This document shows positions 1-64,000 of a stretch of 64,000 nucleotides of DNA, one piece after another. The notes beneath the pieces were generated by a model, which made no database searches, was not told where the DNA came from, and saw only the letters and a list, made by a program, of their open reading frames with translations. Numbering within the stretch: position 1 is the first letter of the stretch; each line of letters begins with the position of its first letter. This DNA comes from a virus. Lineage: Duplodnaviria; Caudoviricetes. Made by a program: the position numbers and the translations under genes. The stretch covers positions 1-64,000 of IMG/VR virus record IMGVR_UViG_3300037601_000088. One strand, written 5' to 3'.

Positions 1-87
1 GGTTGGGATGCTTCTTATGAAGGATCCACATATGAAGACTGGACTATTGTTTCACCAAAAACTAAAGAAATGGTTGTCTACGAGTAA
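1..87 (+). CDS. 3' end of a hypothetical protein (truncated by window edge)
   Basis: Open frame GWDASYEGSTYEDWTIVSPKTKEMVVYE ends at TAA 85-87, co-oriented with downstream genes. Confidence 0.5.
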   Translation, partial: GWDASYEGSTYEDWTIVSPKTKEMVVYE

Positions 88-111
88 AATAGATAATTTA
101 AAGGATTAACA

Positions 112-633
112 GTGAATATTTTTTGTACGGATGAATGTCCTATTCAATCAGCATATGATCTTGATGACAAACGAGTTATTAAGATGATTGTAGAAACAGG
201 ACAATTACTTTCTACTTCTGTTTCTTTCTTTATATCAAATGAATTATATGAAGAAAAAAAAGATCTTCTTTATAAATCATGTTTTATAAATCATCCGTGC
301 AATATTTGGGCCAGAGAAAGTTATTCTAATTTTCTCTGGCTTTATATTCATGGTTTAACTTTACTTCAGATTTACGAAAAAACGTATAATAAAAAACATA
401 AATCTGGAAAACTTTATGAAGCTATAAGCTCTCTTATAGAAAAAAATCAAAAAATTACAGAATATCCTATTTCTTTTTGTGATTGTACGGAGTATAAAGA
501 TAGGATTGACCTTTCTGTCCATGAAAGGTATCGAAAATTTATGATACTTAAATGGAGTGAAAGAGATAAAACGCCTCCTACATGGAAAAAGCGAAATAAG
601 CCTTTGTGGTACAAGGAGATGAATTATGATTGA
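112..633 (+). CDS. Pyrimidine-dimer DNA glycosylase / DenV-like protein
   Basis: MNIF..D.CP..SA..L.DK.V.KM..E..QLLST, NHPC..W.R.S..N..WL motifs of the Pyr_excise-like family; AAGGA SD. Confidence 0.75.
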   Translation: MNIFCTDECPIQSAYDLDDKRVIKMIVETGQLLSTSVSFFISNELYEEKKDLLYKSCFINHPCNIWARESYSNFLWLYIHGLTLLQIYEKTYNKKHKSGKLYEAISSLIEKNQKITEYPISFCDCTEYKDRIDLSVHERYRKFMILKWSERDKTPPTWKKRNKPLWYKEMNYD

Positions 634-814
634 ATGGTATCTCATTTTAATGGTTCCTTATGGAATAACTACTATGCCTGAACCTTATCAAGAAGAAGAA
701 TTATGCCAACAAGTTGGAGAAATATATTTTTCTTCTTCTTTTCGTTCTTATAAATGTATTCCATATTCAGACGATTTATTTTTATTGGAGGAATTAATTG
801 AAGAAAATAACTAA
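626..814 (+). CDS. Hypothetical protein
   Basis: 62-aa ORF with AAGGAG SD, overlapping the upstream stop. Confidence 0.6.
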   Translation: MIEWYLILMVPYGITTMPEPYQEEELCQQVGEIYFSSSFRSYKCIPYSDDLFLLEELIEENN

Positions 815-825
815 AGGAAAAATAA

Positions 826-1188
826 TTGTTAGATAAAATACAAGAAATGCATACTAAATTTCAGATAACTAATTCTGAAATTCCATTTACACAAGAAGAA
901 AAAGATTTCAGAATTCGAGCTATGCAAGAAGAGCTCGATGAATATGAAGAAGCATCAACTCTGGAGGATGAGCTTGATGCTCTTGTTGATCTTTGCGTAT
1001 TTGCCTTTGGCACAGCAGAGAGAATGAATTTACTTGGTGTTTTTGAAGAAGCTTATAATAGAGTTATGCAAGCAAATCTTCAAAAAGAGCTTGGTACTAA
1101 TGAAAAACGTGGATCATTTGAAATCGATTTGGTTAAGCCAGATGGTTGGCAATCACCTATTTTAACAGATTTAGTCGAAGGAATTTAA
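826..1188 (+). CDS. MazG-like/PRA-PH nucleoside triphosphate pyrophosphohydrolase
   Basis: EELDEY..A......DALVDL..FA.G and V..AN..K motifs, KP.GW..P tail. Confidence 0.8.
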   Translation: MLDKIQEMHTKFQITNSEIPFTQEEKDFRIRAMQEELDEYEEASTLEDELDALVDLCVFAFGTAERMNLLGVFEEAYNRVMQANLQKELGTNEKRGSFEIDLVKPDGWQSPILTDLVEGI

Positions 1189-1539
1189 ATGTCAAGCGTA
1201 GATAAAACATTAGAAGTGCGCGGTTCTAGATATGGAACATTTGAGAATAATGCCACAACAACACAATCTTTAATGGAAGTAATTGAAAAAGCTCCAAGTT
1301 TTGAGCAATTATCAAAACTTCATAAAGAAGCAATTCATATGATTTTTCATAAGATTGCAAGAATTGTTTGCGGAGATCCTAATTATATAGATAATGTTCA
1401 TGATATCGTAGGTTATGCAAAACTCTTAGAAGATTATCTGGTTAGCAATGAAAATAAAAATTCAGTTAAACCAGACCCTTCATCATACACTGATATAGTT
1501 TCTGGAAAAGGTACTTCAAAAACTTTATTAAAAGGATAA
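1189..1539 (+). CDS. DUF6378-like nucleotide-modification-associated protein
   Basis: L..RG.RYG.F, HKIARI..GD..Y.D...DI.GYA.L motif typical of small proteins in phage base-modification loci. Confidence 0.65.
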   Translation: MSSVDKTLEVRGSRYGTFENNATTTQSLMEVIEKAPSFEQLSKLHKEAIHMIFHKIARIVCGDPNYIDNVHDIVGYAKLLEDYLVSNENKNSVKPDPSSYTDIVSGKGTSKTLLKG

Positions 1540-1542
1540 ACA

Positions 1543-2253
1543 ATGTTTAGTGTTAATGATATTAGAAACAAATTTATTCAAAAATATTTAGAAAAAGATT
1601 TTGCCGAGAACGACACATTAGAACTACTTAATGTGTCGTTTTTAGCAGATGAAGATTCTATTTTCGGTTCTGTTAATAAAGATTATATAGATAGAGAATT
1701 AGCATGGTATATTTCTATGTCTAGAAATGTTAATGATATACCTGGAAATGTTCCTAAGATATGGCAAGATGTTTCAGACAGAAATGGTAAAATCAATTCA
1801 AATTATGGTTGGTGTATTTGGTCTGAAGAAAATGGAAGTCAGTATGATTTTTGTTTATCCTCTTTACTTAATGATAAATCAACACGTCAAGCTTGCATGA
1901 TTTATAACCGGCCTGAAATGCAAATCGATGCTTTTGATAATGGCATGAGAGATTTTATGTGTACCTATGCTGTACAGTGTTTTATAAGAAATGATAGGTT
2001 ATATTATCATGTATTAATGAGATCTAACGATTGTTGGGCAGGATATCGAAACGATTTAGCATGGCATAAACATGTTTATAATAATCTATTCGTTGATCTA
2101 AAAGAAAAATATGCAGAATTAAAAAGACAAGATATTTATTGGAATGCTATGTCGCTACATGTTTATCCTAGACAATATTGGATGGTAGATTGCTGGGCTA
2201 GATTTGGTAAATATATTCCTAAAAAAGAATACGATAAATTAATAGACAAATGA
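1543..2253 (+). CDS. gp42: dCMP hydroxymethylase (thymidylate synthase superfamily, T4 gp42-like)
   Basis: INSNYGW, STRQA.MIY.RP, DFMCT, MRSND...GYRND, SLHVY; Asp (RND) at the position where dUMP-specific TS has Asn, as in T4 gp42. Confidence 0.8.
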   Translation: MFSVNDIRNKFIQKYLEKDFAENDTLELLNVSFLADEDSIFGSVNKDYIDRELAWYISMSRNVNDIPGNVPKIWQDVSDRNGKINSNYGWCIWSEENGSQYDFCLSSLLNDKSTRQACMIYNRPEMQIDAFDNGMRDFMCTYAVQCFIRNDRLYYHVLMRSNDCWAGYRNDLAWHKHVYNNLFVDLKEKYAELKRQDIYWNAMSLHVYPRQYWMVDCWARFGKYIPKKEYDKLIDK

Positions 2254-2269
2254 CATAATTTTTGGTTTC

Positions 2270-2277
2270 TATAAATA
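2270..2277 (+). promoter_or_regulatory. T4-type late promoter TATAAATA upstream of GIY-YIG gene
   Basis: Exact TATAAATA 22 nt before ATG 2299, followed by AAGGAG SD. Confidence 0.6.
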
Positions 2278-2298
2278 TCCCATGAAGGAGTAATTTGA

Positions 2299-2934
2299 AT
2301 GGGATATGTTTATTTGATAAAAAATAAAATAAATGGAAACTGGTATATCGGATCCCATGATGGTTCTAAAGATAATTATATGGGATCCGGTATAGTATTA
2401 AATAAAGCATATGAAAAACACGGAATTGAAAATTTTACTAAAGAGATACTTTATGAAGGTGAATTTTATAGAGAAGAGGAAGAACTTTTATTAAAAACGT
2501 ATGATGCTGCAAATGACTCTAAATCTTATAACTTAAAAAATGAATCTATGGGAGGTTCCTTTCCTGGCGAATTAAATGGAATGTATAAAAAAATACATTC
2601 TAAAGAAGCACGATATAAATGTGGTAATGCATTTAGGGGTAAAAAAAGACAGGATCATTCTGAAAAAATGAAAGGTGAAAACAATCCGATGTATGGTAAA
2701 AGTTATCATACATACGGTATTGTTAAAAAAGCTAAAGAAAATAAAGGAAAAACTTTTGAAGAAATCCATGGAGAAGAAAAAGGAAAAAACTTAAAGAAAA
2801 AACTTTCTTTATCACAAAAAGGCAAAAAACACAATCTTAAAGGGGTACAATGCCCACATTGTAGTTTAGAAGGTTCTGGGCCTAATATGACTAGATACCA
2901 TTTTGATAAATGCAAAAAAAAGGATAAAAAATAG
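2299..2934 (+). mobile_element. Free-standing GIY-YIG homing endonuclease with NUMOD3-like repeats
   Basis: GYVYLIKNKINGNWYIG, YMGSG, YNL, GE.NPMYGK repeats, C-terminal CPHC...RYHFDKCK. Confidence 0.85.
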
Positions 2935-2937
2935 ATT

Positions 2938-3309
2938 ATGACTTACACGATTGAACAACAGCGTGAGAATCGCAAAAAATGGGTAGAAGCTCTTCGATCC
3001 GGTAAATATAAACAAGGTTTTTATGATTTGAGAGATGTTTATGACAATTTTTGTTGTCTGGGCATTCTTTGTGAAATTGCTGGTGAGGAAAAATATTTAG
3101 ATGAAGATAATAATTTTTGGATTTACGGCCCAAAGGAAGAAAATAATACGGCGGGTGCAACAGATTTTGCAAAAGATTTTGTTGGTTTGATTGATGGTTT
3201 AGGACATTTTGAAAGTGGTGTTTTGTCTTCAATGAATGATAATGGAGTTCCCTTTGATCAAATTGCTGATGTAATTGAATCAGAACCCGAGGGCCTTTTT
3301 CATGATTAA
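2938..3309 (+). CDS. Conserved phage hypothetical protein
   Basis: KWVEALRSGKYKQG, FCCLGILCE, ND.G.PF.QIAD.IE motifs recur in phage proteins of unknown function. Confidence 0.7.
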   Translation: MTYTIEQQRENRKKWVEALRSGKYKQGFYDLRDVYDNFCCLGILCEIAGEEKYLDEDNNFWIYGPKEENNTAGATDFAKDFVGLIDGLGHFESGVLSSMNDNGVPFDQIADVIESEPEGLFHD

Positions 3310-4291
3310 GCGAGTCGTATTAAATCCATTCACCCCAATTCCTAAATCAGAAAAATCTCATGTTCGCGGTTGGTCTATGATATGGGCTCAGCGCCTAAAT
3401 GCTGATATTGCAACTAAAGACACTGATTTGTCTGGCTATGATGAAATTTATATTGATCATGGTGTTAATTTTAATGGGGCATTAAATTTATTTGGTGGAT
3501 TTAATGACGAAGTTATTGATAGATGCAATATTTTGATTGAAAGGATTCTGAACGGAGCTAAACTTTATTCTTTAGACTGGAAAATGTCTGATATTGATTA
3601 TCCGACACAAATTTCAAAAAGAATCGGAAAAAAGAGCTCGTCAGATAGGCTTACAAGCGGTTTCTTAGATGTTATGACTGATACCTTAGGGAAGGCTAAA
3701 TTTCATTCTATGGCTAACCTGAACCTATCCAGTGCAATTTTAGGTGATTCACACTCTCCTGCATATAGTTTACCTAATATGGAAGTTTATAGAACTAATG
3801 GTAAGCTGCTTTATAGTTTTTTGAATGGTAAAACAAATTTATTATCTGGTAATATTGAATTTAAGAAAGACAAGCCTAAATGGGAAGAAATTTATATTTG
3901 TCTTGGTTCAATTGATATTCGCTTCCATGTTTATAGACATAAAACGGATCCCTTAGATTTAGCAGACAAATATCTTCAAAAAATAGATATGATTAAAAAG
4001 TTATTGGGGGTAGCAGATATTATTCCATGTGCTCCTGTTCCAATTGAATGGGAAGGTAGAAAAATTCCTGGAACTGGAATGTATAAAGGTAAACCGTTTT
4101 ATGGATCATTAGAGTTTCGCCAGGGTTTCACAAATGATTTTATTTCTTATTTAGAACGCTACATTGATGTGTTGTCTCCCCCCGAAGAATGGTATAATAT
4201 GGGCAATGAAAAATATGCAAAAGAAATTATGGAAATGGGATCTTCTGTTCATATAGCACCAAAAAATTATAATTCAATTATTGGATGGTAA
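3302..4291 (+). CDS. Putative DNA-modification enzyme: beta-glucosyltransferase-like N-domain plus SGNH-like C-domain
   Basis: Likely start ATG 3302 (overlaps upstream stop). N-domain DLSGYDEIYI...LNLFGG...KLYSLD recalls T4 BGT; C-domain GDSH...G.IDIR.H...SSVH is SGNH-like. Confidence 0.5.
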   Translation: MIKRVVLNPFTPIPKSEKSHVRGWSMIWAQRLNADIATKDTDLSGYDEIYIDHGVNFNGALNLFGGFNDEVIDRCNILIERILNGAKLYSLDWKMSDIDYPTQISKRIGKKSSSDRLTSGFLDVMTDTLGKAKFHSMANLNLSSAILGDSHSPAYSLPNMEVYRTNGKLLYSFLNGKTNLLSGNIEFKKDKPKWEEIYICLGSIDIRFHVYRHKTDPLDLADKYLQKIDMIKKLLGVADIIPCAPVPIEWEGRKIPGTGMYKGKPFYGSLEFRQGFTNDFISYLERYIDVLSPPEEWYNMGNEKYAKEIMEMGSSVHIAPKNYNSIIGW

Positions 4292-4292
4292 A

Positions 4293-4448
4293 ATGTATAC
4301 TCAAACAATAGAAAACATAGCCATTAAAATGGCCGAAAATAAAAACGGTGGTAAATGGCCAACACATTATACTGAACAACAAAAAGATTTTTGGCGAAAT
4401 AAAGCAAAAGAAATCTTCGAGATAGTAAAGGAAGCTTTAGTAGCTTAA
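4293..4448 (+). CDS. Small hypothetical protein (51 aa, not in ORF track)
   Basis: MYTQTIENIAIKMAENKNGGKWPTHYTEQQKDFWRNKAKEIFEIVKEALVA fills the gap between flanking genes. Confidence 0.6.
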   Translation: MYTQTIENIAIKMAENKNGGKWPTHYTEQQKDFWRNKAKEIFEIVKEALVA

Positions 4449-4454
4449 AATAAT

Positions 4455-5408
4455 ATGTTTGAAATCACAGAATCAACAAAAAATAAAGATGTTCCTGATA
4501 AAATTTCTTTTACTGAAAGAACAAATTATCTCCGGGCTTATTATCGAAATTTTAAATCGAAGTTGCCAGATCCTTTAGTATATCCTTCAAAGGAAAGAAG
4601 CGATATTTTTATTCTTGATTTTGCTCAAGGTCCTGCTGGTTTAAAAGCTTATGCCGCCGAAAAATTTATTGCAGAACAATATAAAACTATGGGATATGCT
4701 GCAGTTCGTGTTGGCCATGCGCCTGAAGCAATTGCTTTTCTTTGTGAAATGTATAATAAAAATGTTGTTTTCTTTGGAGCTGCCTCGAAACAAATCACAC
4801 CTCACCAGGCTGTCGTTTTAGCTTATAAAAATACAAATCTTCGATTTGCTAAAATTCCAGCAATGCCTACGATGAATACATGGATAAAAAATTGGGCTCA
4901 GAAATATGATGCTGTTCCTCTACCTATGGGTTTGGCTAATACTTGGCAAGTAACAGCTGGGATTGTTAATATTGCTGAAACATATACACAAAAATATGGT
5001 GAGCCCACTCAATTTTATTGTGCTGTGTCTACCGGAACAATGATCAGAGGTCTTCAATTAGGTTGGCCTAATGCTGAAGCACGCGGTGTTGCAGTTGCCC
5101 GCAATATTAAAGATGGTGAAAAAGGATCAGCTGAAGTTATTTCCTATCACAAAAAATTCTATGCTGAATCTGATTATATGCCAAATTTCAATACAACATC
5201 AACATATGATGCTAAGGCCTATAAACATTTTATTGATACAGCAAAACCTGGAGCTGTTTTTATTAATGTCGGTTCAGATGCTCAAATTGAAAAAAGGTTA
5301 AATAAAATTCCCGGTTGGGAAAATATTAATGCTAAAAGAGAATGGGGTGATAAATCTGCATTTGACATTGGATATGTCCCTAATAACGAAGAGGTACTTT
5401 TCTTTTAA
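4455..5408 (+). CDS. PLP-dependent enzyme (fold type II, ACC deaminase / Trp synthase beta-like)
   Basis: AGLKAY candidate PLP-Lys, AVSTGTMIRGL glycine-rich phosphate loop, TYDAKAY, FINVG. Confidence 0.7.
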   Translation: MFEITESTKNKDVPDKISFTERTNYLRAYYRNFKSKLPDPLVYPSKERSDIFILDFAQGPAGLKAYAAEKFIAEQYKTMGYAAVRVGHAPEAIAFLCEMYNKNVVFFGAASKQITPHQAVVLAYKNTNLRFAKIPAMPTMNTWIKNWAQKYDAVPLPMGLANTWQVTAGIVNIAETYTQKYGEPTQFYCAVSTGTMIRGLQLGWPNAEARGVAVARNIKDGEKGSAEVISYHKKFYAESDYMPNFNTTSTYDAKAYKHFIDTAKPGAVFINVGSDAQIEKRLNKIPGWENINAKREWGDKSAFDIGYVPNNEEVLFF

Positions 5409-5965
5409 TGCATGAAGGAATAAAATTCAATACTAGTACAAGACAAAAAAATGATTATTATGCTACTCACCCGAGTGCTTTTGATATTTTAATTAAGAAT
5501 CATCTTTTGAGCGATAATATATGGGAACCGGCATGTGGTGGTAAATTTCTTTCAAACAGAATGAAAGAGTATGGTTATAATGTTAGAGAAAGTGATATTA
5601 TAGATTATGGAGGGAACGAAGTATTAGATTTTCTTTCCTCTAACGAAACATTTAAAGGAGACATAGTAACAAATCCTCCTTATAAACATGCTTTAGAATT
5701 TGTTCAAAAATCATTGGATACTGTCGAGGAAGGTTATGATGTATGTATGTTTTTGAAAATTCATTTTCTCGAAAGTAAAAAAAGATACAAATTTCTTAAA
5801 GAAACTCCTCCGGCTAAAATATTAACATGTTCAAATAGAGTTATTTGTGCTAAGAATGGTGAATTTGATAAAGTATCTGGTTCTATGACTTTTTATGCAT
5901 GGTTCATATGGACAAAGGGTTTTAAATATAAAACAACATTGGAAGTGGTGAATGGTGATGATTAA
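5408..5965 (+). CDS. DNA N6-adenine methyltransferase
   Basis: DYYATH, WEPACGG motif I, DIVTNPPY motif IV, YAWFIW. Confidence 0.85.
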   Translation: MHEGIKFNTSTRQKNDYYATHPSAFDILIKNHLLSDNIWEPACGGKFLSNRMKEYGYNVRESDIIDYGGNEVLDFLSSNETFKGDIVTNPPYKHALEFVQKSLDTVEEGYDVCMFLKIHFLESKKRYKFLKETPPAKILTCSNRVICAKNGEFDKVSGSMTFYAWFIWTKGFKYKTTLEVVNGDD

Positions 5966-7094
5966 TTATACGAAATATTATGAAGAATTTCTTCGCTATC
6001 ATGAAATGGCAAAATGGCAACAGGCTAATTGCAATTTAGGAACTGTTCCATATACAGATACACCATACAATGATGATTTAATCAAAAACGTTTATCTATA
6101 TGATGTTGTTAAACGAAAGTATGCTGGTTTCACTCAAATTCTTCATGATTTATGGTTTACTGAACAAAATCATACTTACAAAGAAAAGCTTACTCCTTTC
6201 AGAAAAGAATTAACAAATTCAATCGATTCGTCTGATTGGGATTTCAAGGATTGGCTGTTTGTTTTCTTTGTCCACCGTTTGACTGGTTCTGCAATTAATT
6301 ATGCGCAAACACCATCAGGTTATTATAATTCAATTCTTCTTCATTTTCAGGGATGTAAAAATCGCTATGATATGATTGAAGTTATAAAATCATATGATGG
6401 TCCTATGTATACTTCAATAGGCTATCAAATCGCAGGCTTTCCAAAAGCGCCTGAAGGCTGGAAAAGAGCCGGTGATTATTTTATTACAACTCATTTACCA
6501 TTATTAATTCATGATTTTGCTGAGTTTGTTGAAACTCAACCCAAAGAATTTCGACCCCTTATGGAATGGTTGGAAAATTATCATAAAGAAAGAGGCTGGA
6601 GAGTATTTCGTTTTCAATATGCGGCAGTTCTTGCAGATATTGCTGACTTTTTCCCGGAAAAAATGATTATTGATTCTCATTTCTTCTATGGATCAAATGC
6701 AATTGAATGCTTATCATATATGGCAGAAAAGCCATCCGGTGTTTCAAAATTAAAACACCTCGATAATATTATGGAGCAAATATGGCTTGATACAAATTCA
6801 AGACCTTATAATGCTGAGGATATTGCGTGTGATTGCATTCGCTGGATCGAAAATTATATAAATCCTAAACAAGACTATTCACATTTAGATTTAGATGAAG
6901 TATGGTCAAGTCATAAAATTAAAGATCATCCATATGGTAGACAAAAGCCTATGTTAGAATTAGGGTTGATTAATACTTTTAATGGGATGAAAGGTCATCC
7001 CTCTGACGATAAAATTTTAAAGGAAGCAAATGTATCGGTTCAAGAATATAGAGAAAAAGTTAGAGAATTGGAAAATAGTGTTTCTTGGCTTTAA
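5952..7094 (+). CDS. Amino acid:DNA transferase-like protein (aGPT-PPlase-like, HhH-glycosylase fold), divergent
   Basis: DDLIKNVYLYDVVKRKY, GSNAIECL and AEDIACDCIRW resemble the D.IL..Y.F.NV.R, GPGA..GL and E..LCE..KY blocks of aGPT-PPlases; context in modification cluster; start may be 5958. Confidence 0.5.
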   Translation: MVMINYTKYYEEFLRYHEMAKWQQANCNLGTVPYTDTPYNDDLIKNVYLYDVVKRKYAGFTQILHDLWFTEQNHTYKEKLTPFRKELTNSIDSSDWDFKDWLFVFFVHRLTGSAINYAQTPSGYYNSILLHFQGCKNRYDMIEVIKSYDGPMYTSIGYQIAGFPKAPEGWKRAGDYFITTHLPLLIHDFAEFVETQPKEFRPLMEWLENYHKERGWRVFRFQYAAVLADIADFFPEKMIIDSHFFYGSNAIECLSYMAEKPSGVSKLKHLDNIMEQIWLDTNSRPYNAEDIACDCIRWIENYINPKQDYSHLDLDEVWSSHKIKDHPYGRQKPMLELGLINTFNGMKGHPSDDKILKEANVSVQEYREKVRELENSVSWL

Positions 7095-7209
7095 GGGTGA
7101 ATTATTTTATTGGGGTGATTTAAGGATTAATAATGGGGATCCTTATTTTGAATATAGATTTGGTCCAGTAAGTTTTAGAAGATTTTTAAGAAAGAAAATG
7201 TTTCGATGA
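7030..7209 (+). CDS. Possible small hypothetical protein (59 aa)
   Basis: ATG 7030 with AAGGA SD, open to TGA overlapping ATG 7206; overlaps 3' end of upstream gene. Confidence 0.3.
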   Translation: MYRFKNIEKKLENWKIVFLGFKGELFYWGDLRINNGDPYFEYRFGPVSFRRFLRKKMFR

Positions 7210-7682
7210 GACTTGAGAAAGACGATTATTTCTTACATATTGCAAAACTTGTTTCAATGAGAGCAACATGTGTTCGTAGGCAAGTAGGTTGCGTCATTGT
7301 TGATGAACATAATCATATATTAGCCACAGGTTATAACGGTGTACCAATGAACTATAGGCATTGCACAGACGTTAAATGTGCTGGTGCTGATATGCCATCA
7401 GGAACCGGTTTAAATGCTTGTATGGCCACCCATGCGGAACAGAATGCTCTTTTACAATGTAAAAACATATTTGAAATCAATACAATTTATTGTACAACTT
7501 CTCCATGCCCAACATGTGCTAAATTAATAGCAAATACTTCATGCAAGAGAGTGGTTTATTCTGAAATGTATAGTGATACATCAAACCTAAAATTGTTTGA
7601 TGAACTAGGCATTAAACATGAATATATTAAAACCAGTCTTAAAGTAACTTTGCTGCCAAATTTTGATTATGGGCGTTACTAA
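7206..7682 (+). CDS. cd: dCMP deaminase
   Basis: RATCVRRQVG, TGYNG, HAEQNA, PCPTCAK zinc motifs. Confidence 0.92.
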   Translation: MRLEKDDYFLHIAKLVSMRATCVRRQVGCVIVDEHNHILATGYNGVPMNYRHCTDVKCAGADMPSGTGLNACMATHAEQNALLQCKNIFEINTIYCTTSPCPTCAKLIANTSCKRVVYSEMYSDTSNLKLFDELGIKHEYIKTSLKVTLLPNFDYGRY

Positions 7683-7694
7683 AAAAGGATTAAT

Positions 7695-8144
7695 ATGAAA
7701 TTCGCATTATTTGATTTAGATGGTACTTTAAATGAAGGACCATCTCCTAAAGCTCTTTCTTTCGTTGAAAGGCACCCAAAAAACTGGAAAGCTTTTTTTG
7801 AAGAATTAGAAACAGCTAAAGTAAAAAAACACATCGAAAGAAAATATCATTCTTATGAACATAAAAAGATGATTATGACAGCTCGAGGAACTGCTTTTAA
7901 GGCAACTACGTTATATTGGCTTTATAAACATGGATTTAAAGATTTTTTTGAACTTAGAATGAGGCCCATTGACGATAAAAGGCCGTCTCCCATTTGTAAA
8001 AGAGATATGATGAAACAGGTTATTAGAGATCATGGTATGCCCGAAATTGTTTATGAGGATAGAGAAGATGTAGTAGAAGTTTTTAAAGAGTTAAAAATTC
8101 CTAAGATTATTTTAGTCCCAACAAAAAATAAGGATACAACATAA
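7695..8144 (+). CDS. HAD-family phosphatase (polynucleotide kinase 3'-phosphatase-like)
   Basis: FDLDGTL, TAR, L.MRP..D.RP....K, YEDR. Confidence 0.8.
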   Translation: MKFALFDLDGTLNEGPSPKALSFVERHPKNWKAFFEELETAKVKKHIERKYHSYEHKKMIMTARGTAFKATTLYWLYKHGFKDFFELRMRPIDDKRPSPICKRDMMKQVIRDHGMPEIVYEDREDVVEVFKELKIPKIILVPTKNKDTT

Positions 8145-8455
8145 TGTTTAGCAAAGATGAACAAATCATTAAATTAAATGAAATTGCGCTTAATTTAATT
8201 GAATATAAAATTTTATTAGAAAAAACAAATTCTGATCAAAATGAAGCACTCATTAAATGTGTTAGTGAAAAAATCAGATGGATGGATGGATATATCGATG
8301 CTATAAGCGTTGAAGATGATAATTTCTCGTTGTCTGATGCTAGAGATAAAGCAGCTGAAATGGCAGGCGTTGGTAAAGACAATATCATTAAGAATGCTAA
8401 TATCTTTAAAAATAAATTTAAAAAAGTTGTGAATGTATTAAAAGAGAAAGATTAA
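8144..8455 (+). CDS. Hypothetical protein
   Basis: 103-aa ORF, TAATG coupling. Confidence 0.65.
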   Translation: MFSKDEQIIKLNEIALNLIEYKILLEKTNSDQNEALIKCVSEKIRWMDGYIDAISVEDDNFSLSDARDKAAEMAGVGKDNIIKNANIFKNKFKKVVNVLKEKD

Positions 8456-8456
8456 T

Positions 8457-8648
8457 ATGGATAAAGAAGATAATAGAAAAGTAGATAGTCGAGGAATTCC
8501 TATTATCCCTAAACTTCCAGTAGATAGACCAACATTACCTAATCAGCCTGTGGCTGTATGTGGGGAGTGTGGCAGAGATATTTATCAAGTTGAGGGATAT
8601 TATTGTACAAATTTAAGATGTCCGGTTCAACTCAAAATAACATGTTAA
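8457..8648 (+). CDS. Small zinc-ribbon-like protein
   Basis: CGECG...YC...RCP. Confidence 0.6.
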   Translation: MDKEDNRKVDSRGIPIIPKLPVDRPTLPNQPVAVCGECGRDIYQVEGYYCTNLRCPVQLKITC

Positions 8649-8660
8649 TGGAGAAATAAA

Positions 8661-8885
8661 ATGAAGAGTGAATTTACATTTGAAATAAAAAAAGAAAAAA
8701 ATAAATTTCCAAAATTAATGATATATGATGATGGAAGTTTTGTTGTTCTTTTTTTCAATGAAACTGGCTCAGGAGCATTAATTTCATTCAATGAAAATTC
8801 TTCCTATAATCATTTAGAATATAGTAATGATTGGGATATAACAGAATTTAAGGAATTTAATGGAAAAGTTGTTCTAACTAATTAA
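8661..8885 (+). CDS. Hypothetical protein
   Basis: 74-aa ORF with GGAG SD. Confidence 0.6.
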   Translation: MKSEFTFEIKKEKNKFPKLMIYDDGSFVVLFFNETGSGALISFNENSSYNHLEYSNDWDITEFKEFNGKVVLTN

Positions 8886-8895
8886 ATAATTAGTA

Positions 8896-8926
8896 TGTAC
8901 ATATGAAAGAGCTTAGTTTATAAATA
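8896..8926 (+). promoter_or_regulatory. Promoter for tmRNA (TGTACA-17-TATAAA overlapping late TATAAATA)
   Basis: TGTACA 8896-8901, TATAAATA 8919-8926. Confidence 0.55.
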
Positions 8927-8930
8927 TAAG

Positions 8931-9285
8931 CGTAATCGTTGATACGATTCAAAATATGGTCAGGACTCGGGGGCAGTACCCGGCGCCTCCACCATAGTTA
9001 CTTGGATCAATCTAGTTCTTAGGAAATTGATTGGTTTTATAGATCTGAGAAGACTGGAAAGGCGTGGGTCGCCGTGATCGAGTCAATTGGTGCTACCGAG
9101 TAACTTTGATGGGGGCGAAATAGGATCGACTGGCATAGGATGATGAGAGTAGGTTACCGGTATGATACCGCCGTATCGGATCAAAGCATAACTGCAAACG
9201 ACAACGTAGCAGATGGAGAAATTGTCCGCCTAGCGGCCTAATTTTCCGGGGTTTAGAGTTATCCTAGCAACAGAAAACTCTTTTT
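8931..9285 (+). ncRNA. ssrA: Permuted two-piece tmRNA (alphaproteobacterial type)
   Basis: Acceptor 3' end CGCCTCCACCA (ends 8994) lies upstream of 5' end GGGGGCGAAATAGGATCGAC (9111); G3.U70 Ala identity pair; tag frame 9194-9241 ANDNVADGEIVRLAA*; GCAACAGAA motif and T-run at the end. Outer boundaries approximate. Confidence 0.92.
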
Positions 9286-9304
9286 ATTTTATAGAAAGTT
9301 TTAT

Positions 9305-9505
9305 ATGTTTAAGAAAGAAACCTACCATTATATAGAAGAAGTTGGTAAGGGGTTTGGCCATTTTCATATTATTAAAATAAATCGCTTTTACTTATTTAAG
9401 CTTTTTATTGAATTTCCAGTAATAATTGAAACATTTGATGATTTGTTATCTGCTGAAGAAGCTTATTCTAAGATAATGGTTAATGATATTAAAAGATTTG
9501 TTTAA
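9305..9505 (+). CDS. Hypothetical protein
   Basis: 66-aa ORF. Confidence 0.5.
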   Translation: MFKKETYHYIEEVGKGFGHFHIIKINRFYLFKLFIEFPVIIETFDDLLSAEEAYSKIMVNDIKRFV

Positions 9506-9729
9506 TGGAACGTAAACAAGAAATTTTAGATAGTGTTAAAGATTCTATGATTGATTCTTTAACAAATGTTTTGGCTGAATCTGATTGCCTTTATGACAGA
9601 AAAGGATCACTTATGTCAATTCCTAAACAAGACAGAAACCGATATTTAATGAGATCGCGTGAAGGAATTGAAGCTATTTTCGATTTTCTATCGAAAAATG
9701 TGAAAATTGAGGGTTTACAAAAAAAGTAA
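9505..9729 (+). CDS. Hypothetical protein
   Basis: 74-aa ORF, TAATG coupling. Confidence 0.6.
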   Translation: MERKQEILDSVKDSMIDSLTNVLAESDCLYDRKGSLMSIPKQDRNRYLMRSREGIEAIFDFLSKNVKIEGLQKK

Positions 9730-9768
9730 TTTGGTTTAATATTAATTTCTCATTATGAAATAGGAGAT

Positions 9769-10275
9769 TTGACAATGAGAGAAGTTACAGCCATGACTGG
9801 CGAAAATGTTCTTTTTGAGCCAGTAAACAGTGAAAATCATGGATATTGCTCTACGAATAAAGCTGAATTCGTTGGCCATATTGACGAAGATGATAATTTA
9901 TTTTATCCAGATACACTTGAAGATGTTGTCAAAATGTGGCAACTAAAGGTTGGATATAAATTTGGTCTTTTTGCATCACAATCAAGCCAACAGAAAAACA
10001 TTAAATCTCACAAAAAACACATCCGTAAAAATCAAAAACTTTCAATGAGTGATAAAGCCATTACGGCTAGGATCGAACGGGAGTATATTGATGCTGAGGT
10101 TTATCCTAATGTGACACGCCGTATTACAAAAAGAAAAGGCCATTATAGCTATAGTCTTTATTTTAAAGGGAAAACTTATCATATTCCCGGAAAAGTACTT
10201 GGTGAAAAATTTATTCCAAATAAAGAAAAAGATAAAAACAGGATTAAACAGAGGTTTAATCCATATTCTAATTAA
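9769..10275 (+). CDS. Hypothetical protein
   Basis: 168-aa ORF, AGGAG SD, TTTACA upstream at 9714. Confidence 0.65.
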   Translation: MTMREVTAMTGENVLFEPVNSENHGYCSTNKAEFVGHIDEDDNLFYPDTLEDVVKMWQLKVGYKFGLFASQSSQQKNIKSHKKHIRKNQKLSMSDKAITARIEREYIDAEVYPNVTRRITKRKGHYSYSLYFKGKTYHIPGKVLGEKFIPNKEKDKNRIKQRFNPYSN

Positions 10276-10282
10276 TTAGTAT

Positions 10283-10313
10283 AAAAAAAAAGGGGGCACA
10301 ATGCCCCCTTTGT
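10283..10313. terminator. Bidirectional intrinsic terminator
   Basis: A-run + AGGGGGCA caa TGCCCCCT + TTT between convergent genes. Confidence 0.85.
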
Positions 10314-10336
10314 TCTTTGACAATTTGAAATACTCG

Positions 10337-11656
10337 TTAGACGAGATTTGCAATAGCCATTTTTCTGTAGTAAACGTTTGAGTTGGCTTCAAGAGAACCA
10401 TCAGATGCAGTAGCACCTTTAGAGAATGGATTCGCAACCATGCCGTATCTAGTTTTGAAACCGATAACTGGTTGTAGTGAATTCTCACCAACTGCTCTAA
10501 CCATCTGAAGCGGAGTATATGGGCAATAGAATAAGCCAGCATCCCAGCTATTTGAACCCTTATAACCGATAACAGCAAAGTCAATTGCAGCATATGGGTC
10601 GATATAAACTTTAACGTTTCCGTTAATTGTACCAGCGTAAGTAACACCTGTATCATCAACCGTTAAGTTAGCAGAAGCTTCAACATACTTAAGAACACCC
10701 GCCATCTGAAGAGCAGCAGCAACATCAGAAGAAGTAATAAGAATGTTTCCTCTACCTCTACGTGTTTCTTTTGCGACAGCATTACATTCGCGAGCTATCT
10801 GATAATGAAGGCCTGCAAATCTTTCACCCATCCAACGACCGTTAGAGTCAGTATCAAGATCGAAAGTACCAGCAGTTGTTAAACCAGACGACTGAGCACC
10901 AACTTTAGCTGTAACGAAAACTGTACGAACAGCTTCGCGGTTGATTTCAGCAATTAGCTCAGTTGAAAGAACACCGGATAGTTCCTGCTCTGCCTCTAAA
11001 CCATGGATGGCTTTAAGATCCTGAGCAAGTTCGTGTGAGTATTCAGCTTTTAGACCACGGCCTTTTGCATCAACGGTAACTTTCTCAATTGAGATGCCCA
11101 TTTCAGCGAAAGCAGTATTACCAGAAGCACCAAGCGCTTCAAGCTGTGCAGTAGTCATACCACCTGAGAAGTTATAAACTTCAGTGTTAGGGCTGACCGC
11201 ATTAGTACCGAGGTTTAATGTCGCATCACCAACGATTTCGTTATTACCACTAGTAACTGATGCGTGACCAGTATTTGCTTCATTATAGAAAGCTTCAGTA
11301 CCTGTCTGATTAGCATATCTAGAACGAAGCGCGAAGATAGTACCATTTGGACCGGTCATAGGCTGCATACCCATGATTTCAAATGAAACTAGATTAGGAG
11401 CAGTTCTACGAATCATGTTGATAAGAACAGGATCGTAATTCTGAACTCCACCGGTTTGGTTGGTAGGTCCGTCCTCAACGATTAGCTGAGAAGCGTAGCT
11501 TTTTTCGATTTGCCCATGTTGTAGGGCTAAATCAGTATTTTCAAGTAGCTGTGAAGTAACAGCTAGCTTTTCGCCAGATAATTTGCTAGTACCAGCAAAC
11601 TTGATTTCATCATTGATATATGGCTCCCACTTTTCAATTAGTTCTTTTTTAACCAT
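10337..11656 (-). CDS. gp23: Major capsid protein
   Basis: DPVLINMIRR..PNL, QPMTGP.G.IFALRSRY, LKAEYS.ELAQDLKAIHGL, DAGLFYCPYTPL, GFKTRYG. Confidence 0.98.
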   Translation of the reverse strand: MVKKELIEKWEPYINDEIKFAGTSKLSGEKLAVTSQLLENTDLALQHGQIEKSYASQLIVEDGPTNQTGGVQNYDPVLINMIRRTAPNLVSFEIMGMQPMTGPNGTIFALRSRYANQTGTEAFYNEANTGHASVTSGNNEIVGDATLNLGTNAVSPNTEVYNFSGGMTTAQLEALGASGNTAFAEMGISIEKVTVDAKGRGLKAEYSHELAQDLKAIHGLEAEQELSGVLSTELIAEINREAVRTVFVTAKVGAQSSGLTTAGTFDLDTDSNGRWMGERFAGLHYQIARECNAVAKETRRGRGNILITSSDVAAALQMAGVLKYVEASANLTVDDTGVTYAGTINGNVKVYIDPYAAIDFAVIGYKGSNSWDAGLFYCPYTPLQMVRAVGENSLQPVIGFKTRYGMVANPFSKGATASDGSLEANSNVYYRKMAIANLV

Positions 11657-11690
11657 TATTTTTCTTTAAAACTCCTGTTGTTTTTATTAT

Positions 11691-11698
11691 TATTTATA
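11691..11698 (-). promoter_or_regulatory. Late promoter TATAAATA for gp23
   Basis: tatttata on + strand, 35 nt upstream of gp23 start. Confidence 0.75.
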
Positions 11699-11702
11699 TT
11701 TT

Positions 11703-12563
11703 TTAAGAACTTAAGTATTTTGATATTCTTGGATCTGTAACTTTAGTTTCAGTATCCACATCAACACCCTCATTAAGGGTATCGTTTGTTTTTGTTTTTG
11801 CTTTAGAGCCAAGAGTATCTTTAAGTGAAAGCATAGTTTCAATAAATTGCTCTTTATCGTCGAAATCTACGTTTTCAGAAAGAGAGAATAATTTCTCTTT
11901 GCTTGTTTCATCAAGGCCAGTGGCCATTTCTTCGATAATTTCTTTCTTCTTATATGTTTCTAATTCTTTTCTAGAATTAACCATTTCTTTAAGAAGATCG
12001 TTTTGCTCTGCCTCAAGTTCAGCATTTCTTTCAGAAAGCATGTTAATAACATCGACTTTGTCTTCTTCAATTTCAATGTTATGCTCTTTAACTAGATCAA
12101 CAAGGCCTTCTAATAGAGAATCGGCAATTTCTGCCTTAATGCCATTATCGACAGCGAGTTCATTTTCTTTAATGAATTTACTAGCAAAAATTTCCAAATA
12201 ATCAGAAAGTTTTTCTTCTAGATAATCTTTATGAGCCTGGGTATCTTCCTCAAACTTCTCTTTAAGATTAACTTTAATTTCTTCTACGCGAGTGGCAATA
12301 ACTGTTTCTACAAGAGTAACAGCCTTACCTTTGAAATCTTCGGTTAACTCTAAACCTGCTGAAGAAAATAAATCAGAAATATCTTCTTTATTGACTTTAC
12401 CTGCAGGCGCAACTTCAGGTTTTACTTCAAGCGAAGTATCTCTCTGTTTATCGCCCACACCAGACTTATCTGCTGGTCTTTTATTTTTTTCACCACCAAT
12501 TGCTTTTGTTTTTTCAGCATCAGTGTGATCGGCGTGAGTTCCTTTTAGTTCTTTCTCTGCCAT
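11703..12563 (-). CDS. gp22: Prohead core scaffold protein
   Basis: Acidic coiled coil, L.EDFK.KA..L.E, ENELAVD.GIK.EI; position between gp21 and gp23. Confidence 0.9.
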   Translation of the reverse strand: MAEKELKGTHADHTDAEKTKAIGGEKNKRPADKSGVGDKQRDTSLEVKPEVAPAGKVNKEDISDLFSSAGLELTEDFKGKAVTLVETVIATRVEEIKVNLKEKFEEDTQAHKDYLEEKLSDYLEIFASKFIKENELAVDNGIKAEIADSLLEGLVDLVKEHNIEIEEDKVDVINMLSERNAELEAEQNDLLKEMVNSRKELETYKKKEIIEEMATGLDETSKEKLFSLSENVDFDDKEQFIETMLSLKDTLGSKAKTKTNDTLNEGVDVDTETKVTDPRISKYLSS

Positions 12564-12596
12564 TTAATTCAATTCTCCGTTGTAATTTATTGATAT

Positions 12597-13253
12597 TTAT
12601 TGTTTACTTATTTTTGATACGTAATTTTCAAAAGCATTTAGCAATTCTGCTTCAGTAATTCTAGGTTTATCAATTTCTTGTTTAGCTTCTTCAGCAGCAA
12701 TTTCTATAAATTTAGATCCGTCATAAACCCAATCAGCACTTTCCATAATACCAGTTACGAAAGCATCGATAGCAGACGGGGATGAAACAATGTCTACAGT
12801 ATTAAGGACAAAATCATCCTGAACCTCTAAAACACCGTTTGATTCTTTTAGTGAACCTAAACCCCTAGTAGAAACACCTAGTGTGGCTCCAGAAAGAATT
12901 ATGCTTTTAGCCATATCACCAGAGGGATGGCCTTCGATAATTCTTGCTTTGCCATAAAAGTTATTACCATCTTTTTTCATTTCTACAATATAATGAGATG
13001 CATTTTTGAGAGAAACGTTCGGGGTATTGGGATGGTCTAATTCACCAAATGAAGTTTTGGTTTTAATTTTATCTTGAATAAATGTATTCATTTGAGATTC
13101 AAGAATTGAAGTTGGATAAATTCTGCCATTACGATTTTTTAAATCGCCCTGCATGAATATTCCTTCAATGAAATATTCTTTTTTATCGCCTTTTTCTTCA
13201 ACTAATGAATTTGTTTGAAATGATTGTTCAGATAGAAATTTTCTTTTTATCAT
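12597..13253 (-). CDS. gp21: Prohead protease
   Basis: IEGIFMQ...KNRNGRIYP, GELDHP, GVSTRGLGSL, DIVSSPSA.DAFV. Confidence 0.97.
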   Translation of the reverse strand: MIKRKFLSEQSFQTNSLVEEKGDKKEYFIEGIFMQGDLKNRNGRIYPTSILESQMNTFIQDKIKTKTSFGELDHPNTPNVSLKNASHYIVEMKKDGNNFYGKARIIEGHPSGDMAKSIILSGATLGVSTRGLGSLKESNGVLEVQDDFVLNTVDIVSSPSAIDAFVTGIMESADWVYDGSKFIEIAAEEAKQEIDKPRITEAELLNAFENYVSKISKQ

Positions 13254-13495
13254 TAGCCTGTAACGCTCACTGTTGTTGATAACAACCCAGTGCCTTGAAT
13301 TGTATGTGTGTTTTCTTTTTCTACAATAACAGAACTTTCAGGTTCTAATGTTAAAGAAGCAACATTAGCTGTGCCATCATTGATTGTTGCTAAAACAGCG
13401 CCAGCCGTTGGATTAACAACTCTAATAATACTAGAATCACCAACAGTATTTGCTGTGCCAATAGAAATTTCTAAACTTTTGACTTCTAGTTTCAT
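13253..13495 (-). CDS. Small head-region hypothetical protein
   Basis: 80-aa beta-rich ORF coupled to gp21. Confidence 0.65.
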   Translation of the reverse strand: MKLEVKSLEISIGTANTVGDSSIIRVVNPTAGAVLATINDGTANVASLTLEPESSVIVEKENTHTIQGTGLLSTTVSVTG

Positions 13496-14352
13496 TAATC
13501 TTTGGCCTTTTCAGCAAAATCTAAAAGAGCATTTAATTCGTCTTTTGACTTTTTAGCTCTTTTAGCCATACTATTTGCTTTAGATCCTGCGCTTTTTAAT
13601 AATGCATTTAAATCACTTACTTGATTTTTTGAAAGCTTAACCGTTTCTCCAGAATCTAAGCGAATAGATCCTTGTTTAAAATCTTCTTGTAGAGATTCAA
13701 AATACATGTTAGATGGTTCTTCATCAACATACTCTTCAGGTACATCCTCGAGTGGTTCAATTCTATCTGTGGCAAAATCTTGAATTGGTAAGTAAGAAAG
13801 TAATTTATCTCTAACCGAACGCAATGTAGATAAACAATCGTCTGGGTAGAAGTTTGCACTTCCTTCATACGAAACCGGAGAGTTATTTGCGGATAGATAA
13901 TCGTCTTGTTTATTTTTTATATTATAAAGAGAATCTTCGTATACTTTTTCAAAATACATATCTATTTCAGAAATAAGCGCACGCATTTCATCCAATTTTA
14001 TTAATTGAACATCAGTATAATGTTCTGACAACCCCGAGGCTTTAAGCATTTTATCTTTATTTGCCTTGCCAATTTTTGTTCTAAAATCGCCAAGAGTTTT
14101 TTTCATGCCCTGGAGTGTTTGTTTATTATGCATATCTGCAGTCCAGAAAGATCGGATTCCTTCTACGACTTTTTCTTGTTTATCGGCTTTTCGAGATTTG
14201 TCTTTTTTAGGAGAATTTTCATCTTTTTTATCTTCTTTATCTCCAACCACATCATGAACATCTACTTTAGTAATAAATGCACGAGCTTTTTTATCGGCTG
14301 CTCCAGTGGGAGCCATGACCTCAATAATGTTTTTTAATTGAAAATAATTCAT
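13495..14352 (-). CDS. Putative prohead core protein (gp68 position)
   Basis: Charged 285-aa ORF between gp67 and gp21 with several I/L-x-E sites. Confidence 0.5.
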   Translation of the reverse strand: MNYFQLKNIIEVMAPTGAADKKARAFITKVDVHDVVGDKEDKKDENSPKKDKSRKADKQEKVVEGIRSFWTADMHNKQTLQGMKKTLGDFRTKIGKANKDKMLKASGLSEHYTDVQLIKLDEMRALISEIDMYFEKVYEDSLYNIKNKQDDYLSANNSPVSYEGSANFYPDDCLSTLRSVRDKLLSYLPIQDFATDRIEPLEDVPEEYVDEEPSNMYFESLQEDFKQGSIRLDSGETVKLSKNQVSDLNALLKSAGSKANSMAKRAKKSKDELNALLDFAEKAKD

Positions 14353-14579
14353 TAGTCTTCGTCTTTTTCATCATCATCATTATCATCGTCATCATCTTCG
14401 TTTTCATCATCATTGTCATCATCTTTGTCTTTGTCTTTTTCGCCTTTGCCTTCCAGAATTTCAGCTTTTCTTTCTTCTATTTTTCTAGAAACAATTTCTA
14501 GAGTAGCGCCTTTAAAAAAGTCATTTGCCTTAGTGAACTGATTTTCATCAATAGACTCTATTAATTCTTTAACACTCAT
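14352..14579 (-). CDS. gp67: Prohead core protein
   Basis: Small, very acidic C-terminus, directly after portal as in T4. Confidence 0.75.
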   Translation of the reverse strand: MSVKELIESIDENQFTKANDFFKGATLEIVSRKIEERKAEILEGKGEKDKDKDDDNDDENEDDDDDNDDDEKDED

Positions 14580-14609
14580 TTCTTTTCCCGTTTAGTTAAT
14601 GTTTTATTA

Positions 14610-14617
14610 TATTTATA
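14610..14617 (-). promoter_or_regulatory. Late promoter TATAAATA
   Basis: Exact motif upstream of gp67. Confidence 0.65.
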
Positions 14618-14621
14618 CAAT

Positions 14622-16154
14622 TTAAAATCTTCTTCTATTATCGTCTTCATCTTCATCACTTATTTCACCAGATTTCTTTTCTTCTTCTATTTTTTTCTTT
14701 TCTTCAGCAATATCTTCATCAGACATGTTCAATATATTTTTTCTTACATAATCCATAGAAAAATATTTGCCCACATAGTTTTCTATGTCTCTCATAATGT
14801 TAAGGCGACCTTGAATTATTTCTTGATTTTTATTTTCTGCAATTAAATTATCGGTAGAATACTTATATTCTATGTAAGATGCTATTTCATCAAATTCTTC
14901 AGCAGTAATTATATTTTTCATAACAAGCTGTCTTTTAAGTATTTCGGTAAATAAACCAGAAAATCTTTTTCTTAATCTTGTTATAAATTTAGCAAATTTT
15001 AATTCATCTCTTGATATTTCTGTTTGCCTACCAAGCTGCATACCCATTCCTTGTTCTAACCTAGACATGGGAACGTTTAATGCTCTTTGGAGTTTTTGTT
15101 TAAATAGGTCTAATATCTCCAACATTCCTTGTTGGCCGCTGCCTCCAGGAAGAGTGGAAATTTCTGTTGCTTTACCATCTGATCTTCTGGGGAGAAAATA
15201 ATCCTGTGATAATGTTTGAATTAAACGATCATCTTTAACTTTACCTGTAGATTGATCATAACCTAGTTTATTTTTATAAAGAGTAGCAACATCTCTTAAA
15301 TGCTGTTCTGCCTTTGCTCTAGGAAGATTTCCTACGTCTATATAGAAAATTCTTCTTTCTGGGGCTCTTGAAACCTGGTAAATAATTGAAGAAGTTTCCA
15401 ATGCCTTAAGCATATTCAAAGGAACTCTTGCTTTATCTAAATGAGAAAGAACTTTCTTTCTATCATGGTTCATAATACCAGAAGTAATTTGGACGACAGA
15501 GTCTTTAGAGAGTTTAATTGCAGCGTCTTTTTTCTGAACTCCACCCTTTTTATTATTCATAAAAGCATTACTTAAAAGATAATAAGTTTCAGCGGGTTCT
15601 TGAACCTCTACGCCTTTTTCAATTTTCTTTTTAACTTCTTTTATTTTTCTTATTAACCTAGGGTCAATATAACGAAGTTCATTAATTCCATTTTTTACAT
15701 TGTCATTTTCTACAAGAAGTTGATAGTTAATTCTACCATCAACATACCAATTTTTAATAATTTCATATGCATTATTATTAAAATCTAATAAAGAAAGAAT
15801 TTCATTAAATTCTTCTATGATTTTCTTTTTGATATTTTCAGGAAGGTCTGTTTCGTCAAGGTTAATGTCGACAAGATCATGATTATCTTCGGTTGATATC
15901 ATTTCATTTAATATGTCATCAATAGCTTCCTCAATTTCAGGAACTAAAGACATATTTCTATATTCGGTTATGAGCTCCTCATCTGAAGCTTCTTTATCCG
16001 CAGCATTATAGAAAGAATTAAAAAGACCAATCGAATAAGCGCCATCGGCTGTATCAATAACAACTGCACCATCATCTTCTTCTTTACCTATAGGAGATGG
16101 TAATTCTTCATCTTTATTAATTCTTTTAATTTCAAAACCAAATAAATTAGCCAA
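14622..16154 (-). CDS. gp20: Portal protein
   Basis: LFGFEI, WYVDGR, ELRYIDPR, RAPERRIFYIDVGNLP..KAEQ, ISRDELKF.KF; TTG start. Confidence 0.97.
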   Translation of the reverse strand: MANLFGFEIKRINKDEELPSPIGKEEDDGAVVIDTADGAYSIGLFNSFYNAADKEASDEELITEYRNMSLVPEIEEAIDDILNEMISTEDNHDLVDINLDETDLPENIKKKIIEEFNEILSLLDFNNNAYEIIKNWYVDGRINYQLLVENDNVKNGINELRYIDPRLIRKIKEVKKKIEKGVEVQEPAETYYLLSNAFMNNKKGGVQKKDAAIKLSKDSVVQITSGIMNHDRKKVLSHLDKARVPLNMLKALETSSIIYQVSRAPERRIFYIDVGNLPRAKAEQHLRDVATLYKNKLGYDQSTGKVKDDRLIQTLSQDYFLPRRSDGKATEISTLPGGSGQQGMLEILDLFKQKLQRALNVPMSRLEQGMGMQLGRQTEISRDELKFAKFITRLRKRFSGLFTEILKRQLVMKNIITAEEFDEIASYIEYKYSTDNLIAENKNQEIIQGRLNIMRDIENYVGKYFSMDYVRKNILNMSDEDIAEEKKKIEEEKKSGEISDEDEDDNRRRF

Positions 16155-16170
16155 TATATAAATCCTTATA

Positions 16171-16210
16171 AAAAAACCGTTCTATAGTTTTATTTATAGA
16201 ACGGTTTTTA
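16171..16210 (-). terminator. gp19 terminator hairpin with late promoter TATAAATA (16191-16198) for gp20 embedded
   Basis: AAAAACCGTTCTATA / TATAGAACGGTTTTT inverted repeat enclosing tatttata. Confidence 0.75.
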
Positions 16211-16235
16211 ACGATATTGATTTTATTAATTAATT

Positions 16236-16784
16236 TTAGTTGCCGCCGGCATCGCCGGTAACACCCGAAACAACCACGACGTCAGAGACAGCAAAGGTTA
16301 CCTGAAATTCTTCAATCGTATCAGTAATTTCAGAACCTAGTTCGATAGGTGCAACATCAATTGGGAAAATACCAGATACTTCATAAACACGAAGAACTTG
16401 TTCATCTTTTCCAAGTTGTCTAACAACAGCCTGAGATGTATAATTAGATGGAGCGGATCCCAGTGTGGCTAAATTACCCTGCTGTGAATTTATAGCATTT
16501 GCCCATTGTTCCATAGCATTTCTAATATCAAAGGTTTCATCATTTATGATAGTAACAGTCCAATCGTTTACAATTCTATCACCTGGTACTGGAATTTTAC
16601 GACCCATATAAGGAACTTCAATCTTTCCTATTGTATGGCCTGGAATTTGTGTTGCCTTTGCCATAATAGGCACATTAATATCAGCATTCGCGTTAATTGG
16701 GTTTGTAATCATAACCTGAAAGAGCGATGGCCGAGCACCACCACCAACCAGAGCAGCTCTCATCGTATCAATACTAAGAGTCAT
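16236..16784 (-). CDS. gp19: Tail tube protein
   Basis: GGGARPSLF, GRKI...GDR....WTVTIINDE.F.IR, IEEFQVTF. Confidence 0.95.
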   Translation of the reverse strand: MTLSIDTMRAALVGGGARPSLFQVMITNPINANADINVPIMAKATQIPGHTIGKIEVPYMGRKIPVPGDRIVNDWTVTIINDETFDIRNAMEQWANAINSQQGNLATLGSAPSNYTSQAVVRQLGKDEQVLRVYEVSGIFPIDVAPIELGSEITDTIEEFQVTFAVSDVVVVSGVTGDAGGN

Positions 16785-16803
16785 TAAAAATATCCTTTTG
16801 TTA

Positions 16804-16832
16804 TTGTTTTCTTTTAGTTTATAGATATTTAT
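16804..16832 (-). repeat. 29-bp direct repeat, copy 1 (gp19 leader/late promoter)
   Basis: ttgttttcttttagtttatagatatttat identical to 21699-21727. Confidence 0.85.
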
Positions 16833-16852
16833 AAAAAATATGACCTTTGATG

Positions 16853-16881
16853 TTTACATTATTTTTTTGTTAGTGTATAAA
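16853..16881 (+). promoter_or_regulatory. Early sigma70-type promoter TTTACA-17-TATAAA
   Basis: TTTACA 16853-16858, TATAAA 16876-16881; same motif recurs at 27393, 45771, 46631. Confidence 0.75.
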
Positions 16882-16910
16882 AAGATCATCAAACGTGAGG
16901 AGAATTTATT

Positions 16911-17144
16911 ATGGCTACCACTTATACAATCGCTGAAAGTAAATATGATGCAACGCGGACTGCAATTTTTGCCTTTAAAGAACCAGTTGAATCATATTAC
17001 AAATTAGAGAAAACTCTTCATACAGGAGTTAAAGCGGAAAAAGGTCGTCATCAAGATTCTTATCGCGGATCATATCGTATTCTTACCGCTTCTAATGGTG
17101 ATAAGTTTAAAATGTTTTCAGATAATTCATGCCTTTCATTTTAA
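16911..17144 (+). CDS. Hypothetical early protein
   Basis: GAGGAG SD, downstream of early promoter. Confidence 0.7.
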   Translation: MATTYTIAESKYDATRTAIFAFKEPVESYYKLEKTLHTGVKAEKGRHQDSYRGSYRILTASNGDKFKMFSDNSCLSF

Positions 17145-17163
17145 TTAATGAATTTAAAAATAT

Positions 17164-17430
17164 TTGTGGAGAATGGTAATGGCTACGCAATATCATATTT
17201 TTTCTAAAATGGTTGATGAAAAATATACAGAACTTGGTTTTAACGTATATTTTAAACGCGGCTTAAAATCTTATAAAGAAAATCAAACAGCTGAAAAATG
17301 GGATTTATTTTGGGAAGCCCATAAATCACGCTGGTTTGAAGCAGCAGAATTAGTTCATCAAGATTTTAAAGATGAAGGGCTTGAAAAAACAGCCGAAGAA
17401 TTCAAAAAATTTATGGAGTTTTTCCGATGA
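17164..17430 (+). CDS. Hypothetical protein
   Basis: ORF; true start likely ATG 17179 after GGAG. Confidence 0.65.
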   Translation: MWRMVMATQYHIFSKMVDEKYTELGFNVYFKRGLKSYKENQTAEKWDLFWEAHKSRWFEAAELVHQDFKDEGLEKTAEEFKKFMEFFR

Positions 17431-17654
17431 AAGACGATCTGGACGAATTAATTGAAACAATTCAAGTTGAGACACCACATCTTTCTGCTGAGACAAGAAA
17501 TGTTTTACATGGGTGTCTTTCCACTCATCCATGGTGTATAAATGAAACAGTCGAGCAAAGGGCTTTTAAAACATATTTTGTTTTAATTGGTCGCGGAGTT
17601 CACGCTAAATATATGTATGATCTTGAAAATTATTCTGGGAATTTATTAAAATGA
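17427..17654 (+). CDS. Hypothetical protein
   Basis: ATGA coupling. Confidence 0.6.
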   Translation: MKDDLDELIETIQVETPHLSAETRNVLHGCLSTHPWCINETVEQRAFKTYFVLIGRGVHAKYMYDLENYSGNLLK

Positions 17655-18004
17655 AAAAATTATTTTTATCAATTTTTTGTTTAGTAACACTTGTGTTACC
17701 ATCGAGTGCTGAAATTTATTATTATGAAGATCTTAATGCTGCTGATCTTGTTTATATTCAGCGAGCTCATTCTGAAGACACTTTGTCGTGTCTTTCAATG
17801 ATTTTAGAATTTACCGGTACAGATGTTTTTATTCAGTATGATTCAAATGAGCTTCCTCTTGGTACGGTTGTTGTTTATGAAGGCGAAACAGACTCAAACT
17901 GGGCATGTATGCAAAACAACGATTTTACTGTAAGACTTTCATCATTTGATGCTGATGGTGAATTCATTATTTGTGAAAATGTTTTAAGCGACTGTGAAAT
18001 TTAA
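17651..18004 (+). CDS. Secreted/periplasmic hypothetical protein
   Basis: Signal peptide MKKLFLSIFCLVTLVLPSSA; acidic, Cys-containing. Confidence 0.65.
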   Translation: MKKLFLSIFCLVTLVLPSSAEIYYYEDLNAADLVYIQRAHSEDTLSCLSMILEFTGTDVFIQYDSNELPLGTVVVYEGETDSNWACMQNNDFTVRLSSFDADGEFIICENVLSDCEI

Positions 18005-18021
18005 GAGAAGTTTTTTAATTA

Positions 18022-19632
18022 ATGATTTTAAAAAATCAGAAAATTTCTATAAAAGTTCATTATACTAATATTGATCATTTAAAATCTAAAGGATATAATT
18101 GTTCTTTAGGTGATACACTTGAAATTTATGCTGAGGATTTAAAAGAAAAATCCAACATCAATGTCAAGTGTGTTTGTAATCAATGTAAAAATGAATACGA
18201 ACAGCGTTTTTCAAGAAATACGGAAATCTGTTATGACTGCCGTAAAAAAGAAAAAAGAAAAACATTTAAAAATGTAAGAAATAGAAAGATTAAAGATTCT
18301 GAATTATATAGAAATTTTTTTGAATCTTTAGATTTTTCTAAGATTGAATATAAAGATGTAATTAATTCTTTTTTAGAAAAATATTCCATACAATTAAATT
18401 ATGCAAATCTCAAACAGATTTTAGATGAATTAGAAATAAAACACGAGAAAAAAGAGCACAAATATTTTATAGGTAATATTGAAACATATAAAAAAGATTG
18501 TAGAAAGTATTCTATTCAATATGTAAAACAAAAATATAATCTTCTTCACCATCAAATTCTTCTTCTATGTAAAAAATATAAAATAAAAAAACCATTAAAT
18601 CAGTGGGAAATAGATTCTAATAAAATTGAAGAAAAATGGAATGATATAATTGAGTTACAAAAAACAAAGAGTATACCAGAAATTATTAATGAATTGGATC
18701 TTCCGATATCCGATTCTAAATTGAGAGTGATTTTTAATCAAAAGAAAATTCCAATAAATTCTCATTCATATAACAAATCCAAAGGTGAGATTGAAATTTT
18801 AAATTATGTCAAATCTCTTGGATTTGAAGCATATTCAAGAAAATTCAAAACATCAGATGGAATTAAAGAGCTTGATATTTATATCCCTGATATTAATTTA
18901 GGTATAGAATATTGCGGCCTTTATTGGCATAGTCACGAAGTTTTAAAAAATAAAAATTATCATAAAAATAAAACAAAACTTTTCAAGAATGAATATAATA
19001 TAAATGTTATAACTATTTTTGAAAACGAATGGAAAAACAAACCAGATATAATTAAATCTATTTTACATTCAAAATTAGGGGTTTCAAAAAGAATTTATGC
19101 CCGAAAAACTGAATGTAAAATTATATCTTCTCATGATGCTAAAGCATTTCATGAAGAAAATCATATTCATGGTTATGTAAATAGTTCTTTAAATGTTGGA
19201 TTATTTTATAATAGTGAATTGGTAGGATGTATGTCATTTGCTAAAAATAGGTTTGCTAAAAATAAAAATTATGAAATAACGCGTATGTCATTTAAATTAA
19301 ACCATACCATTGTTGGCGGTGTTAGTAAAATGTTTAAGTTTTCCGGTTTAAATGATGTAACAACATTTGCTGACTTAAAATTTGGTGAAGGCAAATCTTA
19401 TGAAAAGATCGGATTTGATTTTATAGAAGAAACTCCACCAAACTATTGGTACTTTAACAAAAATACAATGAAATTAGAATCTAGAATTCAATATCAAAAG
19501 CATAAATTAAAAGATAAACTAGCGATATATGATGAAGAATTAACTGAATATGAAAATATGATTAACAACAATTTTTATAGAATATATGATTGCGGAAGTA
19601 ATAAATTTGAATATAAAAAAGGCCAGGAATAA
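18022..19632 (+). mobile_element. Hef-like homing endonuclease (PD-(D/E)xK / Vsr-like domain plus C-terminal domain)
   Basis: N-terminal CxxC zinc motifs, SKGE.EI, ELDIYIP...LGIEYCGLYWHS, IFENEW, RIYARKT, RIYDCG. Confidence 0.75.
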
Positions 19633-19643
19633 ATCCTGGCCTT
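19615..19643. terminator. Intrinsic terminator between convergent genes
   Basis: AAGGCCAGGA ataaa TCCTGGCCTT with A-run. Confidence 0.75.
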
Positions 19644-19675
19644 AGTTGTCGGCGACTCTTTTATTTTTTAGTTAT

Positions 19676-21679
19676 TTATCCGCCGAATTGTCCCACAACT
19701 TCTTCAAATTCGACGCCAGTTCTTACGGCTACGAAATTTAGCACGATTTCATTAATCGATTTTGCAGGTTTTATGTAGATATCTCCAACAAATTGATTGT
19801 TATCGATAATTTCGCCTGTATTGTTTGTTTCATCACAAACCACTCGGAAGTCGTAAATACCTCTTCGACCCTGAATATCACGAAGATATGGAACAACCAT
19901 ATTTCTGAACTGAGTTCTTGTAAAGGCATCGTTGAATTCAAAGAGAAGAATTTCAGATGCAGTAGCGATTGCTTTTTGTAGAACAATGAACAATCTACGA
20001 ACATTAATTCGATTGAATGCTGAATTTCTACCAAGAGCTGTTTTATCACCAAATAGAACTGTATCTTTATTTCTTTGAGAAATAACTGGGTTTATATCGT
20101 TTTTATAAAGTTCATCTCTCTGAGCTTTATTTGGATTAAATGCCAGTTTAACAACATTCTTGATCTGGCCTCTTTGATAACCAGCCGGTGACCACCATGG
20201 ATCTCTTTCACGGTCTGTTCTTGCCATTAATCCAGCAATATCACCATTTAAAGGAACCCATCTATATATGTCATTAAAAGGATCGTACTGATATTTGTAT
20301 CCTGAGTCAATGACCTGATAAGAGGTTGATCTTAAAACGCTTCTGAACTGTGTTACATCTTCGAGAACATCAAGTGGATTATTCACAACATCAGCATGTT
20401 GAGGAGAAACAACAGAAACACAATCTTTTCTTACAGTTGTAATATTGTCAGAAATGTAATTGGCAAGACCTTCGCCGTGAACACCATGAGCAGATTTACC
20501 TGTCATAATGACAGATACATCAACTTCTTCAGGATCTTTAAACTGGTTATAAGCATCCCTTAAATTTGTTAAAGGAATTGCAGATTCTGATAAAGAGTCT
20601 GTACCATTACTAAATGATTTAGTAAATGGATAAGTCGTTACAGCAGTCATATTAACGGCAGTATTTGAAACTGATCCGGCCCTATCATTAGCAAACCAAA
20701 TATATTTTGAACCAGTATGAATGGCATCTTTAACATATAAAGATCCACCCTGCTCGCCTTTAGCATCAGTTGCTCTTGATAAACCTTCAAAAACTTCTAG
20801 GACTGTTCCTGGAGACTGAGTAAATTCACCGTCTTCGTCAATAACAACCACATGAAGTTCGTCACCTACACCGCCTCTTGCTTCAACATAGGCAGAAGTA
20901 CCTGGCGCTCTGTCGACAACATCATAATATTCCCACTTACGAGAAAGAGTTGTTAGAGTGGTATTTGCTATAACATTATATGCTGAGGTAAAATTAATAT
21001 CAAATGAAGCAGTATTGCCATCAGTAGAAATATCATCTATTGTTAAAATTTTCAGTTCTTGAATACCGACTGATGTATTTCCTGAAGTAACGATATCACC
21101 AGATTGAAGAACGTCTTTAATAGCAGCGGCTTCAGTGTTTGCATTGTCTGTATTTGCGCCGGTAATTGTAACTGTTGCTACGCTAGAACCAGTTGTGAAA
21201 TCAATTTCTAGATTTGCAGTATTCCCAGAAAAGTCGGATGAATAAGCCTGAGTAGAGTCACAAACAGAAACTTTAAGAGAATTACCCATGAGTCCTGGAT
21301 ATTTCGCAACATAATAGGCAGTACCTGGTAATGTAGCAAAATTGACTTCGTAATCGGTTTCATTTTTAATTGTAGTATTTGCCACAGCTGAATTACCAAC
21401 AGTTGCATTATATGCATTCGCATCTGCGGCTCTAGAAACATAAAGTTTATCTGCATATGCTAAATAATTGTGCGCAGTAAAATAAGTTTCAAAGTTGTTT
21501 GAGTTAGGTCTGCCAAAACGTAATTCTAATTCTCTCTGGGAAGTAATATATTCTCTGTCTTCGACAGGCCCCCATCTAAAAACTCCGCCCACGGCACCAA
21601 TTGTTTCTGCAATATTTGATACAAAATGCGTAAGATCAAACTCACGAACTGTAACTGCAGGACTTACTGAAAAAGCCAT
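19676..21679 (-). CDS. gp18: Tail sheath protein
   Basis: SPAVTVREFDLT, FRWGP, WWSPAG..RG, RINVRRLF, FEFND.FTR, YIKPAKSIN. Confidence 0.97.
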   Translation of the reverse strand: MAFSVSPAVTVREFDLTHFVSNIAETIGAVGGVFRWGPVEDREYITSQRELELRFGRPNSNNFETYFTAHNYLAYADKLYVSRAADANAYNATVGNSAVANTTIKNETDYEVNFATLPGTAYYVAKYPGLMGNSLKVSVCDSTQAYSSDFSGNTANLEIDFTTGSSVATVTITGANTDNANTEAAAIKDVLQSGDIVTSGNTSVGIQELKILTIDDISTDGNTASFDINFTSAYNVIANTTLTTLSRKWEYYDVVDRAPGTSAYVEARGGVGDELHVVVIDEDGEFTQSPGTVLEVFEGLSRATDAKGEQGGSLYVKDAIHTGSKYIWFANDRAGSVSNTAVNMTAVTTYPFTKSFSNGTDSLSESAIPLTNLRDAYNQFKDPEEVDVSVIMTGKSAHGVHGEGLANYISDNITTVRKDCVSVVSPQHADVVNNPLDVLEDVTQFRSVLRSTSYQVIDSGYKYQYDPFNDIYRWVPLNGDIAGLMARTDRERDPWWSPAGYQRGQIKNVVKLAFNPNKAQRDELYKNDINPVISQRNKDTVLFGDKTALGRNSAFNRINVRRLFIVLQKAIATASEILLFEFNDAFTRTQFRNMVVPYLRDIQGRRGIYDFRVVCDETNNTGEIIDNNQFVGDIYIKPAKSINEIVLNFVAVRTGVEFEEVVGQFGG

Positions 21680-21698
21680 TTAAAAATATCCTTCATTG

Positions 21699-21727
21699 TT
21701 GTTTTCTTTTAGTTTATAGATATTTAT
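21699..21727 (-). repeat. 29-bp direct repeat, copy 2 (gp18 leader)
   Basis: Identical to 16804-16832. Confidence 0.85.
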
Positions 21728-21814
21728 GACTTTTGGTGTTTACAAATTAAATAAATCGTTTAAAATAAAAATTAAAGACGGGCTATTTAATAAATATATG
21801 AAAAGAGAGAGAGA

Positions 21815-22210
21815 ATGATATCCTTTGAAAAATATCTAAACGAATCTAGAAACGTTAATATGGATGTGCAAAAATTGAAAAAAGTTTTTGCTAAAAGTGA
21901 GAAAGAAGTGAATAAAATTTTGCAAAAAGACGCGGGTTTTAAGAAAACACGCAGAGTAGGAATGTTCAATAAAATAGAAGAAATTGAACCTGGCCACTTT
22001 TTCTTTTTGTTTGATGGTTTTCTAGGTGGTAGAGTCCGTTTTAATAAAAACGGTACTGTAGACGAAAACCAAGATACAAGTAAAACAGCTAAAGATTTTG
22101 ATACAACATATAGATCAGTAGACGAATGGTATAAAAATCTTATAAAATCACAACTGCCAATGGATATGTGGGATGAAGTTGCTAAGCAAATTAAAGGTAC
22201 GCTTCATTAG
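21815..22210 (+). CDS. Putative internal head protein with capsid-targeting-like leader
   Basis: N-terminus MISFEKYLNE; AATAAATA late-like element at 21789. Confidence 0.55.
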   Translation: MISFEKYLNESRNVNMDVQKLKKVFAKSEKEVNKILQKDAGFKKTRRVGMFNKIEEIEPGHFFFLFDGFLGGRVRFNKNGTVDENQDTSKTAKDFDTTYRSVDEWYKNLIKSQLPMDMWDEVAKQIKGTLH

Positions 22211-23811
22211 AAGCTAAAAGAATTATCTTCTAATTCAAATCCATCTTGAACAATACCAAACGGAAGAAGAGACCTTTCAACGGCTTCTTCCGTTTGTTCT
22301 CTTATAGCTTCGGCAATTTCTTTATCTGTTATTTGATCGATAAATTTTACCCAACAAAGCCAAGCAAATAAAACAAGTGTCATAGCAAGATCATCATTTT
22401 TACCGGTTTCAGCCTCGTAACTTTTACCTTTTAAAGAAAAGGTTTTAAGTTCTGAGTTTGTTTCAGGGCATTGTGTAATTAATTGTTCTTGCTCAATTAA
22501 AACTTTTAGAAAATGACAGCCATTAATTTTTGTTTGGTGGCTTGTTTTAAGTCCTTTATCAGAATCGCCTTCATATGATATTTGCTTACCATTTCTACCT
22601 TTGGTTTTGGTATGAACAAGGTTAGATTCAAGTTCAAAAAGATTATTTGCTACTTCCTCACCATTATCATTAAGTTCGCATAATATATAAGCATCATTAT
22701 AGATTGTTGCAAATTTATGACAAACCATTGCAAAATCAACAGCATTGATCATATTATTTCTATATGTTAATACTTGTTTAAAAGGTTTTTCTGATACATC
22801 TATAATTGATAAAGCTGAATAATCTAAACCCTTCCCCCTTGAAACATCAACGGTCATCACATATATATGATTATTTCTAGAGCCATCTGGAAGAAATGGA
22901 GTTTCATATTGATTAGTATGAGCATCATAGTGTATAAGAGTGCCTGATTCAATTCTTCCTAAAGCAGAACCAGATATAAGGGTAGAGGAAGATCCATGGA
23001 AAGATAGCGCATATTCTTGGTCAAATACTCTCTGATCACCATTACATTCTTCTTCAAGAGTTTTCTTTGCCCATTCATCATCACGACCTGGAACTTTCCA
23101 CCAAGGAACTTCAACGATTTCAATCGAAGAACTCTTTTTACGGGCAGTCTTAACCTGGGTATAAAAATGATTCATACCGTTTGGCGTTGAGGAATAAATC
23201 TTACGAGTTGTTTTACCTGATGCAATAACAGGAAGAACAGCACTTGAAAACTTCTTCCAATCATCAATGAAGGCTACCTCATCGATATAAAGCATATAAA
23301 GAGTCTTACCTCGGATTGAATTACCCTGAGAAGCTGAACAAATGATTTCTGAACCATTATCAAATTTAATTGATTTAGCATTCCATTTAACAACACCAGG
23401 TTTTAGCCAATCTGGCAAATGTTCGAAAGCTAGCTTAATTCTTTCCATAATCTCAATAGCGGTTTCAAGCTTGTTAGCTAAAACGCCAATTCTTTTATTT
23501 TTTAAGAATATTGCTGCATGGAGAAGAATTGCTGTCACAACTGTCGTTTTACCTGACTGTCTTGACTGATTAAGTATTGTAAAAAGACCAGTTGAAGCTT
23601 TTAATATAGCCTCTCTTTGATATTCAAATAATTTAAGAGGTATCAATCCGTGGTCTGGATGAATGATTTTGAAATATGTTTCGGCAAAATATGCAGGATC
23701 TTCTTCACATTTTAAAAGCTCTTCTTGCTGATCAAAGGTATATCCCCGCTCACTATTAGCCCTTGGTAAATGTATATTATTGTTATAAAATTGCGGGCCT
23801 TGATTAAACAT
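22207..23811 (-). CDS. gp17: Terminase large subunit
   Basis: SRQSGKTT Walker A, YIDEVAF Walker B, STPNGMNHFY, DVSRGKGLDYSA, NDDLAM. Confidence 0.97.
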   Translation of the reverse strand: MFNQGPQFYNNNIHLPRANSERGYTFDQQEELLKCEEDPAYFAETYFKIIHPDHGLIPLKLFEYQREAILKASTGLFTILNQSRQSGKTTVVTAILLHAAIFLKNKRIGVLANKLETAIEIMERIKLAFEHLPDWLKPGVVKWNAKSIKFDNGSEIICSASQGNSIRGKTLYMLYIDEVAFIDDWKKFSSAVLPVIASGKTTRKIYSSTPNGMNHFYTQVKTARKKSSSIEIVEVPWWKVPGRDDEWAKKTLEEECNGDQRVFDQEYALSFHGSSSTLISGSALGRIESGTLIHYDAHTNQYETPFLPDGSRNNHIYVMTVDVSRGKGLDYSALSIIDVSEKPFKQVLTYRNNMINAVDFAMVCHKFATIYNDAYILCELNDNGEEVANNLFELESNLVHTKTKGRNGKQISYEGDSDKGLKTSHQTKINGCHFLKVLIEQEQLITQCPETNSELKTFSLKGKSYEAETGKNDDLAMTLVLFAWLCWVKFIDQITDKEIAEAIREQTEEAVERSLLPFGIVQDGFELEDNSFSF

Positions 23812-23819
23812 GTTTAAAA

Positions 23820-24221
23820 TTATGTATTCTTTTTAGCTTTTTTTATTTCTTGAGCTGCTTCTAATGCATCACTAAAAGAACCTACAAAAAGATTATTATT
23901 TGTAACAGCTGAAACTGGAGCATCACCATCTTTTCTTTCGGATCTTTCTTTTGATGCTTCAATTAATGCTTTATTTGCATTTACAACGCTATTCATCATC
24001 GTTGCCAATGTTCTATAATAGTCAGGATCTTGAGATTGTTTGGTAAGTTTAGAAAGCTGAACGAATGAATCCTGAGCAGTTTCAATCACCTCAATCATAT
24101 TTGTTCTTACTTGATCTAAATCATCTATTAATGTTTCATCATTGGTTTTGTCAATAGGAACAAGTTCAACTGGTTTATTGTTGTTTAATATAGGTAAATC
24201 TAAAGGGTTGTTTTTAGCCAT
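23820..24221 (-). CDS. gp16: Terminase small subunit
   Basis: DD...VR.NM...I, VTNNNLFVGS; upstream of gp17. Confidence 0.85.
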   Translation of the reverse strand: MAKNNPLDLPILNNNKPVELVPIDKTNDETLIDDLDQVRTNMIEVIETAQDSFVQLSKLTKQSQDPDYYRTLATMMNSVVNANKALIEASKERSERKDGDAPVSAVTNNNLFVGSFSDALEAAQEIKKAKKNT

Positions 24222-24222
24222 T

Positions 24223-24687
24223 TTATATCTCCAACGGGATTCTTCTTAATTCACAAAAATTTTTGATATATTCTAACAATTTTTTATCTACTCTTTTTTC
24301 ATCTATAATTATTTGTTTAACATATTTATCAAAAGGTTTGATTTCTTTAGCTAAAACTGTTTCTTCATACTCATTTTTGGTATAAGGATCTTTTCCAAAA
24401 TCATCGCCGGATAGTCTTGTGAAGGTATTATTACTATAATTTGCCCAATAGTTATAAGGAACTATTTTATAACGTTGTGACAGTTTTCTTTGATTCATAA
24501 TAATAACACATGGCCCGAATAACCTAGCAGTTTTTTGTCTTCTAGAAAAAGAAATAGCAGGCTTAACCGAACCAAACCCTACCATTGAGTTTTTCATTAA
24601 TATCTGGTAACAATTATATGGAGAAGTACCATGATAAAGATCTGCCATTCTAGCTTCTTCAAGGTATTGTTTAAAATTATCTGGCAT
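24223..24687 (-). CDS. ADP-ribosyltransferase-like protein with capsid-targeting-like leader (paralog A)
   Basis: MPDNFKQYLEE; LYHGT, ISFSR, QRKLSQRYKIVPY, NEYEE. Confidence 0.55.
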   Translation of the reverse strand: MPDNFKQYLEEARMADLYHGTSPYNCYQILMKNSMVGFGSVKPAISFSRRQKTARLFGPCVIIMNQRKLSQRYKIVPYNYWANYSNNTFTRLSGDDFGKDPYTKNEYEETVLAKEIKPFDKYVKQIIIDEKRVDKKLLEYIKNFCELRRIPLEI

Positions 24688-24693
24688 AACTGG

Positions 24694-25938
24694 TTAAAAC
24701 TTAAAATTAAAAAGGTATTTCATGTTATCAGGAACAAATTTCAATATCGCTTGCTCTGTCTTGGGAGAAATAACCATTATAGCTTGGTCTGAATTGAAAT
24801 ATCCTAAGTTTTTACTTATATAAGACCAAAAATCTACCTGAGTGCTTTTACCTTTTTTATCAATTATTTTAATATATAATGGTAAATATTTATTTACTTT
24901 ATCTGGTGAAGCACTATATAAAAATTTACCAATACTAAAAAATTCAGGATAACTCAATAAATCATAATCTACTAAAATCTTTAACATTTTTTGGCTTTTA
25001 AAAATAGCTTCCCATTCTAAAAATTCTACAATATCATCTATTGAATGTTGTTTAATTATTTCTTCAAAATAATTTTCAGGATTAATATCTTTTTCTGCTA
25101 ATGATGACCACAAATAATCGAAATCATTCTTATTAGAAATTATTGCTTTTATCATTTTGTCTGTAATTATTTTACTGGGATATAAATTAAATGAATTTCC
25201 ATATGTTTTTTTAATCAAAGACACTAGTTGAGATTCTTTGAAAACTTTTCCAAATACCCATGGATATTTTGAATGAAATTTATCTGGGTCTACGAACATA
25301 TCTCTTTCATCCATAAATCCTTCATATCCTGATTCAAAATGAATTTGAAATTTTCTATCATCTTTAGTTATAATGATATAAAGAGGACCTTCTCTGTTAT
25401 AACTATTAAAATAATTTACGCTTTTAGCAGCGGCAGTACACCATTCTGTACCACGACCTAGAATACAAGATGCTTTTTCTGTCTTAGGAGAAACAACCAT
25501 TCCTTCTGAGCCTTTATAGATAATGTTGGAATTCTTTAGCGCATTATCCCATTCTTCCTGTTTAGCTTCTTTTCCTGTTCTGGAATTTTCTAGTTTTTCT
25601 TCAACAGTTTCGATAAAATCTCTGTATGTTTTATATGAATTAATGTCTTTTTCACGAGGAGATAAAAGGTTCTTTCTACGTTCAAAAATTTCTAATCGTT
25701 CTGTTACCTTATAAAGATCTTCAAATTTTAAACGTTCACTTATATTTTTATGGGTTATCTGATTAATAATCCATTGTAAATATATTTTTTTCCTAGTGGG
25801 GTCTGAGTCTACTGTGGCTTTCCAAAGTGCTTCATAACCGGCTCGAGAGGTATTCATACCAGCTTTTCTAAAACTATCATAAAAGTATTGTTTAAGAAAA
25901 TTTACACGATTTTCAAAAAGTAAAGTAAAAGTAATCAT
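24694..25938 (-). CDS. Hypothetical protein with G.GT.WCTA domain; possible internal protein
   Basis: MITFTLLFE leader; DPT..K.Y..WI, KDINSY, LGRGTEWCTAA, GPLYII, KFQIHF. Confidence 0.6.
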   Translation of the reverse strand: MITFTLLFENRVNFLKQYFYDSFRKAGMNTSRAGYEALWKATVDSDPTRKKIYLQWIINQITHKNISERLKFEDLYKVTERLEIFERRKNLLSPREKDINSYKTYRDFIETVEEKLENSRTGKEAKQEEWDNALKNSNIIYKGSEGMVVSPKTEKASCILGRGTEWCTAAAKSVNYFNSYNREGPLYIIITKDDRKFQIHFESGYEGFMDERDMFVDPDKFHSKYPWVFGKVFKESQLVSLIKKTYGNSFNLYPSKIITDKMIKAIISNKNDFDYLWSSLAEKDINPENYFEEIIKQHSIDDIVEFLEWEAIFKSQKMLKILVDYDLLSYPEFFSIGKFLYSASPDKVNKYLPLYIKIIDKKGKSTQVDFWSYISKNLGYFNSDQAIMVISPKTEQAILKFVPDNMKYLFNFKF

Positions 25939-26732
25939 TAATCTGCATCTTCTGTAAATTCATGAATAAACCCATAATTATCGTTTACATTAATTTGAGT
26001 ATATTCGACTGAATTATTTGCTTCGGTTGTTGGTTCGCCATTAGCAGTTAATCCAGGTCTTGTTGTTTGAACAAACATTTTATTTGACATTGCTGCATCA
26101 TCATAAAAATTAACAGTGATAAATTTAATTGGTTTTGCTTCAGGAACAGGGCCAAAAAAGAAATACTGCATTGTAAAATCAAATTGCCATATTATGACTC
26201 TACGAGCAAGAAAATCTCCTTCATAAGTATCATTTAACGACATTGAATTTAATACTATAGGCAATGAAAACAAATGATCGAGATTATCTAAGAGTTTTGC
26301 AGATACCGAAAGATTTTTAGCAAACAATGGAATTATTTGCTCTACTATTTGAAGACCATCTTCCATTTTATCTGAAATAACATTCAGTTGAAATTGTAAA
26401 TTATAAGGAACCGGCACATATGTCTTATATGCCCCAGTAAAAAGATTTTTGTTAAAATTTATTTGCTTTTCAGGTGCTTTATCAATGCCAACCAATTCAA
26501 AACCAATTCTAGGCAATATAATATTAAATTTCCTACCACCGTCTTCGTCAGCCTTTAATCTTGCAAGATCTTTCTGAATAGGAGAATATTGGATAGGAAC
26601 ATTAACAGTATGATCGACTGTTGCATCATCAGATTTTCTTTTGATTGTTAAATCATTAAAACGGCTGCCAAAGGCTACAATAGCTTTAACAAATAGTTCG
26701 TGATAAAAATAGGGTTGTACTGCTTCAGGCAT
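25938..26732 (-). CDS. gp15: Tail sheath stabilizer / terminator
   Basis: YFYHE...K.IVAFG..FN, VPIQY.P..K, LPRIGFE, PVPYNL, QIVEQIIP.F. Confidence 0.93.
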   Translation of the reverse strand: MPEAVQPYFYHELFVKAIVAFGSRFNDLTIKRKSDDATVDHTVNVPIQYSPIQKDLARLKADEDGGRKFNIILPRIGFELVGIDKAPEKQINFNKNLFTGAYKTYVPVPYNLQFQLNVISDKMEDGLQIVEQIIPLFAKNLSVSAKLLDNLDHLFSLPIVLNSMSLNDTYEGDFLARRVIIWQFDFTMQYFFFGPVPEAKPIKFITVNFYDDAAMSNKMFVQTTRPGLTANGEPTTEANNSVEYTQINVNDNYGFIHEFTEDAD

Positions 26733-27361
26733 TAATTACCATCCGTAAAGGGATTAGTTTCGGTAAAATCCAGGAAGTTATTAGCATCTAAGTCAAAAGT
26801 ATCACCCTGATCATATGGAACATTATTTGCAGCAGCTTCTCGGCTATATTTATCATCTATTGCGGATACACCTGTAGAAAATTGATCACCAGAAGGTGAA
26901 TATAATTTTGCAGTTAATTCATACATTTGAATTGAACCTAATTGATAAAAAGGAAGTGTTTGATCAAAATATGATATTTCATATAATGCATCTATAACTG
27001 GTATATAAAGACAATCACCTTCTCTAGGTCTTGATAAGGAGTCTGGTGTTCCTATAAACTCTTCAAATGATCTTTTGCTTATATTCACAACCATTTGATC
27101 CTCAATTTGAAGACCAAATTTTTCTAAGAATAATCCCTGACCCTCAAATGATTGACTATTCTTAATATAAATTTCTACATCTCTAGCTCTTGTATATTCA
27201 CGATATTCATATTCATTTAAAACACTATCCTCATTTATAGCAGTAAATGGTAGATATTTTATATCATGACCATATATTTTTATTGATTCCACAACAAGGT
27301 CCTCAATTAAACCTTGTTCGGATGAATTAGAAAAGTGATTAAAATATTGATTTGTCGACAT
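26732..27361 (-). CDS. gp14: Neck protein
   Basis: NQYFN, EQ.LIEDL..ESIKIYG, KFGLQI.D, RPREGD..Y.P, PFYQLG, NPF. Confidence 0.93.
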   Translation of the reverse strand: MSTNQYFNHFSNSSEQGLIEDLVVESIKIYGHDIKYLPFTAINEDSVLNEYEYREYTRARDVEIYIKNSQSFEGQGLFLEKFGLQIEDQMVVNISKRSFEEFIGTPDSLSRPREGDCLYIPVIDALYEISYFDQTLPFYQLGSIQMYELTAKLYSPSGDQFSTGVSAIDDKYSREAAANNVPYDQGDTFDLDANNFLDFTETNPFTDGN

Positions 27362-27421
27362 TATTTATATTTATAAAAATTTTGTTAGGCTATTTACATT
27401 ATGATTTTTGTTGTGTATAAA
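27362..27421. promoter_or_regulatory. Back-to-back late (TATAAATA, - strand) and early (TTTACA-17-TATAAA, + strand) promoters
   Basis: tatttata 27362-27369; TTTACA 27393-27398; TATAAA 27416-27421. Confidence 0.7.
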
Positions 27422-27454
27422 ACAATTATTGAAACCAAACAAAGGAATATATCA

Positions 27455-27820
27455 ATGACTCATCTTACAGTTAAAAAAGCTAATGAAATTTCTGCAGATT
27501 TTCTTAAGGAAATTCAAAAAATTGCAGAAAAGCATGGTGTTACTGTTCGTGCGGCGGGTGGTAAAGTTATGGATACTGAAGCAAAGCTTCATTTTGTCAT
27601 TAATACAATTTCTGAAAGTGGAGAAATTGAGACTAAAGAAGCAAAGGCGCTAAAGCAAATTTATCCTGGAATGTATGGTAAAGTTTTTAATTTCAATGGT
27701 GACAAATTCAAAATTACCGGTTATTCAACCCGTTCTTATAAACGACCATTTCTTGCAATGAATATTGCTAATAATAAAACATATAAATTCACTGAACAGG
27801 CCGTTAAAAACGTAGCCTAG
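27455..27820 (+). CDS. Hypothetical early protein
   Basis: Start ATG 27455 after AAGGA; the track's longer start overlaps the promoter. Confidence 0.7.
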   Translation: MTHLTVKKANEISADFLKEIQKIAEKHGVTVRAAGGKVMDTEAKLHFVINTISESGEIETKEAKALKQIYPGMYGKVFNFNGDKFKITGYSTRSYKRPFLAMNIANNKTYKFTEQAVKNVA

Positions 27821-27844
27821 TTTTATATAATTTATTAAAAAATT

Positions 27845-27869
27845 AAGGGCGCTAATGGCGCCCTTTTTT
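27845..27869. terminator. Intrinsic terminator
   Basis: AAGGGCGC taatg GCGCCCTT TTTT. Confidence 0.8.
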
Positions 27870-28611
27870 ATGCTATAATATCTCTAGCAGGAAGAACCAA
27901 ATCCCTATATTCATTTTCTATTTGATCAATTTCAGAAATTGCATCATTATAGATTTCTCTACCAGACAGAGTTATACCTCCTGGTAATTGAACTCCTTCA
28001 AACTTACTCATAACTGCACCCCATGTTTTCTTAAGGAGCGCTGTTGCATGTTTTTGAAACATTCTTTCAGACCAAATATTGGTATTCGTTTCGGGATCAA
28101 TTCCTTCATAAACTGTCATAATTAAATAATCGCCAACAACCAATTTATCAACATCAACATCTAAATGAAGTCTGTCAATTAATTTGTTATATCGAATAGG
28201 AAAATCCCCAACAAGAAGATCCTGTAATTCCTGTATTTGCAATTTATACATGTAATAAGGAACAAAAGATTCTCTATAAAGAGTCGGCATTTCATTTAAT
28301 AAAAATTGATATGTTGGATTAAAAATACCAGAACTCATTGTTGAAGAAGAAATTCTCCATACATTTGTTACACCTATGATGGTTTCCGGTAAATCTATGT
28401 ATGAGTTTGTGATATCATCGGAAGTTATTTGATGTTTTCTATGGATAAGCTCCGATCCATCAAAATGATAATCAATAAAATAAGCTAAAGCAATTTCAAC
28501 AGCGTCTTCAATTTGGTTGTCATCAACGTTAATCTGAATAACAGGATGGCCAAGCTGCCGCTTAATAAACTCTTTAAATTCTGCCCTGGTTGCTGGCTTA
28601 GATATACTCAT
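27868..28611 (-). CDS. gp13: Neck protein
   Basis: KP.TR.EFKE...RQLG.PVI.INVDD.QIED, YHFDGSE, WG...SKF.GVQLPGG.TL.G. Confidence 0.93.
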   Translation of the reverse strand: MSISKPATRAEFKEFIKRQLGHPVIQINVDDNQIEDAVEIALAYFIDYHFDGSELIHRKHQITSDDITNSYIDLPETIIGVTNVWRISSSTMSSGIFNPTYQFLLNEMPTLYRESFVPYYMYKLQIQELQDLLVGDFPIRYNKLIDRLHLDVDVDKLVVGDYLIMTVYEGIDPETNTNIWSERMFQKHATALLKKTWGAVMSKFEGVQLPGGITLSGREIYNDAISEIDQIENEYRDLVLPARDIIA

Positions 28612-28613
28612 AT

Positions 28614-29189
28614 TTATTTAACACCAAAATCATTAGAAATAATATGAATTTGTTCTTCAAAGTTATTAAAAATTTGATCAAACTTAAATGGATTAGTGTT
28701 TGTTTCGACTCGCTTAAGCTCATTTTTCATTTTACTTAGCAACCCTTGAGTAACGGCTAAAATACTTTCATATTTGTCAGCATTTGTAATAATTTTATCT
28801 ACTAAGGTTTGTAAATCTGGATAAATTTCTTCCGCAGCATTTATCTCATCAATAATATTTTGAGGTACCGACATAGTATTATCGGCATTCCATTTCCGTG
28901 CCCAATCAGCTTTGGCTTTCCAGCCGTGCTTGATATCTTGAGGCACCGGGCCCGTGATGCTGGCGTGCAGTTGTTCAATCCGTGTGATCATATCCAAAAG
29001 CACTGTTTCGCCAGTTAGATAGATGGGTGTATCGGCCGGGCTTACCCAGCCGTTTTCATCCCGTTCCATTCCCGGCTGAGCCTCGTCTGGGATCTCTTCC
29101 CATGTCACAGAGGGGTGAAATTTGCCGGTAGGGTCAAAATCAATGACCTCCACTAATGTATCATTCTGAACGCGTCCGTACTTCGTCAT
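28614..29189 (-). CDS. Tail fibre assembly/chaperone-like protein
   Basis: YGRV....VEVI...P.G.FHP...W; C-terminal W..KA..AR...L...I...A..YE shared with 30224 gene; follows a fibre gene. Confidence 0.6.
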   Translation of the reverse strand: MTKYGRVQNDTLVEVIDFDPTGKFHPSVTWEEIPDEAQPGMERDENGWVSPADTPIYLTGETVLLDMITRIEQLHASITGPVPQDIKHGWKAKADWARKWNADNTMSVPQNIIDEINAAEEIYPDLQTLVDKIITNADKYESILAVTQGLLSKMKNELKRVETNTNPFKFDQIFNNFEEQIHIISNDFGVK

Positions 29190-29198
29190 GGCTGCCTC

Positions 29199-30224
29199 CT
29201 AAGCACTCAAATATTCTGTGACGATGACGATGCCGGGCGTACCAGCCAAATTGGGGGTTACGCGAACGCCGGAGCCAGCGTAGTTGGGACCACTCGATCC
29301 ACTGCCATATCCGTTTCCTATGCTCCCCGCACTCACTCTGATGGGCATTGGCGCTCCCTTGCCGAAGTAGCTGTCGCCACCAGCATTGCCTCCTTGCTGT
29401 GCCGTTGTTTCGTACATAGCTCTACCCCCTCTGCCTCCGGGGATAGATACCCCGACACCTGTAAAGGAGGCCACACCACCCGCTGCTTCAGTAGCACTCG
29501 TGCGATACCCACCTTGTCCCCCTGTGGCAGATATGTGCGCTCCAAATGAAGAAGTGCCCCCCGTCGCGCCGTTGGCATTGGTCGATCCACCAGCCGCAGC
29601 CGCGCCCACTGTGACAGCCTCAGTTGCCGCTAAATCTGCTTCTGCAAAGATTTTCCGACCGTAGCCACCCCCAGCACCACCTCCCCCTATATAGTTCCCA
29701 GAACCAGAGGGGCTACCGCCACCGCCGCCTTGTACTTCAACGGTGGCAAACAGAAGATTTGTGGGCTTCGTCCAAGTTCCAGATGAAGTAAAAACCTGTT
29801 GTTGAACAACGACGCCACCACTTGCCTGCGCTGCAATAGCCTGCGCAACGCGTTCTTCAGACCAGCCTTTGATAGTTGTCCCTGCACCAGCTTCAGCATC
29901 CTCTTGAGTGACGAGGTCAAGTGTATCTTGTTTGCTTGACTGCAATGTATTAAGGCTTGTTTGTAAATTAGTTACATCAGCAATCACATGATTATGAGAA
30001 GTATTTGCTTTACCAGATTGAAGTGCTGTTACGTCTGTTTGAAGTTGTTGAACATCTGGTTCTATTTGAGAAACGGTATTGGCTGCAGCAATAGCCCCAT
30101 TGATTGCACTCAAGGAATTTTCTAAAGCTTGAGCAAGAGTATCACCCTCAACTGAAGAATCATTGTCTATGTTTGATGCTTTTGCTGTTCCGTAAACCCT
30201 ATTTCCTACAAAATCTCCTGGCAT
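29199..30224 (-). CDS. Tail fibre/receptor-binding protein with glycine-rich C-terminal domain
   Basis: KASNIDNDS N-anchor, SHNH repeat, FTSSGTWTKP...GGGGG glycine-rich domain, GIVIVTEY end. Confidence 0.75.
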   Translation of the reverse strand: MPGDFVGNRVYGTAKASNIDNDSSVEGDTLAQALENSLSAINGAIAAANTVSQIEPDVQQLQTDVTALQSGKANTSHNHVIADVTNLQTSLNTLQSSKQDTLDLVTQEDAEAGAGTTIKGWSEERVAQAIAAQASGGVVVQQQVFTSSGTWTKPTNLLFATVEVQGGGGGSPSGSGNYIGGGGAGGGYGRKIFAEADLAATEAVTVGAAAAGGSTNANGATGGTSSFGAHISATGGQGGYRTSATEAAGGVASFTGVGVSIPGGRGGRAMYETTAQQGGNAGGDSYFGKGAPMPIRVSAGSIGNGYGSGSSGPNYAGSGVRVTPNLAGTPGIVIVTEYLSA

Positions 30225-30916
30225 TATAAGTTCCCTAAATCAATACCTATTTTTTGAGCTTCTGTAAAAGCTTCTTGTTGTGCTTGTTGTAAAATATAAT
30301 CATAGCGCGAATCATCTGGTTCAGCTAAAATAAGATCAGAATACTTATTTCTTAATCCGGCTGTAATCGCAACAACGGCTTCATATAATGTTGCTTTCGC
30401 AACAATTCTCTCTGCTAAAGCTAATTTAGATGGATATTTAGCACCAGAAACCGAATATTCTGTATCGATTAAAGGAGTTGGTAGAGTGTTATCAGATATA
30501 TAAGCCCTTGCTTCTGCTGCTTTGACCGCCCATGAAATTTTTTCAGTTTGAGGAACATGCCCGGCAATTCCATTAAGAACATCTTCAATCCAATTATTCA
30601 TTGTAATAATTGTTTGTTTTGCTGTAATAGGCTGTGGCTGCGGTGGTAATTTTGTTAGATTACCTGGTATAGGGCCAAGATCCTCTATAATTATTTCTTC
30701 GCCAAATTCATTATAAAAAGTTTTACCTCTATTGTCATCAACATATTTCCATTTAGTATTATTCCAAATAACAGCTTTATTCGGTAATTTAACAAGTGGA
30801 GCTACATTTGTTGCGTATGCAGGAATTAACCAATTACCAATATCGATTGGATCGGGGTCTGCTTGCCCTGAGCCTAGGTACTCACCAGTAACAGGACTAT
30901 AGTGATAAATGTTCAT
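30224..30916 (-). CDS. Tail fibre assembly protein (Tfa-like)
   Basis: IYHYSP.TGEYLG...AD.DP......LIPAYAT..AP, W.YV.D.RG, LGP.P. Confidence 0.8.
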   Translation of the reverse strand: MNIYHYSPVTGEYLGSGQADPDPIDIGNWLIPAYATNVAPLVKLPNKAVIWNNTKWKYVDDNRGKTFYNEFGEEIIIEDLGPIPGNLTKLPPQPQPITAKQTIITMNNWIEDVLNGIAGHVPQTEKISWAVKAAEARAYISDNTLPTPLIDTEYSVSGAKYPSKLALAERIVAKATLYEAVVAITAGLRNKYSDLILAEPDDSRYDYILQQAQQEAFTEAQKIGIDLGNL

Positions 30917-30928
30917 GGTTCATGTCTC

Positions 30929-31675
30929 CTAGAACTTGATGCAGGCGAGAAGGGTGATGTTACGAGGGCGAGCTTCTGTGCCGCCACTTGAACCCGTTGA
31001 CAAAGCCCCAAAGTTCGAACCACCAACGCCGGAAGCAAGACTTGTGGCACCGCCACCTCCAGCTGTTGACCAAACCGTCAAAGCTACAGAGTGAGTGTGA
31101 GCTTTGTTGGCGTCAGCCTGTGTGGAACCGAACACGCGTCCGCTATCTATGCCCCGGCCATCATCCCAACCGCGAATGAACTCACCGCGTAGATCAGGGA
31201 CGTTGAAAGTGGTTGATCCGTCTCCTGCACCGAAGGTTGTTCCAATGGCTGCGAAAAGATCGGCGTATGTCGTTCGAGAAACCGCCGCGCCGTTTGCCTT
31301 AAGAAAGCCTGTTGGTGCTGTGTTAGCCGCATACCACATAACAAATCCGGTAGGAACTCCTTCTGGTGCTGGCGGTGGATTACTGACACTATATTTTGAG
31401 TCTAATGTAGTCTGGAGGTTTGTTACCTGAGCAATCGTATGAGTGTGAGATGAAGAAGCTTTACCATCCAAAGTTGTTTGAAGATTTGTAATATCTTCAA
31501 TATCATGGCTATGGATTGTCGCAGCTTTACCAGATACACTTGTTTGTAATGCGACAAGTGTATCATTAAGGTTTCCCAGTGTTACTGCAATAGTTGTTCC
31601 ATTTGCGGTACTATCATTATCAATATTTGAAGCTTTAAGCTGCCCACCTAATTGAAGACCTAAATACGATGACAT
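30929..31675 (-). CDS. Tail fibre protein with phage tail collar domain
   Basis: P.GFLKANGAAVSRTTYADLFAAIGTTFGAGDGSTTFNVPDLRGEFIRGWDDGRG, E.RPRNI.LLACIK. Confidence 0.9.
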   Translation of the reverse strand: MSSYLGLQLGGQLKASNIDNDSTANGTTIAVTLGNLNDTLVALQTSVSGKAATIHSHDIEDITNLQTTLDGKASSSHTHTIAQVTNLQTTLDSKYSVSNPPPAPEGVPTGFVMWYAANTAPTGFLKANGAAVSRTTYADLFAAIGTTFGAGDGSTTFNVPDLRGEFIRGWDDGRGIDSGRVFGSTQADANKAHTHSVALTVWSTAGGGGATSLASGVGGSNFGALSTGSSGGTEARPRNITLLACIKF

Positions 31676-32001
31676 TAATTAGTCTGCTCCAGATAATTAA
31701 CAATTACATCAACACTTGTTGCTGTTGTGCTAGTAACATTAAGGCTATCGCCTTCAAGCAAATTAATCTTACCATCAAATGAAATTGTCGATCCAGCAGG
31801 AATTGGGACAGAACTTAAAATATGTGTATAATTATTGCTGGAATCTCTATGTTCCATATCAATACTAACAGTATTTGCAGTTATATTTGATAAAGTAACT
31901 CCAAACACAATATGGACGGTATTGGAAGCAACATCAGAACCTATTTTGGTTCTTGCCGTTCCTACTGCTCTTTCTGTTGATCTTTCGAATGAATTTGCCA
32001 T
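31675..32001 (-). CDS. Small virion structural protein
   Basis: MANSF..., IPAGSTI....KINL..GD.L.V, DVIV.YLE pattern common near T4-like fibre genes. Confidence 0.6.
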   Translation of the reverse strand: MANSFERSTERAVGTARTKIGSDVASNTVHIVFGVTLSNITANTVSIDMEHRDSSNNYTHILSSVPIPAGSTISFDGKINLLEGDSLNVTSTTATSVDVIVNYLEQTN

Positions 32002-32007
32002 TTGTTA

Positions 32008-32403
32008 TTATTTATCTTTCGTTTTAGGCACTGTGACAATAAACACAGCAAAAAAAGCAGGCCATATTGTCCATCTGTTTTCTTTTAATCTTGCTGAGAG
32101 AGCTCTTCTGAATTCACCAGCAGAAACGAGTTTATCTGCGCCGGTTTCTAAAAACCAGTCATGAACACAAGATGCCAGAACAAATGCTTGATTACTCCTG
32201 GCCCAATTAAACAAAGGAATAAAAAATGGGAATACCCAATATGCCCATTTTGGAATTGTTACCTCAAATACAAAATCTTTTGGAATGGTTACTGAAGGGC
32301 CATTAAGAAATCCCATATGCCATACTAAATCATCATCAAGTTTGTATGTTGATGATATATCTGGTACTTCGCTATATGATTCAAAACTTGTATATTTTGA
32401 CAT
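32008..32403 (-). CDS. DUF1353-like protein
   Basis: VTIPKDF.....IP.W, AS.VHDW. Confidence 0.65.
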   Translation of the reverse strand: MSKYTSFESYSEVPDISSTYKLDDDLVWHMGFLNGPSVTIPKDFVFEVTIPKWAYWVFPFFIPLFNWARSNQAFVLASCVHDWFLETGADKLVSAGEFRRALSARLKENRWTIWPAFFAVFIVTVPKTKDK

Positions 32404-32451
32404 TCTTAATTTCCTTCCAACTTTTTATGAATGTGACAGCACAAAATTCAC

Positions 32452-33231
32452 TCATGACGGTGGAACTATGCTTGTGCTTACGTTTCCGACTGGGACCGTG
32501 CTTATCCAGTTGTTACCGTTTCCAGAGATATCGAGGCCCAAGTTACCAGAGTTTGCAAAGTCAAGGTGATACCCCATCGTTCCATACGTACCGTTGTAGC
32601 GCTCCGGCACCCACACACCTCCTCTTGTCCTGCCAAATTGGTTAGCATCCAATGTCTGGCCATCAACGAAAATCATTTCTGCCAGATACGAAAGCGCAGG
32701 ATCGGTGATGGTTCCGCCATTAGAGTTCCAACGGTTCCCAATCATGACGTAAGGAACATTACTATTGATTTCTGTATTTTCGCTTTGATTTAAAAGCCGG
32801 TCAGTTGTAGTTGTGGCAACTTGTACTCCGTCTTTATAAAACCGCAGTCTTTCTGAAGCTGTAGCGTTATTAGTATCAGCGGCGACCACCCAATGATACC
32901 AAATATCGTTTACTATCGCAGGCGTATAAATTTGACTAACGCTTACGCTATTATGCTTCCCGAAATAAGCGAACCTGTTGGCACCCCCGTTGCCCATCAT
33001 AATACGGTCGCGCCACGCGTTGCTAAACTCATAACTGAGTATAGTATTAGGCACCCCGGTGAATGCAGTTCGCCTAGCCCAAAAACTAAATGTCCAGTTT
33101 CTTCTATCCCCAGCAGGGATAGTAGCTGTCCTGTACAGATAATATGACACACTGTTAAACAGTACGGACTGCTTGATTTTGTAGATGCTTTTGCCGCCAC
33201 CAAACCCAGTAAGTTGATTAACTCTAAGCAT
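32452..33231 (-). CDS. LamG/concanavalin A-like lectin domain virion protein
   Basis: Start MLRVNQLTGFGG; WTFSFW, WYHWVVA.DT, RLRFYKDG, YLAE..FVDGQ.L, YGT.GYHLDF...LG.D.SGNGNNW. Confidence 0.8.
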   Translation of the reverse strand: MLRVNQLTGFGGGKSIYKIKQSVLFNSVSYYLYRTATIPAGDRRNWTFSFWARRTAFTGVPNTILSYEFSNAWRDRIMMGNGGANRFAYFGKHNSVSVSQIYTPAIVNDIWYHWVVAADTNNATASERLRFYKDGVQVATTTTDRLLNQSENTEINSNVPYVMIGNRWNSNGGTITDPALSYLAEMIFVDGQTLDANQFGRTRGGVWVPERYNGTYGTMGYHLDFANSGNLGLDISGNGNNWISTVPVGNVSTSIVPPS

Positions 33232-33796
33232 TAGTTTGGTCCGGGTCTGGCCATCTTGGATCATTGCGGAAGTCTTCAGCAATGACTGGATCATTGTCCT
33301 TCATATCAAAGCTCACAGCGTAGACCGCTTGAACGTAAGCCGCGCCTTTCGCCCACATCTCAATAAGCTGTGCATCGTTCAAGGTGTGCATTACGTTGTT
33401 ACCATCACGGAACTGCGTCGATGCACTAGGTGCTTGCTGAAGTTGCCGGAGCACTGCGCCGTCTTTCAAACCAGCAATATTGTCTTTATCCTTGGCGCGA
33501 CCCTGGACATAGATCGGAGCCGTAATGCCAGTCACGTTGATTGTTACGCCGTTTTCGATTAGTTGCTCGGCATAGGCCGTAACATCGTCCGTCGTAGGAG
33601 GGGGAGGCGGAGAAACATAAACATTTTCAACAGCCTCATCGGATATAATGGTCCAACCGGCATCGGCTTCAACTTCAGTCGTAGCGGAAGTACCTACAGG
33701 ATACCATTCGACATTTTTGTGTGGGATGTGTGGGGGGCGTTCAGGCAGCCTACGGGTACTTTGAAACTCACCGTTAATGAAGAGTGCGTACATCAT
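33224..33796 (-). CDS. DUF4376-like tail fibre accessory protein
   Basis: FRDGNNV.H.L...Q..E......AYV..VY, DPRWP; start 33796 or 33805. Confidence 0.6.
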   Translation of the reverse strand: MMYALFINGEFQSTRRLPERPPHIPHKNVEWYPVGTSATTEVEADAGWTIISDEAVENVYVSPPPPPTTDDVTAYAEQLIENGVTINVTGITAPIYVQGRAKDKDNIAGLKDGAVLRQLQQAPSASTQFRDGNNVMHTLNDAQLIEMWAKGAAYVQAVYAVSFDMKDNDPVIAEDFRNDPRWPDPDQTNA

Positions 33797-33797
33797 A

Positions 33798-34649
33798 TCA
33801 GTCATCCGTTGCTGCGTTGGTGGTGTAGCGGATTTCGACGCCAAGCATTAATGCATCAGTAGCCAAAGTATCAGCTACACCGATTGGATATCTGTACAAA
33901 AGCAACATGAGCAGCTCGTCGCTGTCACCGGATGCGAGCGTCGGTGTAGCCCAAGGTGACATATGTATATCGTTAGCAGCAATCAGTGTGTCTGTGGAAG
34001 TGGCGTCTGCCTCTCTCGCTGTAACTGGGTCATCGTCAGCAAAACTTCTTCCACCCAACCACCATTCGACACCGCCCGATCCACTGGTTGCAGTCCAAAT
34101 AACTCGATACTCAAAAGGTGCCCCGTCCCATGACTTCGGCATTTTAACGGTCGCCCAACTGTACTCAGTAACAGTTGGATCAAACGCCAGTACAGGCGTC
34201 TCGAATGCACTTGCCACATTAGGCACTGACACCTCTGGGACAGGATTTGCTTCACCAAGTGCCCAAGCCCCAGCAGGTAGCCAGATCGTGTGCTTGCCAG
34301 TAACATTTGATAGTTCTAATTTATTTCCTAAATTTGTCTCAAGATCAGTAATTTTTGACTGTGCTAAAGTTGGAATTCTATCAGCATTAAAAGTGCCACT
34401 GGTAATTTTAGATGCAGCCAGACTGGGAATTCGGGCTGTAGCCAATGTACCTGCATTAATATCGTCAGCATTATGTGTATGAGATGTATTAGCTTTACCA
34501 CTAATATCACTGGTATGACCATCGGTTGTTACCTTAAGCGCATCCAATACAGTCGTTAAATCAAGACCAGTAAAATCACTAGCATTTGTGATATTGCTTG
34601 TAGAAAGATCTAATGGAAGAACTGGATTATTGCCAATATATTTTGTCAT
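33798..34649 (-). CDS. Tail fibre-like protein
   Basis: YIGN N-anchor, SHTH, I.AGTL..ARIP repeats, GC-rich C-terminal KHTIWLPA...MPKSWD domain. Confidence 0.7.
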   Translation of the reverse strand: MTKYIGNNPVLPLDLSTSNITNASDFTGLDLTTVLDALKVTTDGHTSDISGKANTSHTHNADDINAGTLATARIPSLAASKITSGTFNADRIPTLAQSKITDLETNLGNKLELSNVTGKHTIWLPAGAWALGEANPVPEVSVPNVASAFETPVLAFDPTVTEYSWATVKMPKSWDGAPFEYRVIWTATSGSGGVEWWLGGRSFADDDPVTAREADATSTDTLIAANDIHMSPWATPTLASGDSDELLMLLLYRYPIGVADTLATDALMLGVEIRYTTNAATDD

Positions 34650-35113
34650 TAGAAGATCACCGCATAAACGATTGCTTGTTCAGTTGCTTCTTGAAGGGTT
34701 GCAAATCCTAGGCTATTCTTCATTCCAGTAATATCATTTTTTGTAACAGTATTTCCTGACATTGTTAAAAATTCTGTGGTTGTGTTTGACGATGCTGCGG
34801 CTGCAGTATAACTTATTGAATTAGCAACAACATTTTCTGCATTTAATGTGTCGGAAAATGTAGCATTAACTGAAAATGTTGTATTACTTGCAAATACTAT
34901 TGGCTGAGTATTACCAAATTCACCGCCATAAATCACATCAACATATAGGTCATTAATTGTCATTGTTCCATCAATGACAGTATTTCCTGATACCGTATTA
35001 GCATCTACGGTAACTATATTATTTTTTAGGGCGTCAAGAAGCTGGTTTGTTCTTGTGATTAATGTAGTAAAAGTATCTGTTGATATATCTACATTTGCGT
35101 AATTAAGACTCAT
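34649..35113 (-). CDS. Virion structural protein (fibre anchor-like)
   Basis: ANV....DTF...ITRTN, A.VYAV end. Confidence 0.55.
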   Translation of the reverse strand: MSLNYANVDISTDTFTTLITRTNQLLDALKNNIVTVDANTVSGNTVIDGTMTINDLYVDVIYGGEFGNTQPIVFASNTTFSVNATFSDTLNAENVVANSISYTAAAASSNTTTEFLTMSGNTVTKNDITGMKNSLGFATLQEATEQAIVYAVIF

Positions 35114-35291
35114 TAACCAGTTTTTCCAGTTTTTCTATTCTTTTTAAGGCTTTATTATATTTATCATTTAATTCTTTGATTTTTAGATCTAAAAATCTAT
35201 CTCTTTTTTTACGAGCTTTATAAAGCTTAAGAGAATTTTTATCGTTATTTAAAAGAGTCCCCTCTTTTTCTTTAATTAAACCTGTAGACAT
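35103..35291 (-). CDS. Small coiled-coil protein
   Basis: LLN.D...L..YK.RK motif typical downstream of DUF4815 genes. Confidence 0.55.
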   Translation of the reverse strand: MSTGLIKEKEGTLLNNDKNSLKLYKARKKRDRFLDLKIKELNDKYNKALKRIEKLEKLVNES

Positions 35292-38200
35292 ATTGCTCTA
35301 GCATCTGTTAATCTTGGAACAATGAGTTTACTTTCAGAAAGAAGGACTACTTTAACCATAAATGATTTAAATCCGACAAAAATCCCGTCAGAAGTATCTT
35401 GATATTCTATGATATTAAAATTATTTTCATTTAAGAAAGCGCCATTCGTGACAGGGGCAGTTGAAGGAACACCATATACAAATTCTCTGAAGTCTTGAGG
35501 ATTCGCAGTAGAACTGAAAAGTGTTTCGCCTGAAGTATAGTTTAGTTTTGTCCATACTTTATCATCAATAGATTCACCATCTTCACCATTTAGAAATTTA
35601 ACATAAACCTCTATTTCTGTTGTAGGCGGTTTATATCCTCCGATATAAATTTGAATATCTTCAGCATCCTGACCGTCTTTAAGAGTTATTTGCGGAGAAA
35701 TATATTTGGTTAATGCATTACCATAGCGAGTATGTTCGTTTGTATTATCGTTATTAATAATATTTTCAATATGATATGAAGATTTACGAACCATATCAAT
35801 CATAGGTGAAACGTAATCATTTCCTGTATTTAAATCAATTTTATATGTTGATGATTTATTTCCAGACATTTCTGTCTCTTCATTTGACTTTGAGACAGCA
35901 ATTCTCATTTTATCGAAGAATTCATTTTCAGTTTCTTCTGTAACAGTTTCAAATGTTCCATCGATATTATATGAAGTATCAGTTCCCTTAAATCCAAAAG
36001 TTAATGAGGTAAATGAAGGAGAAAGTGTTGCAAACCTAGGAACAACCATAGAATATTGCTCATTATCAACGCTATCAATTGTCGCTGTTGCTACAAGAGT
36101 ATTTGCATTGATTACACTCTGGTTATTCATGAAAGGTCTATGAATTTGAATATCATCATTTGCGCTAAATCCGCCTGAAGACAAATCAAGTATAAGTTTA
36201 TCATTTGCGTCATCAACTAATTGAATATAACCAACTGGATCGGTATTTCCTGTTTGAGCTACCGCAGTTGAATTTGCAGTATAAACAATATCACCTGGGA
36301 GAGGGGAAATAGAGGAATTTGCTCTATTAATCCCGTCAACAGTGAAATAATCATCATCTTCGTTTTCGAAGTAGGCAGAACCAGTTCCAGTCGTAAAGAC
36401 TGCGCGATAGATATTAACTTTAGGATCTTCAGTCTGAATTGGTGTATATGTCATTTCATTTGCAGAAATAAAGGTTACACCCATGTAAGGATTTGAGAAA
36501 ACTTGTTGGCCTGTATTAATATCATTTTGCCCAATAGCACTCATCCAAATTGTATAGTTTGGAGAGTTACCGTCTGGCTTTACCTGATAACAATAATATT
36601 TGTTTGAAGCTAAAGGAACAATATTTTCAAAAGTAAAGATTGTTTCTACACTTGCATCTGTGGAAGTATTAATATCAGAGGCTTTTAAATGAGCCTTTGC
36701 TATAATTTTAGAACTATCTGGGAAATTATAGCTCATTTCCATAAGATAAACATTCATTCCAAGAGTTTCATCTTTATCTCTAAAATAAAGACCAATTTGA
36801 GGAATAAATAGAGTAGGAGATCCAGGCGAAACGGTTAAGAATGAATGAGCTAAGGGGTCACGACCGCCTTCATCCCCCGAATCTTCGTTTTGAATATTGA
36901 AATTATTTTGTGGCGGCGGAAACCATGTTGTTGTAGATCTAGAGTTAATACTAGTTGTTGTATTTGTCTCAATATTAGTTGCGGTTGAAATTGATGGCTC
37001 ACGTGTTGTGATATCAATATTCTGTGAAGTAACAGCTAAATTAGATGCGGTATAAATGGCCTTGGCTGACGATGTGGCCGCTTCTGGAGAAGTTACAATG
37101 TTATCCACGTTGGCGATAATAAATTCTCTGTCACCCACTCTGAATTCATTCTGAGGGATTCTAAATACACCATAAACATTACCGCTGGCATCAGATACAA
37201 TATCATCCCCGTAATCTCCTGTACGATTAATTATTTGATTTTCTTGGCCTTGAAGAAAATCATTTTGCCCTGACAATTCTCCAGGTGCTGAATGTTCAGA
37301 AACATTTACCTTATCGAAGAAAGTATAATATCTTGAATTTGGTTTTAAGCCGGTAACAGCAAAAGCAATAACGCGGCTACGAATATAAGGGTTTGAACTT
37401 ACGTCTTTTACGAAAGAACCTAGATTATATTCTCTGGAAGTTACATCAACCTGAAGGCCTTGATTTGTTCTTTGCTGTGTTGACGTAGTTCTAGTCGTAG
37501 TGGTTGTAGTTATACCCGCTCCAAAGTTATTAGTATTTCTTCCAATAACATCTGTCTGAGAAGCGGTTGTTCTCCAATCACCGAATGTCATAGCAAATGG
37601 TGTTTGTGCGAACTCTTCCCATGGGGTTGCCATATCAAGCTCAATATTAACGGCTGGGATTAGTTCTTCATCCCTGTGATGATCGAATTCAGGATAGAGA
37701 TTTAATTGACCATGCCATTTCCAAAAACTTTCAGTACAATTTCTTATTTTTGTTGCATAGGGCTGGGATGCCATAACAGCCGTTGTATAAGGCCGTGTAA
37801 TAATTGATCCAGTAACTTGAACACCAGAAGATAAACTTGTGCTATACTTATAATCTATTGTGTGTTTATCGAAAAATGGTCTTGCAACCGCATTAGTTTC
37901 ATCGATTGCTATTTTATATTCTACATCATTAACTCTACCAAGATTATGAGAAATAAAAGGATTAGCAAAAATACCACTTTTAAAGCGATCTAATCCGTTT
38001 TCATCCGGTATAGATAAATCTTTTGCGGATTGTTCTAATAAGTTAAGAGATGAATTATATTCAAGGGATGTAATTCTTCTATCAAGAACACCAATATCTC
38101 TCATGGTATATCCACGAGTTTTAAAGAGTTCTATTTTAGTTTTTATATCATTTCTTTTGTATGCTTCGCCTTCTCTTGTAGAAAGGGAAGGATAACCAGG

Positions 38201-41017
38201 AACCTGTACAGATGCAATTGTTAAAGAGTCTGGTGCTTTAATTGGTGTTCTTGGATTTTGTGAAGGAACACCTTGAGTAACATTAACATCGCCTTCTTTA
38301 GTTATTGATATTAAATCAATTCTAGGAAGATAGTATTCAACATCTGCCTGGAAATTTGTATCAGGCTCTACAAGATAGCTGCCTGTTCCAGTTATAATAA
38401 AGCTAGAATTTGCGATTGATGGGTTTACTGTAGCATTTGCAATTGATGTAGCACTATTCGCTGTATTGATTTTTTGCGGTCTAAAATCAACAAGATCCCT
38501 TACATCCTGCCCATTTAATGTTGGTATTTCACCAATTTCAATGTTTGTAGAATTTGAAGTATCTTCTGGGCCACGAATTGGGTAAGAATCAACGCTAAAG
38601 AAACCTATACCGGCGGCAGTGCTCGCCTCAAAATGATTCAATTTAACAAGAATTCTGGTGGACGACGTTATTTTATCCGCATAGATAGGATTTATAATTA
38701 GTTTTGCATGGCCATATTGTGTTGTGGTTTGTCCTGAATCAAGAATAAACCAAGACTTTCTGTCAGGATTTGTTTCAAGGTAATCAGTTCCAACATAAAC
38801 AGCGCTAAGTTTCGTAACGTCTGCAATGCCAAGATTGTACGGTCCAGTCGTACCAGCAGTAGAGCAATCAATTTTAACATATCTATCTTTCCTGATATTT
38901 TTTGTTTTTGCTGTAGCTTGAGTTCTAAGAACAGGATATGTTGCATAAACAGATTGTGTTCCTGAATCAAAAACATCAACATCGGTATCGACAGTAAATT
39001 GAGTATTACTTAAAACTTCAACTGTATTATTGGCGTTAGTTAAATCAAATATGTGACCCTGTGGGAAATATCTTTGATAAGTTACTGAAGAACCAGTTGT
39101 ATTTGCATTAACTGAAAGAGATGTACTATTTGCTATTGCTGTAATTCTACGAACATCTGCCGTTGAAGGAATACGTATATAATCACCGGCAGAAAAATCT
39201 GTATCAAAGGAAGTACCAGAACCAGTTGCAGTATTTCCTGAAAAAGTAATTGTTCCTGCCTGATTTGCGGAATATGCTTCCTGTGATAAAGCAATATCAT
39301 AACGAAGTTCATTAACTTCTGATAATACACCAACAGAATTATTTAGTCTATGAGAACCACCTGCATGAGGAGTATTAATTGTAACAGTTATTTGGCCATT
39401 AGCAGTTAAAGTAGCAGTTGTTCTATCTCTATAAACAAATTGAGTATCATTGACTCCGTTTAAATCAGTTAATCTTTTAATGCTTGTTAAGCCAGTGTCA
39501 AAAATTAATGAATTTAAAGAAGTATCCTTTAAGACAGCTTTGCTATTTTCTAATACTATATCAGCCTTAGCATGGCCGAAATCACCATTTTTGTAGATGG
39601 ATTTAACATCCTGGCTGAATGATTTACCAGAATTCATTTTAATATTAAAAAGATATAAGCGATATGTACAATCAGGAGTACCCTTAGTGCCTGAACTATA
39701 AATTATAGCTCTAACGTTTGCAGTACCTACGATTGATCCTGAAGGGGCTGCACCAGAACCTTCAACTTCCGATAAACAATTTTGGGCAGCATCATAAAGA
39801 TTAACTTCTCCAAAATCATCTGCATCAAAAGTACCAGCAACCTCATTCACGAATACATAATTACCGTAATTTGCCGTAACGATTTGTGCCTGAGATTCAG
39901 CAGTTTGTGTGGCGCGCGGTACTTCTACATCTTTAGTAGAAAGAAATTCTACTCTGTTTCCTTTAATATATGCAATACCAGAACCGACTTGATAAGTTAG
40001 TAATTCATTATTGGCATTTACTAGTGTTTCGACTGGGAAAGGCTTTTTTGTATAATCGCCAGACTCTTCAAATGTTCTTTTATTAATTTCATCACCGAGA
40101 CGATCATATGAAGCATCATTATGTTGTTCAACAACAGTGAAATCATTAAATTCTGCTACAGCAAAGAAAGAAGAATCTGCTGGAAGAGTTGTTCTATCAT
40201 AAGCTTTTAGAACTGGAGTTAATTTAAGCCTATCAGCTCCTGGAGCAGTGTTGTTTGGTTGGCCATTACTATTATCATATAGTTTTTCATCCTGAAGTGC
40301 AGTGATAATATCTTCATCTGTTTCAAACCCAATTATATAATTGGTTGTATTTGCATCATATTTTTTAACAACAGCGGTTTGTCTATCAACATTAATGTAA
40401 AAACCTTTCTGATAGATAATACCATCAGAACAAGTAACAGTATAACCACCACCTGTTGTTGAAGTTTCGGCGTTGGCAGTATAAGCAGATATTGTATCTA
40501 CTACATTATTAGCATCAAGAGTACCAAGTTTTGATTGATTATTACTATAAAGAGTAAGTGTTTCACCTGATATAAATTCGGTTATTTCATTGTTCGCTTC
40601 ATCATAACCAGACGAAATATAATTTACATAAACAACATTCGTATCAGGATATGTTGATTCATAACCTTTAACATTGAGAACTGGAACAGCTCTGACACCA
40701 TTATTAGATACGAGGATTGTATCTTCGCCAATTATATCTATTGTTGCTACTGTATTCGAATCAAACGTATTGTCTAAGCGAACAAATCTTTGATTTGAAT
40801 TATATGTAAGAGCAACACCATCAACAACAGAACCATCTTTAAATATATGGTCTGATATCTTACCTATTTGATTTTGAGAAATAGATTGTATTTCATTTAA
40901 TTCTCTTGTCTGTACAGAAACAGATGGTTTAAATAAAACTTTATTATAGTTATTCTCATCATCAAAGTCATTATAATAAGGAGACTGAGAAAGATCTGTT
41001 GTTAATTTAGTTGTCAT
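35276..41017 (-). CDS. Large baseplate/virion structural protein (DUF4815, VrlC-like)
   Basis: SPYY.DFD...NY.KVLFKP...VQ.RELNE.Q, APGADRLK, RTFEESGDY, YTMRDIG.L..RI..LEY..SL.LLE, RFKSG. Confidence 0.85.
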   Translation of the reverse strand: MTTKLTTDLSQSPYYNDFDDENNYNKVLFKPSVSVQTRELNEIQSISQNQIGKISDHIFKDGSVVDGVALTYNSNQRFVRLDNTFDSNTVATIDIIGEDTILVSNNGVRAVPVLNVKGYESTYPDTNVVYVNYISSGYDEANNEITEFISGETLTLYSNNQSKLGTLDANNVVDTISAYTANAETSTTGGGYTVTCSDGIIYQKGFYINVDRQTAVVKKYDANTTNYIIGFETDEDIITALQDEKLYDNSNGQPNNTAPGADRLKLTPVLKAYDRTTLPADSSFFAVAEFNDFTVVEQHNDASYDRLGDEINKRTFEESGDYTKKPFPVETLVNANNELLTYQVGSGIAYIKGNRVEFLSTKDVEVPRATQTAESQAQIVTANYGNYVFVNEVAGTFDADDFGEVNLYDAAQNCLSEVEGSGAAPSGSIVGTANVRAIIYSSGTKGTPDCTYRLYLFNIKMNSGKSFSQDVKSIYKNGDFGHAKADIVLENSKAVLKDTSLNSLIFDTGLTSIKRLTDLNGVNDTQFVYRDRTTATLTANGQITVTINTPHAGGSHRLNNSVGVLSEVNELRYDIALSQEAYSANQAGTITFSGNTATGSGTSFDTDFSAGDYIRIPSTADVRRITAIANSTSLSVNANTTGSSVTYQRYFPQGHIFDLTNANNTVEVLSNTQFTVDTDVDVFDSGTQSVYATYPVLRTQATAKTKNIRKDRYVKIDCSTAGTTGPYNLGIADVTKLSAVYVGTDYLETNPDRKSWFILDSGQTTTQYGHAKLIINPIYADKITSSTRILVKLNHFEASTAAGIGFFSVDSYPIRGPEDTSNSTNIEIGEIPTLNGQDVRDLVDFRPQKINTANSATSIANATVNPSIANSSFIITGTGSYLVEPDTNFQADVEYYLPRIDLISITKEGDVNVTQGVPSQNPRTPIKAPDSLTIASVQVPGYPSLSTREGEAYKRNDIKTKIELFKTRGYTMRDIGVLDRRITSLEYNSSLNLLEQSAKDLSIPDENGLDRFKSGIFANPFISHNLGRVNDVEYKIAIDETNAVARPFFDKHTIDYKYSTSLSSGVQVTGSIITRPYTTAVMASQPYATKIRNCTESFWKWHGQLNLYPEFDHHRDEELIPAVNIELDMATPWEEFAQTPFAMTFGDWRTTASQTDVIGRNTNNFGAGITTTTTTRTTSTQQRTNQGLQVDVTSREYNLGSFVKDVSSNPYIRSRVIAFAVTGLKPNSRYYTFFDKVNVSEHSAPGELSGQNDFLQGQENQIINRTGDYGDDIVSDASGNVYGVFRIPQNEFRVGDREFIIANVDNIVTSPEAATSSAKAIYTASNLAVTSQNIDITTREPSISTATNIETNTTTSINSRSTTTWFPPPQNNFNIQNEDSGDEGGRDPLAHSFLTVSPGSPTLFIPQIGLYFRDKDETLGMNVYLMEMSYNFPDSSKIIAKAHLKASDINTSTDASVETIFTFENIVPLASNKYYCYQVKPDGNSPNYTIWMSAIGQNDINTGQQVFSNPYMGVTFISANEMTYTPIQTEDPKVNIYRAVFTTGTGSAYFENEDDDYFTVDGINRANSSISPLPGDIVYTANSTAVAQTGNTDPVGYIQLVDDANDKLILDLSSGGFSANDDIQIHRPFMNNQSVINANTLVATATIDSVDNEQYSMVVPRFATLSPSFTSLTFGFKGTDTSYNIDGTFETVTEETENEFFDKMRIAVSKSNEETEMSGNKSSTYKIDLNTGNDYVSPMIDMVRKSSYHIENIINNDNTNEHTRYGNALTKYISPQITLKDGQDAEDIQIYIGGYKPPTTEIEVYVKFLNGEDGESIDDKVWTKLNYTSGETLFSSTANPQDFREFVYGVPSTAPVTNGAFLNENNFNIIEYQDTSDGIFVGFKSFMVKVVLLSESKLIVPRLTDARAICLQV

Positions 41018-42434
41018 CTTGACCGTTAAGTATTAGTTTAAAACTTTCTAATGTATAAAGACTGCGATCAATTCCATTTTCATGTTTTACTGAATAAAGT
41101 ATTGTTCCGGAACTAACTTCTACATCACTGTCTTGTATAATATTTATAGTAGAAGAAACGTTACTTTCATTTGTTATTGTTTCGCCATTTGAAAAAGTAC
41201 CGACTGTATCATTTACAGCTATATGAGTAGAATTTGAGTAATATACATATGCAGTTGCATTCGACGTTCCACCGGTGATGTGATCATCGACAGAATATGT
41301 ATTAGAAACGCCTAAAAGAATTCCATAGTTAGCTGTATTTTGTTGGCTGCTATCGGTATTTGCCCCGTAGACCAAATGTGTGGAATAGTAATCAAGATCA
41401 TTTGGTAATAAATCTGATACTGTATTTGCAAATTCAACAACAATAACAGAAGTATTGCTATTCAATTCTTGAGAAACATTAACACCATGTCCTGATCTAG
41501 GAGCATTTTTTATATCAAAGGCTGTATTTGCCCCAGTATTATTTGCTGTTGTTATTGTTATTGATGGATTAATATAGCCTGAACCTGTATTTGCTACAAC
41601 AATTTCATCAATTTCATTATTTGAATTAACTGTAGTATAACCCTCAAAACCAGTTCCTTCCCTATCAGAGATAGTTACTTTAGGGCCAATAATATATTCG
41701 CTATCTGTAGATACAGATACATTTGAAGAAAATTCAATGTATTTGCCAGTTGTGTTTGCGAAATGATTATCGATTGATCTTATAAGGCCTAATCCTGTTC
41801 CATTAGTCACATTAAATGAAGATCCATTATAATAATCAGCAGTATTTGAGGCGCTATCATCTAATTTTAAAATTCTATTACTTATAACTTGTTTAATCGT
41901 TCCAGTATTATATGCTAAAAAGTTTGAACCCCCATCAACAACATCTATATGATCAATAGATCCTGAAACAGTATTTGATACAACATTTGCATTATTTTTA
42001 ACTGGAATATATTCATCAGTAGCAAATTTTAAAAGATCTGCGCTTGTAACAGTAAACATATATTTCCAGACATAACCATCAGATGTTTGGAAAGGTGTAT
42101 TTGAAACTCCAGTTGGTTGAACTGTGCTTTCAACTCCATTATTATTTGAAATACATAAGTAAACTTGTCTTGACGAATTAATTACATGAAAATCATTATT
42201 ATCTTTATTTTTATAATTATTATAAACTGTTCCAGAAGTCCAATTATTTCTTTTTACAACTGGGTAATAATCTTCTTCTTTGACTTTTTTACCAAAAATG
42301 AAATTTCTTTTTGTTAAATCATCTGACCTATTATTGGCAAAATCTTTATGATCACCGATAACAACGTGTAAATGTTCTAAACCAGTATTACTGGAGACAA
42401 TCATATCAGTTAAAAGTTGTGGTATGTATTTCAT
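41007..42434 (-). CDS. gp8: Baseplate wedge subunit
   Basis: R.NWTSGTVY, VY.CISNN.G..ST..P, DGYVWKYMF, GHG. Confidence 0.85.
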   Translation of the reverse strand: MKYIPQLLTDMIVSSNTGLEHLHVVIGDHKDFANNRSDDLTKRNFIFGKKVKEEDYYPVVKRNNWTSGTVYNNYKNKDNNDFHVINSSRQVYLCISNNNGVESTVQPTGVSNTPFQTSDGYVWKYMFTVTSADLLKFATDEYIPVKNNANVVSNTVSGSIDHIDVVDGGSNFLAYNTGTIKQVISNRILKLDDSASNTADYYNGSSFNVTNGTGLGLIRSIDNHFANTTGKYIEFSSNVSVSTDSEYIIGPKVTISDREGTGFEGYTTVNSNNEIDEIVVANTGSGYINPSITITTANNTGANTAFDIKNAPRSGHGVNVSQELNSNTSVIVVEFANTVSDLLPNDLDYYSTHLVYGANTDSSQQNTANYGILLGVSNTYSVDDHITGGTSNATAYVYYSNSTHIAVNDTVGTFSNGETITNESNVSSTINIIQDSDVEVSSGTILYSVKHENGIDRSLYTLESFKLILNGQDDN

Positions 42435-42442
42435 TAAAATAT

Positions 42443-44005
42443 TTATACTTCGGTAAATGACATGCTGGAAGAAATCTTATTTGTGGTTTCACTTTCGTTT
42501 TCACTTATATAATTACCAAACATTCTTGATCCTACGGGATGATGTATTTTCTTTAAAATATTCTCGTATTTGTTAAATGGTATAGTTGATCGAATATCAT
42601 ATGAGAAATCTTGATAATAATTACTATCGATTAAAAATTTATTATCACTCAGAAAACCATTTCTATCCTTATAATATCCTGCAGTATGACCGATAGGGGC
42701 TAAAACGAGATTTCCCACTACAGATTTAATTCCGTCAGTAAGGTTGATAGGATCCCCGTTATTATATCCGAGTAAACTATCCTGAACTGATATCTCAGTT
42801 GCTCTATTTGATCCAAATGAAGGGTTTGCGATCCCGAGAGCATTATTTCCTAGAATTGTATCATCGTCCTCATCAACAAAACCAAGTGTTGAAACAACTG
42901 TATCAACAAATTCTATATCGGCAATATTTTCATATCCGGTTCCATCATTTAATGTATTAATCGATGAAATAAATCCAACATCATAATCAGAATAACTTAA
43001 TGTATCCTCAAGTATGGTTGTTGAATCAGTGGTAATATTTGCATTCATTCCATAATCAGCTGCATTTAAATTAGTGTTTGCATAAGGAGCAATTAATATA
43101 GGTGATAATGATAATGTACCGGTTGGTGTAATAACTGGTACGAATTCAGCATCAGAACCAGGATGACCTACATCTCTTTTTACAAGTGCTGTTTCAGTAA
43201 ATTCTGTCGTATAACCAGAACCTTGATTTACTATACTCGGCGATAGAACACCAGCAACAGTATTTGGATCTACATTTGTAATGGTAAATCTCAATCTTTC
43301 ATCATCTTCATCCCATACAACATCACCTTTAGAAAAACCATTGTTTGAAAAGGTAACTCCTACTTTACTTACAGACCCAAGTATCTTAGGAGAATTTTTT
43401 AATTCTGAATAATCTGAATAAATTCTTTCATAAAGAGTAAATGTGCCTGATATATTTGAAAGATAAAGAACAAAATTTTTTCTTCCATTATAAATGATTT
43501 GAGAATAGGCCTGAACATAAGCTGTTGCACCAGATATTTCACCGTTTATAACTTTGCCTTCCAGGGATGAATTTATTTCTTTATTTTCAATTTCAAAGTA
43601 CTGATCAATTGTCCAATCGCCAGAGGAAGTCGTAAAAATATCATCCCTGGGAAGATAGAGTTTTGGCTTTTCATTATAAAGAAGCTGAAAAAGTACTTTT
43701 AACCCATCAATGGATCCTTTAGATCTATAGATGTCTAGAATATGTTTTTGTAGAAGTCTTTGATTTCCCAATATCTCATTTGGTACATTAACCATATATT
43801 GTTTTCTAAAAAATTCTAAAAAACCGTCTGGCGTTTTATCGATATCTAATACATCCAAGAAACCTATTTCAGATGTATTGAGATTTTCCTCTTTCATCCA
43901 TTTGTAATAGACTTCCACAAATGCAATAAAAGAAGGACCAAATTCTGAATAGAATTCTGGAAATTGTGTTTCTACTTGTGTATGAACGTCAGTTAAATTT
44001 AACAA
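42443..44005 (-). CDS. gp7: Baseplate wedge initiator
   Basis: QFPEF, F...YY.W, KHI.D.YRSKGS, LFQLLYNE, DS.YYQDFSY, HPVG.RMFG. Confidence 0.75.
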   Translation of the reverse strand: MLNLTDVHTQVETQFPEFYSEFGPSFIAFVEVYYKWMKEENLNTSEIGFLDVLDIDKTPDGFLEFFRKQYMVNVPNEILGNQRLLQKHILDIYRSKGSIDGLKVLFQLLYNEKPKLYLPRDDIFTTSSGDWTIDQYFEIENKEINSSLEGKVINGEISGATAYVQAYSQIIYNGRKNFVLYLSNISGTFTLYERIYSDYSELKNSPKILGSVSKVGVTFSNNGFSKGDVVWDEDDERLRFTITNVDPNTVAGVLSPSIVNQGSGYTTEFTETALVKRDVGHPGSDAEFVPVITPTGTLSLSPILIAPYANTNLNAADYGMNANITTDSTTILEDTLSYSDYDVGFISSINTLNDGTGYENIADIEFVDTVVSTLGFVDEDDDTILGNNALGIANPSFGSNRATEISVQDSLLGYNNGDPINLTDGIKSVVGNLVLAPIGHTAGYYKDRNGFLSDNKFLIDSNYYQDFSYDIRSTIPFNKYENILKKIHHPVGSRMFGNYISENESETTNKISSSMSFTEV

Positions 44006-45750
44006 TTTTCGTATGTAAATGTAAATTGAGATGAATCGAGTATAATAAACTTATTGTTTGTTACACAAATATTCCTAGATGATGGATATGAATAAAGGTT
44101 TATGTGAGAACCATTAAAAGATTGGACTGGGAGAGTAAAGGAAACTGATCCTTTATCATAATCAATAGTTCCAATTGATTTTAATATAACTTCTTCACCA
44201 TTTGAAATATAGGAAATATTTAATTGACCTAATCCATTATCTTTAATTCTAACGGAATAAATTATATCATCATCGTCTCTATAAGAGAAATAATCTGAAA
44301 CGAAAGTACCTTTTTGAAGGTTTTTTACAAATGATAAAGACCATGTTGTATTTTGATTTAATACAGGAATAATTCTTTTAATGAGAGTTGCTCGTGTATC
44401 ATTTGATTGAATTGCTTTATCAACAGAGTTTATGTCTTCTTCAATTCTAGATAAATAAACTTCTTGATTAAATTGATTGTTTGTAATTGTATTATATTCA
44501 ACAAGTTTATTTGTGATAAGTGAAGATAATTCATTTGCCGAATTTTGAGTAGCAGAAGAATCATAAAGAATATTTGTATTAAATCCTACATAATAATAAT
44601 CCAATGGAGATACTCGGGTTTTAACCATGAAATTTTTATTTCTAATTGTTTCTTTAATATCATCAATTAGAGTATTGGGTAAAAATTCTGAACCCTGGAC
44701 CTTTACCGATAAAATTACAGTGTTAAAAACATTAATTTCTTCTCCATCAAAAACATTAATAGCCTCAATTTCAGGAAACTTCGCTAGGAGAAGTGCAGAA
44801 TAATCGTTTTTAGCTATCGCTCTATCTTGTGCAGAAAAATATCTTGGTGCGATATATTTAATTCTGTTATTTGATTCTCTATCGGAACCACCATAAGATC
44901 TAGTTTGCGTAGACACCGTTATATTGGAATAGCCCTGAATTGCGGAGCCTTTAGTAAATCCAGTTAAATTATTTGCATTTGTACCAATTGTATCTCTATA
45001 TGTAACTTTAACTGTTTGATTATTTGAGAGAGCTTTACCAAATATACCATCACCAAATACTAATTGATATTGATTTTCTCCGAAAGCTTGAATAAAATAT
45101 ATTTCTGAACTACCATCAATATTAAAAATATTATCTATTTTTTTATATTTTGTTTCGATTTCATTTTCTACAATATATACTTCAATTGAATTAATATCTA
45201 TATTTTCTGATTGAAGAACAAAATCACTCGTATATGTCGTAATTCTATTTGATGTTGAAGAAACAATATCAAAAAATTCAGTAACCAAAAGACCTTCATG
45301 AACAGTTATATTATTGGCTACATAATTTCCATTATTATTTTTAATCACATAAGATTGATCCGTCAGAAAATCATATGTAGTACCATTAAAAGAACTTTTA
45401 AAGGCATAATTTTTAGGAATTGTAATTGTATCAGGAGCATCGCCAGGAGAAACACTTATATCTATAACCGCCTTTGCACTTGTTGCACTTGACGGCGTAT
45501 AATTAAGCTCTTTTGCTATAGAAACAATCGATGATCTTAATTGAGCAGAATCTAAAAATGCCTCTGAACCAATCATATTTTGGTAATGAAGCTGAAAAGA
45601 CGTATTTTGTATTAAAACATCTAAAAGAGCTGATAAATTTGATGCTTCAAAATTATAATCTTTAAACCTATCTTGACCTTGCAGATAGGTTATGAAAGAT
45701 TGTTTTAATAATGCAGGAGAAACATCCTGAAAAGAAAGTGTGCTAGCCAT
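43999..45750 (-). CDS. gp6: Baseplate wedge subunit
   Basis: FKDYNFE.S.L..L.D.L, EAFLDSA.LR.S.VS.AK.L.Y.P.S, FGDG.FGK, APR.FS.Q.RA....DY. Confidence 0.93.
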   Translation of the reverse strand: MASTLSFQDVSPALLKQSFITYLQGQDRFKDYNFEASNLSALLDVLIQNTSFQLHYQNMIGSEAFLDSAQLRSSIVSIAKELNYTPSSATSAKAVIDISVSPGDAPDTITIPKNYAFKSSFNGTTYDFLTDQSYVIKNNNGNYVANNITVHEGLLVTEFFDIVSSTSNRITTYTSDFVLQSENIDINSIEVYIVENEIETKYKKIDNIFNIDGSSEIYFIQAFGENQYQLVFGDGIFGKALSNNQTVKVTYRDTIGTNANNLTGFTKGSAIQGYSNITVSTQTRSYGGSDRESNNRIKYIAPRYFSAQDRAIAKNDYSALLLAKFPEIEAINVFDGEEINVFNTVILSVKVQGSEFLPNTLIDDIKETIRNKNFMVKTRVSPLDYYYVGFNTNILYDSSATQNSANELSSLITNKLVEYNTITNNQFNQEVYLSRIEEDINSVDKAIQSNDTRATLIKRIIPVLNQNTTWSLSFVKNLQKGTFVSDYFSYRDDDDIIYSVRIKDNGLGQLNISYISNGEEVILKSIGTIDYDKGSVSFTLPVQSFNGSHINLYSYPSSRNICVTNNKFIILDSSQFTFTYENC

Positions 45751-45755
45751 ATAAT

Positions 45756-45799
45756 TATTTATATTAGCTGTTTACAAACACATTTTTTTGCGGTATAAA
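45756..45799. promoter_or_regulatory. Back-to-back late (- strand) and early (+ strand) promoters
   Basis: tatttata 45756-45763; TTTACA 45771-45776; TATAAA 45794-45799. Confidence 0.7.
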
Positions 45800-45828
45800 C
45801 AAACCACATTCAGCCAAGGGGCTTAGTT

Positions 45829-46158
45829 ATGACTAACATAGTGACCAAAGAAAAATTGAATGAAATGCTTAATAACGAAGAGATTCGTATGCGTGTAATT
45901 GGTCGTGCACTTGTTCATCTTCGTAATCGTCAGACTCAAGATGAACAAATTGAAGAGAAAACAAAACATTCAAACCTTCGTGGGTTTCAGCCTGCAGATG
46001 CTCGTATGGGAACTTCTATGGCTTCTTATTATGAACGGTTTGGTAAGCTATCTGAAAAACAACAGTCATACTGGATGATTCGCAATTGTAAAGGAACAAT
46101 GCGTCTATCTAAATATTGGCGCCAACTTGATGAAGAAGCCAAGAAAAAAGTTTCGTAA
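45829..46158 (+). CDS. Conserved phage hypothetical protein
   Basis: RAL..L..RQT.DE......T...N..GF..ADA, LS.KQ, KYWRQL. Confidence 0.75.
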   Translation: MTNIVTKEKLNEMLNNEEIRMRVIGRALVHLRNRQTQDEQIEEKTKHSNLRGFQPADARMGTSMASYYERFGKLSEKQQSYWMIRNCKGTMRLSKYWRQLDEEAKKKVS

Positions 46159-46216
46159 AAAATTTATATGGGTTTTACAAGCCTGAAATAATCACCAAAC
46201 TAAAGGAGATTAGATA

Positions 46217-46621
46217 ATGTACAATTATAGTGATGAACTTTATAGTGATTACCACAAAGATGCTTATGGAAATCGCCCGGGTGTGTATGGCATGAAGCGT
46301 TGGAATTCCATGACGCCTGATCAAAAGCAACAAGAATGGGATCGTCTTGGAGTAGCTTTTGCAGATTCTCAAGAGCAAGAACGGCTTGAAAAAGAACGTG
46401 CTCTCACTAACTTTCACAATTCTATTCAGGATATAATGGAAGCGGGCGCAGACGATTATGAAACAGCCATCCGTTGGATGACAGATGGTGAAGTTTTTCA
46501 TAATTCACAATGTATTGATCAATGGGTTTGGGAATTGGGTCTTCTTTTTACCGATACTGGAAAAGAAATCATTAAAATTTTGAATAATCAAATGGGTTGG
46601 AAATATTTTCATCATTACTAA
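46217..46621 (+). CDS. Conserved phage hypothetical protein
   Basis: SDYHKDAYG.RP, GA.D.ETA.RW; AAGGAG SD. Confidence 0.75.
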   Translation: MYNYSDELYSDYHKDAYGNRPGVYGMKRWNSMTPDQKQQEWDRLGVAFADSQEQERLEKERALTNFHNSIQDIMEAGADDYETAIRWMTDGEVFHNSQCIDQWVWELGLLFTDTGKEIIKILNNQMGWKYFHHY

Positions 46622-46630
46622 AAAAGTATG

Positions 46631-46659
46631 TTTACTTCTGTTATTTTTTAATGTATAAA
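46631..46659 (+). promoter_or_regulatory. Early promoter TTTACT-17-TATAAA
   Basis: Same spacing and flanks as other early promoters. Confidence 0.6.
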
Positions 46660-46728
46660 ATAATCGAAGCTAGATGTGCATTTCTCAGGAAACTGGTGGA
46701 AACTTTAACTTAAGAGAGGATTTATGTT

Positions 46729-46971
46729 ATGATTACCGAGATTGAACTTGTTAAATACCCGAATCTAAATAAATTTAGTATCCTTGTAAATGAAGAAGAA
46801 GGAAGGGATTTTTCATATGATCCAAATGTTAATAATAGTTACGATGTTGCTCGAGCAATGGCTATTTCATTTTTTATTGGATTAGCAGAAGGAATTGAAA
46901 AGGGTGGTTCTACCTGTCAAATTCTAAATGAATGTAATGAAGATGAATTTGACATTCCGGAAATTCAGTGA
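46729..46971 (+). CDS. Hypothetical protein (paralog group)
   Basis: GAGG SD; AISFFIG...GI motif. Confidence 0.65.
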   Translation: MITEIELVKYPNLNKFSILVNEEEGRDFSYDPNVNNSYDVARAMAISFFIGLAEGIEKGGSTCQILNECNEDEFDIPEIQ

Positions 46972-46984
46972 AAGGAATTATATC

Positions 46985-47245
46985 ATGACTAAAAAAATTG
47001 AAAAAATTGAGTTTGTGAAAAATATTTCCACAAATGAATTTGTTTATATCGCTGATGATAAAATTATATGGAAATTGCCCATTGTAAATGGAGTAAATGA
47101 TAATATCAATATGATTGCGGCAATTTCTTTTTTTGTTGGCATAATTAAAGGAATTCTTTTGTTTCAGGATAATATTTTTGTTCTGAATGTCAAAGATGAA
47201 AATGATCAATATATCATTCGAGACACTTATTGGAAGGATATTTAA
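46985..47245 (+). CDS. Hypothetical protein (paralog group)
   Basis: Start 46985 after AAGGA; AISFFVG...GI motif. Confidence 0.6.
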   Translation: MTKKIEKIEFVKNISTNEFVYIADDKIIWKLPIVNGVNDNINMIAAISFFVGIIKGILLFQDNIFVLNVKDENDQYIIRDTYWKDI

Positions 47246-47246
47246 C

Positions 47247-47519
47247 ATGAAACAGGGAAAATTTCATGTTCAGGTTCGGGATAATTCATCTAAAAATGAA
47301 TATATTGTAAAAGTTTTTAAATTTCAGGACGATTATTTAGGTGAATGGTTAAAATTTAGTGAAAAATTTTATCCATATTTAATTGAAAGTGAAAGTATTT
47401 CTTCTGTTGATGCCGGAGTAAGCAAGGCTATAACTAGAAAAACTTCAATTGAATATACATTGGGCTTTATTGATTCGTTGAAATCTTTAAATCATGAAGT
47501 TACAGTAAGCTTAGCTTAA
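47247..47519 (+). CDS. Hypothetical protein
   Basis: Start 47247 after AAGGA. Confidence 0.6.
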   Translation: MKQGKFHVQVRDNSSKNEYIVKVFKFQDDYLGEWLKFSEKFYPYLIESESISSVDAGVSKAITRKTSIEYTLGFIDSLKSLNHEVTVSLA

Positions 47520-48782
47520 AGATGTTTCAACTCTAAGCCGTTCGGGATCTGTGTTTTGCATGTGATTCCGAACGGCATTACTTAATTGCCATCCATCCTC
47601 AAAAACACGAGAAGAATAAGGGCTTTGTTCAGTTCCTGAATGGCAAGCTGACAAAGCAATTTGTAATGGTATAGCAGTATCTGCCCGATTTACCTGGAAT
47701 GTTTCAGTTTCTGATGCGCCTGTTATATTTCTGACAGTATCAATCATTTGTGATAATCTTGCCTGTTGACCAGATGAATTAGCTCCTGATGGAAAATTAA
47801 GGGCGCTTATAATTCCGCTTAAATTAAAAGATCCTGACATTGATGATGCATTAGCCATCGAAAATGATTGTGAGGCTGAACCATTGGTTGCTCTTGGGAA
47901 TGCAGCAATTCTTCGTGGCAATAGACTATTAATATCCGTATGATTTAAAGCTGTTGAGGATTCACCAAGCATTGTTTGACCAATCCAGCTAGGAGGCATC
48001 AATGTTGGATTTCTGGCAATAACATTCATTGGAATTCTTGCTCCCTCAGTCAATTCAGAAAGAAAATGACCAATTAGGGAAGAAGCGTCTGCGTTTTGAA
48101 GTCGGACAGAACCACCTCCTGAACCTGATAAACCTCCAGTTAAAGATCCAACTAAACCAGATAACATTCCGGCTAAATTAGAGAATGTATTATCATCAGA
48201 CTCTTCTTGATTATCTACAATATTAGAAGCAGTCTTTAAAAAGCGTGCGAATTTTTTAAGTATTGCTTCAACAGCAGAGGCAAGAAATGCAATTTTATAA
48301 AGATTTTGTACTGCTAATATTTCACCTGGCTTTAAAAGAAGATCTGGATTGTTCAAATCAGGTAAATCAATTACTTCAGAAATAAGTTTAAGGTCTTCAA
48401 TATCTTCAATTAAACAAAGAATAATAAGAAAATCCTCAGCCGAAGACTGACTGACATTTCCATATGATGCAATATATTTTGCTAATTTAACAATATCTTC
48501 CATAATTTCATCGGACAAACCATAATCTTCTTCAGTATTAGGACTTGTTTTTTTACGAACGGTTTTACCTGATCTTATACGAGAAAGCTGACCTGAAAAA
48601 TTGGCGGCAGTTGAAGCAGCCTGAAAAAAGCCATTTGTTCTACCATTTAATGTAAGATCCCCGAAGAAAGATGGTCTTGGCCCAAACCCCCTTTGAATTT
48701 GTGCCATTCCATCTGGATCTAACGAAATAGTATTATCAGATTGTTCACTTCTAGATTGATCTTGCTGAGCTCTTTCAGACAT
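47511..48782 (-). CDS. Putative baseplate/tail-associated protein
   Basis: 423-aa Ser/Gly-rich ORF in late operon downstream of gp5-like gene; no family recognised. Confidence 0.45.
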   Translation of the reverse strand: MSERAQQDQSRSEQSDNTISLDPDGMAQIQRGFGPRPSFFGDLTLNGRTNGFFQAASTAANFSGQLSRIRSGKTVRKKTSPNTEEDYGLSDEIMEDIVKLAKYIASYGNVSQSSAEDFLIILCLIEDIEDLKLISEVIDLPDLNNPDLLLKPGEILAVQNLYKIAFLASAVEAILKKFARFLKTASNIVDNQEESDDNTFSNLAGMLSGLVGSLTGGLSGSGGGSVRLQNADASSLIGHFLSELTEGARIPMNVIARNPTLMPPSWIGQTMLGESSTALNHTDINSLLPRRIAAFPRATNGSASQSFSMANASSMSGSFNLSGIISALNFPSGANSSGQQARLSQMIDTVRNITGASETETFQVNRADTAIPLQIALSACHSGTEQSPYSSRVFEDGWQLSNAVRNHMQNTDPERLRVETSLS

Positions 48783-49285
48783 TATTGATTTACAAACCTT
48801 TTTGTTTTCATATCATATAATAAAGGATGTTTTAATATTGTACCCAATTCAATACCAGAATAATTTTTAAACTCTTCATAATCATTAAGTATTATTTTAG
48901 TTAAATATTTATCTACATTATTAATATCACCTAGAACTGCTTCTTCAAATTGATTTTCAAATTCATCATTTGGTCTAACCCCCTCACCGGGTATACCACG
49001 ACCTCTTTGAGTAAAAAAACTATAAGGAACGATTTTATAACGTTGTGCTAATTTTCTCTGATCTAATTCTAGTATAATGTTTCCAAAATGACCAGATAAA
49101 GCATATTTTAGCGAACGAGTAAATGATATATTTCTTTTTTGTTTCTTATTATTAAGCATACGATGAAGATCGTATGTACCGCCTAACATCTTATTTTTTT
49201 TTAATATTTTGTAAACTCTTATAGTAGTTGTAGCATGATATAAAAATCCGCCTCTACCTTCTTCTAAATATTGTTTAAATGTCAT
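48782..49285 (-). CDS. ADP-ribosyltransferase-like protein with capsid-targeting-like leader (paralog B)
   Basis: MTFKQYLEE; LYHAT, ISFTRS, DQRKLAQRYKIVPY, QFEE. Confidence 0.55.
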   Translation of the reverse strand: MTFKQYLEEGRGGFLYHATTTIRVYKILKKNKMLGGTYDLHRMLNNKKQKRNISFTRSLKYALSGHFGNIILELDQRKLAQRYKIVPYSFFTQRGRGIPGEGVRPNDEFENQFEEAVLGDINNVDKYLTKIILNDYEEFKNYSGIELGTILKHPLLYDMKTKRFVNQ

Positions 49286-49774
49286 TTATACCCCACGAAA
49301 ATTCATTTCAATTACTGGGATTCTTTTTTTCTTAAGAAGATTTAAGAGTTCTGGTAAATCATCTTCATTATATGTTGGGCTATTATGAATATAAGCTCTA
49401 GTAATATATGAATTTACATTTCTAATGTCACCCAAAATAACTTCTTCATATTCAGTATTTCCAAGTCTATAGCTATTCCAAAAATTAAAAGGTTTTATTC
49501 TATAGTTTTGTGCTAGTTTTCTCTGATCAAACTCAAATACTACTATATTTTCTGCGTTTTCATAATTTTCAACAAATTTTATTGCGTATTTCAAACTTCT
49601 GGTGGTTGATACACATTTTTTTCCATAAAATGGGTGATCACGTTTTTCAAATGCTTCGTTTTTGGCTTGTAGAATATTACTCATTAATATACTACGGCCT
49701 CTATATAATGGAGTCCCATGATACAAAGGTGCCATACGTGATTCTTCAAGATATTCTTTAAAGGAGGAGCTCAT
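49286..49774 (-). CDS. ADP-ribosyltransferase-like protein with capsid-targeting-like leader (paralog C)
   Basis: MSSSFKEYLEE; LYHGT, VSTTRS, DQRKLAQNYRIKPF, EYEE. Confidence 0.55.
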   Translation of the reverse strand: MSSSFKEYLEESRMAPLYHGTPLYRGRSILMSNILQAKNEAFEKRDHPFYGKKCVSTTRSLKYAIKFVENYENAENIVVFEFDQRKLAQNYRIKPFNFWNSYRLGNTEYEEVILGDIRNVNSYITRAYIHNSPTYNEDDLPELLNLLKKKRIPVIEMNFRGV

Positions 49775-51627
49775 TACGTTCTTCTAACGCCTCTTCTAAC
49801 AAGATAATCAACACTAATACCTGCTGTTCTAGAACGGCATCTAGGATCACCACATGTTAATACTGAAGGGCTTCCACCTCCTCTAGAAGCTCTTAAATGA
49901 ACATGTGTTCTTCCAGACGTATTTCTTTCCAGGAATACTTGGTCAACTGGTAAATTATCACGAGCAAAGGCTGCAATTTCAGCGTGTGTTGTTAAAGATC
50001 TTGATTGAACAACTAAATCTATCGCTCTGCCTGTTCTATGGTTACTACTATTAGATCTATAAGCAGAAGTAATGATAACATCAGGAAATCTTTCACGGAT
50101 AGGATCTAATACATTATATGCCGCATAAATATGTTCCCGAACAATTTGTTCATAGATTGAAGATGGTATATTATGGGAATGTCTTGCATTAATAATTTCA
50201 CCTAATGTAAATCTACGGCTAATTAATGTACCAGTACTTCCTCTTGCTGGGACTGATATTCCAGGGTCTGACCCCTGAATACCATTTGGTCTATTCATTG
50301 GAGAAACTTCAGGAATTGATCCGTATGAATCTCTCTGTGGTGGATTTGTAGAACCTCTATTTGGTGATGAATATTCCTGATAAACTTCTTCTGCTTGAGG
50401 AGTATAATCGTGTGATACAAGATGAATCCCACCAGAATCTGCCGATTGCCGAATACCATTCATTGGATATTGTGGATATCTCCTAGCCGAAGTCATACTA
50501 TCAACAACATCGTTGACTTCTGGGTATTCTGCCGGTGTCGTATCTTCTATATTAGGACAACTTACTGTGCCAGAAGGACTAGATCCAATAGGTCCGGTTG
50601 ACCCAGATGGTGTTGGAGCAATCAATGTTCCTGTGGCAAGTGTGACCGTTGATCCAGAAACAGTAGAGGAAGACCCAGTTAGAATAGCTTCACCACCAGC
50701 ATGAAGATTTAACTCACCCTCTGAAGAAACTTTAGTATCTGGTGATGCTATATCAATCGAAGAAGCGCCAGATACTTTAGTATCACTATCAGAAACAAAT
50801 TGTGCTTCACCAACTGAACCAAAAATACCATCTCCTTCAGCAACAACAGTCATATTTCCTTTTGAATACTGACCAAAATTGCCTTCGGATTGTTGCGTAA
50901 TATTACCTGTTACCTGTAATGAAGAATCGCCTTCAATTCTTGAAGTATCAGCGCCACCAACATCTAAAATATTATCAGAAGAAACCTGTAAACGATTATC
51001 ACCTGCGACAACTTGTCGATTAATACCCCCTATAATTTCAACCTGATCTTGTGTAATATTTGTAGAAACGGAACCATCAATAGTTTGTTCTAATTGGTTT
51101 GCTGATATTTTTATTGCATCAGCAGTAATATTCATAAGCCCAGCAGCATTTAAATTTAGTGAGCCGGATGATTCAATACTTAAATTTGAACCACGAACAA
51201 CAACATCTCCAGAAGCAGAAAGATAGGCGTCGCCTCCTGGGGCTGATACACCAATACCTCTTCTTGAATTAGATGTAAGAAAGACAGAACCATCTGGATC
51301 TATTTGTAAAGATGCTCCTTCAGGATGGTTTAATGTAATAGTTTCTCCACCTGGACCACCATTAATTTGAACAGAAGCTCCAGATTCGGAAGTGTATCCC
51401 CATACTTGATTTGGAGTACCGGGGTTTACATTGGGAATACCATCTCCTGCACCGGTTAGAACGTGAGGACTTTCTTGTTCATCAATATAATGAGGGTTTT
51501 CTGGAGAAGTTTCAACTCGATTAACTGTTATAGGAACAGTAACAACTGGCCTTGCACCAGATTTACCTGTTCTACTGCCATAACTTGTTTGATTTTTATT
51601 GTATTCTCTACCTGGTTGTGTCGTCAT
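49774..51627 (-). CDS. gp5: Baseplate spike gp5-like protein with C-terminal M15 peptidase
   Basis: SESG......G.E.I.L.HP.G..L.I.PDG, V.G beta-helix repeats, ITSAYRS..SNH..GRAID...HVH zinc-peptidase motif. Confidence 0.7.
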   Translation of the reverse strand: MTTQPGREYNKNQTSYGSRTGKSGARPVVTVPITVNRVETSPENPHYIDEQESPHVLTGAGDGIPNVNPGTPNQVWGYTSESGASVQINGGPGGETITLNHPEGASLQIDPDGSVFLTSNSRRGIGVSAPGGDAYLSASGDVVVRGSNLSIESSGSLNLNAAGLMNITADAIKISANQLEQTIDGSVSTNITQDQVEIIGGINRQVVAGDNRLQVSSDNILDVGGADTSRIEGDSSLQVTGNITQQSEGNFGQYSKGNMTVVAEGDGIFGSVGEAQFVSDSDTKVSGASSIDIASPDTKVSSEGELNLHAGGEAILTGSSSTVSGSTVTLATGTLIAPTPSGSTGPIGSSPSGTVSCPNIEDTTPAEYPEVNDVVDSMTSARRYPQYPMNGIRQSADSGGIHLVSHDYTPQAEEVYQEYSSPNRGSTNPPQRDSYGSIPEVSPMNRPNGIQGSDPGISVPARGSTGTLISRRFTLGEIINARHSHNIPSSIYEQIVREHIYAAYNVLDPIRERFPDVIITSAYRSNSSNHRTGRAIDLVVQSRSLTTHAEIAAFARDNLPVDQVFLERNTSGRTHVHLRASRGGGSPSVLTCGDPRCRSRTAGISVDYLVRRGVRRT

Positions 51628-51633
51628 TTATCT

Positions 51634-52125
51634 TTAATACCAATTTACATTATAATATTCTAAATGTATTTTATATTTTTTACAGTATGTTTCTACTACA
51701 TATGCTACATTTTCTAACCATCCACTGCCATAAATCGCATCATGAACATTTCCTGGGAAATATATTGCTACGAGATATTTATTTAATGGTTTAAGATCTT
51801 TATATATTTCTTCTTCATATTCATTTCTTTTTTGTGCCTTAGTAAATCTGGTATGTTTTGGTTTGTGATCACCACCATCATGATCATTATACCAATTATA
51901 TGGCTTTATTTTGTATGTTTGTGAAATTTTATGTTGATCTAATTCTAAAAGTAAATGATGTATGTTTTGAACATAGCGTTTTGATCTAGAGAAACTTAAT
52001 GTTTTGAATTTAGGTGAAATTTTCAAAACATTATTGTTTAAAATTTCTTCAATATTTTCTAAACTCGTTCCATGGTACAGTGGAGCCATTCTAGCTTCTT
52101 CTAAGTATTGTTTAAAATTATCCAT
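51634..52125 (-). CDS. ADP-ribosyltransferase-like protein with capsid-targeting-like leader (paralog D)
   Basis: MDNFKQYLEE; LYHGTS, LSFSRS, DQHKISQTYKIKPY, NEYEE. Confidence 0.55.
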   Translation of the reverse strand: MDNFKQYLEEARMAPLYHGTSLENIEEILNNNVLKISPKFKTLSFSRSKRYVQNIHHLLLELDQHKISQTYKIKPYNWYNDHDGGDHKPKHTRFTKAQKRNEYEEEIYKDLKPLNKYLVAIYFPGNVHDAIYGSGWLENVAYVVETYCKKYKIHLEYYNVNWY

Positions 52126-52915
52126 TCTGAATTACATCTCTTGTAACAATATTTGTTTCATTGAATGTAAGGCTTAATTCTACAGAAACAGGAGCACCAT
52201 TCCAATATAAAACCATGCCATCTCCAGAAGAAGATTGAAAACTCATAGAACTAATAAACGATCTATAATATTTAGGTAAATATTCTGCAGTTGGACCCTG
52301 AAATTCTACAAATACAAGATCTGGATAGTCCAATGCATATCCTGAAAAGCTTTCTGCTGGATGCATTCTTTCTCGAATAGTTCCTACAATCCGATTAATT
52401 TCATTTGCTTCTTGTTCTGACCTAGCAGAAAATCTCCAGGTTAAATTATAAACCCTTAATTGAACCCCGTCAAAGAACGCAACCGTATGAGGGTTTTTAA
52501 TTACGCCCGCTGTAACTTGTGCAGCAGTAACCCTGTCATCACCGAAGCGGCCTGGAGCAAGAGCAATACCAGTTGCTATATCTTTGGCAGACAGGCTGGC
52601 ATATTCGCCTTGTGCGCGCTGTACGAGGTCCGATACCGAAGTACCTGAAACAGTATCAGTAAATGATTCTAAATTTCCAATAATACCTGCATCATATGAG
52701 TTTGATTTGATTTGATTTACTTCAGGAACTTGAACCGGCAGAGGCAGTGATATAGTGTTTGTGGTTCTTGATTGTATTTCATCTGCCGGCGTTGTTCTTG
52801 AATATTCCACAAATCTTAACATTGTAAAATTATCAAGCTGCTCGTTTAAAGGAAAGCGAGATGATCCTACAGAACTAGAAGCTCTTCTTGACGTTGAATT
52901 GGGGTCTGAACTCAT
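52118..52915 (-). CDS. gp48: Baseplate tail tube cap
   Basis: ISLPLP, NPH....F.GV.LR......F.ARS..EA..I..I, P...ELSLTF.E. Confidence 0.8.
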   Translation of the reverse strand: MSSDPNSTSRRASSSVGSSRFPLNEQLDNFTMLRFVEYSRTTPADEIQSRTTNTISLPLPVQVPEVNQIKSNSYDAGIIGNLESFTDTVSGTSVSDLVQRAQGEYASLSAKDIATGIALAPGRFGDDRVTAAQVTAGVIKNPHTVAFFDGVQLRVYNLTWRFSARSEQEANEINRIVGTIRERMHPAESFSGYALDYPDLVFVEFQGPTAEYLPKYYRSFISSMSFQSSSGDGMVLYWNGAPVSVELSLTFNETNIVTRDVIQNG

Positions 52916-52916
52916 A

Positions 52917-53453
52917 TTAGAAAAGATCCCTTAATTCTCTATCGATTTGTTTTAGATATTCATTTGATATAAGTTTGATATTTCTTTTAGCTTCATTTAG
53001 GCGAAATTCTTCTTCATGAATTGTTACCGCAGTCCAACCAGATTTTTCAATTTCATCAAGTGTATCATAAGTTTTGGGGGTCATTTTCCAGTTGCGTCTT
53101 GCTATATCAATTGAATTATTTCCGCCAATTCCTGTATATTCATAATGGTGTGTTGTTATTTTAGTATAAGGTATTGATTCATATTTGCTTTTTAAGTATG
53201 AGTAAAACTGATTTGTGTCCTTTAACCAGTCAGAATGAATGTCATAAATGTTATTGACAATACATACTAACCATTCATATTTGCTTTGACCGTAATAATC
53301 GTAAGCAATAGTATCTGGCATTTCGCCATCTTTTACTACGTAATCAAAAAAAATCTTATACTTAACAAGCAGGGAACGAATGATATCTGCTCTCGTTAAG
53401 ATATTTGTAGATAGTTTTTTATTGTATGTTATTTTAGGTAAAGCGTAAAGCAT
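52917..53453 (-). CDS. gp53: Baseplate wedge subunit
   Basis: Y.VKDGE.PD.IAY.YYG....W.V...N.IYD...DW, E...NE.KR.IKL. Confidence 0.9.
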   Translation of the reverse strand: MLYALPKITYNKKLSTNILTRADIIRSLLVKYKIFFDYVVKDGEMPDTIAYDYYGQSKYEWLVCIVNNIYDIHSDWLKDTNQFYSYLKSKYESIPYTKITTHHYEYTGIGGNNSIDIARRNWKMTPKTYDTLDEIEKSGWTAVTIHEEEFRLNEAKRNIKLISNEYLKQIDRELRDLF

Positions 53454-53514
53454 ACAAATATTTATGCTAAATTTTTATGAATTTAGAGTTATGCTAAGTA
53501 TGATTTAAATTTCA

Positions 53515-54192
53515 TTAAAATAAACCTTCCATGTTTTTGTATTCCCATGGATCAATTGTATAATCATTATTTCTAAAGTAATTATAAAGAGGATCAATAA
53601 GAACCGGTTCACGACCTCTCATCATAATATTTCCATAGTGTTGAAAATCCTTTAAGTTTCTATTCTTAACAAGAAACTTAGCTACATTAGCAGCTTCTTT
53701 ATTTTGTTCCGGTGGTTTAATAATCGTCATTTCATCATTTAATTCACCGTCTAAATACATTTCAGGGTCTATACACATATTAAAAAACTGAGTTGCGTAT
53801 GCTTTATGATCATAAGGAGTAAGTTTCTCTAATCTTACTGCAAACACATTATTATTAATTTTAATCACTTTACCTCTAATTTTAGGTAAATATTTATTTC
53901 CTCTATTATCTAAACAAAATTTAAGAAATCTTAAATATCCACCATCTGGGCCAAAAAGCTTAATCACATATTTTTTATTGGGGTGAGTAAAAACGGTTGA
54001 TTGTTTCCCTCCGCCTATATAACTAAACCCATATTTTTTGGCAACATCCAGAATATCAATTTTTGAAACAACATCATCATTTGACCAAGTGAAGTCTCTG
54101 GGGTTTCCTGGCCCTGGTTTATCATTGTGTGGTTTAAGACTATCCTTGAATTTTTTAATGAATTCAGGTTTAGACAAGTTTTCATTTATCAT
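53515..54192 (-). CDS. Protein kinase, T7 gp0.7-like (paralog 1)
   Basis: IGGGKQSTVF.HP, YVIKLF, D.GY..F..FC, PKI, DFQHYGNIM, LIDPL; start 54192 (MINE). Confidence 0.7.
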   Translation of the reverse strand: MINENLSKPEFIKKFKDSLKPHNDKPGPGNPRDFTWSNDDVVSKIDILDVAKKYGFSYIGGGKQSTVFTHPNKKYVIKLFGPDGGYLRFLKFCLDNRGNKYLPKIRGKVIKINNNVFAVRLEKLTPYDHKAYATQFFNMCIDPEMYLDGELNDEMTIIKPPEQNKEAANVAKFLVKNRNLKDFQHYGNIMMRGREPVLIDPLYNYFRNNDYTIDPWEYKNMEGLF

Positions 54193-54234
54193 TAATAAGC
54201 TCTTCAAATATTATTTCTTTTTTATTTTTAAAAT

Positions 54235-54297
54235 TTAAACCAATAGCCAATTTTGAATATATGATTCTGTTAAAAATTCTTTAAAAGTAGTATACAT
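54235..54297 (-). pseudogene. 20-codon mini-ORF consisting of a capsid-targeting-like leader
   Basis: MYTTFKEFLTESYIQNWLLV*, TAATG-coupled; resembles MSFKHFLTESNVQNW of the 54946 gene. Confidence 0.5.
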
Positions 54298-54965
54298 TAA
54301 AAAATTCCTTTGATATCATCAAGGTTTTTAGGATCAATTTTTTTATCCTTAAAATATCCAAACAAAGGATCTGTTATAACAATATCTCCATTAGGCCTTT
54401 TCATAAAATTATATACTATTGGATCTAATTTTAGATTATTGTTCATAAAAAATTCTACAACATTTCTGATATCTATAAGGTTTTTATTAGACTTTGTATA
54501 TTTTATAAGATTTTGATATGATGCATCAAAATTTTTACCTTTTTCCATAATATCAAATAGCATTTGAGCAAGAGATTCTATTTTTACTTTGTCAGTAGTA
54601 GGCAAATCTCCATATGGAATTAGCTTTTCTAATCTGACAGCATACATATAATTATTAATTTTAATTACTTTACCTCTAATTTTAGGCATGTAAGGATTCT
54701 TTTTATTATCCATACAAAATTTTAGATATTTCATATATCCGTAATCGCGAACAAACAATTTAATCACGTAAGGATATTTTGGATTTCCAAAAACAGTAGA
54801 TCTATATCCAATTCCTATTTTTTTAAATCCATATTGGCTCGCGAGTTCAATAAAATCAACATCAGATTCATCTATAGAATTTCTATTATTTCCTTCTTTA
54901 TCGGGGTATGCGTTGTTTCTTATATAAGAAATAAAGGATGGTTTTCTAAGTGTTTCTAATAACAT
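54297..54965 (-). CDS. Protein kinase, T7 gp0.7-like (paralog 2)
   Basis: IGIGYRSTVF, YVIKLF, PKIRGKVIKINN, AVRLEKL, LDP..YNFM.R, VITDPL. Confidence 0.7.
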   Translation of the reverse strand: MLLETLRKPSFISYIRNNAYPDKEGNNRNSIDESDVDFIELASQYGFKKIGIGYRSTVFGNPKYPYVIKLFVRDYGYMKYLKFCMDNKKNPYMPKIRGKVIKINNYMYAVRLEKLIPYGDLPTTDKVKIESLAQMLFDIMEKGKNFDASYQNLIKYTKSNKNLIDIRNVVEFFMNNNLKLDPIVYNFMKRPNGDIVITDPLFGYFKDKKIDPKNLDDIKGIF

Positions 54966-55923
54966 AACCTTTTCCTTTAATAAAGTGATATCCCGCTTTA
55001 TTTAAAGCATGCCACGCCCCAAATTGTTTACCTGGAGCCATAATATCTGCAACCTGTAAATCATATATTCCAGGTTTAATTAATATTTCTTTTTCATGAG
55101 AGTATTTAGTTTTTAATTCGGAAAAATCAAAAAGAATATCCTTTGAATTGAAATCTGCTTTGAATAAAATATTTGTATTCATTTTTTGATAAAAATTCCT
55201 AGAACTTCTTGCATCGGTTGACCAAGAAGTAGGATTTTTCAAATTAATTCTAATTATGTCATTCTTAAATAATCTGTTGTTAATTTTGCTTTTTTCAAAA
55301 AAATCTTCAAAATCGTAATGGCTGAGCTTAATTAAACGATATAATCTTACTTTTCTTTCAGGATATTGATAATTTCTTCTTAACCATTCAATTGTAGAAA
55401 TATCAAGAGAAGAGTTATGGTTTGCATAATCCAATAAGTCCATTTTTATTTTATTCGGCATATTGCCCATTGGTTCAGTTAAATGTGTTGTATTATCTAC
55501 AACCAGTTCGAAGTCATCATAATAATCATGTAAAATATGCTTTGATGTAAAAAGTGTATTTTTATTTCCATATTTTTCTAAGATACCAATGTAACCCATA
55601 CTTCTAATTTTTTCAGCAAAGTTAACATCAGATATTAATAAAGGTAAACTTGCCCATGTACCACTTCCAGGTGGTCTTAAATCGTTAAGTAATCTTTCGT
55701 GATCTTTTCTTTTAAGGTCAAAAATCTTTGCTCTTGTTTTCAGCTTATAAACATAATTAAATATGTCTGAATCTTGACTGGGTTTATTACGAAGTAAGGT
55801 TGGATTCTTAGAAAATAATTTATAAACATTTTTATTTCCACGAAGTGATTCTTCAAGTGTTTCATGAAGAGGTAAATACCAGTTCTGAACATTTGATTCA
55901 GTTAAAAAGTGTTTAAAACTCAT
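54946..55923 (-). CDS. R-S-E type ADP-ribosyltransferase-like protein with capsid-targeting-like leader
   Basis: MSFKHFLTE; RLYRL, PTSWSTD, HEKEIL. Confidence 0.65.
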   Translation of the reverse strand: MSFKHFLTESNVQNWYLPLHETLEESLRGNKNVYKLFSKNPTLLRNKPSQDSDIFNYVYKLKTRAKIFDLKRKDHERLLNDLRPPGSGTWASLPLLISDVNFAEKIRSMGYIGILEKYGNKNTLFTSKHILHDYYDDFELVVDNTTHLTEPMGNMPNKIKMDLLDYANHNSSLDISTIEWLRRNYQYPERKVRLYRLIKLSHYDFEDFFEKSKINNRLFKNDIIRINLKNPTSWSTDARSSRNFYQKMNTNILFKADFNSKDILFDFSELKTKYSHEKEILIKPGIYDLQVADIMAPGKQFGAWHALNKAGYHFIKGKGYVIRNT

Positions 55924-56495
55924 TTATTAACAAATCCTTTAGTTTTCATGTCATATAATAAAGGATGATTTAATATTCTAGAAATATTTTTAGTTTTATT
56001 TATTTGTTTTTGATTAATTGATAAAAATCTTTCATAATCATCAATAATAACTTTAGTTAAATACTTACTAAAATTTCTTAAAATTCGAATAACTCTTTTT
56101 TTATTATCAAACATCATTACAGGAGTTTTTCTTCCTATAACTCTTTCCTCTGACTGGTTTATAAACTCTTCATAATCGCCAGAAATCCTACTTTTGTCAT
56201 CAAACCAGTTAAAAGGGACAATCTTGTAATCATTTGTTAATTTTTGTTGATCAGCTTCAAATACAACTCTATAATATCCGAATGTAGTAAATTCATCATG
56301 ACCCATATAGTCTTTGGCAAAAGTTTTTGTATATTTGTATGATCTGGTGAATGATACACCCTGAGGATAACCTTGCCATGAATCATCTGCAATATGAAGA
56401 AAGTTTTTTTCTAGAATAGTTATAGCGTTTTCTATAGTTGTAGAATGATAGAAAGGGGCAGACCTTGATTCAGTTAAGAATTGTTTAAAACTCAT
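55920..56495 (-). CDS. ADP-ribosyltransferase-like protein with capsid-targeting-like leader (paralog E)
   Basis: MSFKQFLTE; FYHST, VSFTRS, DQQKL..DYKIVPF, QSEE; C-terminus nearly identical to paralog B. Confidence 0.55.
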   Translation of the reverse strand: MSFKQFLTESRSAPFYHSTTIENAITILEKNFLHIADDSWQGYPQGVSFTRSYKYTKTFAKDYMGHDEFTTFGYYRVVFEADQQKLTNDYKIVPFNWFDDKSRISGDYEEFINQSEERVIGRKTPVMMFDNKKRVIRILRNFSKYLTKVIIDDYERFLSINQKQINKTKNISRILNHPLLYDMKTKGFVNK

Positions 56496-57850
56496 GATAT
56501 GAATATATCCCTGCCTCTATTATGGTTGTACAGAGATGCTTTATCGATTGGTGTATCATATGAATCTTTTTGTATTCTAAGTGATGTTGCAAATGATCCA
56601 TCCTGAGTTAATGTATCTCTTTTTTCTGTAACTATAAAAAATCCTGAAATTAAATCATCTTCTTCATTAAGATTAAAACCGTGAATTTTTGGAATATCTA
56701 AATGAAAAAGTTCACCTATATTTATTTTTGGATCCCCTGGAATTGTAACAGTTAAATCAATTTGAGATAATGCTGTATGGGCGATTAAGTCTCTTCCCCA
56801 CCTTTCTCTGAAAGTGTCGACAGGGCTATTAATATCATTTTCTCTGAAATTATTAATTACATACTTAACCCTGTTCGCTGGTTCTTCGCCTTCATCGATA
56901 GGAGTTATATTTTTGTAATTTTGAGTATTAAGTGTGTTTTGCTCTATGTAAGGAACATCCTCTGGCCTTCTTTCAGTTACGAAATAAGCTTTTTGGGCCG
57001 GATTAATTTCAAAGTATTTATTTTGAATATAACCAAGATCTATTTTATTGAGTGTAGAAAGGCGCCGATTAAAAACTAAGTTTGTTACAAGTCGGCTGTC
57101 ATTATTATATTGTTCACTATCGAGTTCGTCCGAAACATATCTATAGCTATTTCTCAGGGCATTTCTTCTGTTCGCGCCTGATCTTGTTTCAGCAAAAATA
57201 TCCTGAAGTGTTTTGTAATGGTATGCTTCTTTGTTCTGATAAAACATATATGAAAAAGCTTGATCAGATTTAGGTGCAGCATATTTGCTAATCATATTGA
57301 TTGCGGCAAAGGGTTTTACATTAGGAACGACAAAAAGAAATGGGTCTTCCTCTGATGCTGTTGCTATAATCGGTTTAGGATTGAATGTTGATACAAGTCT
57401 GGATAATGGTCGCTCAATAAAATCATCGAATATTCCACGAACCATATCAACTGATGTTCCCTGATATGATTTCTGCACATTCCTTCTGGCATTTGCCCAG
57501 GCTTCAAGAGACACACATCTAAGAATATAGGTAACCATCCTGTTATCATCGGATGCTGATATATCTTCAACAGATTCGACAACCATAATTTCATCGCGAA
57601 CATCATCTTGTGCTGTTGTATAAGAAATTTTTACAATTTCTTCACCAGATAAAGGAAAGTTGGTAAAAAGACCAATTGCATCTGCGACAACAATTTCAGA
57701 CCGAATAACGGGCGAAAAAAGTGATTCAAAAACGTTAAGCTCAATTACTTGAGATATAATGTTTACAAAATTAAATGAAGATAAAGATCCTATACCAAAT
57801 TTATATAGAACAACTTCATCTATTGTCGCTTCGAAAGATGACGTTGCCAT
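56492..57850 (-). CDS. Baseplate hub protein (gp27-like)
   Basis: ELNVFESLFSP.I......D..G....FPL.GEE, PN.KPF.AI, Y.FYQ.....HY, IPGD.....G, SG.FIV...... Confidence 0.7.
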   Translation of the reverse strand: MATSSFEATIDEVVLYKFGIGSLSSFNFVNIISQVIELNVFESLFSPVIRSEIVVADAIGLFTNFPLSGEEIVKISYTTAQDDVRDEIMVVESVEDISASDDNRMVTYILRCVSLEAWANARRNVQKSYQGTSVDMVRGIFDDFIERPLSRLVSTFNPKPIIATASEEDPFLFVVPNVKPFAAINMISKYAAPKSDQAFSYMFYQNKEAYHYKTLQDIFAETRSGANRRNALRNSYRYVSDELDSEQYNNDSRLVTNLVFNRRLSTLNKIDLGYIQNKYFEINPAQKAYFVTERRPEDVPYIEQNTLNTQNYKNITPIDEGEEPANRVKYVINNFRENDINSPVDTFRERWGRDLIAHTALSQIDLTVTIPGDPKINIGELFHLDIPKIHGFNLNEEDDLISGFFIVTEKRDTLTQDGSFATSLRIQKDSYDTPIDKASLYNHNRGRDIFIS

Positions 57851-58335
57851 TCAAGTCTTTTCTTTTTATTTTTCTTGAATAATAAAGTACTATGATCTGT
57901 TTTTTTGGCTATATTACCAGATCCAATGGTATTTGTTGGGCCATCAGATTCTAAAAGTTGCTCATATATTTTGTAGAATTTGTCTTCATCAATAACAGGA
58001 TAAAACTCTTCTTCTTTTAAAAGTTTTCCTTTGTATTTTTCATGTTCTTTTAAAAGATAAATAGCCGCAGCAAACGAAGCTATCGTTGTAGCACCCGCTG
58101 AAAATCTGCTTAAAAGTTTTTTCATATTAAGAATCATTAAATCAAAAAGAGAAAAATCATTCTTTTCTCTTGAAGAAAGAGTTTTTCTGGGTCTTAATAT
58201 TTTGCCTTTTTCATCAATTATTCCTGCTTTATAAGCATCCCACGATTTAAAAGGAGAAGTGAGTCTTCTTAAGAATGAATAAAGAAGGTATACATTTGCA
58301 CCAGATTTTACAATTGATTCGTTTAATTTTTCCAT
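57820..58335 (-). CDS. Conserved T4-like virion-associated protein
   Basis: FLRRL..PF..W.AYK.GIID.KG..L, A.A.YLLKE, PTN..G.G. Confidence 0.65.
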   Translation of the reverse strand: MEKLNESIVKSGANVYLLYSFLRRLTSPFKSWDAYKAGIIDEKGKILRPRKTLSSREKNDFSLFDLMILNMKKLLSRFSAGATTIASFAAAIYLLKEHEKYKGKLLKEEEFYPVIDEDKFYKIYEQLLESDGPTNTIGSGNIAKKTDHSTLLFKKNKKKRLEWQRHLSKRQ

Positions 58336-58344
58336 TAAATATAT

Positions 58345-59439
58345 TTATTCAAACACTTTAAAAACATCAGAAAGTTCTTCTGTTGCTGTTCTAATATTAT
58401 ATTTTTCAGGATTTTTATTATATTCTTTTACAAATTCGTTATTAAAGCGTTTATAAACGCGACTGAATAAATCAGCTATGTGTTTTGTTTCTTTAACTTT
58501 AATCCCAAATAATTTATCTAGAAATGACATTTTAAAACCGTAAAAGGCTACTATACAATACTTACCCTTTAATATAGAAGTGGTTTTGTTGAATCTATTT
58601 AACATAAGCTGTTTTGTTTCTCTTGATACGTAATGCTCTTTTGCATCTAATAATTCATATAAAATAAGTGATTTATTAACATCAACAATAATTTCGCATC
58701 TTCCATCTGGATAAAGAAAATCTTTCTCTGGATTTCTTCTAAATCCGTCATGTTTTAATATATTAACATCTACGTTAAAGCTTTCTTTAATTATATTCTC
58801 GGATTGTTTTCGAATAAGTTCAATAGTTTCTGGAAGTAAATCGTCATATTTTTGTTTAATAATATAAATTAAATACTTTTCGTCAACTTTCTTTTTTCTA
58901 TATAAAGCATCTAGAACTTCATTATTTACATCAAGCCTATTTGTAATATGTTTATATTTTTTTTCTTTAATTACATCTAATATTTTATATTTGCCTGGTC
59001 CAAGTAATAATTCACTATGACCTATTTTTGTTAAATCAAGGGCTTGATTTTTTTTAATCTGTAATTTAAGAATTATTCCAATAAAACCAAGTATTCTTTC
59101 GTTTTCTTTACGACTTTGACCATATAAATTTGCAACAAAAGGATTTAAATTATAAACCATTGGTGATTTTGCATATGTTCTGGCATCATCGAGACCGAAA
59201 GCAGCGCTGTCTACTTCTTTTACTTCGTAATAACCGTCACGAATCGATCTCATAAAATTTAAATATTGTTTTGGTGACTTAAAATTTAAACCCCTATATA
59301 CAGTAGTAGAGGATGAACCATAGTCATCAATGTAATCATTAAATTTGTTAGCAATCCTAGATTTATACATATCAAAATCATCACTTCTTACATAATCTTG
59401 AAGATCAAAATTTTCTGCTATAAATTTTTTAAAATTCAT
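58345..59439 (-). CDS. ART-like protein with capsid-targeting-like leader
   Basis: True start 59439 (TAATG) gives MNFKKFIAE; TVYRGL, VDSA, HSELLL.PGKY. Confidence 0.5.
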   Translation of the reverse strand: MNFKKFIAENFDLQDYVRSDDFDMYKSRIANKFNDYIDDYGSSSTTVYRGLNFKSPKQYLNFMRSIRDGYYEVKEVDSAAFGLDDARTYAKSPMVYNLNPFVANLYGQSRKENERILGFIGIILKLQIKKNQALDLTKIGHSELLLGPGKYKILDVIKEKKYKHITNRLDVNNEVLDALYRKKKVDEKYLIYIIKQKYDDLLPETIELIRKQSENIIKESFNVDVNILKHDGFRRNPEKDFLYPDGRCEIIVDVNKSLILYELLDAKEHYVSRETKQLMLNRFNKTTSILKGKYCIVAFYGFKMSFLDKLFGIKVKETKHIADLFSRVYKRFNNEFVKEYNKNPEKYNIRTATEELSDVFKVFE

Positions 59440-59813
59440 TATATAGCCTGTAATTCTTTCCATATATGAATATCTATTGGTATTAATGATGTATCATTAA
59501 TCGGTGGATCAATATATCTGATAGATTTAGGGAGTTTTTTTAAATAAAGTAGAAATGTTTTAAGAAGTATAGTATGTTCTGGCATTTTATAGAACATCAT
59601 ATCAATAGATCTTTTACCAAATACATTATGAAGAATAATCATATGATTAACTATATGATTAATTTTAAGCTTATCTTTACATACGTATTGGTTTAAAAGT
59701 CTTTTTAAATAAGAAAATCTTTTAAGATCATCAGAAAATTCATTTATATCTAATGTGATATTGTCATAATGTTTAGCAGCAAATAAATTGAAATTCTCTT
59801 CATTAATTATCAT
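59439..59813 (-). CDS. Conserved T4-like hypothetical protein
   Basis: NF.LFAAKHY.N, EF..DLKRF.YLKRLL..Y, NH.I.L.NVFG. Confidence 0.75.
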   Translation of the reverse strand: MIINEENFNLFAAKHYDNITLDINEFSDDLKRFSYLKRLLNQYVCKDKLKINHIVNHMIILHNVFGKRSIDMMFYKMPEHTILLKTFLLYLKKLPKSIRYIDPPINDTSLIPIDIHIWKELQAI

Positions 59814-59827
59814 GAAAAATATATATT

Positions 59828-60300
59828 TTATTCTGTTTCAAATGGGAATTCATATTGAGAGTGTAAATCCCAGAAATTGTGGCATGAATGGGTCCAGCTC
59901 ACAACATTATTAACCGGTATATTATTTGATCCAATATCTAGAAACATATAAGACTGTGCTTGGCCTGTTGGTCTGTTTATTAAATTATCTTCATTAATGC
60001 CTTCTAGAGTTATTTCAGAGGAAACATCAATAATAAAAATTCTTCCATTCTCACCACGAATTGACCACGTAAATGTATCAATTACACAATCTCTGGTTTT
60101 CTCAAAAGAAAATGAATAGATATATTTGCCCTGATTATCTATTCCTAAGTAATTAAATTCTACATCTTTGACAACTGGGAAAAATGTTTCTTCTATGTTT
60201 TTTAATGAAATAAGAGTAATAAAAAAGCTAAAGATAAACCTATTGCAACCAATAATGATAGTGCAAAGCCTTCAGCAGCAGGTTTAATTTTATTCTCCAT
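59828..60300 (-). pseudogene. Membrane-anchored protein gene split by a -1 frameshift (157 aa if rejoined)
   Basis: 32-aa ORF 60300-60202 plus open -1 frame from the T6 run at 60221-60226 to TAA 59828: ...EETFFPVV...KTRDC...NRPTG...HSCHNFW. Confidence 0.7.
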
Positions 60301-60571
60301 TTCGTGACGTTCTTACTTCTAGAGAATTGAGTGCAATTGTCAAATCAACAATTCTATCTGACAATACTTGGAAATTTTGATTTAATTGTTGAATTTCTTG
60401 AGACATTTCGGCTCTTTCTATTTCTAGGTTTTCAAGTCTAAAATTATAATTATTAATATAATTTACGCCATTAACAAAAGCAGCGCCAAGTGCAATTAAC
60501 CCCAAAACAAATGAAACAGTTTTAGAATTTAATACAATTTGACTGCTTCCTGTATTATTGGGAGTTGCCAT
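60290..60571 (-). CDS. Membrane protein with coiled coil (holin-like candidate)
   Basis: One TM segment followed by heptad repeats. Confidence 0.55.
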   Translation of the reverse strand: MATPNNTGSSQIVLNSKTVSFVLGLIALGAAFVNGVNYINNYNFRLENLEIERAEMSQEIQQLNQNFQVLSDRIVDLTIALNSLEVRTSRNGE

Positions 60572-60585
60572 TATTTGCCCTTAAA

Positions 60586-60906
60586 TTAAGAATCAGCTAA
60601 AATTAAATCGTCTGCTGTACCAGTTGTATTTGCCACATCGTCGGTTGATGTATTTGCGAAATCTGTTGCGTCAGTTTCAATAGTGGCAACTGAAAGAGTT
60701 TCATAAAGTACACGGCCACTTCTTCCACCTGTACCTACTTCTCTTCTTACCCAACCTTTATGAGCAATACCATCAGCAACGCCAGTTTCAGCTGCGTCTG
60801 CACCAAAAACAGTGTTACCAAACTGGTCTGTTCCGGTTTCGCTTTTGGTATTAAATTTGTAAGTAGGAGCATCAGATTTCTGATCTCTATTACCCTGAAT
60901 GGACAT
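60586..60906 (-). CDS. Conserved T4-like small structural protein
   Basis: VFG.D..E, AH.GWV, GRSGRV.YETL. Confidence 0.6.
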   Translation of the reverse strand: MSIQGNRDQKSDAPTYKFNTKSETGTDQFGNTVFGADAAETGVADGIAHKGWVRREVGTGGRSGRVLYETLSVATIETDATDFANTSTDDVANTTGTADDLILADS

Positions 60907-61308
60907 TTAATTAATTTCCTTTATTATTGAGTCATTTAGTATATTTAATGTTTCGAATAACTGTGATCCAGAAAGTTCAACACTATTACTGAGTCTTTCC
61001 CTATCTTGTTTTCTTTTTTGCGGTATTAATTTTCGAGTAGCACGATTAACTATATTTTTTCTCTTTTTTACCAATCGTTCTATTCTTGTTTTTTCTGAGG
61101 CAGAGGCTTTATTTAAGTTTTTGCCTCGTGCAATTATTTTCTTGACATTTTTAATTGCTTGTCTGCGAGCTCTTTGCTTAATTTTATCAGTATTAGCTCT
61201 TTTACGTGAAGCTCTTTTACGGCCAAGTTTTATCTTGGCTTTATTCTTGCGAAAGACTTGTTTCTTTTTAATTCTTTGGGCGAGGGTTAGTTCTAATAAG
61301 TTTGTCAT
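60907..61308 (-). CDS. Highly basic protein (possible DNA-binding core protein)
   Basis: LLE then a K/R-rich body; late promoter at 61314-61321. Confidence 0.6.
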   Translation of the reverse strand: MTNLLELTLAQRIKKKQVFRKNKAKIKLGRKRASRKRANTDKIKQRARRQAIKNVKKIIARGKNLNKASASEKTRIERLVKKRKNIVNRATRKLIPQKRKQDRERLSNSVELSGSQLFETLNILNDSIIKEIN

Positions 61309-61350
61309 ATTGATATTTATAGAAAGAAATAAATGAATTTTTATTTGTTT

Positions 61351-61364
61351 TATAAATATTTATA
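61351..61364. promoter_or_regulatory. Palindromic bidirectional late promoter TATAAATATTTATA
   Basis: Perfect 14-bp palindrome with TATAAATA on both strands between divergent late genes. Confidence 0.65.
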
Positions 61365-61678
61365 TGCATACTCCAACAGTACTTAAAGATCCAAATAGAG
61401 ACGAAAAAGATCAGGGAAAATTAGTTACCTGGCGCAACAGAAAACGGATGGCGTGGCTAAGTTTTTATGCTATTCTTCTTTATACCATAATTTTATGGTT
61501 CGTTTTACCTGTCTATTATAATTATGCTTCAGTCGATCAACAGATATGGGTTCAACAAGTAGCTGACTCCACTGGCTGGCTTTATTCTGTTTTTGGTGGT
61601 GTTATTCTTGGCTATATGGGAACAACTGCATGGGCTGTTAGAGGTAAAGACATTCAGGTTGACGAAAGAGATTATTAA
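61364..61678 (+). CDS. Two-TM membrane protein (holin-like)
   Basis: W.NR.RMAW, two hydrophobic segments, GYMG.TAW. Confidence 0.6.
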   Translation: MHTPTVLKDPNRDEKDQGKLVTWRNRKRMAWLSFYAILLYTIILWFVLPVYYNYASVDQQIWVQQVADSTGWLYSVFGGVILGYMGTTAWAVRGKDIQVDERDY

Positions 61679-61683
61679 TTTAA

Positions 61684-63690
61684 ATGGAAAATTCAGTAAG
61701 CATAGCACGTCAACAAAGAGAAGAACAAGAACAAGAATCACTTATGGAGAGGTTAAACTCTTCAATAGGCGGTGTTTCTGACAGTAATATATCTGTTAAA
61801 AATGAGTTGAGTAAACTTGTAGAAAAAACAAAACAAGCCTCTATTCAAAATGATTCTATAAATCTCATAAATCAAAATGATTATGCAACCAAATTTTCTA
61901 TGTTTAATGCAAGAGAATTATCAGATGCAATTGAAGGTGCTTTAAGTAAAGCATTAATTCAATCGCAGCCTCCACCAATACCTATACCTTTACCAATCAC
62001 AATTGAAAGAGAAAGTGATTTCTCTAGAGATTCGACCTTGGAAGATATAAAAAATGGGTTAGAGAAAGAACCATCAATCTATTCTAATATAAAAGATGGA
62101 TTAAATGCTGCAGTAACTCAGCTCAAGCAGGTTGGTGATTATCTAATACAAAGTAAAGATTTTCTATTTAGTTCCATGGGCATTGAACAAGATACTCTTG
62201 ATGCTATCCGTGAACAAAATGAAAGATATGCCTCTCAATTTTTAAGGGATGATGCAGAAGAAGATAGAAAATTAACGATATTTAATGTCATCGGTGAAAA
62301 GCTAAAAGAAAATCTAAAAGAAGCCTTTGAAGATCTTGATATACATTTTGATGGAAGGGTGTCAAATACGTATAGAGTTTTTGGTGGTTTATTCGGCTTC
62401 CTGGGAGCATTGACAAGTGCTCTTATGCCTTTTATGGGCATTATAGCCGGTGGTGCAATCGTTGCAGTCCTTGTTTCTTCTTTTGAATTTTTTACCGAAT
62501 TTGAAAGGACTGGCAGAGCTTTTCAGCAATTATTAGATGGTGGATTTTTAAATGCTATTCCTAATTTGATTAATTTATTTGGTGCGGTCGGTGAAGATCT
62601 TGGAAACATGGTTCAGACAACTGAAAGATTTGATAGATTAGTCTCAGCAATCGGAGATATTTTTACAAACCATCTCTTTCCTGCGATGGAATACTTATTT
62701 AATCTTTTATCAGAAATGGTTGTATCTTTATCCGATTATCTTCAGGGAGAAGGCGGTCAAAAGTTAACTGATTCTTTAATATCTTTTTCTTATTTTGTTA
62801 CAGATGTATTGATCTTTTTCTTTGAGTCTGTATTACCTCCTATATTAGATACGATAGGATTTGCTTTCAGAACAGCAGAAACAGCAATAAGAGCAACGAC
62901 TCCTGCGTTTGTTTTCATTTTTACAGAAATGTTGCCGGGGCTTTTGAGGGGTATTGAAAGACAATTTACCGCTATAGGCGACTATATACAAAATATAATC
63001 GATGATTTTGCGGCAATATTTAATTCAGAAAATCCTATTCAATTTGCTAACAGCTTTACAAATGTTTCTGTTTCTCTATCTGGATTTGTTCTATCAACGA
63101 TTGATAATATACTTTCAACCATAATGGATGTGTTTGCAATCGATGATTTACTTGGGGTAGAGGATGGAACTTTGGTTTCTGAAATGTTATCAGATTTATT
63201 TTCAAGCTTATCTGAAAAATTTATTGATTTTGTTTCTAATGTAAGAGATGCCTTTGTAGAAAAGATAGATGAAATAACAGATTACATTATGAGTTTGGAT
63301 CCTTTAGAATTAATAATTGATAAAATACAAATGTTTGTTAATTCTATTGTAGATCTTATTCCAACACCCGCTGACATTTTAAATGGTATTAGAGGGTTTG
63401 TTACCGATATACCATTGATACCAGATGCTGTCAGGGATAGGTTATTAGGAGTGGGTACAGTTCAAGCTTCTGAGATACAATCTCCAGCCACGGTTGTTCC
63501 TGGTGCAATTCGTGAAATACAAGCAAGAGAAGAATTAACGCGTGAGCTTAATATGATCATCAATACTCCGCAAACTCAAGTCCAGCCTAGACAAACTCCA
63601 GGTATTTCCAGACCTTCAGGAGTTCCTAGAACTTCGCCAAACATGACACCATCTGATAGAGTTCTTTATGGATTTGGTGAATTAAGATAA
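61684..63690 (+). CDS. Tape-measure / baseplate hub gp29-like protein
   Basis: 668-aa helical protein with TM segment and amphipathic repeats. Confidence 0.55.
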   Translation: MENSVSIARQQREEQEQESLMERLNSSIGGVSDSNISVKNELSKLVEKTKQASIQNDSINLINQNDYATKFSMFNARELSDAIEGALSKALIQSQPPPIPIPLPITIERESDFSRDSTLEDIKNGLEKEPSIYSNIKDGLNAAVTQLKQVGDYLIQSKDFLFSSMGIEQDTLDAIREQNERYASQFLRDDAEEDRKLTIFNVIGEKLKENLKEAFEDLDIHFDGRVSNTYRVFGGLFGFLGALTSALMPFMGIIAGGAIVAVLVSSFEFFTEFERTGRAFQQLLDGGFLNAIPNLINLFGAVGEDLGNMVQTTERFDRLVSAIGDIFTNHLFPAMEYLFNLLSEMVVSLSDYLQGEGGQKLTDSLISFSYFVTDVLIFFFESVLPPILDTIGFAFRTAETAIRATTPAFVFIFTEMLPGLLRGIERQFTAIGDYIQNIIDDFAAIFNSENPIQFANSFTNVSVSLSGFVLSTIDNILSTIMDVFAIDDLLGVEDGTLVSEMLSDLFSSLSEKFIDFVSNVRDAFVEKIDEITDYIMSLDPLELIIDKIQMFVNSIVDLIPTPADILNGIRGFVTDIPLIPDAVRDRLLGVGTVQASEIQSPATVVPGAIREIQAREELTRELNMIINTPQTQVQPRQTPGISRPSGVPRTSPNMTPSDRVLYGFGELR

Positions 63691-63691
63691 T

Positions 63692-63734
63692 AAAAAACGC
63701 CGCGTTTGAAATAACATAATCCAAACGCGGCGTT
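63692..63734 (-). terminator. Intrinsic terminator (13-bp stem)
   Basis: AACGCCGCGTTTG / CAAACGCGGCGTT with A-run on the left (U-tail on - strand). Confidence 0.75.
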
Positions 63735-64000
63735 CTTCATGTATTTAAGGTAAATACATAACCTGAAGAACTTTGGCATCTTACATTCTTCCTTTAAGGC
63801 CCATCTACAACCTTAAACACTTCGAATAAGAACTACTGTGGCAGATCACAGTTGCTTACAGGAACCACCAAGTAAACTTTAAGATAATTTAGGTGGTTGT
63901 GAAAAATATACGTACTATTTTTCCCTAAATTATCTTTTGGATGGATATCAGTTCTTAATTACCCAACCAATAATTTATATATACATCGATTCTTCTTATA

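What the first reader, a model, noticed from the sequence alone, without database searches (positions are those of the whole stretch)
826..8144. Candidate undescribed hydroxymethylcytosine hypermodification pathway
Seen: one co-oriented cluster encodes a MazG-like NTP pyrophosphatase, a DUF6378-like protein, a gp42-like hydroxymethylase with the dCMP-type Asp (GYRND), a BGT-N/SGNH-like protein, a fold-II PLP enzyme, an aGPT-PPlase-like protein, dCMP deaminase and a HAD phosphatase. Established: amino acid:DNA transferases with PLP enzymes hypermodify 5-hydroxymethyluracil in phages such as ViI and M6, whereas T4 gp42 makes hmC that is glucosylated. Inference: here amino-acid/amine transfer chemistry may be applied to hmC, giving a non-sugar cytosine modification. 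The hydroxymethyl-pyrimidine DNA kinase expected for such chemistry is not visible in this window.
Basis: partly seen in the sequence, partly recalled or inferred. Interest (0 to 1): 0.8.

Follow-up and report, generated by a model that had tools for sequence, protein, structure and literature searches.

The report
Kinase-less hydroxymethylcytosine DNA hypermodification cassette
An uncultured T4-like phage makes 5-hydroxymethylcytosine as T4 does, but beside that gene it carries relatives of the enzymes that attach amino acids to thymine in other phages, with an esterase-type hybrid and no DNA kinase in the gene set, so its DNA probably carries a cytosine modification that has not been described.

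Summary
ORF 1543-2253 is a clear T4 gp42 ortholog. It carries all four residues that mark a 5-hydroxymethyl-dCMP synthase, as opposed to a thymidylate synthase, a dUMP hydroxymethylase or the recently described 5-hydroxy-dCMP synthase.

Three other genes form a conserved module with gp42:
- 3302-4291: a hybrid of an SGNH esterase fold with an N-terminal domain that may resemble the first half of T4 beta-glucosyltransferase.
- 4455-5408: a PLP enzyme in the same PHROG as the proven DNA-amino-acid decarboxylase M6 gp52.
- 5952-7094: a distant aGPT-Pplase/AADT-superfamily protein with the conserved Glu-x3-Cys motif.

Among 80 related IMG/VR loci, 70 have the SGNH gene, 67 the PLP gene and 65 a thymidylate-synthase homolog. 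Of those 65, 64 have the gp42-type signature. Seven protein clusters fuse the SGNH hybrid to the aGPT-Pplase-like domain.

No 5-hmU-type DNA kinase is found in the module or in the 147-kb record. The methyltransferase, the homing endonuclease and the HAD phosphatase are not part of the conserved module.

The best reading is post-replicative, non-sugar hypermodification of 5hmC by a route with no dedicated DNA kinase. The product is unknown, and nothing has been shown chemically. Follow-up agents in this scan reached the same reading on at least eight other genomes. I found no paper describing it.

The parts
826..1188 (+). MazG/PRA-PH-type all-alpha NTP pyrophosphohydrolase. Its likely role is clearing dCTP, as T4 gp56 does (inferred).
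   Evidence: PF01503 E=3.9e-5 and phrog_671 E=1e-16. A homolog lies within 10 kb of the module in 45 of 80 related loci.
1189..1539 (+). DUF6378-like small protein directly upstream of gp42. Function unknown.
   Evidence: PF19905 at 25.4 bits, just under the cut-off; phrog_16943 E=4e-22. It stands directly upstream of the TS homolog in 11 close loci, and in L014 the two read as one ORF.
1543..2253 (+). gp42-type dCMP hydroxymethylase (5hm-dCMP synthase), P0001
   Evidence: PDB 1b5e (T4 gp42) E=1.3e-64, against 3e-6 for thymidylate synthase. The signature D/C/D/D at E. coli ThyA positions 143/146/169/177 was read with the criteria of PMC13326640.
2299..2934 (+). GIY-YIG/NUMOD3 homing endonuclease. 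An insertion, not part of the pathway.
   Evidence: NUMOD3 E=1.7e-6 and phrog_314 E=1.5e-30. The nearest relatives have the TS and SGNH genes directly adjacent.
2938..3309 (+). Unknown 123-aa ORF (phrog_18067). Not conserved with the module.
   Evidence: No homolog in the 80 related loci.
3302..4291 (+). Two-domain protein P0245: an N-terminal alpha/beta domain, possibly like the first half of T4 beta-glucosyltransferase, joined to a C-terminal SGNH-fold domain. Ser150 (in GDSH) and His317 are invariant. Proposed activating or tailoring enzyme.
   Evidence: AF2 pLDDT 88. SGNH Z=11.3-11.5 over residues 140-329. Invariant columns. Atlas neighbours of the N-terminal domain. Present in 70 of 80 related loci. 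Fused to the aGPT-Pplase-like domain in 7 clusters.
4455..5408 (+). Fold-type-II PLP enzyme P0003 of the M6 gp52 / ViI gp226 kind. Lys64 is the predicted Schiff-base lysine, and S192-T-G-T195 the phosphate loop.
   Evidence: phrog_7093 E=2e-35, a family that M6 gp52 itself hits at E=2e-159. hhalign of A3 against M6 gp52 gives E=1.9e-4 and aligns K64 with K36. PF00291 appears on homologs. Present in 67 of 80 loci.
5408..5965 (+). Small NPPY / EPACGG methyltransferase P0004, probably a DNA N6-adenine methyltransferase. An insertion specific to this genome.
   Evidence: phrog_799 E=4e-50; Dam PF05869 only weakly; motifs read. No homolog in the 80 related loci.
5952..7094 (+). aGPT-Pplase/AADT-superfamily protein P0005 (HhH-glycosylase-like helical fold) with the conserved Glu289-x3-Cys293 motif. 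Proposed C5-methylene group transferase acting on 5hmC in DNA.
   Evidence: AF2 pLDDT 92. Best PDB match 8z2n, Z=10.2 over 210 residues. BFVD top match named 'Amino acid:DNA transferase domain'. hhalign against the M6 gp55 family gives E=4.5e-4 over the full length. Motif conserved in 61-62 of 63 representatives. In the Atlas, 28 of 30 named neighbours carry PF18723.
7206..7682 (+). dCMP deaminase (T4 Cd-like). It supplies dUMP for the phage's own ThyA.
   Evidence: PF00383 E=6e-22. Present in 36 of 80 loci. A canonical ThyA lies at 73904-74752.
7695..8144 (+). HAD phosphatase of the polynucleotide kinase-phosphatase type. Probably the phosphatase half of a split PseT, not a pathway member.
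   Evidence: PF25109 E=5e-13. It matches phrog_505 positions 163-285. The kinase half, at 118271-118768, matches phrog_505 positions 1-146. Two RNA ligases are present. No homolog in the 80 related loci.

Best explanation
The phage replaces C by 5-hydroxymethyl-C before replication and then converts 5hmC in DNA into a non-sugar hypermodified base.

Before replication (inferred by analogy with T4):
- The gp42 ortholog makes 5hm-dCMP.
- The MazG-type pyrophosphatase probably removes dCTP.
- The dCMP deaminase and a separate ThyA keep dTTP canonical.

After replication (inferred), a conserved three-enzyme module acts on 5hmC in DNA:
- The aGPT-Pplase-superfamily protein (5952-7094) flips out the base. 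It uses its conserved Cys293/Glu289 pair to attack C6, generate a C5 exocyclic methylene and capture an amino acid or amine.
- The M6-gp52-like PLP enzyme (4455-5408) then processes the DNA-borne amino acid, most likely by decarboxylation.
- The SGNH hybrid (3302-4291) works together with the transferase-like protein and may replace the kinase of the thymidine systems. It could activate the hydroxymethyl group as an ester, or add or remove an acyl group.

What is shown: the gene identities, the active-site signatures, the conserved linkage and the fusions. What is inferred: the substrate, the order of steps and the product.
For: 1. gp42 identity.
- PDB 1b5e E=1.3e-64.
- Signature D-C-D-D at ThyA positions 143/146/169/177. 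By the criteria of PMC13326640 this means 5hmC. A 5hoC enzyme would have Asn at position 169, and a dUMP enzyme Asn at 177.

2. aGPT-Pplase superfamily membership of P0005.
- Its best solved match is the 5-PmdU glycinyltransferase 8z2n: Z=10.2, rmsd 3.9, 210 residues aligned. HhH glycosylases follow.
- BFVD matches include 'Amino acid:DNA transferase' and 'aGPT-Pplase clade 1' proteins.
- The profile-profile match to the M6 gp55 family has E=4.5e-4 over 267 columns and aligns EDIAC with EHTLC.
- The E-x3-C motif is conserved in 62 (Glu) and 61 (Cys) of 63 family representatives. It is also present in PF18723, PF18724 and the X paralog. That Cys and Glu are essential in M6 gp51 and ViI gp247 (PMC8989533), and Cys247 is essential in PaMx11 gp46 (PMC11472151).

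3. PLP enzyme.
- It falls in the same PHROG as M6 gp52.
- K64 aligns with K36 of M6 gp52.

4. Linkage across 80 IMG/VR loci that carry a P0005 homolog.
- SGNH gene in 70, PLP gene in 67, TS homolog in 65. All are adjacent and co-directional.
- 64 of the 65 TS homologs carry D-C-D-D.
- The module is also found in a non-T4 PolA-type phage, L012, again with an Asp-type TS.

5. Fusions. Seven representative clusters of 639-790 aa join the SGNH hybrid to the aGPT-Pplase-like domain.

6. Absences.
- No T4 alpha- or beta-glucosyltransferase and no PF18748 kinase in the 147-kb record.
- No small P-loop kinase recurs in the related modules.
Against: - No chemical data exist.
- P0005 does not reach any Pfam aGPT-Pplase model.
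- Its link to the proven transferase clade PF18724 rests on fold and motif only. hhalign gives no match.
- Its nearer clade, PF18723, has no demonstrated transferase activity. M6 gp55 was dispensable in vitro.
- The residue-level equivalence of Cys293 with Cys247 comes from a weak profile alignment, not from a structural superposition.
- The record is only about 85% complete. It holds one AAA_33 kinase (118271-118768) that could phosphorylate 5hmC in DNA.
- No gp1-type dNMP kinase was found, so how 5hm-dCMP reaches the triphosphate is open.
- Two glycosyltransferase-like genes lie elsewhere in the genome, so glycosylated hmC is not excluded.
Confidence: 0.6

Rival explanations
1. The chemistry is the canonical kinase-dependent one. 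The stand-alone AAA_33 P-loop kinase at 118271-118768, or a kinase in the missing 15% of the genome, phosphorylates 5hmC in DNA. The aGPT-Pplase-like enzyme then displaces the phosphate. The SGNH hybrid is only a late tailoring enzyme that adds or removes an acyl group.
For: - An AAA_33 kinase exists (E=1.5e-19).
- M6 gp54 itself hits AAA_33 weakly.
- The record is about 85% complete.
- P-loop kinases beside phage TET genes have been proposed to phosphorylate 5hmC (PMC8256090).
- PaMx11 uses an acetyltransferase as a late tailoring step.
Against: - PF18748 finds nothing in the genome even at E<=10.
- The AAA_33 kinase matches the kinase half of phrog_505, and the HAD at 7695-8144 matches its phosphatase half. 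Two RNA ligases are also present. Together these fit a split PseT RNA-repair set.
- No homolog of this kinase or of M6 gp54 lies within 10 kb of the module in any of the 80 loci.
- The SGNH hybrid, not a kinase, is the protein found fused to the aGPT-Pplase-like domain.
Confidence: 0.15
2. The module modifies thymine positions, not cytosine. 5hm-dUMP would arise by deamination of 5hm-dCMP by the neighbouring dCMP deaminase. It would be partly incorporated, and the resulting 5hmU would be hypermodified as in M6 or ViI.
For: - All characterised relatives (M6 gp51/gp52, ViI gp247/gp226, PaMx11 gp46) act on 5hmU derivatives.
- A dCMP deaminase lies in the cluster and in 36 of 80 related loci.
Against: - The genome has a canonical ThyA (Leu143, Asp169, Asn177), so dTTP is made normally.
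- No dUMP-type hydroxymethylase accompanies the module in any of 65 loci.
- T4 itself has gp42, Cd and Td together, so the deaminase is ordinary for a T4-like phage.
- No 5-hmU DNA kinase is present.
Confidence: 0.08
3. The phage DNA carries plain or glycosylated 5hmC, with the sugar added by the GT1 or GT2-like enzymes encoded elsewhere. The three-gene module then does something other than build a base adduct. For example, a glycosylase-fold protein might excise or sense bases in host or phage DNA, with esterase and PLP partners acting on a small molecule or on RNA.
For: - A GT1-family gene lies at 105087-106031 (PF00534 E=1e-13).
- A GT2-like gene lies at 83665-84507 beside gp45. Its homolog sits just downstream of the module in L003 and L011.
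- The P0005 fold also matches 8-oxoguanine and 3-methyladenine glycosylases at Z=7-8.
- Clade 1 aGPT-Pplases have no proven activity.
Against: - The PLP partner belongs to the family whose only characterised members decarboxylate amino acids already attached to DNA.
- The conserved E-x3-C motif is that of the thiol-dependent transferases, not of HhH glycosylases.
- The GT1 gene's relatives are in phages unrelated to this module.
- The module is strictly linked to gp42-type genes.
Confidence: 0.12

Closest known systems
Thymidine hypermodification pathways of phages M6, ViI, PaMx11, PhiW-14 and SP10: dUMP hydroxymethylase, 5-HMUDK kinase, AADT (aGPT-Pplase clade 2), an aGPT-Pplase clade 1 paralog, and a PLP decarboxylase (PMC8989533)
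   Same: - A TS-family hydroxymethylase gene lies beside an aGPT-Pplase-superfamily protein with the Glu-x3-Cys motif.
- The PLP enzyme belongs to the M6 gp52 family (phrog_7093).
- Many relatives carry a second aGPT-Pplase-like paralog (X, in 35 of 80 loci), like the paralogous pairs of the thymidine systems.
   Different: - The hydroxymethylase here is dCMP-specific (Asp at ThyA position 177), so the precursor base is 5hmC, not 5hmU.
- There is no PF18748 kinase in the module or the genome.
- An SGNH hybrid is the constant partner and the fusion partner. In the thymidine systems the partner is a P-loop kinase, and in SP10 gp186 it is fused.
- The transferase-like protein matches neither PF18724 nor PF18723 at the sequence level.
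T4 hmC pathway: gp42, gp56 dCTPase, gp1 dNMP kinase, alpha- and beta-glucosyltransferases
   Same: - A gp42 ortholog (about 47-49% identity to Tequatrovirus gp42 by tblastn) with an identical active-site signature.
- dCMP deaminase and ThyA are present.
- The genome backbone is T4-like (gp23, gp45, gp44, UvsW and others).
   Different: - No alpha- or beta-glucosyltransferase.
- No gp1 homolog.
- A MazG-type enzyme stands where gp56 would act.
- The tailoring genes beside gp42 are of the amino-acid-transfer kind, not sugar transferases.
RB69 / DLP3 arabinosyl-5-hydroxycytosine pathway (PMC13326640)
   Same: In a T4-like phage, a TS homolog with Asp at position 177 starts a cytosine hypermodification cluster.
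   Different: - Those enzymes have Asn at ThyA position 169 and make 5-hydroxy-dCMP. Here position 169 is Asp, as in T4.
- Their tailoring enzymes are GT-B arabinosyltransferases and NDP-arabinose synthesis genes, none of which lie in this cluster.
Aeromonas T4-like phages 31 / 44RR2.8t, ORF233c (795 aa, hypothetical)
   Same: These are cultured phages that have gp42. They also have a homolog of the SGNH hybrid (26-29% identity over 96% of its length).
   Different: - There the hybrid is fused to an unrelated or unrecognisable 430-aa C-terminal part.
- No homolog of the PLP enzyme or of P0005 was found in any cultured phage.

Membership tests
T4 gp42-type 5hm-dCMP synthase (TS superfamily) | Full-length homology to gp42, stronger than to thymidylate synthase | tested here: met
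   1b5e E=1.3e-64 (221 bits), against 3.4e-6 (30 bits) for the best TS.
T4 gp42-type 5hm-dCMP synthase (TS superfamily) | Catalytic Cys (ThyA C146) and Asp at ThyA N177, which gives dCMP specificity | tested here: met
   'DFMCT' and 'GYRND' align with T4 'DFMCT' and 'GFRND'. Columns were extracted.
T4 gp42-type 5hm-dCMP synthase (TS superfamily) | Acidic residue at ThyA L143 (lets water in), and Asp kept at ThyA D169 (Asn there marks 5hoC synthases) | tested here: met
   Asp at both positions. The criteria come from PMC13326640.
T4 gp42-type 5hm-dCMP synthase (TS superfamily) | Enzymatic formation of 5hm-dCMP from dCMP and methylene-THF | not testable with these tools
   Needs an assay.
AADT / aGPT-Pplase clade 2 (Pfam PF18724 ADDT) | Match to the family profile | tested here: not met
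   - No hit for P0005 at E<=10.
- No hit in the genome.
- None of the 33 family members hits it.
- hhalign against a 25-sequence M6 gp51 family alignment gives E=0.1.
AADT / aGPT-Pplase clade 2 (Pfam PF18724 ADDT) | Two-helix-bundle, HhH-glycosylase-like fold of PaMx11 gp46 | tested here: met
   8z2n_B is the best PDB match: Z=10.2, rmsd 3.9, 210 residues aligned.
AADT / aGPT-Pplase clade 2 (Pfam PF18724 ADDT) | Catalytic Cys with a nearby Glu (M6 gp51 E243/C247) | tested here: inconclusive
   E289-x3-C293 has the same spacing, lies at a similar distance from the C-terminal end and is 97-98% conserved. No residue-level structural superposition was possible.
AADT / aGPT-Pplase clade 2 (Pfam PF18724 ADDT) | Works downstream of a 5-hmU DNA kinase (PF18748) on a phosphorylated hydroxymethyl group | tested here: not met
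   No PF18748 in the genome. No M6 gp54 homolog in the 80 related loci.
aGPT-Pplase clade 1 (Pfam PF18723 HMUDK_hel) | Match to the family profile | tested here: inconclusive
   - The Pfam model finds nothing.
- hhalign of 63 family representatives against a 17-sequence M6 gp55 alignment gives E=4.5e-4 (global mode, probability 14%, 267 columns) and E=6.7e-4 (local mode, probability 27%, 261 columns).
- In the ESM Atlas, 28 of 30 named neighbours carry PF18723. That is a lead only.
M6 gp52 / ViI gp226 DNA-amino-acid PLP decarboxylases (phrog_7093; fold type II, PF00291) | Match to the family profile that contains the characterised enzyme | tested here: met
   P0003 hits phrog_7093 at E=2.1e-35, covering profile positions 30-278 of 279. 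M6 gp52 hits the same family at E=2e-159.
M6 gp52 / ViI gp226 DNA-amino-acid PLP decarboxylases (phrog_7093; fold type II, PF00291) | Schiff-base lysine and phosphate-binding loop | tested here: met
   The invariant K64 aligns with M6 gp52 K36, and the invariant S192-T-G-T195 with 'SSGT'. The K36 assignment in PMC8989533 is itself a prediction.
M6 gp52 / ViI gp226 DNA-amino-acid PLP decarboxylases (phrog_7093; fold type II, PF00291) | PF00291 match on the protein itself | tested here: not met
   No Pfam hit at E<=10. About 20 homologs at 46-54% identity do carry PF00291.
SGNH/GDSL hydrolase superfamily | SGNH fold | tested here: met
   Residues 140-329: Z=11.3-11.5, and all 50 best chains are SGNH.
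SGNH/GDSL hydrolase superfamily | Block I Gly-Asp-Ser nucleophile and block V Asp-x-x-His | tested here: inconclusive
   G148-D149-S150-H151 and H317 are invariant. The acid three residues before the His is Ser, not Asp, so at most a Ser-His pair is present.
T4 beta-glucosyltransferase (PF09198) | Match to the family profile, or a GT-B two-domain fold | tested here: not met
   No PF09198 match in the genome at E<=1. Only the N-terminal domain has structural neighbours in a cluster where 40% of members carry PF09198 (TM 0.65). The second domain is SGNH, not a nucleotide-sugar-binding domain.
5-hmU DNA kinase (PF18748 HMUDK_HMUD1) | Presence of a family member in the module or the genome | tested here: not met
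   genome, E<=10; 80 loci. The record is about 85% complete.

The most novel reading that the evidence does not exclude
A route of DNA base hypermodification that needs no DNA kinase. In it, a hybrid of the DNA-binding half of a glucosyltransferase with an SGNH acyl-transfer domain activates 5hmC in DNA as an ester rather than a phosphate. A thiol-dependent aGPT-Pplase-superfamily enzyme then swaps that group for an amino acid, and a PLP enzyme decarboxylates it. The result would be the first non-sugar hypermodified cytosine built on the gp42 pathway, for example an aminoalkyl- or aminoethoxy-methylcytosine. It would be widespread in uncultured T4-like and other large phages.
Probability: 0.3. 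Interest if true: 0.9.

Novelty: new variant of a known kind. Interest (0 to 1): 0.78.

Why it matters
All known non-sugar pyrimidine hypermodifications in phage DNA are on thymine and start from a DNA kinase. All known tailoring of gp42-made hmC is glycosylation.

This cassette would join the two worlds. The module is common. At least 566 IMG/VR stretches encode a P0005 relative, and the family has 915 protein clusters at 90% identity and 175 at 50% identity. It occurs on more than one phage backbone.

If the prediction holds, it would:
- add a new modified base to DNA;
- supply enzymes that derivatise 5hmC in DNA without ATP, which is of interest for 5hmC mapping chemistry;
- reveal a further way for phages to evade restriction and CRISPR.

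It is directly testable, because 5hmC-DNA is easy to make.

Tried and rejected
- **Close DNA relatives.** megablast of the cluster against 50,697 phage records found none.
- **P0005 in cultured phages.** tblastn found no match. P0003 hits only three distant 'methylase'-annotated genes.
- **Pfam and NCBIfam.** Scans of the four unknown proteins gave nothing, even at E<=10.
- **PDB sequence searches.** Profile searches with A1, A2 and A3 and a single-sequence search with P0004 gave nothing.
- **Foldseek against the PDB.** Only weak rows for both models. VIA-align was needed.
- **hhalign with single sequences.** A1 against M6 gp51 or gp55 gave no match. The fam5 alignment against a PF18724-type alignment also gave no match.
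- **Aeromonas phage 31 ORF233c.** I tested whether it is an SGNH-AADT fusion. Only its N-terminal 365 residues match; its C-terminal part is not detectably P0005-like.
- **Complex prediction.** Complex prediction on P0005 with P0245 gave no verdict.
- **Pfam scan of the fusion proteins.** Nothing informative.
- **T4 gp1 homolog.** Searched with phmmer --max and tblastn; none found.
- **HAD phosphatase and methyltransferase as pathway members.** Considered and set aside, because both are absent from all 80 related loci.
- **5hoC (RB69-type) reading of the TS homolog.** Considered and rejected, because position 169 is Asp.

Full report
**Setting.** The window is the first 64 kb of a 147,252-bp IMG/VR virus record, estimated at about 85% complete. 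The phage is T4-like. A gp23 capsid gene lies at 10337-11656 with a T4 scaffold gene next to it. gp44, gp45, gp46, UvsW-type and RNA ligase genes lie elsewhere. G+C is about 31-33% across the cluster.

**Observation.** ORFs from 826 to 8144 are all on the + strand. They are separated by a few bases or overlap by 1-14 bases.

Profile searches confirm the following genes:
- MazG/PRA-PH (826-1188).
- A DUF6378-like protein (1189-1539).
- A TS-family enzyme (1543-2253).
- dCMP deaminase (7206-7682).
- A HAD phosphatase of the polynucleotide-kinase type (7695-8144).

- A GIY-YIG/NUMOD3 homing endonuclease (2299-2934).
- An unknown ORF (2938-3309).
- A 185-aa methyltransferase with EPACGG and NPPY motifs (5408-5965; phrog_799 E=4e-50).

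**The hydroxymethylase.** P0001 matches T4 gp42 (PDB 1b5e) at E=1.3e-64 over its full length. Its best thymidylate synthase match has E=3e-6.

A 2026 paper shows that some gp42-like enzymes (RB69, DLP3) make 5-hydroxy-dCMP instead. It gives diagnostic positions in E. coli ThyA numbering (PMC13326640):
- Position 177: Asp for dCMP, Asn for dUMP.
- Position 143: acidic for hydroxymethylation.
- Position 169: Asp in T4-type enzymes, Asn in 5hoC synthases.

P0001 has Asp, Cys146, Asp and Asp at positions 143, 146, 169 and 177. It is therefore a 5hm-dCMP synthase by every sequence criterion. A separate canonical ThyA (ALPPCH ... SADIALGVPFN) lies at 73904-74752, so thymine should be ordinary.

**The 380-aa protein (P0005).**
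- It has no Pfam, NCBIfam or PHROG match.
- It has 915 metagenomic relatives at E<=0.001, none with a Pfam domain.
- An AlphaFold model built on 33 homologs is confident (pLDDT 92).
- Its best solved match is the PaMx11 gp46 5-phosphomethyl-dU glycinyltransferase (8z2n; Z=10.2, rmsd 3.9, 210 residues). HhH DNA glycosylases follow at Z 7-8.
- In BFVD the best matches are uncultured-phage proteins named 'Amino acid:DNA transferase domain-containing'. Next come aGPT-Pplase clade 1 and '5-hmdU DNA kinase helical domain' proteins.

Sequence-profile links are weak.
- Nothing links it to PF18724.
- A 63-sequence family alignment matches a 17-sequence M6 gp55 (PF18723) alignment over nearly the full length at E=4.5e-4.
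- As a yardstick, the two known clades match each other at only E=0.03 by the same method.
- ESM Atlas features point the same way: 28 of 30 named neighbours carry PF18723.

The family's most conserved stretch is E289-D-x-x-C293-D. Glu is present in 62 of 63 representatives and Cys in 61 of 63. The same Glu-x3-Cys motif is conserved at the equivalent C-terminal position in the M6 gp55 family, the M6 gp51 family and the X paralog. The profile alignment puts EDIAC on EHTLC. In M6 gp51, ViI gp247 and PaMx11 gp46 this Cys is the catalytic nucleophile that attacks C6, and in M6 gp51 and ViI gp247 the Glu was also shown essential (PMC8989533; PMC11472151).

**The PLP enzyme (P0003).**
- It hits phrog_7093 at E=2e-35.
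- M6 gp52, the characterised decarboxylase of DNA-borne C-alpha-glycinylthymine, hits the same family at E=2e-159.
- hhalign aligns the invariant K64 with K36 of gp52, and the invariant S-T-G-T loop with SSGT.
- Many homologs at about 50% identity carry PF00291.

**The 329-aa protein (P0245).** The called gene starts at 3302.
- The model (pLDDT 88) has an SGNH-fold domain at residues 140-329. Z is 11.3-11.5, and every one of the 50 best chains is SGNH.
- G-D-S150-H and H317 are invariant.
- The N-terminal 138 residues form a flavodoxin-like alpha/beta domain.
- Its Atlas structural neighbours include a viral cluster in which 40% of members carry the T4 beta-glucosyltransferase family. This is a lead, not a test; PF09198 itself finds nothing in the genome.

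**Linkage.** I fetched 80 IMG/VR loci that encode P0005 relatives. I then searched them with profiles of each protein.

| Gene | Loci with it (of 80) |
|---|---|
| SGNH hybrid | 70 |
| PLP enzyme | 67 |
| TS homolog | 65 |
| Second aGPT-Pplase-like paralog (X) | 35 |

- These genes are always adjacent and co-directional. Most of the gaps are at contig ends.
- Of the 65 TS homologs, 64 have the D-C-D-D signature. One fragment lacks the first two positions, and one reads C-C-D-D.
- MazG accompanies the module in 45 loci, dCMP deaminase in 36 and DUF6378 in 11.
- Five items occur in none of the 80 loci: the methyltransferase, the HAD phosphatase, ORF 2938, the genome's AAA_33 kinase and M6 gp54.
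- The same set occurs in a PolA-type 182-kb phage, L012, again with an Asp-type TS.

An exhaustive profile search found seven representative clusters of 639-790 aa. In each, the SGNH hybrid is fused N-terminally to the aGPT-Pplase-like domain. Thymidine systems show the analogous fusion of that helical domain with the P-loop kinase, as in SP10 gp186 (row 12, structure row 5).

**Kinase question.**
- PF18748 finds nothing in the 147 kb at E<=10.
- The only small P-loop kinase is an AAA_33 protein at 118271-118768. It matches the kinase half of phrog_505 (T4 polynucleotide kinase).
- The HAD at 7695-8144 matches the phosphatase half of the same family.
- RnlA- and Rnl2-type ligases are present.
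- The simplest reading is a split PseT for RNA repair. A role in the modification pathway cannot be excluded.
- No gp1 dNMP kinase homolog was found.

**Caveats.**
- Two glycosyltransferase-like genes lie elsewhere: a GT1 at 105087-106031 and a GT2-like gene at 83665-84507 beside gp45. Sugar addition to some hmC is therefore not excluded.
- The product, the donor and the order of steps are all inferred.
- The complex prediction gave no verdict.

**Literature and the scan.**
- Full-text searches found no paper that describes aGPT-Pplase/AADT-type chemistry on gp42-made hmC.
- The nearest published idea is that P-loop kinases beside phage TET genes might phosphorylate 5hmC (PMC8256090).
- Follow-up agents in this scan described the same cassette on at least eight other genomes, with the same reading. 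I consulted those notes only after reaching mine.

**Verdict.** This is a new variant of the known pyrimidine hypermodification systems. It uses a different base and has no dedicated DNA kinase in the module. It also has a new SGNH-hybrid partner.

Noticed in passing
window 2299-3309: A GIY-YIG/NUMOD3 homing endonuclease and an unknown 123-aa ORF are inserted between gp42 and the SGNH-hybrid gene. In the nearest related loci those two genes are directly adjacent.
   Followed up: partly
window 5408-5965: A 185-aa NPPY/EPACGG methyltransferase (phrog_799) is wedged between the PLP gene and the aGPT-Pplase-like gene. Its start and stop overlap both neighbours. None of the 80 related loci has it. 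Its target (adenine in DNA, or the new adduct) is unknown.
   Followed up: partly
window 7695-8144 and G000:C1:118271-118768: T4 polynucleotide kinase-phosphatase appears to be split into two genes 110 kb apart, a HAD phosphatase half and an AAA_33 kinase half. RnlA-like (96681-97850) and Rnl2-like (71487-72596) ligases are present.
   Followed up: partly
G000:C1, whole record: No homolog of the T4 gp1 dNMP kinase was found in 147 kb, although the phage has gp42. How 5hm-dCMP is phosphorylated is open.
   Followed up: partly
G000:C1:83665-84507 and 105087-106031: There are two glycosyltransferase-like genes. The GT2-like one lies beside gp45, and its homolog lies just downstream of the module in L003 and L011. 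The GT1 has relatives in Sinorhizobium, Stenotrophomonas, Caulobacter and Pelagibacter phages.
   Followed up: partly
L014:6472-7413: The DUF6378-like domain and the gp42-like enzyme read as one ORF. This may be a natural fusion or an ORF-calling artefact.
   Followed up: no
L002 (Aeromonas phage 31) 6007-8394: ORF233c (795 aa) of cultured Aeromonas T4-like phages that have gp42. Its N-terminal 365 residues are homologous to the SGNH hybrid. Its C-terminal 430 residues match nothing that I could test.
   Followed up: partly
L012:9199-9987 and L003:9598-10014: In relatives, a DNA glycosylase gene lies directly upstream of the aGPT-Pplase-like gene: HhH-GPD in L012 (E=2.5e-10) and a weak UDG-like match in L003.
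   Followed up: no
L042, L043, L063, L065, L066, L073: These loci carry only the aGPT-Pplase-like gene and its X paralog. No TS, PLP or SGNH gene lies within the flanks held (up to 10 kb each side), and the phage background is different.
   Followed up: partly
window 112-633: A T4 endonuclease V (DenV)-like pyrimidine-dimer glycosylase gene lies just upstream of the cluster. PF03013 scores just under its cut-off; phrog_624 E=5e-45.
   Followed up: no

Follow-up and report, generated by a model that had tools for sequence, protein, structure and literature searches.

A predicted two-domain phage enzyme with a putative role in modifying 5-hydroxymethylcytosine DNA

Results

Gene content of the locus

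We analyzed a 64,000-nucleotide stretch of DNA (hereafter the window; positions 1 to 64,000 of IMG/VR record IMGVR_UViG_3300037601_000088, Duplodnaviria; Caudoviricetes), focusing on the open reading frame at 3302-4291 on the + strand and its neighbors. The features of the locus are as follows.

826..1188 (+), MazG/PRA-PH-like NTP pyrophosphatase (Pfam PRA-PH E 3.9e-5), with an inferred role in depleting dCTP to supply dCMP
1189..1539 (+), DUF6378-like small protein (Pfam DUF6378 E 1.7e-5, just under the cut-off)
1543..2253 (+), dCMP hydroxymethylase of the T4 gp42 type, which makes hm-dCMP (Pfam Thymidylat_synt E 1e-10)
2938..3309 (+), 123-aa protein of unknown function (phrog_18067, E 4.6e-22), whose stop overlaps the start of the target gene
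3302..3715 (+), target N-domain, residues 1-138, predicted flavodoxin/GT-B-N-like fold
3716..4291 (+), target C-domain, residues about 139-329, predicted SGNH fold
4455..5408 (+), fold-type II (PALP-like) PLP enzyme (phrog_7093, E 2e-35; 3 of 4 orthologues hit Pfam PALP, best E 2.6e-6)
5408..5965 (+), small NPPY-type DNA methyltransferase-like ORF (phrog_799, E 3.8e-50; Pfam Dam E 0.02)
5952..7094 (+), 380-aa helical partner protein, candidate nucleophile:DNA transferase
7206..7682 (+), dCMP deaminase (Pfam dCMP_cyt_deam_1 E 6e-22)
7695..8144 (+), HAD phosphatase of the PNKP type (Pfam HAD_PNKP E 5e-13), whose membership of the module is uncertain

The target gene encodes 329 residues. The longest open frame begins at a TTG at 3275, but the ATG at 3302 overlaps the stop of the upstream ORF and matches the N-termini of all homologues, and it is therefore the true start. 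The initial annotation had proposed that this protein joins a beta-glucosyltransferase-like N-domain to an SGNH-like domain, based on the motifs RLNADIA, DLSGYDEIYI, LNLFGG and KLYSLD in its first half and LGDSH, LGSIDIRFH and SSVHI in its second. That observation is confirmed, as every one of these motifs is present in the translation and the two-domain layout is real. The T4 beta-glucosyltransferase (BGT) strings used for comparison (GLNVD..II, VNDYDRLIV, INFFGG and KIYYLFTD) also agree with the T4 b-gt translation.

The protein belongs to a large family. Pfam models returned no match, even at E <= 10, and searches of PDB sequences with either the single sequence or a profile returned only chance TPR and terpene synthase matches. 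PHROGs places it in phrog_13881, of unknown function. A word-indexed search found 173 homologues of about 320-335 residues, while an exhaustive profile search found 518 cluster representatives at 50% identity with E <= 1e-3.

We next compared residue conservation at two depths. Among 33 close members, the invariant residues are S19-H20, H53-G-x-N56, N62-L-F-G-G66, D92, R107, G148-D-S-H151, G202-S-x-D205-x-R207-x-H209, P245-x-P247-x-E249, R253, R273, E311 and S315-x-H317. Across 16 members down to 25% identity, the invariant set shrinks to S19, H20, W24, G66, G148-D-S-H151, G202, I204, D205, R207, H209, R253, P256, R273, E311 and H317, while N62 and G65 remain near-invariant.

The C-terminal half has an SGNH fold

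The AlphaFold2 model of the whole protein has a mean pLDDT of 89.6. Residues about 140-329 match SGNH hydrolases, with a Foldseek E of 5.7e-4 at probability 1.00 against the PDB and VIA-align Z scores of 11.6 (rmsd 3.6, 168 aligned) to 9 for dozens of GDSL esterases and O-acyltransferases. The best matches are carbohydrate esterases. Feature neighbors in the Atlas are GDSL clusters, which score 0.91.

Compared to SGNH/GDSL esterases and O-acyltransferases (for example PatB, carbohydrate esterases and TesA), the target retains the GDS serine of block I (S150), the glycine of block II and the histidine of block V (H317). However, block III reads G202-[S/N]-I204-D205 instead of G-x-N-D, so that Ile occupies the position of the oxyanion Asn. 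In block V, the residue three before H317 is S, G, K or R, and not Asp; the invariant E311 might serve as the acid, which is inferred. Further differences are the additional invariant residues R207, H209, R253, R273 and E311, the added N-terminal domain, the DNA-modification context and the absence of a match to Pfam GDSL models.

The N-domain weakly resembles that of T4 BGT

The N-domain folded alone (pLDDT 92.9) is a flavodoxin-like three-layer domain. In an exhaustive VIA comparison with 48,161 chains, the best matches are TIR domains (Z 6.6 to 6.0). T4 BGT ranks fourth (Z 5.6, rmsd 3.6, 105 aligned, 15% identity, model residues 2-138 on chain residues 1-138), T4 alpha-glucosyltransferase ranks eighteenth (Z 5.0) and nucleoside 2'-deoxyribosyltransferases score Z 5.3-5.6. 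These Z values are middling, and the BGT score is tied with TIR and flavodoxin-like folds.

Other structural searches gave less. Foldseek of the N-domain against the PDB returned no hit at E <= 1e-3 and no BGT in the top 50. An ESM Atlas shape search returned, apart from the protein's own family, only flavodoxin-like or other unrelated clusters at TM about 0.5. In the viral model library (BFVD), three members of the protein's own family are followed by a 351-residue UniParc entry, which has the length of T4 BGT, and by group-1 glycosyltransferases.

We then tested the BGT similarity at the sequence level, using a BGT family alignment built from eight phages whose invariant N-domain residues include N70, G73, G74 and D100. 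The target N-domain profile compared by hhalign with T4 BGT alone gave P 0.003, and with the BGT family gave P 5e-4 (probability 31%, 41 columns). A separate hhalign run gave a score of 34.0 and P 2.2e-4; probabilities across these family comparisons were 31-45%. In contrast, 150 column-shuffled BGT profiles had a mean score of 14.2 (sd 2.8, maximum 26.1), so that 0 of 150 reached the real score, and the reversed BGT profile scored 16.0. The similarity is therefore specific and unlikely to be due to chance, but it is short and below the level that proves homology. A comparison of the target's N-domain with its own C-domain scored 20.2 (P 0.017), which is not convincing evidence of an internal duplication.

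The alignment places N62-L-F-G65-G66 on the invariant N70-x-[FY]-G73-G74 loop of BGT, both with T4 BGT alone and with the BGT family, and the following helix and strand on their BGT counterparts; the strand-helix order is the same. The initial annotation had also equated the Asp of KLYSLD with the catalytic Asp of BGT, and this is not supported. D92 aligns two residues before Asp100 and is replaced by H, E, Y, G or R in distant family members. Unlike BGT, the target has an SGNH domain in place of the UDP-glucose-binding Rossmann domain, and the BGT model PF09198 finds no match in the phage record at E <= 1.

The neighboring hydroxymethylase indicates a 5-hmC setting

The hydroxymethylase at 1543-2253 is 49% identical to T4 gp42 over its whole length and has Asp (within RND) at the position of T4 Asp179, a residue that selects cytosine over uracil. 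In 80 IMG/VR loci encoding relatives of the target, 58 hold such a hydroxymethylase, and all 58 have Asp at that position. An hmU pathway was considered first because of the dCMP deaminase, but was rejected because the hydroxymethylase is gp42-like with Asp at the specificity position.

The target is part of a conserved gene module

The gene order recurs in most of the 80 viral contigs. Among the 61 loci with at least 2.5 kb downstream, the PALP-like gene directly follows the target in 55. Among the 26 loci with 5 kb on both sides, the 380-aa family is present in 26, the PALP-like gene in 24 and the hydroxymethylase in 21. All hits lie on the target's strand, although the loci are not independent samples because many are near-duplicates.

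Contigs from three further look-ups (L002, L004 and L005) show the same order, with MazG/PRA-PH genes also near the homologues. In these three, the methyltransferase-like ORF that is inserted here between the PLP gene and the 380-aa gene is absent between those two genes. A more distant member also has a PALP-like gene three genes downstream, and in contig L017 a DUF6378 gene lies directly upstream of a distant homologue.

We found that the target domains are also fused to helical domains, in both orders. A word-index search for longer fused forms found none, but the exhaustive profile search did. Three representatives (P0179, P0213 and P0223; 719, 740 and 790 residues) are the target domains followed by the 380-aa family; the 380-aa protein matches the C-half of P0223 with a BLASTP E of 1e-44, and hhalign gives 100% probability to the C-halves of P0179 and P0213 (E 1e-47 to 1e-59). 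A 981-residue protein (P0239) is an FkbM methyltransferase, then an HMUDK_hel domain (E 4.5e-11, above the Pfam cut-off), then the target domains. The 795-residue protein of Aeromonas phages 44RR and 31 is the target domains followed by a domain homologous to the middle part of P0239 that holds its HMUDK_hel domain (E 1e-21), with weak direct Pfam hits.

Of these two helical types, HMUDK_hel accompanies the P-loop kinase in the 5-hmdU DNA kinase (5-HMUDK). The relation of the 380-aa family itself to HMUDK_hel/ADDT rests only on Atlas feature scores (0.96-0.98) and shape (TM 0.60-0.64). Pfam searches of 17 members found no hit, hhalign comparisons with the HMUDK_hel-type domains found no link, a PDB profile search found nothing, and PF18723 and PF18724 are absent from the phage record. 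A predicted complex of the target with the 380-aa protein scored 0.00, which is not evidence either way.

Homologues in cultured Aeromonas phages

Homologues occur in 38 Aeromonas T4-like phage records. A 2010 review states that Aeromonas phages 44RR, 31 and 25 encode genes 42 and 56 but no glucosyltransferase, and leaves open whether gene-42 phages lacking glucosyltransferases modify hmC in some other way (PMC2993671). All three phages carry homologues of the target. In 44RR and UP87, the fusion gene follows a sodium:solute symporter. In phage 25, a stand-alone 348-residue homologue lies directly downstream of a UDP-galactopyranose mutase (E 5e-54) and an unknown 358-residue protein, and no PLP enzyme or helical partner was identified among the neighbors scanned. 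The enzyme can therefore work in a different, sugar-related setting. Comparisons of the 358-residue protein by hhalign with the BGT family and with the target N-domain found no link.

Discussion

A proposed role in 5-hmC hypermodification

In thymidine hypermodification (phages M6, ViI, PhiW-14 and SP10), a kinase puts a phosphate on 5-hmdU, an amino-acid:DNA transferase expels it through an exocyclic methylene and adds an amino acid, and a PLP enzyme decarboxylates the amino acid (PMC8989533). The experimentally shown decarboxylases of DNA-bound amino acids in phages M6 and ViI were modelled on a fold-II template (PMC8989533), and the PALP-like enzyme would be their counterpart. The module described here has the transferase-like and PLP parts beside a TS-like hydroxymethylase, but no P-loop kinase domain (PF18748) was found in the phage record. 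The record is only about 85% complete, and a kinase could therefore lie in the missing part.

Our preferred explanation, which we hold as only somewhat more likely than not, is that the target is the constant, core enzyme of a phage pathway that modifies 5-hmC in DNA after replication, most likely into a new, non-sugar modification, the enzyme standing where the P-loop kinase stands in thymidine hypermodification. The analysis itself establishes the two-domain architecture, the invariant Ser150 and His317, the neighboring hydroxymethylase, PLP enzyme and helical protein, and the fusions to that helical protein or to an HMUDK_hel domain. The remainder is inferred, including the acyltransferase activity, its donor and product, and the order of steps. 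In this view, the N-domain would hold the flipped-out hmC, as the acceptor domain of T4 BGT does, and the SGNH domain, with its intact Ser-His pair, would transfer an acyl group through an acyl-Ser150 intermediate onto the 5-CH2OH. The resulting ester would serve as the leaving group in place of phosphate, the helical partner would replace it with an amino acid or another nucleophile, and the PLP enzyme would then decarboxylate the appended amino acid. Acyl transfer is inferred from the fold alone.

The interpretation of the initial annotation, a base-flipping, hmC-recognizing domain joined to an acyl-hydrolase/transferase domain and acting as a possible DNA hmC acyltransferase, is thus partly supported: the SGNH fold and the hmC setting hold, the BGT resemblance is weakly supported, the Asp equivalence is not supported and the acyltransferase activity remains an inference. 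It did not note that the enzyme is one part of a conserved three-enzyme module resembling thymidine hypermodification.

A more far-reaching possibility, which we consider tentative, is that O-acylation of 5-hmC within DNA by the SGNH-fold enzyme would represent the first DNA O-acyltransferase. A helical transferase and a PLP decarboxylase could then build an amino-acid-derived, non-sugar cytosine hypermodification, for example an aminoalkyl or aminoethoxymethyl cytosine, which would be widespread in marine and freshwater phages and in Aeromonas T4-like phages.

Full-text literature searches found no paper linking an SGNH-fold protein to DNA hypermodification and no amino-acid-type hypermodification of hmC. 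The hmC decorations of phage DNA known to us or found in the papers searched, which were not an exhaustive set, are sugars. Amino-acid-type hypermodification is known only for thymidine, where it depends on a P-loop DNA kinase. The module would extend that chemistry to cytosine and would introduce a new enzyme family, with at least 518 clusters at 50% identity, in the activating position. It also offers a concrete candidate for the question raised in 2010 on the Aeromonas phages. New DNA modifications bear on phage escape from restriction and CRISPR systems, and yield tools for hmC chemistry and sequencing.

Alternative explanations

An unlikely but surviving alternative is that the target is a late tailoring enzyme, whose SGNH domain adds or removes an acyl group on the moiety already attached to hmC, for example by acetylating a free amine or cleaving an ester intermediate. 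Activation of hmC would then be done by another protein or would not be needed. SGNH enzymes are typically esterases or O-acyltransferases acting on decorated polymers, thymidine pathways include acetyltransferase tailoring steps (PMC8989533), and a HAD/PNKP-type phosphatase lies in the cluster. However, the target is the most constant member of the module, it is fused to the base-handling helical domains in both orders, as the kinase domain is in 5-HMUDK, and no other candidate activator was found in the phage record.

Less likely still, the target could belong to a sugar-type hmC modification, either O-acylating or de-acylating a sugar placed on hmC or handling a sugar or polyol donor itself. 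The UDP-galactopyranose mutase of phage 25, the symporter of 44RR and UP87, an inositol-1-phosphate-synthase-like gene upstream in a further contig (L016), the carbohydrate esterase fold matches and the proximity of the N-domain to GT-B glycosyltransferases among viral models are consistent with this reading. In contrast, the first 9 kb of the window and the L002, L004 and L005 neighborhoods show no glycosyltransferase or sugar-nucleotide gene, although the 80 viral loci were tested only for the hydroxymethylase, the PLP enzyme and the helical families. The conserved partners found are a PLP enzyme and a helical transferase-like protein.

It is also doubtful that the target acts on free hm-dCMP or hm-dCTP before replication. 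It does sit among nucleotide-pool genes (hydroxymethylase, dCMP deaminase and a MazG-like gene), and its N-domain also resembles nucleoside 2'-deoxyribosyltransferases. However, it is fused to HMUDK_hel-type domains, proteins carrying that domain act on the DNA polymer in the known pathways (PMC8989533), and several invariant arginines fit a polyanionic substrate.

Finally, a non-catalytic hmC-DNA binding or scaffold subunit with a dead SGNH fold, like the OSK domain of Oskar (a fold match at Z 9.4), would agree with the missing block III Asn and block V Asp but is the least likely reading, as the Ser and His of the dyad and a further set of charged residues are invariant at 25% identity, a conservation typical of an active site.

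Additional genes within the window and at related loci

We found three further open reading frames within or close to the modification gene cluster of the window:
112-633 (+), an ORF with a weak match to pyrimidine dimer DNA glycosylase
2299-2934 (+), a GIY-YIG/NUMOD3 homing-endonuclease-like ORF
5408-5965 (+), a small NPPY-motif DNA methyltransferase-like ORF

The first falls just under the Pfam cut-off (Pyr_excise E 1.7e-4), while also matching phrog_624 (E 5e-45). The second sits between the dCMP hydroxymethylase and the modification genes (Pfam NUMOD3 E 1.7e-6, GIY-YIG E 0.009); similarly, T4 has the GIY-YIG gene segA next to b-gt. The third (phrog_799 E 3.8e-50) is inserted between the PLP gene and the 380-aa gene, and is absent from the same position in L002, L004 and L005, three other loci that carry homologues of the target.

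In Aeromonas phage 25 (L015:2779-4957), a UDP-galactopyranose mutase (Pfam GLF E 5e-54) and an unknown 358-aa protein (P0121) with a Rossmann-like N-terminus lie directly upstream of the target homologue, and may constitute an undescribed furanose-type hmC glycosylation system. In Aeromonas phages 44RR2.8t and UP87 (L001:4408-5931 and L014:3259-4818), a phage-encoded sodium:solute symporter (Pfam SSF E about 1e-52) lies immediately upstream of the 795-805 aa fusion protein. At a further locus (L016:3-5682), a 981-aa triple fusion of FkbM methyltransferase, HMUDK_hel and target domains is flanked by an inositol-1-phosphate-synthase-like gene, a small weakly P-loop-like gene and a TS-like gene with Asp at the specificity position.

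Individual parts of the module were also matched in other phages. The PALP-like protein matches a stretch of Erythrobacter phage vB_EliS_R6L (KY006853.1, 462-1178; 25% identity, E 1e-10) that is annotated as a DNA modification methylase, which hints at a PLP-like domain either fused to, or mislabelled as, a methyltransferase. In Tenacibaculum phage PTm5 (AP019525.1, 46230-46760), a hypothetical protein matches only the SGNH half of the target (residues 146-326, E 2e-7). Therefore, the C-domain also occurs without the N-domain.

Follow-up and report, generated by a model that had tools for sequence, protein, structure and literature searches.

An uncultured T4-like phage, recovered from a metagenome as a record of 147,252 bp, carries at the start of twelve genes (one of them a stub) a leader peptide of about ten residues that agrees with the head-loading tag of the T4 internal proteins. 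These leaders are likely to be capsid-targeting propeptides of the T4 type, and the proteins that bear them to be packaged and injected. Since the leader matches the T4 head-loading tag, the phage probably injects ready-made enzymes together with its DNA. What we describe is an extension of the known T4 mechanism to new cargo and a larger scale.

A conserved leader recurs among structural genes

The earlier note had listed ten ORFs starting with variants of one leader, and all ten strings are present between positions 21815 and 59439 of the window (the whole stretch of DNA analysed, 64,000 nt). Only the leader gene at 21815 reads on the + strand; the nine remaining starts are on the minus strand, so the coordinate by which each is quoted is the high end of its gene (Table 1). 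As a count of independent ORFs the figure of ten is too generous, although the strings are real: the genes at 24687, 49285, 49774, 52125 and 56495 are paralogous and their leaders therefore not independent, the ORF at 54297 is a stub and the leader at 25938 is degenerate. For the ORF at 59439 an alternative start lies eight codons upstream (59463); the start at 59439 is favoured because it forms a TAATG overlap with the gene upstream and agrees with the start of a homolog. Three extra leader genes lie beyond the window in the same record (124609, 125048 and 125938, at 124.6-126.4 kb), where they adjoin gp4, gp2 and a gp5-like hub gene.

Of the 237 called genes, 11 have a strict leader motif, F-K-x-[YF]-[LI]-x-E, within their first 20 residues, as does the stub. 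In 2000 shuffles of the proteins, N-terminal matches averaged 0.22 and never exceeded 3. Only two internal matches occurred in 45,705 residues, and none of the genes with the motif at the N-terminus belonged to the early or replication regions. The leader singled out by the earlier note is enriched at N-termini. Full leaders all end in L/I-x-E, the gp21 type of site, and eleven genes and the stub have an N-terminal leader within the T4-type length of 10-19 residues with hydrophobic or aromatic residues at positions 4 and 7. Both kinases discussed below lack such a leader and the protein at 25938 agrees with it only loosely, its leader being one residue shorter with a hydrophobic rather than aromatic second key position and the Glu one residue early. 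The conserved residues are encoded by varied synonymous codons (TAT/TAC, CTT/CTA/TTA, TTT/TTC, ACA/ACT, GAA/GAG), indicating that the constraint acts on the peptide and not on the DNA.

The leader genes are interleaved with gp5-, gp48-, gp53-, gp15- and gp13/14-like genes, and their junctions with late genes are, as had been claimed, TAATG, ATGA and 8-nt overlaps or gaps of 0-6 nt. Boxes of sequence TATAAATA lie upstream of gp23, gp67, gp19, gp13/14 and gp6. Judging from the overlapping junctions with structural genes and the boxes that head the operons, we infer that the leader genes are expressed late.

Table 1. Leader-bearing genes, associated kinases and head-assembly genes of the phage.
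Feature	Position	Strand	Evidence or context
gp23-type major capsid protein	10337..11656	-	I-V-E62 site aligns with T4 cleavage site L-T-E65
gp22-type scaffolding core protein, presumed leader docking partner	11703..12563	-	phrog_237 E 2.6e-50
gp21-type prohead protease, presumed leader peptidase	12597..13253	-	PF03420 Peptidase_S77 134.8 bits vs cut-off 27; phrog_207
Cargo A, 131 aa, full leader, family unassigned	21815..22210	+	lone + gene between gp18 and gp17
ART-fold member B (predicted), 154 aa, full leader	24223..24687	-	leader and family similarity
414-aa protein, degenerate leader ending L-F-E	24694..25938	-	family with conserved N-terminal [FL]-L-E-[ND]-R
ART-fold member D (predicted), 167 aa, full leader	48782..49285	-	leader and family similarity
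ART-fold member E (predicted), 162 aa, full leader	49286..49774	-	TAATG junction with gp5-like hub gene
ART-fold member F (predicted), 163 aa, structure-modelled	51634..52125	-	8-nt overlap with gp48-like gene
gp0.7-like protein kinase L (predicted), 225 aa, N-terminus M-I-N-E only	53515..54192	-	phrog_15752 E 3.5e-10
20-codon stub, full leader and 10 residues resembling start of 55923 gene	54235..54297	-	closed by TAA, then second in-frame TAA
gp0.7-like protein kinase K (predicted), 222 aa, N-terminus M-L-L-E only	54297..54965	-	phrog_15752 E 2.7e-13
Cargo G, 325 aa, full leader	54946..55923	-	C-terminal Y-R, S-W-S, E-K-E-I-L motifs (ART-like, candidate)
ART-fold member H (predicted), 191 aa, full leader	55920..56495	-	ortholog in L010
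Cargo I, 364 aa, full leader	58345..59439	-	N-terminal domain with Y-R-G motif
Acb1, full leader, adjoins gp2 and gp4	124609-125055 of record (outside window)		PF23474 70.4 bits vs cut-off 27

The leader and the head-assembly genes correspond to those of T4

T4 IPII and IPIII (NC_000866) start with MKTYQEFIAE, followed by A. Suppressor genetics in T4 assigned leader residues 4 and 7 to targeting and residues 8 and 10 to processing (PMC9026906). The four conserved positions of the leader described here (4, 7, 8 and 10) are the same, which supports the match to the T4 leader and upholds the likeness to IPII and IPIII that had been noted. In T4 the capsid-targeting sequence (CTS) on IPI, IPII and IPIII is removed by the gp21 protease (Mullaney & Black 1996, as cited in PMC9026906 and PMC3012670), and the T4 literature already contains the idea that it can serve generally to load proteins of many kinds (PMC3012670, PMC9026906).

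The head module of the phage has the T4 order, gp23-gp22-gp21-gp68-(285-aa ORF)-gp67-gp20, and its capsid protein is only ~37% identical to that of T4; the phage is nearest to T4-like phages of Rhizobium, Stenotrophomonas and Caulobacter. In the protease, the His and Ser motifs align with T4 gp21, and [LI]-x-E sites are aligned with T4 in gp23 (E65 vs E62), gp21 (L-I-E9 vs L-S-E9) and gp67. As in T4, a leader of ~10 residues, with aromatic residues at 4/7, [IL]-x-E at 8-10 and then a small residue, is borne by unrelated small basic proteins alongside gp21, gp22 and gp23 homologs. T4 internal proteins are basic; here the mature parts of eleven leader-bearing cargos are basic as well (pI 9.1-9.8, with Acb1, at 7.85, the exception), the genome median being 5.7. 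The two systems differ in that twelve genes are tagged here as against three in T4, the cargos are mostly enzyme-fold proteins and not small inhibitors, and the genes are dispersed in neck and baseplate operons whereas those of T4 are not among baseplate genes. Packaging is established for the T4 internal proteins and proposed for those of this phage. A CTS-like N-terminus is also present in T4 on gene 61.1, which lies as a small ORF among the early primase genes and is no known internal protein; consequently, the motif by itself is no proof of packaging.

The main cargo is a family with a predicted ADP-ribosyltransferase fold

Seven of the leader genes, including the five paralogs in the window (BLASTP E 1e-11 to 1e-29), belong to one family, named here by its Y-H-[GAS]-T motif. 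For the AF2 model of member F (pLDDT 86, pTM 0.81), Foldseek ranked Tpt1 first (E 3e-4), and most of the next entries were of Tpt1/KptA, DarT or PARP. The best structural matches by VIA were to Tpt1 (7yw4, Z 12.3, rmsd 2.5 over 112 residues) and DarT (7yk3/7omw, Z 9.4-9.6), that to Tpt1 covering only its C-terminal lobe (7yw4 chain residues 107-230). On the strength of this model the family is predicted to have the ADP-ribosyltransferase (ART) fold, with Tpt1 and DarT as its nearest relatives, in agreement with the earlier description of these cargos as H-S-E ART-like. His18, Arg47, Glu104 and Glu105 are invariant in the family, the two Glu being candidates for the catalytic one, and the L-Y-H-x-T strand containing His18 aligns, weakly at the sequence level (E 0.04-0.8), with the H-x-T NAD-site strand of Tpt1 and DarT.

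Tpt1/KptA is an RNA 2'-phosphotransferase and DarT an ssDNA ADP-ribosyltransferase, both acting on nucleic acids. In contrast to these, the present family lacks the Tpt1 N-terminal lobe, has a leader peptide and possesses its own set of invariant residues. It reached none of the Pfam and NCBIfam cut-offs, and no DarG-like partner was seen for it. Membership in Tpt1/KptA itself (PF01885; NF002013) was rejected, since the NF002013 score of 17.3 bits falls below the cut-off (231), Pfam gave no match and only a single lobe is present. The family comprises 3,762 cluster representatives, among which the leader frequency is biased because the search profile contained the leader. In its members the leader Glu and the next Arg are contiguous with a conserved A-P-L-Y-H strand, so some of what we call the leader may belong structurally to the domain.

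The ADP-ribosyltransferase Alt of T4 is carried in the head and enters the host along with the DNA. The family resembles it in being a ready-made putative ART with an N-terminal propeptide, for which the same delivery is proposed; it differs in that Alt has 682 aa, belongs to the R-S-E clade and is present as a single copy, whereas the proteins here have ~150 aa and a His in the first motif. The N-terminal propeptide of Alt is cut by gp21 at I-T-E6 (PMC5694885; T4 annotation).

Some related proteins consist of 5-8 ART units. In these an [LI]-x-E precedes most units (7 of the 7 listed in P0001) and the aromatic pair is absent, which fits a single targeting signal combined with many cleavage sites. 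One such multi-ART protein lies directly downstream of DUF7207, as does cargo I.

The leader is carried by unrelated proteins

Acb1, the T4 gp57B protein, is an anti-CBASS 2H phosphodiesterase that acts on cyclic nucleotides. In the Acb1 encoded at 124609, which has two H-x-T motifs (H-C-T and H-I-T), the Pfam domain spans residues 11-145, i.e. it begins right after the ten-residue leader, and the majority of its homologs from GenBank phages, among them Acinetobacter and Rhizobium phages, align from residue 11-12 only. T4 57B has a similar aromatic pair at its start and no [LI]-x-E, whereas here the full leader precedes the domain. The combination of leader and Acb1 also occurs in another phage; in the literature searched we found no report of the packaging of any Acb1. 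A distant homolog of cargo I has no leader, and in related contigs the leader is found on at least three further cargo types. With the out-of-window genes included there are five clear cargo families, of which cargos G and I may share a domain. The leader is thus portable between unrelated cargos, as the earlier note had proposed.

Cargos G and I had been described as R-S-E ART-like. Arg, S-x-S and [QE]-x-E motifs do occur in order in cargo G and in homologs of cargo I. However, neither protein matched PDB or Pfam entries, with no significant hit in profile searches, profile comparison with Alt and ModB gave no significant match, the AF2 model of cargo G is of low confidence (pLDDT 44), and the window copy of cargo I is degraded: where its homologs have S-x-S and E-x-E it has S-A-A and H-S-E, so that the first Glu is gone and the S-x-S motif is incomplete. 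ModB aligns in register, albeit weakly (E 0.026, probability 2%), and the domains of G and I, compared with each other (hhalign E 3.7e-5, probability 71%), may be distantly related. The stub at 54297 is the relic of a lost paralog of cargo G; in a related contig the same position holds that paralog, open for at least 172 aa to the contig end.

The mature part of cargo A (121 aa, pI 9.4) had no Pfam, PHROGs or NCBIfam match. Kinases K and L, which phrog_15752 predicts to be T7 gp0.7-like protein kinases, had been put forward as possible tagged cargo. Relatives in two other phages do bear the full leader, with GTG or TTG starts, but the window kinases keep only its M-[LI]-x-E end.

Alternative explanations and proposed delivery

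The leader might instead be an inhibitory propeptide, removed by the protease to activate enzymes that act in the producing cell or during assembly, with transient or no prohead entry and no injection. Cleavage after Glu10 in the ART-fold proteins would leave only ~7 residues before the putative NAD-site His, and T4 Alt has propeptides at both ends, the role of which is undecided (PMC5694885). We consider this unlikely because gp21-type proteases work inside the prohead, so that cleavage already implies entry; in addition, the match covers the T4 targeting residues and not the cleavage ones alone, and a basic pI suits packaged proteins. Loading into the lumen of the tail or baseplate would accord with the position of most leader genes between baseplate and neck genes and with a 2290-aa multi-ART protein whose gene adjoins that of a peptidoglycan-binding protein. 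It is nonetheless quite improbable, as the peptide matches the T4 head-core signal position by position and ends in a head-protease site, and the ART-fold family of another relative is found among rnh, seg and glutaredoxin genes, showing that proximity to the baseplate is not conserved.

That the leader has no targeting role and reflects shared ancestry only, being the inherited N-terminus of duplicates with a few accidental resemblances besides, is very improbable. Seven of the twelve leader genes are indeed paralogs, the stub is related to the gene at 55923 and the domains of G and I are possibly distant kin, but the leader is also on Acb1, cargo A, the relatives' kinases and three more families with no detectable similarity past the Glu; shuffling gave at most 3 matches, fewer than the five independent families, and leaderless homologs exist for Acb1 and the cargo I family. 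Finally, the conserved start could be a feature of the mRNA (translation initiation or coupling, or a cassette recombination junction) and not a peptide signal. Leader starts are rich in A and T and overlap the stop codons of the genes upstream, and the internal-protein loci of T-even phages are polymorphic (PMC9026906). Against this, the codons of the conserved residues differ, the sequence upstream of the ATG varies between leader genes and thousands of distant proteins keep the peptide, making such an origin extremely unlikely.

If the leaders are capsid-targeting propeptides, as we favour, we infer a course of docking, cleavage, packaging and injection, and likewise the enzymatic activities of the payload. 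Synthesis of the tagged proteins would be late and coupled to the translation of head, neck and baseplate genes. Through its hydrophobic or aromatic residues at 4 and 7, the leader would dock each protein on the gp22-based core of the prohead scaffold, and the gp21-family protease would cut after the Glu of [LI]-x-E, releasing a small basic mature protein that would stay beside the DNA in the head and be ejected along with it in the next round of infection. The payload would consist mainly of the ~150-residue ART-fold proteins, together with Acb1, two R/S/ExE-motif proteins, one small protein and possibly the gp0.7-like kinases.

In the phiKZ-like giant phages phiKZ, 201phi2-1 and SPN3US, which have ejection proteins with propeptides, many head-internal proteins are cut at x-x-E by a gp21-related protease (PMC5694885). 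The homologous protease and the presence of paralog families among the cargo are common to those phages and the present one (PMC5694885). Their propeptides, however, are usually >100 residues with an A/S/G-x-E motif, and a shared 10-residue tag is not described for them.

We tentatively raise the rather doubtful possibility that the proteins with Y-H-[GAS]-T form a huge and entirely uncharacterised class of ADP-ribosyltransferases that are kin to DarT and Tpt1, act on nucleic acids and are delivered from the capsid, and that this class has diversified into paralog arsenals and into polyproteins which the head protease splits into separate units. Were this true, these enzymes would modify host DNA, RNA or defence components at injection, before phage gene expression.

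A capsid-targeting leader on late genes

Each of the leader strings listed in the earlier note was found at its place in the window, and a six-frame scan of the window for the motif F-[KEQRT]-x-[YFL]-[LIF]-x-E returned nine matches, all nine at most 5 residues from a start codon. Of the 237 genes called across the full record, 11 have the motif within their first 20 residues (three of them, 124609, 125048 and 125938, outside the window), compared with a mean of 0.22 and a maximum of 3 for shuffled proteins; only 2 internal matches were found in 45,705 residues. When the genome was scanned with its early genes included, every carrier of the strict motif lay in one of two late structural regions. 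N-termini matching a relaxed motif outside these regions (17173, 91900 and 138319) lack the aromatic pair and were not counted. The tight coupling to late genes was also borne out, the junctions being TAATG, ATGA, 8-nt overlaps or gaps of 0-6 nt. Since the conserved leader residues are spelled by varying synonymous codons, the peptide appears to be the conserved entity. These data are probably best explained by a leader of the T4 type, serving capsid targeting and processing, that sits on at least five unrelated cargo families. This part of the earlier interpretation, a portable T4-type leader, was supported, whereas the identity of its R-S-E ADP-ribosyltransferases (ARTs) went no further than motifs. 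We infer that the proteins would be packaged, cleaved and injected, and all activities named below are putative.

The count of ten ORFs calls for qualification: the strings are present, but 54297 is only a stub, 25938 has a shortened leader, and many carriers are paralogs of one another. Seven (24687, 49285, 49774, 52125, 56495, 125048 and 125938) are paralogs with 27-43% identity. In the family of 25938 a separate N-terminal motif, [FL]-L-E-[ND]-R, is conserved, with a full leader ahead of it in a few members. The stub, 54297, is a 20-codon ORF closed by TAA, and a second in-frame TAA precedes the downstream kinase gene. Its residues past the Glu resemble the beginning of the 55923 protein, and in a related contig a second paralog of the 55923 gene, whose frame stays open over at least 172 aa until the contig stops, occupies the stub's position; these observations indicate that the stub is a deletion relic. 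Read-through from the stub into the kinase via the phage's reported amber suppressor was considered and rejected: the frames agree, yet both stops are TAA. The same contig lacks the 364-aa gene (59439) between the DUF7207 gene and the next conserved gene. Leader genes are apparently gained and lost between conserved structural genes.

The head module and the T4 targeting signal

The record is linear, 147,252 bp long and an estimated 85% complete, and the window covers its first 64 kb. The head module there is of the T4 type, lies on the minus strand and keeps the gene order of T4: gp23, gp22, gp21, gp68, an extra 285-aa ORF, gp67, gp20 portal, gp19 tube, gp18 sheath and gp17 terminase (PHROGs and Pfam). 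The 285-aa ORF lies between the gp68 and gp67 homologs within the prohead-core cluster; its N-terminus has I-I-E ending at residue 11, resembling a looser leader, and it could encode a further core or internal protein. In the capsid protein, Stenotrophomonas DLP_6 and Rhizobium RHph_I1_18 come closest among cultured phages (~60% identity), with Caulobacter Cr30 and the Sinorhizobium phiM12 group next; 163 of 439 capsid residues are in common with T4. No DNA likeness to GenBank phages was found beyond a short tail-fibre stretch, and no relatives were found with the gp48-like protein as query. Over the tail-fibre genes, GC rises to 0.40-0.42 from ~0.30 elsewhere, and a 200-nt stretch has 70-74% identity to tail-fibre genes of the unrelated cyanophage KBS-S-2A, Sinorhizobium phiM12 and Ralstonia phages, which suggests an exchanged fibre module.

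Coordinates of head-module genes and other features in the phage and in fetched loci
Feature	Coordinates	Strand	Remark
gp23 homolog	window 10337-11656	minus	PHROGs/Pfam
gp22 homolog	window 11703-12563	minus	PHROGs/Pfam
gp21 homolog	window 12597-13253	minus	PHROGs/Pfam
285-aa ORF	window 13495-14352	minus	family match absent
Neck, baseplate wedge, hub and tube-cap genes	25.9-58 kb		
gp26-, gp3-, gp4-, gp2- and gp5-like genes	record 121.8-127.4 kb		
Tail-fibre genes	window 28000-36000		
tmRNA-like gene	window 8902-9332	plus	early region; ARAGORN call, asterisk-flagged; tag peptide ANDNVADGEIVRLAA
NAD-salvage genes	record 64380-67240		behind the late region, just past the window
NAD-salvage genes, related contig	L010:66-3137		
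~123-aa paralog	window 2938-3309	plus	
~123-aa paralogs	record 84514-84888, 135805-136182, 141742-142110, 142614-142994		
T4 gene 61.1	NC_000866 18966-19130; L062:667-831	minus	
Leader-gene array, related phage	L016 (IMGVR_UViG_3300007289_000010, 1-14896)		
Leader-gene array, related phage	L018 (IMGVR_UViG_3300038701_002504)		
2290-aa protein	L064:639-7511		followed by a peptidoglycan-binding-domain protein

T4 is the only T4-like phage in which co-delivered proteins are known in detail, namely three small internal proteins and Alt. The leader of T4 IPII and IPIII reads MKTYQEFIAE and is followed by Ala, and IPI has a related 19-residue form ending in I-T-E (NC_000866). Alt is cleaved at I-T-E6 (PMC5694885). 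According to a review of work by the Black laboratory, amber-suppressor substitutions in the T4 capsid-targeting sequence (CTS) placed targeting mainly at residues 4 and 7 and processing at residues 8 and 10 (PMC9026906). The same four positions are kept in the leaders of this phage, with aromatic residues at 4 and 7, Leu/Ile at 8 and Glu at 10, and the residue behind the Glu is small or polar. The gp21 homolog is a Peptidase_S77 (134.8 bits, cut-off 27) whose His and Ser motifs align with those of T4 gp21. Aligned cleavage sites read I-V-E62 in gp23 (T4 L-T-E65), L-S-E9 at the gp21 N-terminus (T4 L-I-E9) and L-I-E in gp67 of both phages. Because its substrates hold the site at homologous positions, the protease has likely retained its specificity relative to T4. 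With the leader removed, the cargos are of 14-42 kDa and, except for Acb1, have a pI of 9.1-9.8 (genome median 5.7, with 22% of proteins above 9). T-even internal proteins are basic (PMC9026906).

CTS-like N-termini are also present in the cultured distant relatives RHph_I1_18, DLP_6, phiM12 and Cr30; when five cultured genomes were scanned with a degenerate DNA pattern, matches were roughly as numerous as with its reversed control, and those reported, all checked as N-terminal, carry no statistical weight. The genes concerned begin near 41,970 in RHph_I1_18, near 52,316 in DLP_6 and near 10,836 in phiM12. In T4 itself, gene 61.1, a 54-codon hypothetical ORF directly upstream of the primase gene in the early region, has a CTS-like N-terminus (aromatic at 4 and 7, I-K-E at 8-10). 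Cr30 gp060 starts similarly and also lies a few genes from primase. We know of no report that T4 gp61.1 is packaged. The CTS-like start of 61.1 advises caution, since the motif alone is no proof of packaging.

Portability of the leader

Gene 124609 encodes a true Acb1 (PF23474, 70.4 bits, cut-off 27), the domain of which begins at residue 11, immediately past the leader Glu. Among the matches listed, Acb1 proteins of Acinetobacter and Rhizobium phages align only from residue 11-12, and a second leader-Acb1 fusion (43.8 bits) was found in a 109.5-kb IMG/VR phage. One full-length homolog of the 364-aa protein (59439), encoded on another contig, bears a leader (32% identity, E 2e-59); a distant homolog lacks it. 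The two gp0.7-like kinases of the window (phrog_15752) begin only with M-L-L-E and M-I-N-E. Homologs in two related contigs carry the full leader, with GTG and TTG starts and good ribosome sites ahead, so the leaders of the window kinases look truncated, their targeting half having been lost. Leaders also occur on 146-aa, 103-aa and 499-aa proteins of other kinds in the 32 IMG/VR loci obtained via the ART-fold family. For the 131-aa protein (21815), no relatives were detectable in Pfam, PHROGs or NCBIfam. Two related phages have arrays of 8-11 leader genes within 5-15 kb, mostly of the ART-fold family, with a kinase and other cargos interspersed.

A large family with a predicted ART fold

Searching 1.84 billion proteins with a profile of the seven paralogs gave 3,762 cluster representatives at E <=0.001, and 1,292 of these reached E <=1e-10. 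Among the best 150, 118 of 132 single-domain proteins start with a leader, one of which reads MKTYQEF; this share is inflated, since the leader was part of the profile. None of the Pfam, PHROGs or NCBIfam models reached its cut-off on the family, tblastn of the modelled protein against 50,697 GenBank phage records found nothing, and in the libraries searched there was no function, curated family or solved structure for the family. Profile comparison (hhalign 97%) was the only method to pick up Cr30 gp060, a 106-aa, fragment-like relative of the first half.

The AF2 model of the 163-aa member (52125) was confident, with a pLDDT of 86 and a pTM of 0.81. With Foldseek its top match was yeast Tpt1 (E 3e-4), and most of the next entries were Tpt1/KptA, DarT and PARP; against the viral structure library, uncharacterised jumbo-phage proteins matched best, often several per phage. 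VIA-align gave Z 12.3 with the yeast Tpt1 C-lobe (rmsd 2.5, 112 residues), 9.4-9.6 with DarT and 5-6 with toxin ARTs, and the L-Y-H-x-T strand of the profile aligned weakly (E 0.04-0.8) with the corresponding strand in both Tpt1 and DarT. His18, Arg47, Glu104 and Glu105 are invariant. Taken together, the model, the Foldseek and VIA-align comparisons and the profiles predict an ART fold, of the branch whose enzymes act on nucleic acids, and the fold that had been proposed for the H-type cargos is thus borne out by the model. The related contig's NAD-salvage genes match an NMN transporter, an AAA_28 NadR-like protein and NAMPT; such genes are notable in that the phage may bear many NAD-consuming ART-fold proteins. 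Elsewhere in the genome, five ~123-aa paralogs with nearly identical first 22 residues are dispersed over early regions.

Some relatives of the family are 534-2290 residues long, with 3-8 domain repeats. In the 2290-aa protein, which has 7-8 ART-fold repeats behind an N-terminal part of ~880 residues, all seven listed repeats have [LI]-x-E immediately ahead of G-R-D-A-P-L-Y-H, and the aromatic pair is absent. This is the pattern one would expect if each chain had one targeting signal and the protease separated the units; alternatively, the [LI]-x-E may be a structural element in the first strand of the domain. In its T4-like contig the gene comes immediately downstream of a DUF7207 gene, the same place that the 364-aa cargo (59439) takes in the window.

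The earlier note had also named an R-S-E ART-like cargo type, which concerns the 325-aa (55923) and 364-aa (59439) proteins, and such motifs occur in both families. The former has one homolog among 5.8 billion proteins (36% identity), and Y-R, S-W-S and E-K-E-I-L-x-x-P-G are conserved between the two. Homologs of the latter have Y-R-G, S-x-S and E-x-E, while the window copy has S-A-A and H-S-E; across the motifs the two families align with each other (hhalign E 3.7e-5, probability 71%). The fold gained no support: in hhalign neither family matched T4 Alt or ModB significantly, the ModB alignment being in register, PDB sequence and profile searches with 55923 and 59439 returned noise only, and the AF2 model of 55923 from a 3-sequence alignment had a pLDDT of 44, so that no fold claim was based on it. 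With the Alt/ModB comparison insignificant and the PDB searches at noise, these two proteins are not classed as ARTs here, and 'R-S-E ART-like' is a motif-level suggestion.

Implications

T-even internal proteins form a diverse anti-restriction set with the CTS as their sole common element (PMC3012670), and the CTS has been proposed as a possible evolutionary device by which T4-like phages incorporate various proteins (PMC9026906). The proposed mechanism is that of T4; the novelty would lie in its scale and gene placement, in the enzyme cargos, and in an uncharacterised ART-fold family of very large size. No paper found by full-text literature searches describes this family, a packaged Acb1, or sets of CTS-tagged proteins in distant T4-like phages. 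The idea is testable, since leaders occur in cultured relatives (RHph_I1_18, DLP_6, phiM12 and Cr30) and a T4 CTS-fusion system exists. If Acb1 is packaged, anti-CBASS activity could be in place the moment infection begins. Should the leaders function as they do in T4, the same loading device would serve a dozen proteins, mostly enzyme-like, and would mark a protein family of thousands of clusters; the leader would then be a cheap sequence marker for injected effectors in metagenomes.
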